Source of the DNA: Adineta vaga
Lineage: Eukaryota; Animalia; Rotifera
Direction of reading: 5' to 3'
Length of the DNA: 64,000 bases
Assembly: GCA_021613535.1 (NCBI GenBank)
Contig: CP075494.1
Coordinates: 3,596,001 to 3,660,000, forward strand
Positions 1 to 64,000 of this stretch are shown in pieces. Positions within the stretch are counted from its first letter, which is position 1; every line of letters begins with the position of its first letter. Position numbers and translations under genes: made by a program. Below the pieces are notes generated by a model that was not told where the DNA came from, made no database searches, and saw only the letters and a list, made by a program, of their open reading frames with translations.

Positions 1-136
1 TTCCTTCAAGAATCAAATTAATTGATACTTATGTTAAGTGTACGATTTTTTCTTCTTCTATGAAAATCAATTGATATATAAGAACACATAATATTACTGT
101 CGAATCATAACGATAGTTTTTCTTTTACTTGAATAA

Positions 137-568
137 ATGACAAAAAAAATGAATTTGATTAAATTAACATTTTATTTGATCTTTACCTTGGAATTAGTGA
201 TAATACATTGTAATGGAGAAAAATTCAAAAACAATAAACAATCTATTGTTAAGCGTGATTGTGTTCCTCTTGGTGGTATATGTGAAAAGTCAAATGATTG
301 TTGTGGCGTTGATGATCCTAATACAGGACATTGTATTGGTTGTTGGCAACATGGTGGATATTTTATTAAATGGGGAAATTATCGTTGTGGTTGTGATCGA
401 ACTAGTTCTGTTGCTATTGATTCAAAGACTTCTGAAATTATTAGTGATATATGTAATGGATACAATAATGATCGAACTCGTTGTGTTACTCGTGTTGCTT
501 CTCCTAAAGATAATAAATCTCGTGGACAAAAATTATTTTGGTATGTTAAAATAATTATATTTCAATAA
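137..568 (+). CDS. Secreted cysteine-rich knottin/ICK-like precursor peptide
   Basis: Hydrophobic signal peptide, short pro-region ending in KR, then C-x6-C-x5-CC plus further Cys. A possible short intron at 541-579 would change the C-terminus to WIREY* (stop at 595). Confidence 0.7.
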   Translation: MTKKMNLIKLTFYLIFTLELVIIHCNGEKFKNNKQSIVKRDCVPLGGICEKSNDCCGVDDPNTGHCIGCWQHGGYFIKWGNYRCGCDRTSSVAIDSKTSEIISDICNGYNNDRTRCVTRVASPKDNKSRGQKLFWYVKIIIFQ

Positions 569-1102
569 ATATGCATTAGGATAAGAGAATATTAATTAAA
601 ACACTGGCGTTGTCAGGGAGAGATAAATCGCCAAATGATCACCGAAATTTAACTATTTCAGAATTTTCATAAAGACCTGTCAAAAGAAGACAGAACAACA
701 AAGCACAGTATTCAATCATATACAAATATTCTTCTTTCGTGTACTCTGATAATTATTAAATTTTATTGAGATAGAAGCAATTTTTGACATTGTATTCGTC
801 CATTTGTCTAAAGCTCTTGGCTTTACCACTGTTATATCGAATATTATACAACTCTATTTTAATTCAATGCCTTTTCTTTTGTTTTCTTAGAAATATTTGG
901 CAAAAAAACAATCTTTTATTATTAACATCGATGAATATTATTTGAATAATCATTTCTTTTTTTTCTTGACTTTATTAACTTTTAATCGTGATAAAATAAA
1001 AATGTATTCGAATCATATTTTGTTCATTTTTCATCGAATTTTACTTGAACAAAAGAATATGTACTACGATTAACTATTTAGAGTAACAATATTTATTATG
1101 AT

Positions 1103-1154
1103 TTGAGGGCGTAGGTGTGTTCGTGGTGTATTTATTGATCAATCACACCCTCAA
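1103..1154. repeat. Telomeric-hexamer palindrome copy
   Basis: ttgagggcgtaggtgtg...cacaccctcaa. Confidence 0.85.
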
Positions 1155-1524
1155 GCTGAAGACTATTCGATTATATAGACATGAGACTCAGGATTCAGAG
1201 GGACATCAATATTGAATCGATGCTATTGAAATGGATGAAAAGAGGGCTTACGTTACCGGAGCTTCGAAAACACATCTTGAGAATGTGAGTAATCGTCTTT
1301 ACAAGTAGAGAGTTACATACACTTCTCTATTTCCCAGTAAATATCGTCTCTTTCTTCGAAATAAAAAAGTATCGAGTGATACGTATATGTGTATGTGTGT
1401 TTCAACAACGATTTCTGATTTTATTATCATCTAATAGAAGAAAATTATATTGAAAATAATTATGAAAAAAAAAGATTTAAAAAAAATTGTCCATGTGAAC
1501 GTTGTTAATTATTTCGTTAGAAGA

Positions 1525-1947
1525 TTATGTGAAGTTTTCGATTCTTGTTGGTAATGATCCTTGTCGTGCCCATACACGGATCATAGTTCCTCCTGGAAAC
1601 ATTCTGTTTACAGTATCCCCTTCACGTTGAGCATCCTCCGTGAAATCGAACAAAACAACTTTCACTCGTCTATCAGCTGTACGAAAAGTTTTACGACAAT
1701 AGAATCGATTGTTGTCTTTGACTTTCGCAGTTTGTATGAGTTGATAACCAGGATAATGATTAGCCAACCATTGTTCTACCATCTTGTTTCTTATTTCACG
1801 ATCTGGTCCTCTGATTTTCACTACTCTTGGAGATCTGTTATGGTCTACAAAGATTGGTTGCCGTATTGAATGTTGATATGGTCTAAAACAGGTATTTTCT
1901 AATTTTTGTCAAAAGAATTTATACAAAAGTTTATACCTGTACGACAT
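1525..1947 (-). CDS. Small uncharacterised protein, two coding exons (1947-1937, 1882-1525)
   Basis: GT-AG intron 1936-1883 joins MSYR in frame to PYQHSIRQ...WLANHYPGYQL...VLFDFT. Confidence 0.6.
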
Positions 1948-2589
1948 TATTATACTTGGTCGATATTTCACAACGGTGATACTAAAACAAAAAGAAAGAT
2001 GGATTCAGTTGGTCAATTAAGGATATCGAAGTATTGGTAAGTTTACTTATTATGAATAGATTGACTACTGAGAAATTGTAATTTAACTGCAAATGTCTCC
2101 CCTTTTATATGTTGGTTTGCTCAGAAAATTTCCAACTTAATAGTTAACGGCGTAATAGATCGTATCATTGATCGCAATACATAAACAAGATAGGAAGTGA
2201 GTAATAACTATATAATGAAAATAAATCCTTCGTAACTTGATTTACTATTTCAGCAATTAAAAAATCTCATAAAATTGAAAGTATTTCAAGTAAATCATAA
2301 CTCTTTAATAATACATTAAATTATTTTAATTGTAAGTCGCAACTTCTCTTCATCTTTCGAATAATGTCAGTTCATATAAAAAACGCAATACACGTAAATG
2401 CAGAAAAACAACAAAAAATAAAAATCAAGGTTGCTCTTTGTTGATGACATGTAGTCAATGCGCAAAGCGTATCATTTAATTGGAAAAAGGAAGTAAAATA
2501 CATACGAATATAAACATTATGGGAACTGTTTAACGATAAAAGTAAAGAGAAATATTTTCGATATTATAGCCTATTCTACGAGTAATTGT

Positions 2590-3163
2590 GACCAGTATTA
2601 TGTAAGAACGAGCACCAATTGGTACCAATTCATTAGCTTGTCGAAAGAGTAATGAAAGTTCCGTATTATCATTTTGCTCAGCAAAACCATCTATCCATGC
2701 GGAAAAATTGAATCAAACTTTCTGATAATCAATGAGAAGAGGAGCGATGAAATATTTTGTGTTCGACATTTGCCACATTGAAGTAGTATTCGATACATTG
2801 TCCGTAGAAATAGCATTGTCCTCAACCACTACAAAAAAGGACATTTTTTAGAACGATTTCTAGAATATTTATGCTTTACTTAGCTCCTGGATCTGTAACA
2901 GAAACACTGGGATTACTTCTGTTATAATATACTTGTGTTATACTTCCATTATACATCCAGTCTTTGGAGTGTGTAATATAATTACCTGCCGTACATGATC
3001 CATTTTCTCCATTTCTGTTTTTCACCAAATTAGTATCGGGCACTGAGTATTAACTATTCACTATTCCAATCATGATATTATTTTCGATTTTACCAATTCT
3101 AATAGAATAATAAATAGTAACAAAAAAAATAACAAAATTACAAAATTACAAATAACGAAACAT
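2590..3163 (-). pseudogene. Degraded gene, possibly with a carbohydrate-binding-like domain
   Basis: Exon-like segments NGENGSC...WMYNGSITQVYY and V*FNFSAWIDG..Q.D...VPIGAR, with an in-frame TGA at 2713-2715. Boundaries are approximate. Confidence 0.4.
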
Positions 3164-3260
3164 ATTTAGTAGCTTTGTAATATTTCTTTTTTCGTTTAAC
3201 AAACAAAAAAAAGTTTTATATCGATTGTCATTAAATATTTAATGGAGAAAAAACAGCATT

Positions 3261-3312
3261 TAGAGGGTGTGGATGGGTGTGCGTATGACATCTATCGAAC
3301 ACCCACACCCTA
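3261..3312. repeat. Telomeric-hexamer palindrome copy
   Basis: gagggtgtggatgggtgt...cacccacaccct. Confidence 0.85.
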
Positions 3313-3691
3313 AAATCTCTTGAAAACCGTGGAATTACGCTGATTGTTGGTAGTATATATTCTCTTTTCTATCAATCAATTATATGGACGTTATGCACAA
3401 ACACGTGAACCTTCGTGGAAGCTGGTTGTTTCGTCAAGATGATTTTGAAGGTCTTGATTGAGTCATTTTAGAGTTAAAAAAAAGGATTTTTTTTATAAAC
3501 ATACGTGTAACATTAAAATAGCAGCTCCCATATATGACATCTATACATCTTATAGTCCTCTTGCTTATTCGATGGTTGTGTAATAACCAATCTTTTTTTA
3601 TTTCATTCTTTATATACATTAAAAGTACGACTAAAGTAGAATGCAATTATAATTTTAAATTATAGACATTTTTATCAATAAAAACAAGATA

Positions 3692-6079
3692 ATGACATCA
3701 TTTCTAACATTACCAATAGAATTAGTTTATAGAATTCTGGATAATCTTGATAAATTGACTATCTTCTGTTCTATGCAAAATGTTTGTGTACGTTTCAATA
3801 TTATTCTAAATACTTATCATCGATATAAAGTAAATCTTTTTTATCTATAAATGTACATCTTCATGTACGAAAACTGTTTTCATTCACACAGACACTCACT
3901 AAACTCGATCTTCGTTGGAATGAATTTAACAATGAAAAAACAAAAGAACTGGTGGACACTATAAAACACTTTAAAGTATATCTTCGATTTCTTCTTTTCA
4001 TTCAATTCTTCTTTCAATATTTTATATAGACACTCATCACATTGAATCTTGCTTTTAATGAAATCGGTTTAGAAGGAGTTCAACATCTTGCAAATGCTTT
4101 GCTACATAATGAAGTAATAATTTTCTTCAAAAAAGTAATAATGCATATATATTGTTTAATAAAGACACTTATTACACTAGATATTAGTTTTAATGGAATT
4201 GGTACACAATTAGCGGAATATTTTGCTAATGTTTTACGACAGAATAAAGTATTGTTCTTCCTTTTTCTTATGTCGATTTTTTATTTATTCATTATTTCAC
4301 ACAGACACTTACTACACTTCGTTTATCGGGTAATGAAATTGGTGAACAAGGAGTTCAACATCTTGCTAATGCTTTATTACAAAATAAAGTATACATATTT
4401 CTTTCTATTCTTTATTTTTGAATTAATTAATTAATTAATTAATTGGGATAGACACTTACTGGTTTATATCTTAATTCAAATCAAATCGGTGATCTTGGAT
4501 TTAAACATCTTATCAATGTTTTGCAACACAACAAAGTAACATTTCTCTTTCATCTATTGTTTTTCTTATTATTTAACAAAAGACACTCAATTCACTTGAT
4601 ATTGGACATAATGAAATTGGCTCATTAGAAGCGATAGAGCATCTTGCTAATGTTCTACGAGAAAATCAAGTAATATCATCCTATCCAGATAAATCCTATA
4701 ACACTCATCTACTATATCACATAGACACTCAAAACACTTGATCTTCGGAATAATAATATTGGTATTCAAGGAATGCAATATCTTGCTAGTGCACTTATTA
4801 AAAATACAGTAATATTTTTAATCGTATGTCTTTTGAATACTCATTTCATCAGAATAACATATAGACACTTATTGAATTGAATATCCATGAGAATAATATC
4901 GGTGTAGAAGGAGCACAATATCTACGAAATATTCTTCAACAAAATGAAGTAATATAATCTTTTTCAAAGCGATCATTTGTTTTGTTTTTTATAGACACTT
5001 ATGATATTGGATATTGGTTCTAATCACATTGGTAATCGAGGAGCACACGATTTTGCCGATGGTTTACGTCAAAATTATGTATCATCTTTTTTATTTTCAT
5101 TGTGTTAGTCAATAGCTTTGTATTTCTCGTATAGACACTTACTACACTTGATATCTGTCAAAATGGAGTAGGTTCAGAGGGAGCTGAACATCTTGCTAAT
5201 GCTTTACAACAAAATAAGGTATTTATTTTTTCCCCATCACTATCCCATATTATTCCATTTAGGCACTTATTTCACTTGATCTTAATGGAAATCAAATTGG
5301 ACCACGAGGAGCAGAATATTTTGCTAATACTCTACGATACAATAAAGTATCATTGTTTTTCTTAATTCTATCACCTATTTATTATTGTATTCAGACACTT
5401 ACAACACTTGATCTTTATGGAAATCGAATTAGATCAGAAGGTGCACAATATCTCGCCATTGCTTTAGAACAAAATAAAGTAATAAATAATGATTATATCA
5501 TCTCTTTTATTTATTTTATATCAACGTTTTCACAAAGACACTCACTACACTAGGTCTTTCATGTAATTCAATTAATGATAACGGAGTACAATATTTTGCT
5601 AATGCTCTATTACAGAATAAAGTATTTCTTTCCTTTCTAATCTACTTTTCCTTTTTTATTTTTAATAATTTATTTGATAAAGACACTCAAAAATCTTGAG
5701 TTACGTGAGAATAATATTGGTTCACAAGGAGTAGAATATATTGCTATTGCTCTAAAACAAAACAAAGTAATATTTATAATCTTTCTTTATTTTTATATTC
5801 AATCATTCATTGACTATTCAACATAGACACTCATTTCAATTGATTTGCGTTCGAATCATATTGGTGCACAAGGGGTGCAGTATTTGGCTAAAGCTCTACA
5901 ACAGAATCAAGTATAAATTTCTTGTTTCATTTTATATTACTATTATTTTAATATGTTATTTTATATAGACATTACGTACACTTAACATTATTAACAATAG
6001 TATTCTTGATGAAGGAAAACGGTATGCTAAAGACATACTGAAACATAATTCACATCTTGAATTACATTTCAATTATTAA
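3692..6079 (+). CDS. F-box-like plus ribonuclease-inhibitor-type LRR protein (about 17 exons)
   Basis: Exon 1 (3692-3829) reads LTLPIELVYRILDNL. It is followed by about 15 phase-0 exons of 84 nt (TLxxLxLxxNxIGxxGxxxLAxxLxxN) and a last exon 5969-6079. Confidence 0.9.
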
Positions 6080-6175
6080 GAAACTATAAACTATTATATG
6101 TAATAGAAATTCTTACAAAGCATCGAAAAGAAATTTCTTTTTAATTTGAAAACTTCTTTCTAAAATAAAACTTCC

Positions 6176-6221
6176 ATCTTGAGGGTGTACATGAGCCTAT
6201 GCTCTTAAACCACACCCTAAA
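6176..6221. repeat. Telomeric-hexamer palindrome copy
   Basis: atcttgagggtgt...ccacaccct; a weaker copy lies at 6601-6641. Confidence 0.8.
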
Positions 6222-6751
6222 AAATTCAATATTTCCCTTATTGCTCAACCAAAAAAGCTGATTTTTTTATCAATAACAGAGAAACATCTAAGTTTTATAC
6301 CCATGTGAATATGGTTGATAAGAATCTATGCTAAGTATCACTATTCACTTCAACAAAAAAGTTTTACTTTTTCACCGATAGGAAAAGAAAACAATTTACT
6401 CAACAAAGCTTCTCATGTGTTTTGTCCCTATGAATTTAGAATGTAAACATGTCTCTAATCTTCGTAAAAAATCAGCTCATTTACTCAAACTGTAAGGGAG
6501 ATATTCAATTTTTTTTTGAGTGCATGACTTTTGGGCCATCCTGTATTTTATGTAGAATATATTTACCACTTGATGAATGATTCTTCTAACCGAATCAAAA
6601 TCTTAAGGGTGGTAGTTATTTCTTCATACACAACCACTCAATTATAAGAGTACCTATGATTCCAAGTATTCCTGTGAATTCCTTGGATATATATAGTTTA
6701 TGTGCTTCGTTTGTGACCTTCGAATCATCTGAACAAGTACTACTACTTAAA

Positions 6752-6796
6752 GCCGTCTGAAGAGTCCTTTATCAGGGACGAAATCATGATAACGGT
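6752..6796 (+). ncRNA. Type I hammerhead ribozyme (Penelope-like element type)
   Basis: GCCGT-CTGAAGA-GTCCTT(TATC)AGGGAC-GAAA-TCATGA-TA-ACGGT. The core is intact, stems I and II pair, stem III is palindromic, and AATAAA lies about 30 bp downstream. Confidence 0.8.
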
Positions 6797-7443
6797 AGCT
6801 ATACTCACACACAACATTAGTAGAAATAAATTTAAACAATATATACTTGACTTTTTCTATTTATATTTCCGTTACCTGGTGTAAACAAAATAAAAATAAA
6901 TAAACAAAATAAATATGCTGACTATTAGGTGAACTGCATACAGTGTTTTCGCAAATTCACTATAAAAGTGAGCACACAGCCGTCGTATCAACCGCATGTA
7001 TACAGCATTCGTATACTGCCGTTTACGACTGACAATATTCAGCCTGAGATGTCAAATGCATAATAAAAAAATTAAAAAAAGTTTATCACAAATCCTGATA
7101 CCCTGTATCTATCCTTAAATCCAGTCCACATTTGTCGGTAATGACATCGAAAACGGAAAGCAGTGACTAATTAGTGATTTTGATTTAGAGATTACTCAAA
7201 GGTAAGAAGAATCATATTTAAAATTGTAACAGATCTCAATCAAGGAATGGAACTGTTCAATCATTCAGTTCTGTATGAAAAATCTGGAATTGGTCGCCAG
7301 ATTCTCCAGTTTAATAACAGACTGATTACTAGCTCAAAAGATTCTTGAATCAACAGAGAATTAGAATGGCATTGCTTATGTATGCATGCATGTATGTATA
7401 GACGGAAAATGAGAGCGATAATATCAATAAATTAGGCGCCCAT

Positions 7444-9350
7444 TCAAAAACAATAATAATCATCATCAGCATCCATTTTATTATCTTCGAGCAGAAGTCT
7501 GGTGAGCGTCTGTGAAAGATAATGAATGAATAGTTGAATGAAAAACCGACTGATGAGAATCGTATTACTTTGTTTTCCTGTAAAGCATTCGCAAGATATT
7601 GCACTCCTTCGGGACCGATATTATTAGACGAGACGTCAAGGGTGGTCAGTGTCTGTGAAAGATCATGCATGACTAGTTGAATGAAAACAGAGTGACGAGA
7701 ATCGTATTACTCTGTTTTGTTGTAACGCATTTCCAAGATGCTGCGCTCCTTCAGGACCGATTTCATTCGACAGCAGATCAAGTGTGGTGAGTGCCTGTGA
7801 TACAAAGTCAGTGAATAGTTGAAAGGAAAATAGATTGCTGAGAATTGCCTTACTTTGTTTTTTTGTAGTGCACTTGCAAGATATTGCGCTCCTTGATCAC
7901 CGATTCGATTAGACGAGAGGTTGAGTGTGACGAGTGTCTGTGAAACATAATGAATGAATAGTTCAGTGGACAACAGAGTGATGAAGATTGTATTACTTCG
8001 TTTTGTTGTAGTGCATTTGCAAGATATTGCGCTCCTTCAGGACCGATTCTATTATCCCAGAGATTAAGTGTGGTGAGAGTCTGTGAAACATAATCAGTGA
8101 GTAGTTAAATGGAAAATATAGTGATGAGAATCGTGTTACTCTGTTTTGTTTTAGCGCATTTGCAAGATATTGCGCTCCTTCAGAACCGATTTGATTAGAC
8201 GAGACGTTCAGTGTGGTGAGTGTCTGTGAAACATAGCGAGTAAATAGTTAAATGGAAAACCGCGTGGTGAGAATCGTGTTACTTTGTTTTGTTGTAGAGC
8301 ATTTCCAAGCTTTTGTGCTCCTTCAGATCCAATTCGATTATACCAGAGGTTAAGCGTGGTGAGTGTCTGTGAAACATAGCGAGTAAATAGTTAAATGGAA
8401 AACAGAGTGATGAGAATCGTATTACTTTGTTTTTCTGTAGAGCATTTGCGAGATGCTGCGCTCCTTCAGAACCGATTTGATTAGACGAGAGATTAAGTGT
8501 GATAAGTGTCTGCGAAACATAGTGAGTGAATAATTGAACAGGAAAGAGAGTGATGGGAAACGCCTTACTTTGTTTTGTTGTAGCGCATTTGCAAGATATT
8601 GTGCTCTCTCTGGACCGATTTCATTATACTGGAGGTTAAGTGTAGTGAATACCTGTAAGGATGAATAAGAGATAGATTATCGAAAGATATGATAAGCAGG
8701 ATCATGATGGAGTGCTCATCTTGAGGGTGTAGCTGCAGGTTTAGGTAAAGGTGGAATATGAATATCCTTACCCATACGCTCGAGACAATTAGTTTTGATT
8801 TTTACTCATATCATTAGCATATAACATGTCACTAGATTTTTTATTCAAGTAATTATCATAATGTATGCTAGTACACTACAATTTATTTCTTACAATTGAT
8901 TAGCACGTACTGGGATTTATCGAAATTTTTAATAAATCCTCATACATTTTGAGATAAATTTCATATTATTTTAGAGAGCGAGAGCCTAATGAGAATAGAA
9001 CTCATGCCGTAGTTAGAGAGAGAGGGCGAGTGCGATGAAATGCTGATGCAGCTAATAAGTGCAACTAAAAACAGTACTGATAGAGTTTAAAATCGAAAAC
9101 TCTTTTACTCAAGACGGTAAAATAAAGTTGCAATTCATTCATATATATTCGCAAAAAGAACAATTCGCTTAGATAATGGATGTGTCTTCTTAGTAAAACC
9201 AAGAATTACCTGATACCGATGGTACGTATCTGTGATATCGTTAAGTCTTGTACAGACGTTTTCGCATGACAGAAAAATTGTTTTCTCATCGAGATTGTCG
9301 AGAATCCGGTAGACCAACTCGATCGGTAATGTATGAAGCGATGGAGTCAT
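7444..9350 (-). CDS. F-box-like plus RI-type LRR protein, paralog of 3692-6079
   Basis: Exon 1 (9350-9210) reads LHTLPIELVYRILDNL. A 557-bp intron is followed by eight 84-nt LRR exons and a last exon ending at TGA 7444-7446. Confidence 0.88.
7510..8654. repeat. Tandem exon+intron unit of about 143 bp, 8 copies
   Basis: The introns share sequence (gtctgtgaaacata...tagttaaatggaaaa...gatgagaatcgt.ttac) as well as the exons. Confidence 0.85.
8719..8785. repeat. Telomeric-hexamer palindrome copy (in LRR intron 1)
   Basis: tcttgagggtgt...acccatacgctcgaga. Confidence 0.8.
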
Positions 9351-10249
9351 ATTGCGAAAGATTGATGTTGTTTCTGTTGAAATGTTTGCTTTATGATCGT
9401 GTGTTATTTTTTGAATGTTCTTTTACAAATAAAGTGCCACAAAATTTCTTGTCCTTACATAAAAATGCCAAGGTGAATAGAAATGGTAAAAGAACAGCCT
9501 TCTTAAAAAGAACTGCGCACTATTATTTTTTCTCTCAATTCTATGCAAAGTTTTGGACGGTTTCCATGTTGATTTTTCATTTTTCTTCAAAAAAGGAAGT
9601 TTGGTAGTCTTAGTTCTCTCCAGCTTGCTGTTTTCAAGACAAGGATAGAGCGTTTTTACGCGTTTCACAGCGCACATTTCTATGCTGTAAAACGTGTTTT
9701 TTACAACAATTTGTCTGTTAGGATACCTATCACTGTAAAAAACAGCGGAGTACGAAATTCTTAGAGGATTTTTCAGCGTACAACGACCAATATACCGTTC
9801 AAACCGTATGAGTGAGTGTATGAAAATAAGATGCGAAGAAGAATAGTTTACATGTATGAGGATAAGTAAAAAAACGCTAATTTTTGTTTTATAACGGATA
9901 TTATCAGAAAAAAATAGTATGTTAAAAATCTATTTTAAACGGATAGATCTCTTGAAAATCCTAGCGAAAAGTCTTTATTGACGGTTGTAATGCGAATGAA
10001 TCGATTCGTGTAGATCGATTAACTACTAAAGGTACTAATTCTACTCACTCAACTTGGTTTGATGTTAAATAATTAATTGACTCGGATTGATTGAAATAAG
10101 AGCAGTTGCTAAGTTAGAGAATAAACCTGAGATTACACGCATATGTTTATCCGTTCGATCAGCTAGATAAAAATAAATTTTATTAACGAAAAATAAAATG
10201 TTTTACCTTTGAAAATAACTGACTTAAAATTTTAACTACACGTTACCGA

Positions 10250-10824
10250 TGCATTATCATTCGTCAATATATGAAGAATTTGGAATCAACTGCGGAAATG
10301 TTTTTTCTTCATTACAATCATCATCCTTATTGTTAGCAATCGATTTAGAGCTTTTTTTTCACTTGACGACTGAGTTAATGCTTTTTGTGTTTGCTTTCAA
10401 TTGCTAACAGTTTCTGAAAACGATAGCGGTTGTTCGACTGCCTAACTGGATCTTCATTGAACTAAAATTAATAAAACGTGTGCAGTTAAATTTCAAAGAG
10501 AAAAAAACTTACTCACGTGAATCGATATTAGTGCCTAAGTGTGAGTCATTATCCATAATTGAACAACTAACATTTGCGGCTGTCGAAGAATATGAGAATG
10601 ATGAAGTATCTTTATCTTGAGATATAGATTGACGATCAACATGCTTTGTTGTTGCTATTGTTGGACTATCCCTAGCTAAACTTGCACTGTTTGATTTATT
10701 TCGGTTTTTTTCCAAAGATATATCACTTTGCCTCTCTTGCATAAAATTACGAATACCAGTTGAGAGAAATCGTTTAATATTAAAGACAATTGCATACATT
10801 GCCAACAAAAGTGCTAAACTATCA
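10250..10824 (-). pseudogene. Gene fragment of unknown family abutting a telomeric palindrome
   Basis: An open frame starts at the palindrome edge, has a splice donor near 10512, and the downstream exon-like sequence contains stops. Confidence 0.3.
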
Positions 10825-10880
10825 TCTTGAGGGTATGGGTTTAGATAAAGGTCAAATACGAATACCGTCACCCATACCCT
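10825..10880. repeat. Telomeric-hexamer palindrome copy
   Basis: tcttgagggtatgggt...acccataccct. Confidence 0.88.
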
Positions 10881-12115
10881 TTAATTTCGCTTTTCCTTCC
10901 TTGTAAAATACACATAACTAAATCAACAAAATATTAATTCATATATATCAGCTGGTATGAGCGTAAGGCGATGACGAAAAACGGATCCTAGATGTGAGGG
11001 TGGTCTGTTTTCTTATTTTTCTGCGAATTGACATGTGATTCTACAAAGGGTAAGCAAAACATTTTCCATATTTACAACAATGTTATCTTCAAGAAATTAT
11101 TTAGTAACGTATTCAACAGAAAAAAATTCGAAAAATTTTGAAAGTATGAGATAAGTAGGGGTAGGGCGTGGACAAATGCTAACGATTTTATGGGAGTCAA
11201 ATATTTATTTGCATTCACGCTCAGCCATGTCCATACGGCCATCTATATCTACATCCACTTTGTCACTCTAACCTAAACACTTAATCTTTATTTCAATTCC
11301 GCAGGATTTGACTATTTCAAACGAAATCATGCGATTGAGTTTAGCCTTTTCACAAGTTATAAATGAGATATGTGATGAAAATCTCTTATAAAACAGCGCT
11401 CTCTCATACTAATAAATACAGTAAAAACTCCTATTTATCCTTAGAATATAATAGCATACACATTCTGAATGATTGGATTATAAACCATTGCGCGAAAATA
11501 GTTTCTCCCCAAATACCAAGAACAAAAAAGTTGAAAAATCGTCATCGCCTTACGAAATATTATATCAACAAGTGAATTATTGCTAAATAAAAATATTTGT
11601 ATTTTATAGCCCACAAAAAGTTAGCTTTGTACAACTAGTTCTTATACAAAAAATATCAAAGGTTGATGGGCAGAAAAAAACAATAACTGATTTTTCGTAA
11701 CGCGATGACGCTATAAAAAGAGAAGTTTTGTAGATCGCCACCAAGACGGATAACAAAGTATTAGAAACGAATTGTTTCACACAAAGGTATTTCTCTCAGT
11801 ACAGAGTTCCTTGAGAATAATTAGCTTCGTATCCGTGAACTCGTTCCAATGCATGGGTCTTATAAATTAGAACACCAAATATATGCGCTTTTTGCTACAT
11901 ATTGAAGTGTCACGTTACGCGTACAAACTGACATATATGAATATCCGTAGAATATCGAGATACAAGAATAGTTTCATAAAGACATTACATCAAGATAAAT
12001 CAATCCAATTGTGAATGTATATAATTGTTTTCTGTGATTGAGCATGAAACATTTTTCTACACACTAGATTTAATATATTTTTTTAAGAAAACAAAAACCC
12101 AATATATCAAAATGT

Positions 12116-13202
12116 CTAATTATCTTCTTTTCGATCTCCATTTTTACATTCAGGTGATTTATCTCGCAGACCCGATTTTTGAAATGGATCCCTATAATAA
12201 AAACAAAAACATCATTGATATCAAAATTAAAATTGTACCTACTGCATATTACGTAGACGTAATGTTTTTCTTATATTTAACGGTTCATAATTCTTATGTG
12301 CCTCATAAAAATTATCTTGTGGATGATAACCCAATAATGCACGTGTTGAACTAATATCCATTCGATTCAATGTATTATTCGAGACACCATGTACAATGGC
12401 AAATTTTAGATTAGCTGGTGCATCAATACATTTTTCAAATAATTGAACAGTATCGGGCTGTGATAACCAAGCATCCAGTAATAAAGCGAGCTTTGAGTCA
12501 TCTTTTAAACTTGAATAAGGTTGAAATGCACCTATACGTATTGCAATTGTTGAAAGTCCTTCTTGTTCACCCATGTAACAACCAAGTGCTTCACCAAAAC
12601 ATTTAGTTACACCTAATCAACAAATCAAAAAACATAAAATTCAATTCTTCAAACGTTCAATACCGTAAAGATCTCCTGGATTAACTGGATCAGATGTTTT
12701 AACTTGTGTATCTATAGGATAACCTGATATAGCATGAATCGAACTAGCATAGATCACTCTTTTTACATTTGATTTTTTTGCAGCTAAAAATATATTGTAT
12801 GTTCTATAAAAAAAAATTCTTAACAAAAATTAGATAGTCTTATTCAAATCAATACCCTTCTATATTGTCTTTTAACAATGAACCCCATCTAGCACTTGGA
12901 TCTGGTTGTCCAGCGAGATGCAAAACTGTATCAACACCTTCACATGCTTTCATTAATGTTTCTATTTGATTCAATTCCGCTTCGACAACTTCACCATGTA
13001 GTTTTAATGGTTCAACTTCTTCTAGTGGATTTGAAGGACGCACCTCAAGAAAACAAAATCATAAATAAATTTTAAAAGATGATATACAAACCATTAATCG
13101 AAGGTTATATTTTTGTTTATTTACATTTTTAGCAAAATAACTACCAATTGTACCAGCAGCACCAGTAACAAGAATAAGCCGAGACGACTCTGTCGTTGTC
13201 AT
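12116..13202 (-). CDS. NAD-dependent epimerase/dehydratase (extended SDR, uronate dehydrogenase-like), 5 exons
   Basis: Motifs TGAAGTIG, HLAG, YASSIHA, PGDLYG|VTKCFGE (YxxxK) and RIGAF. Four short GT-AG introns; the last exon reads QDPFQKSGLRD...*. Confidence 0.88.
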
Positions 13203-13432
13203 AGTGAAATAGTTAAAAGTAAAGATCTTTAGTTTTTATTTATCTTGTAAAGATAAATAATAGATATTAATGAAATCTTAAAATATCGTTTCGTCTAAAT
13301 AGAAGGAAACACTTTTTGCAGCACGTTCTCACGACCAGCGTTTCTGGTGGAAATCTAAAATAAAATATAGTTTTACACATTGTTTGTAGAAGCATAGTTT
13401 ACACACCCTCAAGATATGTATTTATCTTGATA

Positions 13433-14089
13433 CCCGATATCTGACTTTATCCTGAAAGCTGAGGAACACGAGTTGATTTAGGATAACGATTTAACTGCCG
13501 CAGGAATAAATTCTATATTCTTCGAATGCAAAGATATTAGCTACGTCCTTCACAAATGTGATTAAATTCATGTTCAGAACTTTTTATAAAGGAATTCTAC
13601 ATGATACTTCCAAATTCAAATTTTATATAAATATGTTTAAATTCACGTATTTGGTCCTTACGTTATAACAGAAAATAATGCATGATAATGATAGTACTGA
13701 CGCGTTAATGTAATAATCCATTGTAAAGTATTAGTTCATATATTTGAAATATGCAAAGCGCGTAAAGAAGAAGCAATAAGTGAGGGTGCTCGGTAATCGA
13801 AACAGTATTGCAATGGCACAGGTCTTCCACCGATCGACTACCGAACACAACAAATTTTGCTCTACCTCCGAGAACCCACACGAAGGCATTGACGCGTCGC
13901 ATGAAACTACGTTTTTAAAAACATTCATCGCAACTACTCGGCTGATAAGCGCATTGTCAAACACACGACTCTTCGTGGTTATCTGGACAAATTACAAGTC
14001 ACTACAATAAAGAACATGGTGTAATGAGAGTCCTTTAGATGAAATCAACTCATATTCCTTAGCTTTCAGGATATAGTCAGATACCGGGG
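13433..14089. mobile_element. MITE with about 50-bp TIRs and TA flanks
   Basis: Left cccgatatctgactttatcctgaaagctgaggaacacgagttgattt matches the reverse complement of 14042-14089. TA lies at 13431-2 and 14090-1. Confidence 0.8.
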
Positions 14090-14357
14090 TAACGATATGC
14101 ATAGTATAGTTGGTACGCTTCTGTCTGCTGTAGAGGCAATAGTGAACTATGAGAAGTGGATGCCGCATAGGGTAACGTGGTCAGTTGTTTGCTTTTTTAT
14201 GGATACCGGGTGTAACGGGATTATGACATCACTCGCTGCTTTCAACTATTTCTGTTTGTTTTCATACTCATATCATAACTATAATTCGATACCTCAACCT
14301 ATTCTGAAAGTTTCAACGTTATGGAGCAATGATTGATGGCGGCGAAAATCATCAAAA

Positions 14358-14412
14358 TGGGTGAGGATGTTAGATAGATGTAGTACACACACCCATACCC
14401 ATATCCTCACGA
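14358..14412. repeat. Telomeric-hexamer palindrome copy
   Basis: tgggtgaggatgt...cacccatacccatatcctcacga; a half-site acacaccctcaagat lies at 13401-13415. Confidence 0.75.
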
Positions 14413-14414
14413 TA

Positions 14415-15198
14415 CACTGTGAAAAAAAGAAGTTTTACCAGACCAAAATAGGTCTCAGATAGAACCTGACTAGAATATTTTGGAACAGAGGTTTCGGTGT
14501 GAAGGTTTAGTAGGAAACTTTTTTTTCTTTAAAAAGAACGTTCCGTACAATAGGTACCGTACAGAACTTTCTCTGCATTGATCTTGCTTTTAGTTTAGTG
14601 AAAGACCCCTTTTATAACGATCATATTACAGGTTCCGCATACAGATCCTTCAGAATACATTTTCCAAGTGTTTCTGTCAAAGATCATCTCGCACCTTCAC
14701 AAAAACTGATTAGTTTTTGGCATCTGGATGGATGCCGGCCATTCAAGTAACACCATTGACATTTATTCTAAACAGTCTAGAAGACAGGATGTACTCTATA
14801 TTGAATAATCACTTATCTAATTACCTGCCGGACTATTGAAAAGTGGACGTTTGCCGATATCAGTATTCATATCTTTCACTGAGCCCTCTCCTTTTGTTAA
14901 ATGAAGCAGTAGCAGCTATCAGTCGTTTGGTAGAAGATAGAATAAACAAATCCCCTGACTCGAAATCGATGGTGGTTCGGTGGACATGTTACAGAACTAT
15001 TAACGGTTTCACGTACCGCATAGAAGGCCTTAAGATAGTTTTTCTTCTCAACTGCAGAACCTTCGCGATCTTATCGAACTCAACATAGTTTGGTAGATCA
15101 GGTGCAAAATGTTTTTCATTTTTCGGAACTTAAAATCATTTGGTAGAAGCATGGAAAACCTTTTTAGATTCGGTAAAATACCAAGGTTTTTCACAGTG
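14415..15198. mobile_element. Non-autonomous CACTG-ended (CMC/EnSpm-like) DNA transposon
   Basis: TIR CACTGTGAAAAA...TTTTTCACAGTG with a 2-bp TA duplication and internal agaacc/ggttc-like subterminal repeats. Confidence 0.75.
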
Positions 15199-16774
15199 TA
15201 TCCTCTCTCACATACCTTAGTTCGCCTAATCTCTTTAGTCGATGAGGTAACATCTGACTGAGGGTGCTTCTATTCGTTTTAACTCGAATATACTATTTGC
15301 GGTGAACGTAATATTTCTTGCTATGTCAATTGTGAAAGATGTTGGTTTGTAAGCTCCCACATTTCCACTGTAAATATATATACGAAGGATAATTTTTTTC
15401 CAAAATTCAACTTGAAGTATAAAAGACCATCGACTTGCTTGTTTTATTCTGCTCTTTTTTTATTTTTGCTTGTTCGCAGAACAATTTCATCACATTTGAT
15501 TTTTTGTCTGTTCTTCACCTAACATACCATTGGAAGGAAGTGTAAACACAGATGCCTGACGACAATATTCCAAGGAAAAAAAATCCTTCCAAGTCACTGC
15601 AAACAAGTAACTCTCATCCGGAGGATTTGCTAACTCTTTTTGAAAGAAAGTTCAGAATGAGTTTCATAAAAAAAAACCCGTTCACGATTATATTTTATGT
15701 CAGAGGTTTCTTAACTAAAAGAAAGCTACGAAGACAACATACACCTTTTAGCGATGTATGTTCCATAAGAATATCATAGGACTGCTTTCTACTTCTGCTT
15801 TTACTTTGGAAAATATTTTCTTGTTTTTTTTAACTTTTTTTCCCAAAAACCAAATTGTCGTCAAATACAATTTTGTAACAAACGCAAAGTAATGGTGTCG
15901 ACAAGACAATATATAAGAGAACGAAAGAAAAGAGGAAAATGAGAATGAGTGAGTACCCAGAAATGTTTATATGTCTCATATGTATGTAACAGGACTCCGC
16001 GTGGAACATTCCATGAGAGGAAAGTAGATAGTGTTTTTTTCTTCAAAATTCTATGAATTTAAGAACTTCCTTTTTTGTGAAAATGATAGATTCTAATGTT
16101 GGTACTTTCAAGATGACGTAACTACATATGCAATCCTTTTCAGTGAAATATGAACTAGAAGAGAGTGTTGAAGTATTTAAGGGCAGAAATTTAGACCCAT
16201 CACCTTCTACACACAGACGTGACCGATCGATACTATGACCTCCTCACAAACGTCACTAAAACCCTCAGATGATTTGCCACTTTTCAACTGATTTTTACGT
16301 AAAAGTCAATATTGACTCTTACCAAAAAGTCATAGGTATACGCTCGAGTTTATTAATAGATAACATCAATAAGCTTACACCTCTGATTACCTAGATCTAG
16401 AAAAAGGCCAGGATGAGGATCATTAGAGGAAGTCGGATGTATTTCACCCAGATGACCTGTGTTAGTTATCAGTCCTTGTTATAGATATTGTCACCAAACT
16501 TTCCATTATGATTGCTCAGGTCTAGAAAATGGTCAAAATGTGGTTGAGATCATTAGGGCAAGGGTCAGCAGGGAGACGTGGGTGAATTTCACCCAAGACT
16601 TCTTTGTGTTATTTCACATTACGAAAGTCATTCTAAGTGTGCTAGTTGGTGAAAAATGTAGAAATTCATTCAAAAATACTATTTCTTTTAATTTGAAGGC
16701 CTCAAATGAACATAATTCAAGTGTCAACAATATGTTACTGACATTAGATTTGAAACCTCTCGCTTGTTTCAGTG

Positions 16775-17316
16775 TAGTCAACAAAAAGTGAGTGCACTAA
16801 TAGAATCGATCAGTGTGTCTGTCCACCCGTTCGTTTACACGATAGCTCCTGAAAGGCTAATCCGATTATGATGAAATTTTTTACAAAGTATTGTCACATC
16901 AATATCTTGTTGGAATTCGAAGATGTGCCTGATTGGACGAGTCATTGCTAAGATATTTAAAAAGTACTGACATTTCCCTAGGTCTTCTATCTCATACATT
17001 TTTTGCAGTACACATAACTTTCGGATAAAATCTGAAGTTTCCGCATTTAGTTTTGATTGAAAATTATATTATTTCGTAAAAAACATGATAAAAACTGTGT
17101 TATTTGAACATTTACTTGTGTATTCATGTAGAAAACCAGGCATATCTCCGAAGAACACTAGTAACCAAAAATTTTAAAAAGATGTTTTTTTGTGATTCAT
17201 ATTAAATCATAGACGTTCAAATAAAACTACATGAATTTAATATTAAAACTCATCACAATCGCCATGAAAAAACCATAGTAGGACGAATGGATCTCTTATG
17301 CGCCGCCGTCCTTTTT
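16775..17316. mobile_element. Possible Helentron-associated (HINE/DINE-like) element
   Basis: gtgtgtctgtccacccgttcg microsatellite-like tract, a ccgatt..gatgaaatttt block, and a 3' stem AGGACG/CGTCCT followed by a T-run. Confidence 0.35.
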
Positions 17317-17599
17317 ATAGTCCATTTGCTGAGTCATTGTATACGTATTTCATTTTATCATGTTCTTTCATCGCTACGACCTTATGATCGAAAGCTGTTA
17401 TCTTTTTTTGTTATTTTGTACCAATTTGTACGCGTAGGTTTTTTCTTGCTTTCGTATAATTTCTTCATTCGCGGAAATCTGTTCTTTGCATTTCATCATT
17501 AAGTTTTGTTCTTCCATTGCCATATAAGACGTATTTTTCGATGACTCATTTCTATTTTTTATTTCGTTTTTAAGACGAACATATTTATATAACGTTTCT

Positions 17600-18604
17600 A
17601 TGACTGTTCGAATCGTTTCATACAATTTGTTGGTACCTCTCTATGCTGATCGACCAGAGTTTTACTTCAAATGTCAACCTCAATTTCTTAAAACTGACTA
17701 TCGATGGAATTTAATTCATGCTCAACTAGAAGAAGAAATTACACATCATGAAAATACAGTTATATGTTTACAAGAATTGTCTCTTTCAATGTTACCCAAG
17801 CTCGAATTATTCTTTCGTTCATTGAATTATAGTCTTTTTCATAATCTTTATGGTCAAAGTTGCAGTGATTATATAGGTATAGGTATAGCAATTCCTGTTT
17901 CGACGCAACTCAATTCCATCTCTTTCATTAAAATTGGAGATCATATACAATCAATTAGTAAACATCATGAAAAACAGACAAATGTCTTTACATGGGGATG
18001 GGATTTCTGTCAATCTATTTTAAGTAAATTCATACAACTCGAATCTGATCCGTGGAAAACTGCTATGAATAAAAGTAATACCCTCATCTGTTTACAAATT
18101 GTAATCGATGGTAAACCATTATATGTCGGTACATATCATATGCCTTGTCTTTATAAAGAACCTGATGTAATGGCAATACATTCATCGATAGTAAAAGATT
18201 TAATGTTTCAAATAGCAGCTGGACAAGATTTTATTTTAGCAGGTGATTTCAATCTTAAACCATGGGATACATGTTATCAAGCTTTAACAGAAAAAGGTTA
18301 TATTGATATTAATTATCCAAAATCTAATAATTATAAAATATCTTATCGACCAAATACAGAACAAGTATTAAAAAGTGCTTACCGCGAAAAGAACGGATCA
18401 GAACCTAAGTATACAAATTATTCTGATACAACAAAGTCCTCAAATTTTTGTGCTACTTTGGATTACATATTTTTTTTTGGTCATCTAACAGTAGAAAAAG
18501 TGTTGGAATTACCTGATCATCCTACTGGTGAATCTTATCCAGATGAAACACATCCTTCCGATCATATAATGATTGCAGCAACATTCAGATTATGGGACTT
18601 TTAG
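17600..18604 (+). CDS. EEP-superfamily phosphodiesterase (CCR4/nocturnin/angel-like), intronless
   Basis: Motifs SYNLL, CLQE, TYHMP, GDFN, LDYIF and HPSDH. Confidence 0.9.
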   Translation: MTVRIVSYNLLVPLYADRPEFYFKCQPQFLKTDYRWNLIHAQLEEEITHHENTVICLQELSLSMLPKLELFFRSLNYSLFHNLYGQSCSDYIGIGIAIPVSTQLNSISFIKIGDHIQSISKHHEKQTNVFTWGWDFCQSILSKFIQLESDPWKTAMNKSNTLICLQIVIDGKPLYVGTYHMPCLYKEPDVMAIHSSIVKDLMFQIAAGQDFILAGDFNLKPWDTCYQALTEKGYIDINYPKSNNYKISYRPNTEQVLKSAYREKNGSEPKYTNYSDTTKSSNFCATLDYIFFFGHLTVEKVLELPDHPTGESYPDETHPSDHIMIAATFRLWDF

Positions 18605-19445
18605 AAAAATTCATAAAACTCATTTATGCATAGCTGTAACTTACGAATTTTTTTTAAACAATAACTAAAGTTTGATTTTTTTAATTCTTATGACCCTCTC
18701 TATAATCCAGGGAACAACCACTATCATTTAGAAGGTACTATTACCTTGTTTTTGAATGACATTTTCCAAGAAACTCTCTATCCAAAAAATGAAGTTTGCT
18801 TGAAGTATTAAGCATTTTTTACCTCATCCTCAAGAGATCGTACCGCTCACAGTTACGTTCAGCAGTTGCACTTACAGTGAAACTTCTCTATATGAGCCAT
18901 ATATTTCTTTTTCTATTGTTCTTGTTCCGTCAATAAGAAGAATAGATCGTTTGTCCGACGTGAGAAACAAGATCACCGCACATCTATACATCTCTCATTG
19001 TGTACTCAACGATAAGAATATGTTCTCACCCACACCCACCCTTTCTCAATTCACGCGTAAGTGCCATGAGCGTAAATGTCGGTGAATCATGCCGGATATG
19101 CTGAACATCCTTCTGAATACTTATTAAAAAGCTCTTAGCGCAATCCCTAGTAGATTAAAATTGTGAAACACGATAAACCTGTTGGTATCATTGTAACGGA
19201 AATTCACAATGAAAACTTCTTTTTGTATTAATTATAAGATGTATATTTTTTGCGATAGTTTACATAAGTAAATAAATCAAGGATTTTATATCAATATTAT
19301 CTCATTCAAATTAATTTCCTTTTATTTGTTCGGTTTTTGAAAGTATTGTTGTGTCTCACTTGGTTCTATTGACTAGTTGATAATGGAGCTATTTTTTCAT
19401 TTTTAGTTATTATTCTATACATTGATGTTAAAAATTTAACAGCTT

Positions 19446-19713
19446 AAAGAAGTTTTGACCCTCAATGGTCTCCACAGAGCAGTCCAATCAGCATTAAAAT
19501 ATTCTGAAAGTTTCAGCCGAAAAAAGTGTCCCTTTGTCGAGATACTGTATCATTAAAGAATAATCATCTACTGTAGAGACAACACGTAAAATTTTACTTT
19601 ACTTGAAAATTCAATAATTCGGCAAAAGAGCACTTTTTCCGGCTGAAACTCTCAGAATATTCTAATGCTGATTGGACCTCTCTATGAGAACCATTTCAGG
19701 TCAAAACTCCTTT
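19446..19713. mobile_element. Foldback/MITE-like inverted repeat with arms of about 95 bp
   Basis: agttttgacc...ccaatcagcatt...ttcagccgaaaaaagtg is mirrored by cactttttccggctgaa...aatgctgattgg...ggtcaaaact. Confidence 0.75.
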
Positions 19714-19947
19714 GTCCAATATTTTGCTCGATGACAAAAAGAAGGCTAAAAATGTAGTAAAAAGCCTAGAACTCGGCTCCAAAGGTCTAGCGGCTCAAAT
19801 TATCACAGGATTACATTAGTCTTGTGGTCTCCTATCTTTGGCTAAAATATCGACTCAAGAGCGATTTGATAGGTGAGTGCCCTCCCTCGTAAACTTTGGT
19901 CTTGGTTCTGCCGAACAAAGTTTGCAATATGAGTTATAGTTTCGATC

Positions 19948-20793
19948 TCAAACAGAAAATTCTGTTTTTTCATATAATGGCGCATCCTCAGGGAACATCC
20001 AAAAATTTTGTTCACCTTTTGACAAATATGAAGTGAGTCCATTCTTTGACACAGTCCAGTTATCATCCAGCAATTCTAAATGAGTCAAGCTGCAGACGCC
20101 TGCTCGAATCGGAGACATGTCCCATGCAGAAAGATTGTTATTTTCTTGGTTCGTTGCGATTATGACTTCTTTTTTCGTCACCACCTCCTGACTTCGTTCT
20201 TTACTGACTGTTACCAATGTTCTGACACCTTCGATCAATGTTGCTGCATGAGTAACTATTAAAATATTACAGTCAGTTGTGTGAGCATCCAGCGTACATC
20301 GTATGACTTGTTTCAAACGATTACGCAATTGCTGACGAGTTTCTTCTCTCGCTTGTGAATAATAATTGGATTGGAAGACGCTAGCGTAATCGTGATCAAA
20401 ATAATTAACGTTTTGAGAGATTTCGGAGAGTTGATCCAAAGGTTGATATATGTAATTGTCATTCGATATGACGTCGTTAAGGAAATATTCACCATACCCT
20501 AGTTCCAATCGAATTTTTGTAAGTTCATGAGATGATGAAACATTCTTGTTCAGTTCGTTAGCTACTTGTAGTGCGGTTTGAATTGTACGTAAGAATGGTG
20601 ATGTATATATATGAGTTATTCGTGGCTGGAGTTTGGCGACGTACACACCGAGTTCATCTGCCTGTTGAAGACCGTATGGTGATAATGGAGGATTCAAATG
20701 CCATTTCGTCGTTTCTTTCCACTTTTTATCAATAAAATCGATTCGTTCACCGTGTCTAGCAAAATAAATATTTTTCGTCTGTAGCTTTGTCAT
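19948..20793 (-). CDS. Histidine phosphatase (PGM family, resembles fungal Tfc7-type), intronless
   Basis: Motifs RHGERID, PPLS..G..QA, SPFLRTIQTA, LIVTHAA and C-terminal NG.TSYLSKGEQNFW. Confidence 0.88.
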   Translation of the reverse strand: MTKLQTKNIYFARHGERIDFIDKKWKETTKWHLNPPLSPYGLQQADELGVYVAKLQPRITHIYTSPFLRTIQTALQVANELNKNVSSSHELTKIRLELGYGEYFLNDVISNDNYIYQPLDQLSEISQNVNYFDHDYASVFQSNYYSQAREETRQQLRNRLKQVIRCTLDAHTTDCNILIVTHAATLIEGVRTLVTVSKERSQEVVTKKEVIIATNQENNNLSAWDMSPIRAGVCSLTHLELLDDNWTVSKNGLTSYLSKGEQNFWMFPEDAPLYEKTEFSV

Positions 20794-21333
20794 TGTGCAC
20801 GCGCATGTGAATGTTGTGTGTGCAATTTCGTTTCTTCTGTAATTTTTTCTTTCTATTTATTGAGTCATCGCGTGATATTGTTGTCGACAATGAAGGAAGT
20901 AGACTTGTTCTTGGTAGCATAAAGATGGTAAATAAAAAGCTCGGTGTTTATTGGTTGCGACAAAAATCAATTTCTGATTTCATTCTGCCATATTCATTGC
21001 ATCGTTTACTAAATTATTACTACGAAGAAATTGCAATAAAATATGGGAGAGTGCTTATCACAAATGTCGTAAGCCATGTAATAGGTGTCGCGTTTTGGTC
21101 GGTGATCATTTTAGACATTACACTATAATCTAGGGATGTGCAGTATCAGCGAAAACACTGGAAAACTGACAGTGTTACAATGCCACTGTCTGTACTGAGA
21201 GCACACTGTACACTAATGTGATGTTCACAGAACCATTGATTTTTGTAATATTATGCATCTTTTATGACTCGAGTTATTCCTGAACTTATCCGACACCTAT
21301 TTTGCGCAAGTAGTTCTGATGATTTCTTTTTAA

Positions 21334-21647
21334 TCTTGAGGATGTGAGGGTGAGGATGAAGAAGATCTTTACTTCGTTGGAGTTCCATTTTAATTACTTT
21401 TAGCTTTCAACATTTGTATAATTTTTATTTCCTGCATTTTTTCTTTCTTCCTCTTCCCATCCATTCACAATGCGCGGCACATATGGCAAAATCGTCAAAG
21501 AGCAACTAGGTCAGGTCCAGTTTTGCCTTTCATGGATTCACTTCTAACAATGTGAGCACAACTTTATTGTTGAAGAATTTAGTGAGATTATAATGGGTAT
21601 GGTTGTAAAATGATTATCACACCCACACCTACAACTACACCCGCAAG
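21334..21647. repeat. Telomeric-hexamer half-site plus palindrome copy
   Basis: tcttgaggatgtgagggtgaggatg (21334-21358) and tgggtatggttgt...cacacccacacctacaactacacccgcaag (21594-21647). Confidence 0.75.
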
Positions 21648-21883
21648 TTCAGTTTTTCAAAAATTTTTCTTGCTATTGATTATTTTACACACAGGATAGG
21701 TTTTTTATGAAAAAAAAGATCTGTTAAAGTTTGACCAGAGTTAGTCAAGATCAAAGAGCTTAAATCGGAGGTAGGTGCTTTGAAAGTGTATCAGTAAATA
21801 GTTGGCTCATAGTTCAGAAATAGAATTTTGTACGAGAAAGAGTTAACCGAGTCGGCAGAAGAGTGTTACTTGTAATGAATATA

Positions 21884-22834
21884 TTAGTCTTGAATAGGTA
21901 CAGGATAAAGTGGTCGTTCACCATTCATAACACGTAATATATCTTGAATTGCTTTTGTACGTAAAGCTATTTCTGCTTGTTGAGTATACCAAGCTACATG
22001 TGGTGTTAATTGAATTCGATCAAGTTTTATTAATTCTGGATCAATTTCTGGTTCATTTTCGAGTACATCAAGTGCAGCATAAGATATCTGTCCATTTTTT
22101 AAAGCTTCTATAAGTGCTTGAGTATCAACTACTGCTCCTCGACTAGTATTTATTAAAATTGGTCGTCGTTTCATACGATTAATTGAGTTTGATGAAATTA
22201 AATGATAATTCGCCGGTGTAAGTGGAATATGAAGTGAAATAATATCACAATTTTCATAGATTTCATCAATTGAAGTACAATTTGAAGGTGCTACTGGGTC
22301 ATAAGAAAATATTTCTTTAACAAATGGGCGCATTTTAGTAGCAAAACATGATCCAATACGACCCATACCAATAACGCCTAAATTCAATGTATATAAACTT
22401 TGTATATTAGTACCAGTAATTTCAAGATTCCAAAGTTTTTGTTCAACAATTGACCGATGAAATAATGATAGACGACGATGAGCAGCAAAAAGAAGAGCTA
22501 CGGCGTGATCAGCAACCTCGTTTGTACCATAATCAGGTACATAACAAGCGATAATATTACGTTGAAGACATGCTTTGACATTAAGCAAGTCGAAACCAAC
22601 TCCCAGACGAGTTACAACACGACAAGAAGGTGAAATACATTGGACAATGTCGGATGTAATTGGTACACGGGTAGTGATAATAGCAATTACAAGTGGATTT
22701 GAAATATATGAGGCAAGATTTGTTACATCAGAAACAACAACAAGTTCGTATGGAGTTGATGATAGAAGATTTTTTTCAATTGAAAATTCAGTGAAACCTG
22801 GTTTAAGTAAAAGAATTTGCTGTTTACCCGTCAT
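21884..22834 (-). CDS. D-2-hydroxyacid dehydrogenase (bacterial CtBP-like subfamily), intronless
   Basis: Motifs GVGFD, VPDYGTNEVADHA, GMGRIG, LHIPLT, NTSRG, LDVLENEP and TPHVAW. Confidence 0.92.
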   Translation of the reverse strand: MTGKQQILLLKPGFTEFSIEKNLLSSTPYELVVVSDVTNLASYISNPLVIAIITTRVPITSDIVQCISPSCRVVTRLGVGFDLLNVKACLQRNIIACYVPDYGTNEVADHAVALLFAAHRRLSLFHRSIVEQKLWNLEITGTNIQSLYTLNLGVIGMGRIGSCFATKMRPFVKEIFSYDPVAPSNCTSIDEIYENCDIISLHIPLTPANYHLISSNSINRMKRRPILINTSRGAVVDTQALIEALKNGQISYAALDVLENEPEIDPELIKLDRIQLTPHVAWYTQQAEIALRTKAIQDILRVMNGERPLYPVPIQD

Positions 22835-22879
22835 TATTATCTAAAATAAATATCTTCAAGCTTTTCAAAAGATCAACCA

Positions 22880-22950
22880 TTGCGGGCGTTAGTGAAGGAA
22901 AAATGATTACATTCACACTCATACCCTCATCAACAGTCTCGCCCCTCAAA
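22880..22950. repeat. Telomeric-hexamer palindrome copy
   Basis: ttgcgggcg...cacactcataccctcat...cgcccctcaa. Confidence 0.65.
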
Positions 22951-23003
22951 ATGGTTGATTTTCATGATTTGTGATTTCTACTGATTTGTCAATGATGATT
23001 ATA

Positions 23004-23520
23004 CTTTCGCGGAAAAAATGAGAATAAATTCTATATTTACTTTAATTCCATTTGGAAGGTTTCATTCAAGCGAACAATGAAACAGGACGAAGGACGCACT
23101 ATTACGATTACTTGCGATGTCCCTTGCATCAACACTCTTAATTACACATACTTGTCATTAGTGGCGATGGCTCAGTCTCTTCACCGGACAGAGTTTTTAC
23201 TGCTAAATCATGCTATGAGTGTGGGTTACAACGATATGCTCACCTAAATTCCACCTCAGTCTATACCCAAACGCGTCGCAGATTGATTTAATCAGTCCTC
23301 ACATCGGTACATTCACCTGAAATAACACAGTGTGGTATGCTTCGTCTGTAATCACTATTCTGTGCATGACATATATGCGCAATTAAAAGTGTTGATTCAA
23401 GGGACACCACAGGTAGTCGTAATAGTGCGTCCTTTGTCCTGTTTCATTGTTCGCTAGAATGAAACCTTCTAAATGGAATTAAAGTAAATATAGAATTTAT
23501 TCTCATTTTTTCCGCGAAAG
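23004..23520. mobile_element. MITE with about 140-bp TIRs and a TA target duplication
   Basis: ctttcgcggaaaaaatgagaataaattctatatttac... is mirrored almost perfectly at the right end. TA lies at 23002-3 and 23521-2. Confidence 0.9.
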
Positions 23521-23564
23521 TAGAGTCGTTACTGGAGTTTTTTCGTCGCAACTCTGCAGAGCAG

Positions 23565-23624
23565 TCTTGAGGGTACGGGGGTGGGGAGAGTATTCACATT
23601 TGAATTTTATATAAACCCACACTC
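23565..23624. repeat. Telomeric-hexamer palindrome copy
   Basis: tcttgagggtacgggggtgggg...acccacactc. Confidence 0.8.
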
Positions 23625-25084
23625 TTTTTTATCCTATAATTTCTTCATATAATTTTGTAAAAACGCGTATCATATATCTTTCTGAAAAAAATTAAACTGT
23701 ATATATTATATAAAACGGTTATGCAGAAGTTACAACAAGGAGCATATGATAATGTGATATGAAAATAATACTTCTAAAGTTCCTCTTGCTTGTTGAGTTG
23801 ATTTCATGTTCCTGGGCTTATGTTGGTTTCTATTTATTTTGTTTGTATTATGGTTGAGTGTTGTAAATATTGTAAATTTTCTTCCTAATTAAAAGCTTTA
23901 AGTAATGAAATGCTGAAAATCTCCTCATTTTATAGATCTTCGCTCTTTTCCTGGAAGTTTTTTTCTTCTTCCGTTTTTCTTTTCTTATGGTTAAAACAAC
24001 GCCTTTTTCCGTTGCTGATTTTTTTTTTACAGACCTCTCAAAACGAGAAGTAGTCAACGTAAACATACGTTTGCAACACATGGCAAACTATTATTTGTTA
24101 TATACTATGGAGATAATAATTGTCACAACTCTCATTTATAGCATACGTAACGCACACACAAAATAAAATGACCATTGCCTATTTTACAATAAATTTTCAT
24201 CTGTTTTTGTAATGAGATCTAGTGAATGAGAAAAAATACTATAATCTACGGATCATCTGCTTTAGATATCATATGAAATATTATGAAAAAAATCTTTATA
24301 CGACGTATTTTATATATTTGCATAAAATCTTTCCGCGAAAGAAATATTTTCAACGGAGAAAAGAATTCACAGAATTTTTCATGTGATTATTGTGTTTGTT
24401 TTCTTCTAAAAGCGTTAACAAAATAACGAATGCTTTGAATATGCGACGAGAAAAAAGCCAATTGAATCCGTAAGCTAAGACTAGAAAATATCGATATATT
24501 TATCACAGTTTTTACAATATTTACTTAGGGTATGTCCAAAAGTAGTGGCAGAGGTTCTCTTTTCTCTTATAAATAGATCTTAAAAATATTCCTTTTCACC
24601 AATCGATAGAGGGTGTGCGTCTCACCTAATATTTTCTGGAAAAATTTGCGTCCGAAAGTATAAATTTGAATAACGAGAAGATGTCTACATCCTTTTTGTT
24701 TAATTGATTTAAAATACAGATACTATAGAAATTTAAATAATGAACAGGAGCATGCTTGATTTTCACCAATAGGGATAGTTGTCGATTGATTCAAATCATT
24801 AGATTGTAAACGATAAAATAACAAAACAACTATGATCAAATTATTAACAGACAATATTCATTGGCGGTACAAATTTATTTTTCTAGGAGGGACAAATAAT
24901 TTCTAAATCATTTTCCCTCAAATTTGACTGAAGGTAAACGTCGTTGTATAGTAGTTCGATATTGAACAATAGATTTATGAAATTTTTCTTTATAAAATTT
25001 TTGATGGTAAAATAAATATAATAAAAGTAAGCATTGTTGGAATAAATAAAATTAAATATCCACAAAGAAATAACCATGAATCAT

Positions 25085-25139
25085 TAGGGTGTGGGTGAGA
25101 GTTAAGAGAATATACTCACATCCTCGCCACCCACACCCA
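25085..25139. repeat. Telomeric-hexamer palindrome copy
   Basis: agggtgtgggtgag...ctcacatcctcgccacccacaccc. Confidence 0.88.
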
Positions 25140-25576
25140 TTCATATAATGTCAATATTCGCTTGTAAATTTCATTATCATGCTGCTATAGAAACAAACAA
25201 AATATATTCTTATACAAAAATGAGAGACGTCATAACGATAATTATTTAAAACTTAGTAACAATTATGTTTCTTCTTTTTTTTCTCATTACTGTCATTATT
25301 AAAAAAAAGATCTACAAGTGTTCAACGACATTTTCTCAAGGGGGAAAAGTGAGACTTCAGGATTTAAATACTTAGTACTCCTTCATTCGTAATGACTTCA
25401 AATACTTCTGAAGTAGATGAAAATTCGTTATTTCCCATTGCGTCTTCTTTAATATAATTAAGAAAATATGACTTAGATTTTTGTCTTCTTATAAAATAGT
25501 CTTTTACATTTTCCTTATGTTGCAGAAAATACTAAATTAACAATAACTACTATAGAAGTAAAGTCTTGAAGTGAAT

Positions 25577-26557
25577 ATGAATAATCAAACATCTAATATA
25601 TCATTGATATTTGAAGAAACGTTATCTCGATTAAGTTTAAAACAACGTTTGATAACAATATCATTGTTAGGAATATTTGTTATTCCATCATTTATTTGTT
25701 TTCTTCTTATTTTTTATTATTTTATTCGATTACGAAAAACTTTACTTTTTGATCGTATAAATCATCATGTTATTTTATGTATTTTAATTAGTGATTTTTT
25801 AATCATTATCAGTGAGTTACCATTTACATTTCATTTTCTCTCATTGGGGTATTTTCAAACAAAAAATCTTTGTCAATTTTGGATATTTTGGAATTATACT
25901 TCTGAAGCAATTCCATTATTTTTAACAATGTATGCTTCAATTGAACGTTATCTCTTAATATTTCATAAACGTTTCATAATAAAACACAAAATTCTCTTCC
26001 ATTCTATTCCAATAACAATTGTTTGTTTGTACACAATTGGTATCAATGCATATCTGGTTCTATTCATTCCATGTAAAACAAATCATGAATATGATCTAAA
26101 TGTATTTGTTTGTGGAGGAGCATGTTATTTTAGTGATTTTCTTCCAAATATTTATGATACAATTGTTGATGTCATGTTACCACCTTTTATTATTTTATTT
26201 TTTAATTTATTAATAATAATTCGTGTTGCTATTCGTAAACAAAATGTTGCATCAACAATTTTAGTACCAAATATTTTGAAAAAAAATCGACGAATGATTT
26301 TACAATTATTAGCGATCAGTTTTTTAAGTTTAACAATTTGGATGCCTTGGGTTGTGATTATTTTAGGACAAGATTTTTATGATCCATTATTTGCTCAGCA
26401 TTTTATCGATATTATCATTCATTATTTACCATATTTTTCTAGTTTTGCATCACCATTTTTAGCATTAATTGGCCTTCCAGAGATTCAAGCTAAATTGAAG
26501 AAATTTAATAGAAAACAAGCAATTGCTTTGAATACAATTAGTCCAGCTAATGCATAA
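25577..26557 (+). CDS. Rhodopsin-like GPCR, intronless
   Basis: Seven hydrophobic segments, SIERY, and an extracellular Cys pair. Confidence 0.88.
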   Translation: MNNQTSNISLIFEETLSRLSLKQRLITISLLGIFVIPSFICFLLIFYYFIRLRKTLLFDRINHHVILCILISDFLIIISELPFTFHFLSLGYFQTKNLCQFWIFWNYTSEAIPLFLTMYASIERYLLIFHKRFIIKHKILFHSIPITIVCLYTIGINAYLVLFIPCKTNHEYDLNVFVCGGACYFSDFLPNIYDTIVDVMLPPFIILFFNLLIIIRVAIRKQNVASTILVPNILKKNRRMILQLLAISFLSLTIWMPWVVIILGQDFYDPLFAQHFIDIIIHYLPYFSSFASPFLALIGLPEIQAKLKKFNRKQAIALNTISPANA

Positions 26558-27171
26558 ATACGATCAATACGAATAGTGAAAGATGTCAGTGTATTCTAAC
26601 TTGTACTTTTATCGTTTATTTTTATTAATAGACATTGAAGTTGAAGTGTACATTGAAATATATTTGTAAACATTGAGTTGATCAAAATCGAAGTTCAGAA
26701 AAGAGGGAAGACTAATGATTGAGTAACTATACGTGACTTTCATGGCAAACAATTTCAGTCGTGTCAAACTTGAAAGTTGAATTCAAGTATTCAACTATTC
26801 AGTCATACAGTCAGTCAGATACTCCACTCAACTATTCATGTCTAATATGCTATCGTCGATACCGTCAAGTGATCCTTTCATGTAACTCTTTGCGGTACCC
26901 TAAATCTTATCGTGTGAGTAGCAGCGATGGCAAATACGAAACTAGAATTCAACCATAGAAAACTACAGATATTCAGTCTAGAACAATCAATTCTTCAAAA
27001 ATTCCTCAAATGGTCTTCCTATCATTCATCTCTATCTCAAAAGTCTTAATCGTTTGATTAAAAAAGACGAAAATATATTTGTCCATTATTTATTTTCATT
27101 CGTCTTGCAAAGAGGACTGTGTAAATACGATTGCAATGTGTACTCTGATTTGCGTTTCAAACTTCACCCTA

Positions 27172-27214
27172 TCTTGAGGGTGTTGAATAGATGTAGTGCC
27201 CACACCCACCCGCA
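27172..27214. repeat. Telomeric-hexamer palindrome copy
   Basis: tcttgagggtgt...cccacacccacccgca. Confidence 0.8.
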
Positions 27215-27390
27215 TGTTTATGACATTCTTGAGAACTAAAAATATCCATGATAATATTTTTCAATCGTTTGCGCCATCTATAATCGATGTTTAATATACG
27301 CATTGATAGATGAATTAGTCATTTTAAAATGACGCATTTCTTTTTCTCATCGGTAAACATTATTGTAATCACTCACGAAGAAAAAAAGCA

Positions 27391-28821
27391 ATGACTACTG
27401 GCAAAAAAATGATATTTATAACATCAAATGAAGATTTAGTTCAACAAATATCTTCAAAACAAATGAAAAATACACATATAATCGATTTGGATACTGGTGA
27501 ACAAATAATTTCATCTTTCTCTACAAATTCATCAAAGAAATCAATTAAAAGATCAAAAAAATCACTTAATTCAGTATGTGTTATCTGTGGCGATCATGCT
27601 ATTGGACATAATTATGATGTTCTTTCATGTGCTTCATGTAAAGCATTTTTTCATCGATATGCGCATGAAAAATTAGTTGAGTTGATCTAAATTTTATTTT
27701 TATTTTATATTAATCTTGATTATTTTAAGGACAAATTAAAATGTCTGACAGGTACAAATCAATGTATAATTGAATATCGAACGGATCGAAAATGTTTTCG
27801 ATGTCGATTAAACAAATGTTTTTCAATGGGTATGAGAAAAGATTTTATTCTTAATCAACAGCAGTTACAACAGAGAAGAAAACATCCAAAAACAGCTGAA
27901 TCTATATACAATCCTGCCCATAACGAAGATTCTATTTCACAAGAATTTGATGAAATTGACAGAGTAAGTTTTTCTTATTATCATTTCCTTATATATGTAA
28001 TGCAGATTGTCTTTTTATTCAAGTTATTATTAAATATAAATGAAGATGATATTAATAATGTTCTGAATGAAAATTTTGAAACGAATAATGTGGAAGATTT
28101 ATCTATTATTCATAATATTCAATCATTATTTTTATTATTTTTTGAAAATCAGTCTGAAAATATTCTTGATTCTATTGATCTATCTAATCACGTTTCGGCA
28201 ATTATATCTTGGGCACAGTTTGATTGTGAAATTGCTCTTCAAACCATCAGATATTTTCGTCAAATTAATGAATTTGAAAATTTACATACAGATGATCGTT
28301 TTCTTTTAATTAAATACAATCTATTTGCACTTATGCTTATTCGTAAATCCTTTAGATATCGACAAACAAATTTTCGTAGTCCGGATGAAATACACAAAGA
28401 GAAAGAAACAAAAGCACGATTTCTTACTCTTTGTAACACATCAAATGATTTAGAAGACAAAATGAATTCGTTAAATGATTCTATTATTCAATATGCTGAA
28501 CAGGATCCCATATTACTATCACTTATCTTAATTATCAGTTTATTCTCTCCAACATTATCAGTGAATCTTGATGAACCAATATTTAAAGATTCTTTATCCA
28601 TTTATCGAGCACAAGTTTTATATACAAAAGTTTTATGGAATTATCTGATTCAGAAACCAGATGAAACAACCGCATGTCAAAAATTTGTTCAGCTGACTAA
28701 AATTATCTTTCATGTTCAATTAACAAGTACAGCCGTTCGAAAATTTATGTGTGATCAAATAATAATCTCAAATAGTGTAGATAAAATTACAGCACTTATG
28801 CAAACTATTTTACATATTTGA
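27391..28821 (+). CDS. Nuclear hormone receptor (NR1J/HR96-like), 3 exons
   Basis: C4 fingers CVICGD...CASCKAFF and C...CFRCRLNKCFSMGM, joined across introns 27676-27729 and 27964-28023. LBD motif F..L..DDRFLLIKYN is present. Confidence 0.92.
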
Positions 28822-28899
28822 CAAATTTTTATTGTCTGATTTTAATAAAATATATAGGAATTTAGAAGGAAAAGTGAATAGATGGGTCGTTAAAATAAG

Positions 28900-29596
28900 T
28901 TTAATTTTTTAGAAGAGCTGAATTACCATATATAACATGAGCAAATTGTTCTGGATAATGATCTCCCAACATATATTTGCATTTTCACAAGCTTGTCGAA
29001 TTTGTGTAATATTCTCTTTCGTTAACTTTATATTTGCTGCATCTACGTTTTCTTCTAAATTTTTAATTTTTGTTTTCCCTGGGATAGCAATAAAATCTTC
29101 ACCTTGTGCAAGAACCCAAGCTAACGTTAATTGACCTGTTGTACAATTTTTCTTACTCGCAATTTCCTTCAAGTTTTCTATTAGTTGAAGATTTTTTGGA
29201 AAATTTTCTTTAGAAAATCTTGAAAACTTTCGACGAATATTATTTGCTTCAAAGTCTTCAAAACTTCTTATTTGTCCAGTTAACATTTCACGACCTAGTG
29301 GTGAATAACATACAATAGCAATACCGAGCTCTCGACAAGTTTTTAAAGCTCCAATGTCTTCTCGTTCAATATCTAAACTAAATGGTGAATATTCAATTCG
29401 AACAGCTGCGATTGAATGAACTTTATATGCACGTCGAATTGTATAACTTGAATATTCAGATAAACCAATGTATTTAATTTTACCTCTTTGAACAATTTCT
29501 TTTAAAACATTCATTGCTTCTTCAGTTAGAACTTTTGAATCAATTCTATGAACATAATAAAGATCGACATAATCAAGTTGAAGACATTTTAAGCTA
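28900..29596 (-). pseudogene. 5'-truncated, frameshifted aldo-keto reductase (AKR13/YakC-like)
   Basis: SLKCLQLDYVDLYYVHRID, YIGLSE, YSPLGR and IPG.TK..NLEEN are present. The N-terminal half is absent beyond the palindrome at 29597, and the expected tail (GDHYP...) is in another frame. Confidence 0.8.
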
Positions 29597-29654
29597 TAGA
29601 GGGTGTGGGTGGGTGGGTGGGTGGATGTGTCCCCTCTTCACCCACACCCTCAAG
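29597..29654. repeat. Telomeric-hexamer palindrome copy at the AKR truncation
   Basis: gagggtgtgggtgggtgggtgggtgg...cacccacaccctcaag. Confidence 0.92.
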
Positions 29655-30088
29655 TTTATGGAACTATAAATACATATCTTTCTGTGAGCAAAAATATCTT
29701 CTATTTACAATGGAGGTGTTTGTAATCTCCACGAGATAAAAGACGCACTTTCGGGTCAAACGAAAGCTCTCATCGTTAAAGTAATAAGATTAACATATAA
29801 GTTGCTGTTGGTTTGTTTAAAGTAAGATATTCGATTTTTATAGTACTCAAGATCTGAGTATATAGACACAAAAAATACATATTTTTATTAAAAAATAATT
29901 AGAAAGTGTACATGAATGACATCGCCCCTTTTCTCATTTTTTTTTCTTCGTTTACGTCATTTCTTGCTCAATTTGATTTGTATAATTTAATTTATTTTTA
30001 ATTATTCAATACTATATATACTCAAACATATTTCTTTTTTGAAGAATTCATCTATTTTGATTCTATATCGATAAATAATAAGAATATT

Positions 30089-30397
30089 ATGACAAAGAGT
30101 CATCTATTCCGTGGTCGTAACAGATCAACAAGTTCTCATTCATCGCGACGAGGTGGGCATGGACATAGTACAACAACAACAACAACAATTCCAAATTATC
30201 GTTCGTCGAATAATTATTATCGTAATAACAGACAGATGGTCGCTCCTGTTCAAAATCGACAACCTATTTCAAATCCGAATTATATTCGAAGAAATTATAA
30301 TCCTAATGCATTTTATAATAATCCTTATCAAACACCTCAATATATTTCTTATCCTCAACGTTTTTATCAACGAGGACAAAGATATAACATTCGTTAA
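30089..30397 (+). CDS. Low-complexity R/N/Y/Q-rich small protein
   Basis: ORF with biased composition and no recognisable domain; it may have an upstream exon. Confidence 0.4.
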   Translation: MTKSHLFRGRNRSTSSHSSRRGGHGHSTTTTTTIPNYRSSNNYYRNNRQMVAPVQNRQPISNPNYIRRNYNPNAFYNNPYQTPQYISYPQRFYQRGQRYNIR

Positions 30398-30555
30398 ATC
30401 AATGAATTAAATATCGATCTTCTTTGAACTTTATTCTTCGATAATTTAAATCTACTTTGTTTTTTTGTCAATCAAAAAACATTCATTTAATTATTTTATA
30501 CTAACACAAATTCGTTATTAACGAAACAGGAACTATAAGAACGAATAAATAATCA

Positions 30556-30599
30556 TCTTGAGGGTGGTTGTGGGTCAAGAGAAGACACCCACACCCTCA
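30556..30599. repeat. Telomeric-hexamer palindrome copy overlapping the NHL stop codon
   Basis: tcttgagggtggttgtgggt...cacccacaccctca. Confidence 0.92.
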
Positions 30600-33090
30600 T
30601 TTGAACCAATATTAAACTTTTGTACTCGATTATTCCGAGAATCGACGACATACAGATTACCTTGACGATCGAATGATAATCCTTTGGGACCATCCAGCAT
30701 ACTTGTTTCATTTCTGTCTTTGTTTCCACCAACGATAACAGAAACTTCTTGAGATTCGTTCGACCAACGCATTACTCTATTGTTGTTAAGGTCAGCCACG
30801 TAGACATTACCCAAATGATCGACAGTTACTCCCATAGGACCATTCAATTTGGTGAGTGTGTCTCCTTTACCTCGTCCACCAGCAACAACACTTCCATTTG
30901 TTGCGCCTTCCATCCATTTCATTACACGATGATTGTTATAATCCGATACATAAAGTGAATGATCTTTATCGACGAAGATATGTCTAGGAAAATCAAGTTG
31001 ATCAAAACGCTTTCCTGCTCTATTTCCACCTGCTACACGTGTTCCTACTGTCTCTCCTATTTTCCACCGTCTTACTTCATGCTTCTCTTTATCAGAAACA
31101 TACAAATCACCATTTGTATCCATTGCTAGACCATAACACCTTATCTTAGGAATGATTATTTCTCCATTTTTATCATTTTGACGAGACCATCGTACCACTC
31201 GTTTGTTATCATAATCACAAACGATAATTGAATCATTCTTTTTGTCAACAACTATGGCTGTTGGGTTATCCAATGGACCAATCCCATTACGTATTCCATT
31301 TCCACGTGTGACAAATTGATCGTTACTTGAATTGAATTTCCATTCAACAATACGATGATTGTAACGGTCAGTAATATAAATCATATGATGATCATCATCA
31401 ACATAGATACCTTCAGGCAAAGAGAGTTGATTTGATCGATTGCTTCGTGTTTTTCCTCCAATAATAGTGGTTCCATTTTGTTTCGATTTAGTGTTAATAA
31501 GAGTATTGAAATGTCCTAGAAAAGAAATTTAGATGAAATCTCTTTAGAAATGAGATGAAGAACTGTTTGGAGAAGAAAATGAAATTTGTCTATTTAGTTT
31601 TCTCTCGGATAGAAATAGGGGCGTCGGTGTAGATCTGTTTTAATCTCACACCCACATCCTAATCGTGCAGAGATTATACTGAAATGTTTACCTGTTGATA
31701 ATATAGGATTGACAGTACTATTATACTGTCCTAGAGGCGTTGTCGTGAGTCCATTAGGTTTCACTGTAAAGGTTCGGATATAATGAATAATAAAAAGCAC
31801 TATTAAACTTAAAGTCAAAAACAAAACTGATGGCAATAATCTGTTGATGTTGAAACATCTGCTTTGTTTGGTTTCTTTCATATTTTTTAATTGCTTGAAA
31901 TCATCATTAGGATCTTCACATTCTTCTAATTCGATTTCAATTGAAATCGGTGCTGTAGGATTATAGAGATCATTTCGCTTAATGTCTATTACTTTAAAAA
32001 CGGTAAATGGAAGAATTAAAACTTCTTTTTCTTCAGGTTTCGTTGATAAAGTGTTTATATCAATAGCTGTTGCATTTTGTTTTATTGAATATTGACAGAG
32101 ACACGAATATTGTAAGGCCCAATCACCTTTGGGAGTATATCTCATTTTCGATTGTTGTCCTTCGCCAGCAAACATTGCAGCTACGTGACGATCGCTAGAA
32201 GTTGATAAAAAGGAACGATTTAACATATGTTGGTTTACTTTATATTGATTTAAATCATACTGTGTTACTCGCATACCACGATAACATACACCTCGATACT
32301 CATATTGAGACAAATTTGGATGATAAATTATAAGTGTAACAATATGAGCAAGACAATTCACAAGACGATATGTTGGTAGAAAAATTTTCGATTCATCAAA
32401 ATAGTCTAGTATATACAAAGCCAAGTGTTTATTTAATATCTTGTGAAAACCATTTGTTAATGTATACGCTTTAATAAAATATGTTAGATAATCTTTCTCT
32501 TCTATAGCTCCTTTAAAATATGCTTCAAGAGTTTTAATTTGTTCAGGAGTAACTCGATCTTCCGGATTGCCAGTGCTATTACTAAGATTCAACAGATATT
32601 CATTTAAATAGTAATGAATAAATTCAGCAATTAATTTTGATATTAAATTATGATTGTCATAGGTTTTATACAAATTGATAACTTGACGAAATCTGCGTCT
32701 CTTACCGAGAAGATCGTCGTCTACTAGGGACCATTCAATATAATCGTAACTGTTGTTTGAAAATAATTCTTGTTGTTTGACAAATAACTGTTTTATATCA
32801 TCAGCATGAATCTCTTCATAAGGTGTTAAATTATGTCTTAAATTTCTTGTAGAACGTAGAGCACCATAGTCTAATAGAATCTGTACCATATCTCGATGAC
32901 CATAATAACATGCCACATGCAAACATGTTGAACCAGTTGAAGTTTGAATTCGATTGATAATATTTTTATTGTCAATAGATAGTAAAATATTCTGGACTTT
33001 TTCTATTTCATTTTCCTTACATAAATAGTATAATAAATGACTAATATTTTCTTCTTTAGCATCAGTATTTGATGAGAACGTTGATATCAT
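30575..33090 (-). CDS. Ankyrin - ADP-ribosyltransferase (R-S-E) - TM - NHL-repeat protein, 2 exons, about 779 aa
   Basis: Intron 31691-31516 joins the 498-aa and 281-aa ORFs in frame. Motifs: ANK (TCLHVACYYGH), ART (YRG, SFLSTS, EKEVL), one TM helix, about 6 NHL repeats. Confidence 0.85.
31616..31661. repeat. Telomeric-hexamer palindrome copy (intronic)
   Basis: taggggcgtcggtgt...acacccacatccta. Confidence 0.7.
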
Positions 33091-34511
33091 TATTATGAGA
33101 AAGAAGAATTTTTTCGATTATGTCGTCAGATAAATTCGTCTAGAAATTATGTCAAACATCATATTATTGATTGCTGAGAAAAGGAAATAAAAGTGGATTT
33201 GTATTACCTTCTATGAACACGCCTTAACATTCAACACTATACCCGAAGATACCTCTATTTTTTCCCCATTTTTGATTCTCGTTTTCTCTTTTATTTAATA
33301 GTTAACAAGGCAAATACGCGTTGCAAAATAAATTCCCGTACACACATTCCTAAGAAAGATAAGTGATTATGTAATAGCTATTTATTAAGGAAAGCAAACA
33401 ATAGAAAAACAAAACCGATCGTATTGGTGCACAACATGCTTTTCTTGCTAATAGAAAGTTTAATAATTTCATAGGATGTACAGTGAATATCAACTGTAAA
33501 TATCAAAACAAAATTCCAGAAATCTTCGACATTCGTGCAAGTTCTGATTTTTTTGAAACTTTTGATTGTTTTCAATAAAAATCCTAGAAAAATGGTTATA
33601 AGTGGGAGAGAAGAGCCATGAAAAAGTAGTTAAACATGTTAGTAGGTTCCCTCGTAAGCACAATTCTGAGATGATTTGAGATTTATTCCTTTAGTTTTGA
33701 ACACACATCAATTACGATTCCAATGCTTATGGACTCAAAAATTATTGACTTGAAAAAAAGAACGAATGATTTTGGCCAAAAGTGTGGAAAAAATTGATCC
33801 AAAAAAGGTACGACCAGTTCTTACTTTGATAAATTATGACCATTGTAATTTATAATGTATGGAATCTCATCTCTTTGTCTGTGTATTTTCAATTAGTTGA
33901 GTATCGACAATCTTCGATTACCCTCGTGTATATGAAAGAACTAAAGCGAATATTTTTGTATAAATGAAGTATGATAAAAATATACAGTAGAGAACACAAA
34001 GAAATTACAACTCAACAAATAATTAGTTTCTTACCGTAGACGTGTATGAAAATAATTCTAGATACTCTTTTGTATCTATATTTTCTTATGTGCGTTTACT
34101 GTCATCAGCATATACACTGTATCATATATTTCCTCTTTCCACGAAGCGTTAACATAATAAGTAACGCTCGTCCGTCTTTACGACTCGCTTGACTCTCGAA
34201 ACTTGCTGCTAGTCAAATACGTGTATAGAAAAAACTAGAATGAATGTTTCTTGACAAATGTTTTGTAGAATAGTTGAACATGTTAATTTTAAAATCTAAT
34301 ATACTCATGTAATGTATTATATAAATCTAGCTCAATCTAGAACCATAATTTCTTTCCTTCCATTATTATTCATCTAATAACTTTAAGATAATATATATAG
34401 CTAATAACAAAACAATACAATTACAATGTTTAACTCTTAATTATTATATTCATCTTATTCATAAACTTATAATTTCTTTTCAATTGTTTCATCTCTGTTC
34501 ATATGTTTAAA

Positions 34512-34557
34512 TGTGTGGGTATGTGTGTGGATGTCTTCTTTTTTACCCACACCCTTG
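34512..34557. repeat. Telomeric-hexamer palindrome copy
   Basis: tgtgtgggtatgtgtgtgg...acccacacccttga. Confidence 0.8.
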
Positions 34558-34593
34558 ATATATATTCTTTCAAATGAAATGAAATGAATTTAA

Positions 34594-36926
34594 TTATTGA
34601 AAACGATTGAAGAGTAATGTGTATTCAGTAAAAGCTGGTATTGTAATATTAAAATCACATATTGCATCATTACTATAAATAATAAAAGAATAAAAATAAA
34701 AATGATCAATAATACACATACATTAATGTTCCATCAGCTGATTTTATTTGAAGATAGGATACACGAATATCATTAGCGAATGGTCCACCCAAATTAAATA
34801 CTAAAATTTAAAAAAAAAAGATTATTTTTTTATGAAAATTTAATATTAAATATATGATCAACAAACAAGATTTTCCTTTATTGAAATAAACAATAGCATA
34901 ATCGATACTGTCATAATCAATATTAGAACTAAATACATGTCGAAGAATATCACCACCTTTCATATCCACATTCGATCTAATAATAAATAAATTTCTTTTA
35001 TTTTATATCAATTTTTTTTCTTACTTGTGAGTCATGCTCACATTTGTTAATAATTCATACTTTGAATAAAGTGAAACATGAATTTCTCCAATTGTCTTCA
35101 TCATATTTTCATCAAGTAAAAGTTCAATAAAATAATGATAACCTATTCATGTTTAAATGATTACACTGAAAATAATTTAATAGATATTTTTTTTTACCAC
35201 AAAATGGTGAATTACTCTTTGTAGATAGATACATATTACCACGATTGAGTGAATCTTTCGCATAAAAACCTTGTTTAACAAAGTAAGGAATGAAACAATT
35301 TCAGTGATTTACTATTTCTTACCCATTTGAGAACAACCTAATGTTCCACATGAAAGACATTTTCCTTTACGAAAACTATCCTAAGAAAAACAATATCATA
35401 GAAAATTAATATTTCTTAAATATTTTAATACAAAATCTTGGCACTGATACGCTGTATATGGACATTGAGAACTAGAATTGAAATTATTGAATATATTTTG
35501 TGTTTTCTATCATAAATAAATCTTTTAAGATTTACTTAATAGATTCAATAAAATATCCATGTGAACGACCTAAAAGAAAAAGAATAGATTTTTTATTAGT
35601 CTATACATTATTCTTACTTACTATGAGAACATGATGATTGTTCAAATCCGCCTGAAAAAAAGAATAATTGAATGAAATCATTGAAATAGTTGGTTTTACT
35701 TTCAGTTTGTCCAGGCATTAATCCACCCATAAGTCCTGCAACACTAGAAACAAATAAAATTACTTATAAAAATCTATTTTTATTCGAAAAAGATAAACAA
35801 TATTTACATTGAAGGACAACCTGGTTGTTGTTTACCACCATTGACATAAAAATCAATATGACCAGATGAATCTTTTGATCCCAGACCAATACCCAATGCA
35901 ATTTCTGTATTTGTATGAATTACATCAACAAATTTGGCATCTTTTTGATCAAGACGAACACTAGTAGGTTTGCCTTCAAAAAATGGTCCAGCTGGATCGA
36001 GACCTGATATACGACCTATTTGATTATTTATTCCATTTGATGCATATCCACATGTATGTGCACCAAGACTATGACCTTTAAAAAAAGGAAAATTAATTTA
36101 AGAAATAAGACAAAACTGATAATGATCATTTCATTAAATATACCGATGCAATGTACTTTATCATAAGATAATTGTTTTAATGTTTTCATTTTCTTTAAAA
36201 GTAATGATATTTGTTTTCCAACTAATCGAATGTTTGCTGCAGCTTTATTGTAAAATGGAAATTTTGCTCCATTTCCCCAGTCCACAACCAATACGGCAGA
36301 TGTTTCGTTCTAAATGATTTCAATCAAATTTCTAAGATATATAATATACATTAATAATGATTATTTTACATTCTTCAATTTAAGTAATTCTTCAGTTAAT
36401 CGTGGAATCCAAAAACTATGTCGATTATTTGTAAAACCATGAACAATAATTCTTAACCATTGTGAACTATTGAATTTTGAATCAATAATTGTTTTATCAT
36501 TTTTATCATATTCAAGTATTTCAGGATCTGTTGCTCGAGAAGAAGTAAATAGAAGAAAAGTCGTTTTAATTATTGATGCATTTTGTGGTACTTCTAAGCC
36601 AGCATTATCAAATGGAGGATCATTATCGAAACATCCAACAACTGGATAACATACTGATGTACCTGCTTCAGCAGGACTTGTTGACGATTCTTCCCAATTA
36701 TCCCATCCATTTTTTTTAAGAATATTTTTTGAAATAATTCCAAAATCAGTATCTACTACTGTATCAATTGCTAACATAGAATTCTTATGATTAGATAATG
36801 GGATAATTCGACCATTGATTGAAACAATAAACAAAATCAAGAAAATCATATGAATACCTTAATAGAAATATAAAAATTTAACTATATATGCAATCTTGAA
36901 AAGAAAACTATTGACATACTCATCAT
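34594..36926 (-). CDS. Pancreatic-lipase-related protein with PLAT-like tail, multi-exon
   Basis: Signal peptide, CY..VGCF, IVHGF, VVDW, G|HSLGAH, GLDPAGP, FVDVIHT, DFYVNGG.QPGC and CSH.RS, spread over many short exons. Confidence 0.9.
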
Positions 36927-38158
36927 TCAATATTAAATCGGAACAAGTTCCTCTAATTATTTACCAATAATAGAATCCATTGGAAAGAAAAACAATGATA
37001 AAAGGACAAAATTATATTTATAACTCGATTCCATTCATTTAATATAGAATATATTGGAGCATATGCTTTATTTCACATATAATTTATCAAAACTCCACCA
37101 TTCGATGAGTATTTTATCTAATCAATGTTCCCATCTGTTTTAATTCATACTATTCAAATGTATTTTGTTTTATTTAAATTAATTTTTCAAAAGATAATTT
37201 TAGATCATTTGACAATAAACATTTGAAATATATTTATCTTAGCGCAAACAAAACAATCCATGTTTTAATTAATAAATAACGCTCGTTGAAGGTGACTAGC
37301 TTCACCGTTGACTGAAGGATTAATAAAACGGAAGTTTTTTTTATGGGTACATTATATTTTTGATAATAACCACGTGTTTATTTTTCTTCATGATACTTTA
37401 TGGGTATTCTCTCTATACAAGGTCGTATTGTATATACTTCAATGTATTTTTCTTTATCTGATCGTAATTCTGAATATAGAATGTGAATGATAGTAATGAA
37501 AAAAAAATTTGCAACTCATAATATTGTTTTTTATTTTCTATTCTATCGCTTTCATATGATTTAGAAAGAATTCATTGTCGTAATTTATTATTTTTTTCTG
37601 CATTTGAATTATCAAGAAGTAGATATTATAATTAAGTGAGTTGAAGATATCGATTGTTTTGTCTGAACACGAGTATATATTCAAAAGTACTGATATTACT
37701 ATAAAAGTTTGTTCTTGTGATATTTCACTTCCTATGCATGCTCTGTTGAGCAAATCACACGTTTTTTTCATTCCTTTAGTCATTGACTAAGATAAAAAAT
37801 TAAACGTGTGACTCAAGTCGTTTTCTTCCGTCTATAGTGAATATAGATAACTAGATTTAATGGTAATATTTTCAGAGAGTAATTAAATATGTGCAATACT
37901 TGATCAAGATACTTCCTATATTATGTCTCTAACGTTTCTTTACAATATATTTTAGTGTTAGAATGGTGAGAGTATTCAATCTAGTATTTACACATCCACC
38001 ATCGTCAAGATTATATTCATTTCTTTTATTTATTATGAATACAAAGTGAATATATATTTTTGTTTTATCTTTTAGCGATAGTTTTGATCTTTCGTACAAT
38101 AAATTGAGATTAAACAAGTATCATATATTCTATTTATAATATAACTAAAATTAACCAG

Positions 38159-39342
38159 ATGGGTGCATCAAGTATGAAAGCTGCTCGTTATTATGGTCCA
38201 AAAGATATACGTATAGAAGAAATATCTATTCCGTTTGTCGACAAAAAACAAGTTAAAATAGAAGTAAAATATGTTGGAATATGTGCAACAGATGTACATG
38301 AATATGTTCATGGTCCAATATTAATTCCTCTGAAAGATCCTTGTACAATAAATGGACACTGTGGTACAACAACAATGGGACGTGAATTTTCAGGTGTAGT
38401 TGTTGAAATAGGAGATAATGTTCAACGTGATAATATCAAGATAGGTGATCGTGTTGTAGTAGAACCATTATTTAGAAATCTAGACAATTCTAAGAAAACA
38501 AACGGCACATCTAGTCTAGCAGAACCAGTAGGCTGTATTGGTCTAAGTAGCGATGGTGCATATGCAAAATATGTAGTTGTCGAAGATTATATGGTACATA
38601 AAATACCAGATAGTATCACTTTTGAGCAAGGTGCACTAGTTGAATCTGCTGCTGTAGCTGTACATGCCGTTAAAAGCAGTAATTTACAACAAGGTATGTA
38701 TCATATACAAAATTCTGAAACATTATACTTATAGGCAAATTTTGAACTGAAAACACTTTTTGATCGACTATATATGCATAACTATTTTCAATTCTAGACG
38801 AAACTTGTGTAATTTTTGGTGCTGGTCCAATTGGCTTACTATGTCTTCAATCTGCAATGGCTTTCGGTGTTACTCGTATCATCGTTGTTGATATTGTCGA
38901 ACAACGTCTTGAGAAAGCACGTGAACTAGGTGCTACATTAGTTATTAACGGAAAGGACAAAAATATTTGTCAACAAATTAAAGATTATACTAATGGTCTT
39001 GGTGCAAATGTTTACTACGATGCAGCTGGTATAGAATCAACATTTACAACAGGTATCGAATCGTTGAGAAGAGGTGGTAGAGCGATACTAATTGCAATGT
39101 TTGAAAAACCGTTGACATTAAATGCTCTAGATGTTGTTCTGCGTGAAATAAATATTAAAGGAATTTCTGATTATCGAAATGTATTTCCTGAAGTAATTAA
39201 ACTTATTGGTGAGAAGAACCTGGATGTTGAACGACTTATTACAAAGAAAATAAAATTAGATGATATTGTTAAAGATGGATTTGAAGCTTTATCATCTGAT
39301 CCTTCCGAAATTAAAATTCTAATTGATATTGATGCGAACTAA
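38159..39342 (+). CDS. 2,3-butanediol dehydrogenase-like MDR alcohol dehydrogenase (bacterial type), 1 intron
   Basis: Motifs MKAARYYG, GIC.TD.HEY..GP and GAGPIG. Intron 38694-38797 keeps the frame. Confidence 0.88.
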
Positions 39343-39821
39343 CTCGTTTCCAATGATTTTTATATGTTATAACTTTCTCGTACTATAAATACATTCGCTG
39401 TTTTTATATGAATTACAGATGTTCCTATTTTATATCGTTTGAATTAGTTTTTAGTTGTTACAGCAATAAGATAAATTCTATAGAATTGAAACTACTTAAA
39501 ATCGTTCGAAGTTGAAAAAACGTCTTCGCATTACCTGCGTTTTGTATGATTATCTACATTGGAATCATTCATTGAATATCATTGATTCATCAAACTGATT
39601 CATTATTGACTTTTGAATTTTTAGTTAAGAATATCTACGAAGAAAGGATATGGATATGATTATGAGACTGACTTTTTATGTGAATCGATATGAACAAAAT
39701 TATAAATTAGATTTCGTTGTGTTATGTTATCTTTATTGCAATAGAAGAAAAATCTTTCTTTCAAATTTCTAAAAATTTTATTTGAAAAAGATTAAAATCG
39801 CACTTAAATAAATTTTATTGT

Positions 39822-42139
39822 TTATTTTTTCGATAAAGATTGTAGCCATATCCGAATAATCTTCAAGGCTATTCTTGTCTTAGGAAATGGAATTAGAATT
39901 TCAGCAGACGAAATACGTTCAATCATTTTTGGCAGGCATTCATCAACGGTGATTATTGCTTGCATAAAACCAGCTTCATCTTTAAGACCCTTGAAAACAG
40001 TAGTAAAAATATATACATAATCAAGTGCTGGTAGCTCACAAACACCATTGTTTATGTAGCAACTAGGATGTGAGTCGTAGGCTGAATTTCTGAGAACATC
40101 ACAGTCTTTGACACAGTTTTGAAGTGGAGAAACCAAACTTTTCTGTAAACAATTCATAGTGTTGTATATCCAATTTTGACCTTCGGTACTGAAATCATTG
40201 ATATTTTGAACAAATTTTGTACAATAGAGATTTCCATAGTTATATGCATAACCATTTGATCCACATGGTACTTTTCTTTCCATGCAACTAAGATAGAAAT
40301 CACAACTTTTCAATGGTGGATTCGCGCAGGATGATGAACACATTGGATCAGATTTACATTTGTCGCAATTCTTTTCACATTCATTACATCCATCTGATCC
40401 ATATTTATGAACTTTGAGTTCAGATTGAAGAATACTATCACCTACATTCGAAACAGCAATGTCGATTTGAATGGATTCAGATTCGGATCCAACTGGCATT
40501 GTTAGTTTATTGATAGCTGTTGCACCTGATGCATAATCAAAAGCACCGAGACCGAGACTATTCATACTTTGTGTGATAGTTCGATAATTACCTTTATCAG
40601 AACGCATAGTGACACTAAAATAGTCATTATATTGTGTCCCGAAAAAGCCACCGGGAACTTCTGATGTAATAAATTGATAATCAACATAAACTTTTGAAAC
40701 ATTTGCTTTGCTCATGAAGGAAACTGATCTTGTTTGTAAACTTTTGACATAATTAGTAAATACATTAAACGGTGTACCTTCATCTGTTTCGCGTCGTCGT
40801 CGCTTCGTAGTATTGTGATCAAAAGGTATTAGAGTCACAATCAGCTCATCTGATGTTGGTTGAAAACCGGCTAAACCAATTTGATTGTCAATAGTATGAG
40901 CAAAGATTGAAATAGTTACAGGAGGAACATTTATGAAAAGAGCAGTACCATTTGAATCTGTTACTGCACTTTGACTAACACGATTGAAATCTGTGATATT
41001 CATTTGAACAGAAACATTTGTTGCAACTGTACCATTTTTATATAATACTTTTATGGGCATTGAAATATCGCCGAAATAAAGTGAAAATGAGTAGAATAAA
41101 GGAAGACCATAAATATCTAAGGCAATCAATCTGACAATGGTCTGTCCCGACGGGAAACCATTATGAATTGTAATATTAGAACTTGTACTTGTTGTATTTA
41201 TGATAGAAGTCATGGTGTTACTTGAAAATAATATATAATTTGAAGTATCAAGAATTGGACATGAAAATTGCAGAGAGATTGGTTTATTAGCTTGATTAAA
41301 AATATATTCATCGTTAGAATAAGTCAATGTTACATCAGCTAATGATAATTTATCAACCAACATATTTGGAGTGCAGTTATGGAGTGAATCAAAACCGGAT
41401 ACTTGAAGATTAGTAAATACTGTCTGTTTAATATATTGCAAAAGCTGCATTCGTCGAACTTTCATGAAATCTTTTCGTTGAAATTTTATTACGTAGCTTA
41501 ATTTACAACGCTTTGTGGTTGATAGAGTGGATTGACTCTCTTCACTAACTGATACTACTTGTGCACGCCGTTTTCGCTTGAAAAGAAAACAAAACAAAAG
41601 ATTTTGTAAATCATGTATATAGCATCCACATTTATCTATCTTTACTACCTTACTAGAAGTTGTATAAGCCGTTCCATTTTTGACAAGAATTATCGAACCA
41701 CGTGTTTTGTCATTTGCTGCGAGATTTTCTTGCATCTAAGAAAACACAGAAAATACAGTAATGTATAATTCAGTTCTTTCATATACCGCTGTCTCGAAGT
41801 TCTTTAATTGTGTTTCAGTCAATGATCCATCGGTCAATTGAATTGTTTCAGGTAAACTATACACAATAGATTGTCCATCCGCTGAAAAATAACCGAATAA
41901 TACTATTCAGTCATTTTATAAAATTTTAAAAGTATCTTACAATATTCTATATTGATAATATATTCTGCAATATTTGGTAAATAAGTTGGAATCAATGCAA
42001 GCACAATTGTGGCTGAAATGACAAGTCCAGCTAATCCAAGAAGACAAATTTCCTTCATTGTTCTCGAATAAAACGTCTATAGAATATCGATACTTTAATG
42101 AAATAAACTGAATTTTGTATTAACAGTATTCTTCCACAT
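39822..42139 (-). CDS. Membrane-anchored extracellular multidomain protein with a Cys-rich stanniocalcin-like C-terminal domain
   Basis: An upstream exon encodes a TM segment (ATIVLALIPTYLP). The main exon has RKRR/KRRRR sites, F.TSE.P.....YNDYF...NVGD and C..GY...YG..YC..F...CLQ..L...HP.CY. The start exon is tentative. Confidence 0.7.
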
Positions 42140-43998
42140 TTTATAAGACTCGTACTTCCTTATTTCGTGGGCAATTTTTGATAATTATAAGTTTTGTACA
42201 GTGATGAGTAAGAAAGTATGACACATAATGATGTTCGGAGAAAAAAAAAATATATATATATAATGCGAATAACTACTCAATCTACTTTCCCTTGAATATG
42301 TTTTGATATGCAGATCATTATAGATGCAAAATTAATTAGTACTAACTAAATATCATGTTTTTTCATTGGTTATAAATTATGCTCTTGGAAATATTTCAAA
42401 AGGTATGATTTATAGAAGTGTAGATAATTCAAATTTTACGTCTTCTATTTGTCATCGATGAATATCTATGGCGGATACTTCCTTTCTGTATCTTTATCAT
42501 GAAGAAATTACACGTTTTGTGTGCAGTCGTTATTATTAGAATACCTTGTAATTAGAAAAAACAATTTTACCTGAAATATATTGATTATGAGGAAATAATT
42601 AGAAATTTATTTAACGAAAGAACCGAAATAGTGATACATATCTGCTTTTAATGAAGAATATTTGCTTTGAAATCAGTTTGTGTGATAGTATCTCTAAATT
42701 TGGTGAAGATGCAGACTCAATACGAAATAAGAAACTTTGGATAGTATAGAATTTGATCATCGTTTTAAGTAAAAATTCAATTAATATTTCTTTTATTTCT
42801 TTGATAAAAAAATAACGAACGCCATATTGATGTTGCTATTGGAAATCAAGTCCACGTCGACGGTTAACTTTTGTTTATTTCTTTTTTAATACTGCGCGAA
42901 AACGTTCAACACTTCAATAGAATATACTTCTATTTAAATTAAGTGAAAAGGTAAATTAAATCTTACATAGTTGATTTAAATAAATCAACGGATATTTGAT
43001 CTATGCTGTTCATTGGCTTCTCTTTTTTTCTGGATTTTCGGTAGCTTCGAAACCCCGTGCTGCTATAAAACGAGGAAATATTATTGTTTTTTGTTACGAT
43101 TAAAGTCAAATAAATCACGAGATTCGACCTTATCTTTACTAAACAAAACATATCAGAATAAATATAAAAAAAAGAAACGATAACCACCGTTTAATGAATC
43201 CCTAGTGCTTGTTTTTGTTAACTGTTACAATAGTTCCCTAAACACCTTTTTCTAAGGATAGAATAACTTTTCTACAGTTTTTGAATATTAAAAATATCTT
43301 ATCAATATATAGAACTTCATTATTATTACCGGAATTATTTTCTTGAGGTTTACGACCGAGTAAAAGTTCGACTTTTATAAACAATTAATTGTTCGATTAT
43401 TCTCAGTCATAATCATTTGACCATGGATGCTAACAACCGTTTCGTCGTTGTCAACAGTAATTACTGATTCATCGTCGGATGAATTCGTAGTATTATTTGC
43501 CATAAGTTGGTTAGGTTCTTTTATTCTAAAAGATAGATGAATGAAACTGAAAGGTATACTTTTAATATATTAGGGTTTTCTTTATCATTGTAATAAATCC
43601 GAATGATCCCATTCAATCAAATTTCTTTAATATATGAATTTTTTATCTAAATATGATGATAATTTAGAAAATAAAAATAATTACAATTACAACTTAAACT
43701 CTATTTTTACTCAATCGTTCTTCAAAGGCAGTTGTTTTTCGTTCTATAGTTTTCACAATAAGAATAAAGCACAAGTGCATATGTATTTCCACTTTTTGAA
43801 GTACACATAACGCTCGGATTTAAATCTGAGGTTTCCACATTTATATCCATATAAAGTGAACCACATTTCTTCGGCTGATCTGTTTGGTTCATTTTGCACG
43901 ATCGAGCAACATCAAGATTTTGCTAGTACTGTTGTTTTTTGGACAGTAAAAATTGTCACAGTACGTTGCTGAGTAAGCGGTGCAAGTGGCATTTGATT

Positions 43999-44991
43999 TC
44001 ATTGAGTCTGAGTCGTTTCATTTTGATTGTGAGCGTATTTCATACAACGGCCCACAATTTTCATGAGTTCTTTCCGAAATAATCTCCCAGTCAATGTATA
44101 CAAATAAAAACTACTTGTATGAGCAAAATAGGATAATGTGTTGAGTGTTTGAGTAGCTAAATTCTCTTGAGCAATTCGAAATGCATTCTTCGTTGTTGTT
44201 TCTGTGAAAGATGAATACAATCGAATAACACTTGATGGCATTGTAGAAAGAATAATGACAAGAACTTGAACAGTTAACATACGCAATAGTTGTGCATCTG
44301 TTCGACGATTACGTCGATTATTTTGATTATGTGTTGGTATGATTCGACGATGTTGACGAATATTTTTCACTGTCAAAATGCCAAAAAAAAGCATTAGAAA
44401 TGATGGACATAATGAATAGAATGCCATATGCCATGTTGCATTAAAACTACGATATGTGCCTCTTCTTGCATTGCACATTGCTGTAACTTGACCAGATTGA
44501 CTAGTAACATTGGCTATTTCAAAATAAACTGTCATATGACAATATAAAACGATCATTACCAAAGTAATAACACAACAAGATATTCGAGCTGTTTTCAAAG
44601 AACTGAATCGACGTAATTTCGCATTCGATGAACTATGAAGAAATCGATCGATGCATGCTAATAAAATTAACCAGATCGATGTGGCACGAACAACATAAAA
44701 AGAATAAAATTCAATCCTACATATACCATCATTGTAATTTGCTAAATCAAGATTAAAACTATTGGAAACAACACGAATAGGTAAAATAATGAACACAACA
44801 AATAAATTGAATAATGTTGAGACGAAAAAATAAAATGAACATGGTTCACGATTTAAAATTCGCCGAGTAAATATCACAACATTTAAGAGAAGACCTATAA
44901 CACCAGGTGGAAAATTAATGACAGACAATGTGAGTACAATGGTGGTTGTTGCCGTATTCAATTGACTGATTGCTTGCGTTATATTCGACAT
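43999..44991 (-). CDS. Rhodopsin-like GPCR, intronless
   Basis: 7TM pattern with CIDRF, FYLYTL.G..FR. Confidence 0.9.
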   Translation of the reverse strand: MSNITQAISQLNTATTTIVLTLSVINFPPGVIGLLLNVVIFTRRILNREPCSFYFFVSTLFNLFVVFIILPIRVVSNSFNLDLANYNDGICRIEFYSFYVVRATSIWLILLACIDRFLHSSSNAKLRRFSSLKTARISCCVITLVMIVLYCHMTVYFEIANVTSQSGQVTAMCNARRGTYRSFNATWHMAFYSLCPSFLMLFFGILTVKNIRQHRRIIPTHNQNNRRNRRTDAQLLRMLTVQVLVIILSTMPSSVIRLYSSFTETTTKNAFRIAQENLATQTLNTLSYFAHTSSFYLYTLTGRLFRKELMKIVGRCMKYAHNQNETTQTQ

Positions 44992-45960
44992 GAAGTTTTT
45001 AAAAGTATAATCTTAAGTGAAAAAAAAAGGAATTCAGGTATCATGTTCACAAGAGATAATAATTTACTTTAAGTTTTCATATTAATGAGATGTCAAACTT
45101 TATTTTAATCAGTTATTTGTAGGAAGGACTTGAAAAAAAAAGAAGAGAAATCCCTTGTAAGCAGATTATGAATGTTAATTAATTTCCTTTTCCATGATAA
45201 AATATAGGAAAAAAAGATATACAGCAGAAGTGACTCGAACATAAATGAGAATTAAGGACAATTGAAAGACTTTTCGACATGTTCTAATAATACTATATGA
45301 AATTGCATACAAGTTTACAGCATTTATTTTTTATGATTTCAACACGTGATATACCGTAATAGAAAGGCTTGTCTTTCTCACATCTATGACAAGCCCTTGA
45401 ACATTCGTTTTAAATAATATCAAAATAGAATATATTCAGTATTTTTGAGTATACAATATAAAAGGTCATCCTAGACAATTATAAAAGTTTCCTTTTACAT
45501 AAAACAAAAAAAATAACGGAAATTCATTTTCTTATACTGTGACATGTGGAATACAATTACAAATGTTGATGAGTGACATATCTCATTTATAATTTTCTTC
45601 GGTTTATTAATAAAATTGTTTCTGTCATTAACATTTTAACAAATTGTTAATTTTTGAATATAAATTCAAATAGTGACAATACCGTACATGAATTATTGAC
45701 TTTATATATGAAACGATTATAGAAAAGAGTAACAAGTTGAATTAATGCCATTTGTGATAAAAAAATTATTCTGAGCAAAAACTCAATGCATTCTCTCTAG
45801 TTGTAATGGAACGAAAATGAATGTTAATATTTTTTATTTAATAACTTTAAATGATAATTCTAATACAACGATTAATGATATTTGGTTTAATCAGGGTAAA
45901 AAAGAAATTGTTTATGTTGATGAAACTATGGATTGGATATCTATGACATGAAAATGAATA

Positions 45961-46034
45961 TGAGGTTGTGAGTGTCGTTGATCTCTTCAACCGCTCTCAC
46001 GCACATCCTCATCCTCTCCCACACCTACACCCTC
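45961..46034. repeat. Telomeric-hexamer palindrome copy
   Basis: tgaggttgtgagtgt...cacatcctcatcctctcccacacctacaccctc. Confidence 0.75.
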
Positions 46035-46076
46035 TCCTTCATGAAAAACATCTTAGCATATGCAATAAACAGTTTT

Positions 46077-47093
46077 CTATTGTACATGACGTGTTTTCGA
46101 GATAATTGGTAACTTGATGCCTTCAACAGGACGCTGCATATTTCCTACACTTGTCGGTGCAACATTTCTTCTTCGTCTCGTCACGAAATTAATCAATTCA
46201 TGACGAAATTCAGTAAATGTAATTATATAAATTGGAAAATTGAAAATAGGAAATGTGTATTGAATTATATCAATTGCATCAAGGAAATGACGACCCCATT
46301 CAGTTGCAAAAAGAGTGCCATAAAAGAAAGCGTAATTAATCGAAGATGGTGTACGGGTTATTATGAATAAAAAGCCCGTAGTTATAAGAGTGATTGAAAT
46401 AGATCGATGACGAATTTGTGAATTTCTTACGGTAGTTGTGCGTCGTAATTGAGCAAGATGATAAATTGAAATACTATTGAATAAGATTATAAAGAATGAT
46501 GGAACGATATTGTAAATACATAAATGTATTAGATGATATAAAGGATAAAGCTGATATAGTTTAGAATCACGAATAATTAGTCCAGCAGTATTTTCATAAC
46601 AGACGAATACTAAAAAGTGAAGATGAAAAAGAAAAAAGAATCCAATGAGACAACCAATAATAAATAAAATATTTTTTGATCGATTAAACCACGTATTAGG
46701 ATTTATACGGCTTAAAATTAAATATCGATCAAAACAAACGAAAACATGTAACCATGCCAGAATATGAAGTGTAAAATAATTGAAAAACAAAGAGAATTTA
46801 CATGATGCAACTGTATATGAAGCAGTTAATGTAAATCCATGAACAATACTAAAATAATTATCTAAAGTCCATCCATATAATCCAAGAAAATCGATCATTG
46901 CTATTGCACGCATATAATGAATCGTTGGACGGACTTGAGTATTTCGAAATTTTGATTGACATAGGACAACAAATATTAAGAGATTAAAAATTGTACCAAT
47001 GATGACCATTGATAAAGAATAATATCCTGCAAAATTGATATCACTTTCAGATGAATATATATTTGTATTATTGGAATTATTGGTAGTTGCCAT
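46077..47093 (-). CDS. Rhodopsin-like GPCR, intronless
   Basis: 7TM pattern with FDRY, NFPIY...FR. The probable start is MATTNN. Confidence 0.88.
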   Translation of the reverse strand: MATTNNSNNTNIYSSESDINFAGYYSLSMVIIGTIFNLLIFVVLCQSKFRNTQVRPTIHYMRAIAMIDFLGLYGWTLDNYFSIVHGFTLTASYTVASCKFSLFFNYFTLHILAWLHVFVCFDRYLILSRINPNTWFNRSKNILFIIGCLIGFFFLFHLHFLVFVCYENTAGLIIRDSKLYQLYPLYHLIHLCIYNIVPSFFIILFNSISIYHLAQLRRTTTVRNSQIRHRSISITLITTGFLFIITRTPSSINYAFFYGTLFATEWGRHFLDAIDIIQYTFPIFNFPIYIITFTEFRHELINFVTRRRRNVAPTSVGNMQRPVEGIKLPIISKTRHVQ

Positions 47094-48429
47094 TATATCG
47101 ATATTATTGATGTTAATAATTTTGTTGAAGAAAAGAAAATATTTAAGTGTACCTTTTTTTTTCAATTCTTTGTTTGCAATGAAATAAGAAAGGAGAAGAG
47201 TGCTTTTAAAGTTTGTAAATTCATTTTCTAAATTATTAATTTATATATCTTTTGACTGTAGGCTTAATATTAGCTTATGTCAGTTCTTATATTAATATCT
47301 CTTTTATTTTATGTAATATTCTCGCAATAACATATTCCTACCGAACGTGAAGTACGATTGTTAATACATAAGATGTGCGATTATCGCATTTATAGATTAA
47401 TTTTAGTGACGTGCGATGTAATCTATTTTTTGACATTTTAGATTTTTTTTCTACTTGAAAATACTTTCAAAATTAATACAGTAGAATAAAGTTTCTCTGA
47501 CTTTTAATCATTTATTTATATAATTGTTAGTAATTTTACACATTTACAAGAGTGCTTTTTTCGATTTTTTTTCTCAAATATAATTAGAAGAGTCATCTAG
47601 GTATTTGCCACGATTTCGTTGTGCACTATATAATCTGCAAGATAGAGAATGATGATTTGAATAAGTTTGTTCTTTCTTAATCGAGCACACTCTACTGTAC
47701 ATTTCTCGTCCTTTATATAGTCGTCGAAACGTACAGAATCATGCCATATAAAATCTCACCTGATGATCAAATGTGAAAAATACGAGAGTCAATACTAATT
47801 ATGATTTGTCAGAGTATTGTCGAAAATGTTTCGTATCATTACTAATGAGGATACTCGATGATAAATAATCTACAAAACACATGAAAATTTTACATGTTGA
47901 TAAAAGATTTGGCAACTATTAGTTCCATCTTTAATCTCTCGTATGCCGCTGTCTTCAAATTGAAGACGAGATAGAGGCACAAGATATTTTTTTGCGTTCT
48001 GTCACAGTGTTCATCAGCTAAATTCGCTAGAAAGAGTGATCCACCATCTTTGTTTCGTCTCCAGCAGGACGAAAAAATTTTCTCAGTATTCAGGAGGTTC
48101 ATCCATGTGTTCACAATTACAATACATCTCATGCCATTAATATTTCAAACATCCTATTTTCATTGCAAACTCACTTCGTAACTAATTTGATTGTGTACAT
48201 TTTCATCTCACATAATGCTTGCACTTCACGCAGTCTTGTCTGCACATGTTGCATGGCGCTTATGACTAGAGAAAAGTAGAACCAGTTTGTATTACAGACA
48301 ATAGGGATATAATACTATAGAAACGTTATTGATGATAATCGCGCTACAAAATAATCAAACAATATTTAATGGGCGTTTAGGATAGGCTGATTGAGATGTT
48401 AACTTTTAGATTATTTTGTGCATGGTTAA

Positions 48430-49504
48430 TTACATATTATTTGTTGACCCAATTCTTATATGTCTCTTCTTGCATAACATCAGTTTTACATTCTGCCTAT
48501 AAGCTGAAGATAATAAATAATAGATATAGAAACTACTAGAAAAAGGTGTACAGGAGATAATCCAAAATATAGATGAGACAAGTGTTTGAATAGCCATGGA
48601 CAAATCATCCTTTTCATATTGATTTGTTGCTGTTGTATAAATATAATTAATACATACGGGAACAGTCGTAAACATAAAATACAAGATTTGTATGATTAAC
48701 ATTGTTGAAAATTGTCCGTTGATACGTGGTATACTGTTATTTATCTTGTTCTGTTTTTGACGAGAATGTATATTAACATGAACATTTCCACCATTATTTG
48801 CCACATTATCAATGTTAGAAGCAGTAAATGCGACTGTCGCCATACTCTAGTAATATTGTTTGTGTTATGTGGGTTGATATACCGAGCACCTTTAATATTG
48901 CCATAGGTAAGAATACCAAATACTAACAAAACGATAAGAGGTCCAATTGTGTATATAACTGGAGCAAGAAAATATGCCAAATACTTATAATAAACATTTG
49001 ATAATGCAATACATGTGGGTTCATCAAAACTAGTGTCGATCTCCCAATAAATTGCATCGGGTATTGTCAGTAGAAAACATATAAAAAATGTAATTGAAAT
49101 AGAGATTTTGGCTACTTTCATTGAACTTAGTAGCAGCTGTTGAGCAACTCGACTAGTAGAATGATATGATCGATAGATGCTAAACACAATGTTATAACTG
49201 AGAGAGCATAACATGCATCAGAAAGATAATTCATCAGTTTACACCACCATAAATAAGTTTCCGTACCATTCTTGCCATTAATGAAACCAACAACACTTGG
49301 CACAAAAACAAATACAATTTGAATTAAATTGCTTACTTCTGTTGCTATGAAGTATAAAGAAAACGGATTTGTCCAATATTTTTTCGAAGAAAATAAACAA
49401 ATGTTGATGAAGTTACTAAAGAGTCCAGTACTAATTATGCAAATATAACCATAGAGATACACTTGACGAGAAGCAAAATTAATTGCATCAACAGTTGAAG
49501 ACAT
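48430..49504 (-). pseudogene. GPCR with two frameshifts
   Basis: Three overlapping ORFs tile one 7TM protein. The first shift falls in the DRY codons (atc gat c-a tat, about 49167) and the second near 48845. Confidence 0.8.
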
Positions 49505-49815
49505 TTTTTAAAGTATAAAAGAATAAACTATTTGTGCTGTTCTTTCTTTTAATTTAATCACAAGAAAAAGATAATTTGAAAAAATGAAGTTATTTTTAGA
49601 CTAGAGATTAGCTTTTCTATTATGAGTAGACGTCAAATACACGATAGAGCCATTCAAAGTTTTTAATTTATAAAGAAACAACATTATGACATCTTATAAA
49701 TTTTTTAAAAATCTGAAAATGATAACTAAATAGTTGTTCTATTCTGTTTTTAATCAATCAAACGAAAAAACGACATTATTTGTCAGTGACAAAAGTGACA
49801 ACACTTTCTGGAACA

Positions 49816-49870
49816 TGGCTATGCGTGAGTGTGAATATAAGATACTCACTACTACAGCCACACCCGCATC
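49816..49870. repeat. Telomeric-hexamer palindrome copy
   Basis: tgcgtgagtgtg...actcac...ccacacccgca; a half-site gggtgggtgtgggtga lies at about 51911-51936. Confidence 0.6.
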
Positions 49871-50308
49871 TTCAATTTGTCAAATGTGAAGTAAACTTAA
49901 TTGTCTTCTTGTACCATCACATAATGTACAATTTATGTTCAAACAATTGATATCGAATCATCGATGACTTCCAGAACAATATAGATAGGCGAAGATAACA
50001 TTGGAAATTATATCAGGTGTAAAAATTCGTTCATCACATAAGTTGAATTTTTTATTTGGATAGATTTGAGAAACTTTATGGCAATGCTTGCAACATTTAA
50101 TGATGAGTTATCTATCTCATTTGGGTGGAGTATTCATTTGAAGAGGACAAACTTTAGGATCTGGTGGGTTTCGAATGGTAATCTCTCTTAATCAAACGAC
50201 AATGGATAAATTGTTGCGATGCCTAAAATAAGTGTTACAAAAATTATCTTTCAGTTGTGACACATCTTTTTTACATTGTACGCACAACACTAGAATAGTT
50301 TTATTTAT

Positions 50309-51232
50309 TTATTTAAATGTAATTGTTCCTACAACATTAACTGGTTGTCTGTTGCATTTCTTCATAATTATTGTTTTCAATGGTTTGCTGAATTTAAATA
50401 TAACTATAATTACATATATTAATGATACATTTAAAAATGTCAGACCAATTCGAAAATGATATTTTGGTGGAGAAGTAAAAAAAGACATGAAGACAAATGT
50501 AGCATATGGACAGCCAATTGCTACTAAAATTAATGTAACAAAAACTATACGTCGAACCATTTTTAACTCACGTTGAACTCGAAATAAAATATTAACGGTT
50601 ATAATACGTTGATTTAAAGCTTTTACATACAGAATTAATTTTAAATACATCAATACAATCAAGAAAAGAGGCATACTATATGCATTAATTACAACAAAAA
50701 CCATTGCAAACGATAATTGTAGTCGAACGAGACATATTTGATTATTAACATTGTAAGGTATATCACCAGTAAATAGAAATGCAACAGGAAATAGAAATGC
50801 ATATATCCATATTATGCCAATCTGAATGAATTGACATTGTCGTGATTGATAAAATAAACATGTTGGATAAACAGCAGACACATAACGATATTGAGTTTCT
50901 AGTAAAAATGAATAATTAATCAATGAATATGATACATGACTGACATAACCTCGAAAAGAACATAAAATATCTTGATATTCAATTCGTCGAAGATCATTAT
51001 GCAATGTAATCAGATAAGTCCAAAGTATGACAATCGCATAGACAAATATAGATAGACATGTACTAGCAACTATCATCATATATGCTGTATGACAGATTTT
51101 GTTAATTAAAATAATAAATAGAAATAATAAGATTAGTATAATAGTCGAAATTAAAAATATGATGTTAAGGATATCCATAGGAATAAACCATGATTCGATA
51201 TTCAATTCAGATGAAATATTTTTAAACATCAT
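50309..51232 (-). CDS. Rhodopsin-like GPCR, intronless
   Basis: 7TM pattern with YRY at the end of TM3. The probable start is MMFKN. Confidence 0.85.
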   Translation of the reverse strand: MMFKNISSELNIESWFIPMDILNIIFLISTIILILLFLFIILINKICHTAYMMIVASTCLSIFVYAIVILWTYLITLHNDLRRIEYQDILCSFRGYVSHVSYSLINYSFLLETQYRYVSAVYPTCLFYQSRQCQFIQIGIIWIYAFLFPVAFLFTGDIPYNVNNQICLVRLQLSFAMVFVVINAYSMPLFLIVLMYLKLILYVKALNQRIITVNILFRVQRELKMVRRIVFVTLILVAIGCPYATFVFMSFFTSPPKYHFRIGLTFLNVSLIYVIIVIFKFSKPLKTIIMKKCNRQPVNVVGTITFK

Positions 51233-51270
51233 CAAAAACAGAAAAAAAAACGAACATAAATATATATATT

Positions 51271-51342
51271 TATATGATGATATAAATGTGAGATCTTTCA
51301 AATATTTATATGATGATATAAATGTGAGATCTTTCAAATATT
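51271..51342. repeat. Perfect 36-bp tandem duplication
   Basis: tatatgatgatataaatgtgagatctttcaaatatt occurs twice in tandem. Confidence 0.95.
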
Positions 51343-52748
51343 TTATTAATTAGCAATGTAATTCAATGAGATCATTAGTATTGAATTGTTTTGTATCATA
51401 TGATAATATGTTTTTAAAAGTGTACTTAAAAATCAAACAAGATGGAATTATATGAATATTTAATTTTTGATAAAGAAATACATGTTTTATTTAGATATAA
51501 ATGTTTTTGAATATAATCCTTAAGTATGTCTTTGTCAGAGTCTTATATATTTTTATTCTTGAATACAATATATAATCGCGTTGAATTCATGATACGTGTA
51601 CATATATTTAGAAAAACTAAATTCAGATCTTTCATTATGCAAGTATCATATTTTTTTCCCAAGAGTAATGATACATTCTGAAAGTTCGCACAATTTGTTA
51701 TCATGCTGTTACATTTATATATTAGTTTCAATTCATATATTATCAAAATAAGTCAAGTCTAATGAAAATAACTTAATGATGAATTGTCTAGTCATCTGAT
51801 TTTGTCATAGAATCATCAAAATCTTTTTTTAGAATTGCTTGTACTTGATGGATAATCACGCGAAAGAGATTTCTATAGATTTTAATCGATTTAGGAACTT
51901 TCTACTATTGTGAAGGGTGGGTGTGGGTGAAAGTGTAAATTTGATGTTTTCTTCTGACTTTGTCATACAGTCAAATTCGGTAAGCCAAAGAAAGTTTCAA
52001 CATCGTAAGTATTGTAGTAATGCAAAGCAACGATATGAATTTTATATAACAAACATCGTTGTTCTGATAGTGAAGAAATCGGTGCAGATGAGGAGATCTT
52101 CACTCGAGGACTTATTTCTCGTTCATTCAATGGTCAAAGTGAAACTCTAAATTCAACAGTCATATTGCTTTGTTGATAAAAGTCTGTGTAACAAAATATT
52201 GAAGAGATGGAAAAATATATGTCGGAGTTGCCTTTTAAAGGAAAATATTCATCTTATGGTAGTTGATCGATAAAGTCATCACTCTAAATCATTGGAATGA
52301 ATTGAGCTATTGGACTAGATGTATAATTCAATGTTGGTGATCAATTTCATTGCAATGATTGAATAGACGAGTGAAACTGACGCCTTTTAATGGTTTGGTT
52401 TAAGCGCATAAGAAACACAACAGAAAATACTGTGTCTATACACAAGTTCGAAGAACGAAAGCTAAAGAATAAAACCTGCTCTCTTTTATGTAATATTTCC
52501 TTTGAATATTGAAATTTCTACTTGATCAAATAAACATTGTTGATCTTCATTGCCATTAACAGTATTACATGAAAATGATACGTAAAGAGTTCTATAGTCT
52601 TCGGAAGAACTTAATGAATAAAAGAATAATACTGTATCGATGTAAAATTTTAGATTAAACTTTGCTTGCCCTAAATCAATCAAAAATGAATATACTTGTG
52701 TTTGAACTGCAAGAACAGTAATTTGATAATGATTAAGTACAAAGAAAC

Positions 52749-52806
52749 AGGGTGCGGTTGTGGGTATTACATCGATCTAACACACACGCCACACCCACAC
52801 CGGCAT
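52749..52806. repeat. Telomeric-hexamer palindrome copy
   Basis: gggtgcggttgtgggt...cacacacgccacacccacacc. Confidence 0.8.
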
Positions 52807-53031
52807 CAAATGAACATCTAGGGGAAACAGTCTGTTAAGGTGATGTTATTGTGCATGAAAAAACCGTCATAGTTTAGATCACAAACATAAAGACAATGAT
52901 TATAATAATCAATGGTAAATAAATGTTTTTGAAAATTGTCTTTTTTAATGGAAATTCTGCTTTATGATTATGACAGAATTTGATTTTAGAACGAATAAAT
53001 TGTGAAATATATAGTTCTTTTCTTTATTCTA

Positions 53032-54918
53032 TCACAATTTTCGCAAACGCGATAGGAATGTACTGTTCTGGATCTTGTCATTATCAATTTCTTTTTTCAA
53101 GAATAAAATCCACCTAAAAAACTGTTTCATTTGATATTTCTCCTTCGTTTCTTTGTTATTCGAAAGTTGAATAAGTTTTCTCAATCGTTTTGATAGAGTT
53201 GTGATATAATCGTCGTCCATTGAGCTTATGGATAATATTTGTAAACTTTTGAAATTCTTCAATACTACCATAATATTATCTGCATACCATTCAATGCTGT
53301 CTAGCACATTGTCATAGATACTAAACGAAATACGTTCAAAATTCGAAAAATGAAAACAACTTATTTCCATTAATGGTTCAAGTGAAAAATAATTCTTTAA
53401 AATCAATCGTTTTATTCTTTGATTTAATATCGGAGTTAATTCACTAGACATTGAAGGTAATTTTGTAGAATATAAAATCAAATATTTTAAATTTGGTAAG
53501 AGATGAATTAACCATTCTTTTTCATCTTCAAGTGATCCATTCATACATTTCATCGTTGTCACCTTATCGAATGTAATATGATTTCTCATATGGACATCTT
53601 GTGATTTCTTCACGCTAATACTATCAGATGAATTGAAATTGATAAAAGTTAATTTCGGCATTTTTCTTTTCATTTGTTTTAAAAATTTCACATCATATTT
53701 CGAAGTTAGAAGTAAATCAATAGATTTAACATGAGACCATATTCGATCGTTGTTCACTAAAATATTAGAATGATTTGATTGAACATCGTCGAACCCATCC
53801 TCAAATTCATAGAGATGATCAAAATGAAATGGTAATGTATAAAAGTATTTTCCATGCATTCCAAATGACCAATTATGATCAGACCAAAATTGATTACGAA
53901 ATCGAGATAAAAGAATTTCTTTATTATCTAACAAATGAATTAGTTTAACATAGAGATGAAATTGTTTGAGTTCGTTCATTGGTCGTAATAATCGTTGAAA
54001 GTATATTCTGTTAAAAAGAAAATCATCAATAGTTGACATTGATGAATCAACAAAATCCAGTGATAGACAAGTTAATGAGGATGAAAACTGATTTATACCA
54101 TCGATTAATTCATTAAAAAAAACTGATTCAACAGGACCTTCTCCTGACATAATATATCTAGAGAATTTGAGAGATAATGATTTTAATCTGATGTTAGTTT
54201 TTATTGGCCTTTCTCCAGTAATACCAGGGGGTTTACAGTGAATATTTAGATATTCTAAATTGGGTGTATATGAAATCAATATAAATATATAAGAGAACTC
54301 AGTCAATACCAGTTTTAATGAATGTAAATTTGCATTAATTTGATAAGTAGTTGAATGGTTTAGTGATACTCCTGTAACTAATGAATAATGAAATATTGTT
54401 AAGGTATTTTGATGAGTGAGAACGTTTTTAAGCACATATTCACTTCTGGGTAAGTAAATATACGATAAATGAGATGAAGAAAATGAATTGGAGGGAAGGA
54501 GGATTTCACAATCTCCTATTTTGAATGAATGTAACTTTTGAAAATGTTTACTTTTGATGATTAATTCCAAATGATCCATCAAGTAAAAATTGGATGAAGA
54601 AAAGGTGACTGATTTTAAATTTGGAAAATATGTCAATGAAAATGAGGAATCCAATGTTTTTATATCTAATGATTTTATTAGAAAACCAATAATTGAAAAG
54701 ATATTTTTCCATGTATCAAAGTTTTTGTTAGGTAATTCTAAATGTTGCATATAATGTTGATTCTGTAACATCAAATTGTTGAATCGCGTATTGAAGAATA
54801 AGAATGTGTAAATAATGTCATTATTTGATAAATAATCAAATATCATAAGAAGAATTTCCGTAGGTAAATAATCAAACCATGTCGTCGATTCAATATTTCT
54901 TCGTCTTGCAGTGTCCAT
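53032..54918 (-). CDS. F-box domain protein with degenerate LRR-like body, intronless
   Basis: N-terminal FDYLPTEILLMIFDYL...F...N.RF, and a YTLPF motif, in a 628-aa ORF. Confidence 0.85.
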   Translation of the reverse strand: MDTARRRNIESTTWFDYLPTEILLMIFDYLSNNDIIYTFLFFNTRFNNLMLQNQHYMQHLELPNKNFDTWKNIFSIIGFLIKSLDIKTLDSSFSLTYFPNLKSVTFSSSNFYLMDHLELIIKSKHFQKLHSFKIGDCEILLPSNSFSSSHLSYIYLPRSEYVLKNVLTHQNTLTIFHYSLVTGVSLNHSTTYQINANLHSLKLVLTEFSYIFILISYTPNLEYLNIHCKPPGITGERPIKTNIRLKSLSLKFSRYIMSGEGPVESVFFNELIDGINQFSSSLTCLSLDFVDSSMSTIDDFLFNRIYFQRLLRPMNELKQFHLYVKLIHLLDNKEILLSRFRNQFWSDHNWSFGMHGKYFYTLPFHFDHLYEFEDGFDDVQSNHSNILVNNDRIWSHVKSIDLLLTSKYDVKFLKQMKRKMPKLTFINFNSSDSISVKKSQDVHMRNHITFDKVTTMKCMNGSLEDEKEWLIHLLPNLKYLILYSTKLPSMSSELTPILNQRIKRLILKNYFSLEPLMEISCFHFSNFERISFSIYDNVLDSIEWYADNIMVVLKNFKSLQILSISSMDDDYITTLSKRLRKLIQLSNNKETKEKYQMKQFFRWILFLKKEIDNDKIQNSTFLSRLRKL

Positions 54919-55206
54919 ATTGAAAATAATTTTTCGAAGAAATCTCTTCAGCGTATATATATATATATATATATAATGCTCTATTCACATATGAATAATA
55001 AAATCCTTATCTCAATTCCCCTTGAGCAAACGATATGTGAAATTAAAATCTGAAGTAGTTTTTTTCCATGATAAATACGTAAAGCATATTAGTTGAGATA
55101 ATAAATGAAGTACTAATGCCTTTCTTATCTAAAGAAAACATGAATTTATAATGATGATTTTGAAAGTATTTGATTTGACAATTCTATTAGTATGAAAAAC
55201 ATGAAA

Positions 55207-55270
55207 GTGGGTATGGATGTGAGTGTGGATCTTCATTCAATTTGATCCTCATACCCTCATCCACACCCTA
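55207..55270. repeat. Telomeric-hexamer palindrome copy
   Basis: gtgggtatggatgtgagtgtgg...cctcataccctcatccacaccct. Confidence 0.82.
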
Positions 55271-55323
55271 TAGTTTTCTGTTGGCCATAAATCGATATCT
55301 TATTTAGTATAGTATCTTCCGCA

Positions 55324-56040
55324 GGATATGTCAAGAAATCCGGAAAAGAAATAAAACATTTTGTGAACATGGAAATTTCATACCCGACATCCACTCAGCG
55401 AGATAGTATGACAACAGAGAGAAAAAAAAAGAAATGACTAGATGAGGAATGGAACCTCGGTCGTACCGCGTACCTGGCGGATGCTATACCAACAGAGCTA
55501 TCCAACCATGTCTCTTCTCCGTCATGTAACCCACATACTGCTGGATCATAACAATATCGATACGTTTCTTCTTTTTCTATGTCTTTTGATAGAATTCAAA
55601 GGATGGAATAATCGTTTCAATAAACGGATGAACAAAACTCATCCTAACATGTGGGCATTCATCGCATGCTTGCAAGCTGAAGAAGTCACCTTTCAACAAC
55701 AATATCTCAAGCTTAAAGCGGGAGCGCAACAGAAGAAAGCGCCGAAGACATTGGCCATGCAGAAACACATCGATAATTTAGGTACTCGCTTCTGCAACGG
55801 CGACATCGATCGTGCCGAACTTCTCGACGGACTCTCTCTTTTGGTAGCTTCGAAGAAATAAACTTCTTATCAAATTGTCTCTCACATCATCATTATTTCT
55901 ACTTGTTATATCTTTTATCACTATTTACACTACGAATAAAATTTTCCTTAATTTTTCTTTTTCCGGATTTTATTTTTTCGGATTTATCATTCCGGATTTA
56001 TTTTTCGGGATTATTATTTTCCGGATTTCTTGACAACACC
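55324..56040 (+). mobile_element. Internally deleted MULE (Mutator-like) transposon
   Basis: TIRs GG...TGTCAAGAAATCCGGAAAA, subterminal ttccggatt-like repeats, and an 8-bp TSD cttccgca/cttctgca. The transposase tail GWNNRF...HPNMW.FI..LQ.EE is retained. Confidence 0.88.
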
Positions 56041-56123
56041 CTTCTGCATACCTATTATTTGTCGAATAAAAATTTGATTCATTTATTTATTAAAAAAATA
56101 TAAAATACAATTTATCTATTGCT

Positions 56124-59100
56124 TTATTCTTTGTGAGTTGGTTTTATTCGTTCAGACTTCCAATCATCTATTGATATTATTTTAAGAGAAAACTTCATTG
56201 ACTTCGTTCGATTTAAAAATGAATTCACTTGATCAATAAACTTCTGTAAACAAACAGTAAATTTTTGACACTTCTGTAATGATATTGAATCAACTTGAAA
56301 AGCAATAGCATAGAGTGCTTCGTTCTTATTCGATTGATATTCGATTGTACTTTGCGGTTGAAAAGTGTAATGACATTTTTCTTCACAATCACTGAAAAAG
56401 AACGATAAACGTGATTTTATCCAACCAATCCATGAATCAAATTCATCAATATTTTCACTTGAAATTACAAGTTGAACAATTGATTCCATCTTTTCATTAG
56501 GAAAATCATTATTTAATTCAAGTATTTGCTCCAGTGCATTTGATTTATCTTCAGTTGTAACTGTATTTATTGAGTTAAGTAATTGTACAACACGTTGAAA
56601 ACCTTGAATAACCAAATCACGCGTTGATTTTTTTGTTGAACGTGCTGCATTATTAAATGGTGGACTCGGTGATATAATACGCATTGAACCACGTTGATAT
56701 ACTGATAGTCTTCCCGAATCGATAACTGGTTTGTATGATTTTGGATAAAGACAAAATGCATCTGCTGACCAATTAAATTGCGCAAAAGTTGAAAAAAAAT
56801 GTTCAACTAATGAAAAAAAATCGTCAATAGAAAACTCTTCGATTGATGACAAAGATTTGATTGATGATAAATATTTATGACAAATATGTGCACACAGAAT
56901 AGCATAAGCATAGCCAGTGAGATAACCGTATACTTGTCCATAGAGACCAACATGTTGAGCCCAAGTACGAATATATGTTAGAAGATGTTGAAAGATAGGT
57001 GGTGAACAAACATGTACAAGTAGACGTTCGATATCATGCACCTGAAAGTATATTATCATATATGAAATACAATTCTCAGCTTATTAATAAGTTCGAATTC
57101 TAAAAATCAATTGTCTTACCCCATGTATAGATTCTGGAAGATATAAATCATTCACAGTTTTACATTCAACCGATTGTCCATCATTCAGTTCGATTTGTAC
57201 AAATATTTCTACTTTTGTTTGATCATTAAATAAAATACATATAATCGAAAATAATGCTTCAATTTTTATACAATAAACGATTTCATCTTGGAAATTTCGA
57301 TTTATTTGTGTTTCAAGTAAGTTAACAATATATTTATTCAATGCATTTCGATCATATTTTAATTGATGAAGTGTTGCATCAAATGTTGTGTCACTATCGA
57401 TTGATTTTATTTCATTCAATAGAAATACTGTATCAACATCTTGTCCTTTAATACCCTAAAAACAAGAATACATTAAACATAAATAAATATATATCAATAT
57501 GATTAATTAATTTTATCTTACAATACGAAAACTACCATATGGCAAAAATGAATGAGTAAAACAATGTAATGTATCTCTGTTGAAAATTTGTTGAAAACAA
57601 GACGAAAGTTTTTCGAATTTATCTTGTTTTCTTTTGTATGATTGATTAGTTTCATAGAGATTCATTGTTTGAAAAAATTCTTGTAATTTAATATGAACAG
57701 AATTGAATTGTTTATAATGAATTGTTTGAAGTCTATGACCTAATGGTATTTGATGAACAATATGAAATGGTGTTGTATCATTATCATGTGGTCGTCGTAA
57801 GATATAAAGATATTGAACAGGAAATTCAAATGATTCATTTAAAACTGAATAGAAATAAACAAAATAAGATCTTGTTAAACAATGTTTTCTCTGTGTTTAA
57901 AGTATTTACAGATGATTACTTACTTAATGATGGTTTGGCTTGATTAAATTCTTCTTGACTATCAAATTGAGCAACTGTCATATGTGGATTATAAGTATTT
58001 CGACTGGTTTTTAAACAACGTGGAAATAATTGTGCAAGTTGTTCACGTAATTGTTTAAGATGATTTGTTGATTGTTCATCACATTTCATAAAACTAACAT
58101 TATTTTCGATAAATGAATCTATTTCATCTATTTTAATAGAAAATGATGAATATTGACATAATAAAAGTCTTAATTTTAAAAGAATATCTTCTTGATCTTC
58201 TTGACAATCATTTAAATTATAGAATGGCCATAATAAATTGATATGTGAACCCCAAAGATTTGTAGATGGATCATAATAACCATTAAATGAATCAAGTATT
58301 GACCATGTATCTATAGTTGGTAAAATTACAAGTGCAGAACGATGATTTATGGATCTTGTTCGAAAATTAATAATTAATTGTAATGCATAATGATCAGATA
58401 GATTAATTCTTTGATTACTATTATTATTGTTGAATGAATCAGTTGGTATTGTATCAATGGCAATCATTGAAAGATGTTCAATTGAATAAGAGAGATTATA
58501 TAAAGTATGAATTAAATATCGATCTAAACGACGATTTATTTGCGATTGAGATGTTATTTGAGCACAAATATTACGTGATGGATCGTATGTAAAACCGGGA
58601 TTCTAAAAAGAGTAAGCAGAATGATTTAACCAACTAAATTAAGAAAGCGAGAAACATATGTGAAAGTATTGTCACTATAGACAAAAGTGGTGGTCAATTT
58701 TACTGAAGTCGTTTTTTATTTTATTCATACAAACGGATAGATCTGAATTCTTCGTTTAAGATTTTGACGTTCGGCCATTCTCATGTTGCTCTGTCGCGGC
58801 ATAAACAATGAAATAAAAATATCTTACCTCATCAAGATGATAAACTCCTTTCCATAAATCATGAATGTCATCTTCATATGTTGCAAGAATATTTTGTTCT
58901 TTTGTATGTGCATCTCCAAAATTAAAATCTCCAATAAGCATGTAATTATATGTTTTCATTGTTCCAAAGAGATTATATAAAGTTTGACAACGTTTTTCAG
59001 TTGCATTACGTGCAAGATCACTATGCAAATGAAGATTGACTAAATCTATTGTAGCTCTAGCACTTAGACCAAATCGAGCGATAATTATTTCTTTTGTTAT

Positions 59101-60785
59101 TTTAGGTTTTCTTGTTGCAGTTATTTTTGCTGATTTGACGTTATCATCTTCAGAAAGATCTAGTGGACATATTGAAAATGATCGTGGTCGAAAATTTTTC
59201 ATAATCATCAATTGTCCATATGATTTTTCTTCATCACTATGAATAATACTTTTCATTATAATAACATAATAATTATTTTGTTGAAACCACAATTCATTTA
59301 ATAGAAGATGAAGAAAACTTTTAGTTACTTCTTGTAAACAAATGATATCAGGTAAGGCTGATTTAAGTGTATCTAGTATTGCTTGATATCTTTGTTGACT
59401 ATAAATAAGTGTTGATTGATAATAATCAAATAGAATATTCCATGTGACAAAATGACATCGTTCAGGTAACCATGTCTCACTGGTAGATGGGATTATTGGA
59501 TCATCAGATGTTAATGGTATATGTGGATATTCCGTCCATTGTTGAAGAGATTGATCGAAATAATAAAGTCCTTGTACAAGATTGAGATTTTGAGAATCGT
59601 CTATGATAGCAAAAAAAACGATTTTTGATGCTTTTTTCATCTCAATGAATGATATGATTTCAATTTTATAGAATACAGAAAGTTTTGAGATGAAACAAAG
59701 ATTCTTATTGTATTGTTTTAAATGAGGCTGACAGTTCAAAAACCCGTAGAACATATTTTATACCTATGGAAATATTAAAGAGGACTTATTATCGACTAGG
59801 TGATACCGAATTTAGAAGTGCTTCAAAATTCTGTCTTGTATGGTTTTGAACCAGATAGTGACAAATACTTGTTTTTTACATAAATATCACTATAGATTTG
59901 ATCTAGATTTAAATTTATGTTTAAAAAAATTACATTTGTAGACTAATTTTATTGTCATAGGATATTCTGAAGAGATGGAAAAGCGACTAATAAAAGCCTA
60001 GGATCACGTTTTTACGCATAAAATAGGTAAAACATTTTAACCTGAAGCTTTGTCTATTGGAGGGTCTGATATTTATAAAATAAAAAGTTCAATGAACTTC
60101 TATTGAAAACTTTTCCAGAGTATTAAATATAGTTCAAGACAAAATTCTTTCTTACTTGTCAAACCTCTTCACTTTTCATATGAATCTTACTGCTTTACAT
60201 TTCTTCTTCTCAAAATAAAACGAAATGCAAGATTCTTTTTCTTACTATTAGATACGACGTTTAATTGTTGACTCCCCGTTATTAGATCTAGTCGTTTGCT
60301 TCGATCCCATACAAGATTTCCATTGATTTTGAAAAGTCGAATGCGATGCAGTGGAATTCCATACTAGAAATAACCGCACTCTAATTTATAAGTATACGTA
60401 ATGAGTCATGCTTTACCTCATGTTCGTGTACTCTCTTAAATTCATTGAATGGTATTTCATGAATACCGGTAAAACGATCTTCATATCCAATGATAACTTG
60501 TGATCGATCAATCGTCTTATCGTGTAAAATGCGATTAAATATCAAATCCGAATGACGAAATCTGTTTGTTAGTATTGATACATCTTCTTCTGAAGAAATT
60601 TTCGTTGGTTTTTTCTCTTTTCGTCTTGATTTTCGACTGCCTGTCATTATGCTTACTAAATAATCTTGAATTGATTGAATAACTGATTGAAGTGATGTTG
60701 ACTCATTTGGTTGTTGGATAAGTTCATCAAAATATTTATGAATATTTGCCCATTGATCTTTATCTAATGGACAATTTGGTAACAA
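56124..60785 (-). CDS. Multidomain RNA end-repair protein: (partial RWD)-MJ1316-EEP-2H phosphoesterase-poly(A) polymerase-like; 5' end missing
   Basis: IGYEDRF/IP.HRI...VWDR (MJ1316); TWNIL, CLQEV, GDFN, SDHY (EEP); HINL and PHMT (2H); YGSFR.G....DVD (NTase); WA...G.YG...GY..G (PAP central). The introns I checked (60416-60364, 60245-59601, 58827-58603) splice in frame. There is no ATG, and an in-frame stop lies directly upstream of 60785. Confidence 0.85.
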
Positions 60786-61362
60786 TTATCTGCCATTTGT
60801 GTTCTAACAATTATTTATGGTAATTTATTTCGTATCATTGTTATTTTCTTTCCTTCTTGTGAAAATTATTATGATTATAGTCAACCATGGTGTGGTTATT
60901 TATGTTATTGATGAATACTCGTTGTTCTTGCTACATGTGATACTGTTATTAATTATGTATTTCCAATTTTATTAATTATCGTTTTCAATATAGCATTATA
61001 TAATACGTTATATTCGTCAGAAAAGAAGAATTCAACGAGTCATACAATGGCGTAAACATCGAAAAATGATTTTACAATTGACATCAGTATGTCTTTTACA
61101 TTTTATTTTCTTTTTACCTCAATTTATCATTATTCTTGCGTACAAATGTGGTTTGCCGGCAGATGTTGGAGTTGATGTTGCACTTAATTTTTATTTTTTT
61201 TCTTACTTTACTATTTTATTATTACCTTATGTTTGTCTTATCTCATTGCCTGAAATTTGGAAGAAAATTCAATCTAGATCTTACAATATAGATGAAGATA
61301 ACAAATTTTTTCTTCCAACGTATAATAAATCTACAACAATACCAGCTACCATTTTTAAATAA
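60784..61362 (+). pseudogene. 5'-truncated GPCR remnant (TM4-TM7)
   Basis: YLP...IVIFFPSCENYYDY...CG..CY* ... KMILQL...LLPYVCL.SLPE, with stops and frameshifts. It is homologous to the GPCR at 25577. Confidence 0.8.
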
Positions 61363-62437
61363 TCAATCGTAGAATGAATTAATATCGTCATAATTTTGTA
61401 TAGCATAGTCAATTTGTTCGTTGTTGTAATATTCGTAACAAGAGATTTCATCAGATATCTTCAACTAATAAAATTTGTATATATTATTTCTATAATAAAT
61501 GGTTATTGTATGATCTCATCATCTTTATAATGTGTGGTTCTGGTGGATTCCACATGTAAATTATGTTACAATCATCAACATTATAATATAGGTCTGATAA
61601 GAGGAAAGACGCGCAGATTTCCTCACATATATCGATAGGCATTTTATACCAGCTTATAATTATTTTCAAGATGATAGACAGAAAGTCTTGCCAATAATAT
61701 ATGGAGATTGTGTTATTCGAAGGCAGTGCATTGATAACTATTACATTGTGCTTAATTCATTTTAACAAATCTAAAAATCATTTCGATTTCAGTAATATAG
61801 CTTCATGACTCTATTTGTATGACTGTTACAGCGTTTCTTATAGAAAAGATTTTAGCTATTATGATGATTTCGTTAACCTAATTATCTTTAGTAATCTTAT
61901 GGGAAGTATTCGGAAAGAAGCACCTTCTAGGGTCACTTCAAAATCTTGATCTCTAATGTCTATTCTGTTTAGTCGTGTTTTCCACTTTGTTCTACAATCA
62001 ATAATCAAAGCATAGATGCGTAAGCCACTGGATAATTATTGCCTTTTCTATATCTCGTAGTAGCTTTGATATAAATACAAAATATTATATTATCATAACT
62101 ATTATATTTAATTGAAATGTAATGAAAACTTTCTGTCACTCATACGTGTATAAGCAATGGAATTTAGTTGTAATTTAGATTTTATCAAGTGACACGGAAT
62201 AGTTTTCATCATAGAAGTCATGAATGTAAGATAACGAATTACACGAGAAACTATGACATAGTATAGATATACTCAGTCAGATCTCATAACAAAACTTGAA
62301 TAATTTTCATCGAGAATGTGAAGATCAAATGAGCAACATGTTATTCGATCATTGACAAAAAAAAAAAAAACTCTCTTATAACAAGAAAAAAGAGCAATGC
62401 AATACCAACATTCACTAAAATGAATCATAGACAAGAC

Positions 62438-62481
62438 GGTGTGATAGTCAATGCGAATATACTCTCACCACACTCACAAGA
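62438..62481. repeat. Degenerate telomeric-hexamer palindrome copy
   Basis: ggtgtga...ctcaccacactcacaaga. Confidence 0.5.
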
Positions 62482-63313
62482 GCAGACAGATACTCCAATA
62501 GTATCAATATAACATCATCTTCTCATCTATCTCTTTCAATTTTCACATCCATATCGAAAATCGCATAAGAATTAAAAAGTTCTGTAAGTACAAAGTCGAT
62601 TGTTTCACTTTGTCGAAGGTACTTTCAAGGGTTATACAATGAAAGTACATATAAATACTTCAAATGCAGAATTCAGCTGGTTTTTTCTAACTTAATCAAG
62701 AAGAGAAGACTATAGAATTTATTCATTATATGCATCTATATAAGTGAGTTAATTATTCAATTTAGAAACAGAATAATGAATTAAAAAAATACAAAACTCT
62801 TTGTATCATATCTTAGAATTTTATTTGTAGAATGAAATCTGTATCAGGAATAATGAAACTGTCTAGTAAAATGGATAAACCTCATATTAAAGGTACCAAA
62901 AATGCTTTGAAGATCTATACAACATCCAAAACTTCTATTGAAACAAATCTCCGAACACATCACGTTTGATCATTGCTTTACTTTTCGTCGTTTTCCTCAT
63001 TAATATTTTGTATTTATTAGAATAATCAAACTCAGAATGGTTCCGTCTCCTTGGTAAATTAATTAACATTAAAAATTATTTTGGTTATTTAACGTTGGGC
63101 TTTTAATATCCATGGCAAAGTTCATTAAGAAAAAAGACTACGATCATGGGATATTGAACATTCATTAATATATAATAACCAAAAAATTAAAGAACATGAA
63201 AATCGTATTTCTTTTTCTACATATTCAAATTCAGAATAATTTCCAAACGTCGACTTTATTATTTATTATGCTCAACTTGTTGTACAGCATTGTTATTATG
63301 TGGTATAAGCATT

Positions 63314-63732
63314 TTGTTCTTGCTAACATGTGATACTGTTATTAATTATGTATTTCCAATTTTAAATTATCGTTTTCAATATAGCATTAATAATACGTTA
63401 TATTCGTCAGAAAAGAAGAATTCAACGAGTCTTCAATCATCCACATCGACGACACTTATATTACAATTGACATCAGTGTGTCTTTTACATTTTATTTTCT
63501 TTTTACCTCAATTTGTCATTATTCTGCGTAAATGTCTAGGTTTCTAGAAAAGAATTTGTTTTCTGTATATTCGTAATTATTTTTAGCCACAACTATAACA
63601 AGTTCAACATCGAGTAAAAAATATTCATCATTCCTTTTGTAAATAATATGAGAAAAAGAATTTATTCAACATTCGTTTAGTAAATGTCGTCAGTAATTTT
63701 GTATAGCATAGTCAATCTTTTCGTTGTTGTAT
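63314..63732 (+). pseudogene. Degenerate duplicate of the 60784-61430 GPCR remnant
   Basis: Near-identical blocks to about 60921-61041, 61073-61135 and 61387-61428, separated by unrelated sequence. Confidence 0.8.
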
Positions 63733-64000
63733 ATCGTCAACAATTACAACAAGTGAAATTACTATTATTAATTCGTATTTATTATTTTCTTCAATCGTTC
63801 TAGATACTGAAACATCAACATCAATTTCAAGTATAACAACATTACGATGTTAGAATATTATTCAATATAATAAGTATTTATTTATTTTAAGCTTCAACAT
63901 TGTATATTCTACTACGACAACGATTACGAAAAGTATATCTTATTATTTAATTTAAATGAATTCTAATAAAATTATTTTATTGTACGTCAGCATTCTACAA

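Follow-up and report, generated by a model that had tools for sequence, protein, structure and literature searches.

Head-to-head interstitial telomeric arrays are known at ancestral telomere-telomere fusions, for example at human 2q13. Telomeric repeats also bound the ciliate transposons Tel-1 of Tetrahymena and TBE1 of Oxytricha, with the C-rich strand at the 5′ ends as in a free linear molecule. Tetrahymena Cbs and the break regions of nematodes are chromosome breakage sequences of programmed DNA elimination, a process that to our knowledge has not been found in bdelloid rotifers. What the available portions of the bdelloid literature do describe is telomere healing and the addition of Athena/Terminon elements at broken ends (Gladyshev & Arkhipova 2007, via PMC3846280, PMC8557442 and PMC13564844), together with "short stretches of telomeric repeats" in subtelomeres and neotelomere "scars" (PMC3846280, PMC8557442, PMC13564844). 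In addition, deletion breakpoints carrying telomeric repeats and Athena fragments, and transient neotelomeres "leaving only scars", have been reported (PMC13564844).

We analysed a 64-kb stretch of Adineta vaga DNA (the window), for which a preliminary description had proposed palindromes of inward-facing telomeric repeats, and found these elements to be real. The detector, a G/T-rich run followed by a C/A-rich run no more than 60 bp downstream, with the opposite polarity counted as a control, returned 18 G..C against 3 C..G pairs, versus about one pair of each polarity in Markov shuffles of the window. Genome-wide, the strict pattern GGGTGTGGG-N5-60-CCCACACCC has 982 matches, compared to 10 in the opposite polarity. 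The orientation is, as claimed, the one seen where two chromosome ends face each other, and the arms consist of TGTGGG-type hexamers, the species' own published telomere repeat (PMC8494291, PMC7943196). The sequence at every listed site was inspected. Some 14 of them are clear copies with both arms (1103, 3261, 6176, 8719, 10825, 21594, 25085, 27172, 29597, 30556, 34512, 45961, 52749 and 55207), about six are degenerate yet recognisable (6601, 14358, 22880, 23565, 31616 and 49816) and 62438 is doubtful; the half-sites are genuine single arms. The features of the window are as follows (strand is given where one was assigned).

1103-1157, head-to-head telomere-repeat palindrome
3261-3313, palindrome
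6176-6222, palindrome with leader ATCTTGAGGG and a core of the TTAAGAGCATAG family
6601-6645, degenerate palindrome
8719-8785, palindrome, sub-family of 10825
10825-10882, palindrome, sub-family of 8719
13401-13415, single C-arm ending in CCCTCAAGAT
14358-14414, palindrome with a core of the TTAGATAGATGTAGTA family
18821-18836, single C-arm
19025-19050, single C-arm
21334-21368, single G-arm with leader and core-like tail
21594-21660, two-armed palindrome, degenerate, within the 3′ end of the 2-hydroxyacid dehydrogenase transcript, where the homology block shared with A. steineri has its lower end
21651-22875, minus strand, gene block of 2-hydroxyacid dehydrogenase and short flanks; sole stretch in common with a 21-kb A. 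steineri locus
22880-22945, palindrome, 5 nt past the upper end of the 2-hydroxyacid dehydrogenase homology block
23565-23630, palindrome
24607-24625, single G-arm
25085-25140, palindrome; a paralog block, 87% identical to C5:3.35 Mb, begins 13 nt past its edge
27172-27214, palindrome with a TTAGATAGATGTAGTA-type core; a two-gene paralog block begins 39 nt later
28912-29595, minus strand, aldo-keto reductase gene fragment cut at the palindrome; Pfam match from profile position 94 of 291
29597-29653, palindrome with near-perfect arms; the paralog block stops 2 nt before it
30556-30600, palindrome giving the last 8 codons and stop of an NHL-repeat gene; paralog homology begins at its edge
31616-31665, palindrome within the last ~23 codons of an ankyrin/ADP-ribosyltransferase ORF
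34512-34556, palindrome
45961-46040, palindrome with long degenerate arms
49816-49875, degenerate palindrome
51911-51935, single G-arm
52749-52802, palindrome with a TTAGATCGATGTAATA core, 83 nt past the lower end of a block that A. vaga shares with A. steineri
52885-55206, minus strand, gene block of an F-box-like 628-aa ORF and flanks, 87% identical to its counterpart at A. steineri locus L050
55207-55270, palindrome, 1 nt past the block end; A. steineri has a palindrome at the same boundary
62438-62481, doubtful copy, very degenerate

The palindromes measure 45-60 bp and run from a leader, (A)TCTTGAGGG, through a variable TGTGGG-type arm and a short core to a mirrored arm. The terminus TTGAGGG/ATCTTGAGGG is common to the copies, and the leader consensus weakens outward (T-1 71%, T-2 53%, C-3 25%); the outer ATCT, presented earlier as conserved, is present in about one quarter to one half of the arms but absent from the remainder. 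The two arms of a copy are independent of each other: their complementarity is 0.445 within pairs and 0.442 across pairs (permutation p = 0.35), the correlation of their lengths is r = 0.22, and they are unequal even in copies with perfect leaders. One identical core may be surrounded by from 1 to more than 13 hexamers per arm. In older copies the arms have decayed and the hairpin potential is lost, which, with the lack of co-variation between the arms of a copy, speaks against selection on the structure.

The spacers, thought at first to be poorly conserved, instead form recurrent core families genome-wide, at least 10 in number, each with dozens of copies in unrelated flanks. GATAGATGTAGT, for instance, sits between arms at about 30 loci, and several further recurrent cores were seen; cores are identical across copies whose adjacent arms differ. 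In the TTAGATAGATGTAGTA family the junction of G-arm and core is constant and that of core and C-arm variable, which fits a single templated unit with an independent arm attached. The palindromes at 8719 and 10825, 2 kb apart, form one sub-family, with similarity beginning and ending at the element edges. No consistent direct repeats of the kind expected for target-site duplication emerged from reading the flanks of more than 40 full-length copies or from a scripted boundary refinement; a 2-bp duplication could be concealed only by the leader's self-complementary AT.

The palindromes are restricted to certain regions of the chromosomes. Distal regions carry 25-29 elements per 100 kb; a central 100 kb of the same gene density gave one match, a spurious one, and none lies within 1.5 kb of the central homoeolog or of a paralog of a window gene. 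This distribution is at odds with the proposed maintained cis-element "system" punctuating gene boundaries. Within the window there is about one element per gene; the neighbouring genes may be divergent, convergent or in tandem, and the distance to the gene end varies. Placement, described earlier as intergenic or intronic, is mostly intergenic, but the copies at 29597, 30556 and 31616 overlap ORF ends.

The junctions were studied in two orthologous pairs, one metagenome relative and paralog blocks. Blocks of homology stop at palindromes, in agreement with the suggestion that the elements delimit gene-sized blocks: seven paralog or A. steineri block ends fall within 0-13 nt of a palindrome edge and an eighth within 39 nt (in A. 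vaga 21651, 22875, 25153, 27253, 29595, 30599-30626 and 55206; in A. steineri 9718). Intergenic DNA diverges fast, and some of these coincidences may reflect gene ends. The aldo-keto reductase (AKR) gene is cut at the palindrome at 29597, its match starting at profile position 94, and the missing part does not lie across the palindrome. An A. steineri exon is likewise truncated at ...CGTCGG, adjoining a G-arm. The A. steineri palindrome L021:9562-9644 stands in place of about 2.3 kb of the homoeologous arrangement, and its flanks are about 2.3-5 kb apart in relatives, at one of the few sites testable. Six segments, which map to six A. vaga places and have palindromes between them, make up the mosaic of the 21-kb A. 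steineri locus. A relative without the palindrome at one junction already carries TCAAG there; this, together with the outward decay of the leader, is as expected for priming by microhomology. The proposed tie of the elements to DNA breakage and telomere-type addition is supported.

Positions are mostly not kept between A. vaga and A. steineri; of four block ends compared, one has a palindrome in both species and three do not. At the inherited boundary, 55207, the gene-side arm looks orthologous, and the far arm and flank differ. This one junction appears to have been inherited on its gene side with its partner exchanged.

We think it probable that the palindromes are fossil seams of DNA ends that were extended with telomere-type tracts and joined via a copied core. 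The arrangement is that of a head-to-head telomere junction, with the species' telomere repeat, G-then-C arrays and flanks from different former ends. Two free ends would have been involved, arising from chromosome breaks or captured fragments, and each would have been extended 3′ by telomerase or an Athena-type reverse transcriptase with an inward-pointing tract, usually starting at the leader, which may itself originate in priming by microhomology. The two capped ends would then have been joined via the short core. Since cores recur in families, templated copying is a more probable source of the core than random addition; the template may have been an existing seam invaded by a G-rich end, or a shared RNA of a telomere-associated reverse transcriptase. 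Breaks within needed genes would be lost, so that the survivors would lie in intergenic DNA or at the ends of genes. Once established, seams could swap partners via re-breakage or seam-seam recombination, and such swapping would make the distal chromosome regions a patchwork of gene-sized blocks.

As to a possible derivation from Athena/Terminon 3′ tails, the C-arms agree with the (ACACCC)n feature reported for these elements (PMC8557442). The window, 136 kb of loci and 20 metagenome contigs contained no match to a hammerhead ribozyme, and the genome gave no hit to the hammerhead-core pattern; no reverse transcriptase was present among the ORFs tested in the window and fetched loci, or beside the copies examined. 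Neither a newly formed seam nor a template RNA was observed in the data examined. Counting against fossil seams, recurrent cores and a fairly constant leader are unexpected from plain capping and ligation and resemble a mobile element, and the extra templating step that is required is an inferred one. Copies could also come to lie at homology ends and next to truncated genes through ectopic recombination within a foldback transposon family.

More tentatively, bdelloids may possess a dedicated "cap-and-join" pathway, in which leader-started, templated mini-telomeres are formed and the ends are stitched via a core taken from a seam or a small RNA. If so, seams would be self-propagating repair patches that shuffle gene-sized blocks, and it could be through this pathway that chromosome arms incorporate foreign DNA.

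It is unlikely that the palindromes are instead very short, non-autonomous foldback (MITE-like) elements with terminal inverted repeats that are telomere-like by chance and with distal insertion, where later ectopic recombination or transposon-induced deletion truncated genes and broke synteny. Interior sub-families of dozens of copies in unrelated flanks, the common terminus, the pairing of 8719 with 10825 and a distal distribution like that of other A. vaga transposons are all consistent with such elements. However, target-site duplication is missing, two arms of a single copy resemble each other no better than arms taken from different copies and differ in length despite perfect termini, and identical cores adjoin differing arms. 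In addition, the sequences on either side of the best-resolved copy do not adjoin in relatives (no empty contiguous site was seen among the few testable), no autonomous partner was seen, and the elements are far below the usual MITE size.

Considerably less probable is the original proposal of maintained cis-elements for programmed or stress-induced breakage, where cutting the spacer would produce two ends ready for telomerase. A central cut would indeed give a G-rich 3′ strand on both sides, and breaks in A. vaga DNA can acquire neotelomeres (PMC13564844). The contigs of whole-animal DNA from two independent studies, however, run unbroken across the seven sites in 21300-27299, five of them two-armed and two single-armed, and have neither joints nor telomeric loose ends there; no breaks or telomere addition were detected, although contigs would miss rare breaks. 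The poor conservation of positions between congeners, the decay of arms and hairpins in old copies and the absence of elements from central regions likewise argue against programmed breakage. The one junction whose partner was replaced in one lineage is compatible with re-use of seams and with a second break inside one, but recombination between seams explains that exchange equally well.

We give hardly any weight to dimeric protein-binding sites, bound by a telomere-binding protein or a CACCC-box zinc-finger factor and acting as insulators, origins or promoter/terminator elements. Such a role would suit the mostly intergenic placement at about one per gene, the position of the copy at 21594 at the extreme 3′ end of a transcript, and CCACACCC, which we take to resemble a CACCC box. 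It is largely refuted by the regional restriction, there being no elements in the equally gene-dense central 100 kb or near the homoeolog of a flanked gene; the varied gene contexts and distances, the mostly unconserved positions and the decaying arms do not fit it either. A gene-boundary insulator or general cis-regulatory element was rejected on the absence from the central 100 kb and from homoeologous and paralogous gene flanks, and the insulator alternative found no specific support. An attC-like recombination site has no specific support either: the arms do not co-vary, and no integrase-like domain was found among the window ORFs scanned.

Compared with the known systems, the palindromes resemble chromosome breakage sequences such as Cbs and those of nematode break regions in being short motifs tied to a place of telomere addition, but there is no sign of broken DNA at the rotifer sites in 21300-27299. 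With MITEs and other foldback elements they share a short length, dispersal, mostly intergenic placement, inverted arms and sub-families defined by the interior; unlike these, they are much shorter, lack target duplication, and have arms that are not mutual copies and flanks that are non-contiguous in relatives. Like Tel-1 and TBE1 they place inverted telomere repeats inside chromosomes and are tied to a dispersed repeat family, but in A. vaga the polarity of those transposons fits the blocks between palindromes and not the palindrome itself, and no transposase or target duplication was found. Athena/Terminon addition, as far as the available parts of those accounts go, has the organism, the telomere repeat, the subtelomeric location and the addition to free 3′ ends in common with the palindromes; the published repeats, however, lie in the same orientation between stacked retroelements, and these parts describe no paired inward tracts with leader and core at junctions of ordinary genes. 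Telomere fusions such as human 2q13 match in the passage from a G-strand into a C-strand array, in the degenerate repeats and in flanks of different origin, whereas A. vaga has thousands of tiny junctions, of 1-13 hexamers per arm, between gene-sized blocks, and its copies carry a conserved outer leader and a recurrent non-telomeric core.

The A. vaga assembly comprises 100.8 Mb in six contigs at 30.6% G+C, and the window (contig C5, 3596001-3660000) sits on a chromosome of 16.9 Mb, 3.6 Mb from one of its ends. Its gene content is mixed in kind, as listed here.

Genes of the window
21887-22834 (-), 2-hydroxyacid dehydrogenase, bacterial-type
within the window, aldo-keto reductase and alcohol dehydrogenase genes
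within the window, GPCR, NHL-repeat, ankyrin/ADP-ribosyltransferase and F-box-like genes

A fungal-type gene at 39825-42072 (-) has ascomycete and lichen fungi as its closest non-rotifer relatives (36-40% identity) and a weak Stanniocalcin-family match; it is likely to have been acquired horizontally. In 22834-22845, the RNA-type contigs of the dehydrogenase begin at its ATG (22834/22835), directly after a conserved TTTTAG, an arrangement consistent with a trans-splice acceptor lying 8 nt 5' of the ATG. Next to the two related palindromes at 8719 and 10825, overlapping open frames in differing phases run along the same strand (7353-8801 and 9138-10880, both -), a sign that the sequence there may be poor in stops, repetitive or of low complexity. 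A further open frame (30089-30397, +), flanked by two palindromes, encodes a low-complexity protein rich in Q, N, Y and R, with no family match.

We read every site at which the preliminary description had placed a telomeric-repeat palindrome. Some 14 of them hold a clear copy with both arms, some 6 a degenerate one, and the copy at 62438 is doubtful; each half-site is a single arm. Using composition alone, a detector (a G/T-rich run followed by a C/A-rich run no more than 60 bp away) found 18 G..C pairs in the window versus 3 C..G pairs, where shuffles predict about 1 of each. Genome-wide, the pattern GGGTGTGGG-N5-60-CCCACACCC matched 982 times, versus 10 for the opposite polarity. The palindromes, with the G-arm on the left, are thus real, and the TGTGGG-type units of the arms match the published A. 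vaga telomere repeat, TGTGGG (PMC8494291, PMC7943196), as had been proposed.

The palindromes are distal. A central 100 kb of chromosome 1 holds 1 pair, a spurious one, and a distal 100 kb holds 29, the window's 18 lying in 64 kb; strict matches on this chromosome are confined to 0.13-2.2 Mb and to the part beyond 11.5 Mb, and full-length copies are distal on the other chromosomes too. The window's dehydrogenase gene has a palindrome on each side, and none was found within 1.5 kb of its homoeolog (C3:12.47 Mb) or a paralog (C1:11.3 Mb). The near-empty centre of chromosome 1 and these bare relatives speak against a general gene-boundary system. Neighbouring genes are divergent, convergent or tandem, and three copies overlap ORF ends. 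A. steineri has them too, with 9 pairs in a stretch of 21 kb and 5 in one of 16 kb, and 23 metagenome contigs carry leader and arms, many of them palindromic. In a small sample of loci, no palindromes were seen in A. ricciae, Rotaria, Didymodactylos-labelled contigs or one metagenomic Adineta relative; A. ricciae has one gene in common with the palindrome-free block 34512-45961. Contigs labelled Didymodactylos carnosus (36.5% G+C, without palindromes) encode a dehydrogenase with 90% identity to that of A. vaga, closer than the A. steineri protein at 85%; this closeness may reflect contamination, mislabelling or transfer.

At a handful of loci, on which the junction evidence rests, homology ends where palindromes stand. 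Only 21651-22875 of the whole window is shared with a 21-kb A. steineri dehydrogenase locus (L021), and the ends of this block coincide with the palindromes 21594-21660 and 22880-22945. L021 is itself a mosaic, its six segments matching six places in A. vaga with palindromes between them. At one of its palindromes (L021:9562-9644) an exon is cut at ...CGTCGG on one side, and sequence beginning TCAAGTAG follows on the other; these flanks lie several kb apart in a palindrome-free metagenomic Adineta relative and at the A. vaga homoeolog, so that the palindrome replaces about 2.3 kb. Elsewhere in L021 (1353-1717), a unit of about 130 bp occurs twice, inverted, and matches many distal A. vaga loci on both strands; it is probably another small dispersed repeat. 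Paralog blocks within A. vaga end as follows.

Ends of paralog blocks and palindrome edges (window coordinates)
block end 25153, palindrome edge 25140
block end 27253, palindrome edge 27214
block end 29595, palindrome edge 29597
block end 30599-30626, palindrome edge 30600

In the aldo-keto reductase ORF, the Pfam match begins at profile position 94, exactly at 29595, and the missing part is absent across the palindrome. Palindrome 30556 supplies the final eight codons and the stop of the NHL gene. An ankyrin-repeat protein with an NAD:arginine ADP-ribosyltransferase (toxin-type ART) domain, at 31597-33090 (-), likewise has its last ~23 codons supplied by a palindrome. The F-box-like loci, a second orthologous pair, have a single block in common (window 52885-55206, A. 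steineri L050:9718-12018), and in each species its upper end adjoins a palindrome; the two species differ in the other arm and in all that lies past it. The gene-side arm looks orthologous, and on this sequence comparison the boundary is an inherited seam whose partner would have been exchanged.

The best-supported reading of the palindromes is as seams, left where two ends, after each had gained a telomere-type tract pointing inward, would have been joined. A copy begins with a leader and a G-arm, continues through a core and closes with a second arm and leader that mirror the first. The leader, (A)TCTTGAGGG, has a consensus that weakens outward: 71% of arms carry T at -1, 53% T at -2 and 25% C at -3. 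Since it decays in this way, and since TCAAG was already present at one junction, priming may have occurred by microhomology on a template ending ...CCCUCAAGAU. Irregular TGTGGG-type units, anywhere from one hexamer to more than 13, make up the G-arm, and the core is 8-40 nt long. Although the spacer had been described as poorly conserved, the cores are non-random: GATAGATGTAGT lies between arms at about 30 loci, and there are at least 10 further recurrent core families. The cores are also strand-skewed (mean absolute G-C difference 3.6 versus 2.0 in controls), perhaps partly an artefact, as the arm definition may leave degenerate arm ends inside the core. The family sampled best has a constant junction from G-arm to core and a variable one from core to C-arm. 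Because cores are constant while arms vary, the core may have been copied from a template, either an RNA or an existing seam into which a G-rich end had invaded. Candidates for the acting enzyme would be telomerase and an Athena-type reverse transcriptase.

The main rival, a foldback transposon followed by ectopic recombination, would account for the core families; it leaves unexplained the arms, which behave independently. Arms are no more complementary to their own partners than to arms of other copies (0.445 versus 0.442, p = 0.35), their lengths within a copy correlate weakly (r = 0.22), and they are unequal even in copies with perfect leaders on both sides. It also leaves unexplained the non-contiguous flanks and the lack of visible target-site duplications. 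None was found when the flanks of more than 40 copies were read or when copy boundaries were refined by script, in line with the preliminary description, which had noted no obvious one. Young copies form DNA hairpins (z = -3.4 and -3.6); a degenerate copy in an expressed 3' UTR forms none (z = +0.16). About four-fifths of leader-bearing arms have a partner within 50 nt. No recurrent long sequence, a candidate retroelement tail, was seen upstream of leader-bearing C-arms, about four-fifths of which face a G-arm. Beside long arrays and in the distal 100 kb we found no reverse transcriptase or transposase, the tested ORFs being ordinary genes. No Rfam family reached its gathering score in the window or 16 loci, twenty metagenome contigs gave a tRNA only, and a pattern search of the genome for the TTAGATAGATGTAGTA-family core with a hammerhead core upstream gave 0 matches.

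A maintained breakage or boundary element, as first proposed, is not supported. Between 21300 and 27299, DNA contigs from two studies run unbroken across the five sites with two arms and the two with one, which speaks against programmed breakage in most cells, rare breaks lying beyond the contigs' reach. In the same 6 kb, where the RNA evidence concerns one expressed gene, an RNA-type contig spans 21576-22834; the palindrome 21594-21660 is therefore transcribed, at the end of the 3' UTR. A stretch of about 45 bp around CAAACTTGAAAGTTGAATTCAAGTATTCAAC (26755-26800) has a DNA contig depth of 384-447 versus 15-27 nearby, and many contigs part ways at either side. It is therefore a separate short repeat of high copy number, and elsewhere some of its copies are followed by a C-rich telomere-type tract.

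Bdelloid rotifers live through massive DNA breakage, and to our knowledge their foreign-gene load, mostly in distal chromosome regions, exceeds that of every other animal. If true, the seam reading would explain in concrete, testable terms how genes are shuffled and DNA fragments captured, and the thousands of seams at homology ends and gene cuts would record, directly and legibly, how ends broke, were capped and were rejoined. Counts of bdelloid 'interstitial telomeric repeats' would then be mostly counts of seams. In the searchable literature we found no account of the paired leader and recurrent-core architecture, of the abundance of the palindromes or of their exact coincidence with block ends. 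[quoted passage not shown] The palindromes have the same polarity as telomere-telomere fusions, such as that at human 2q13.
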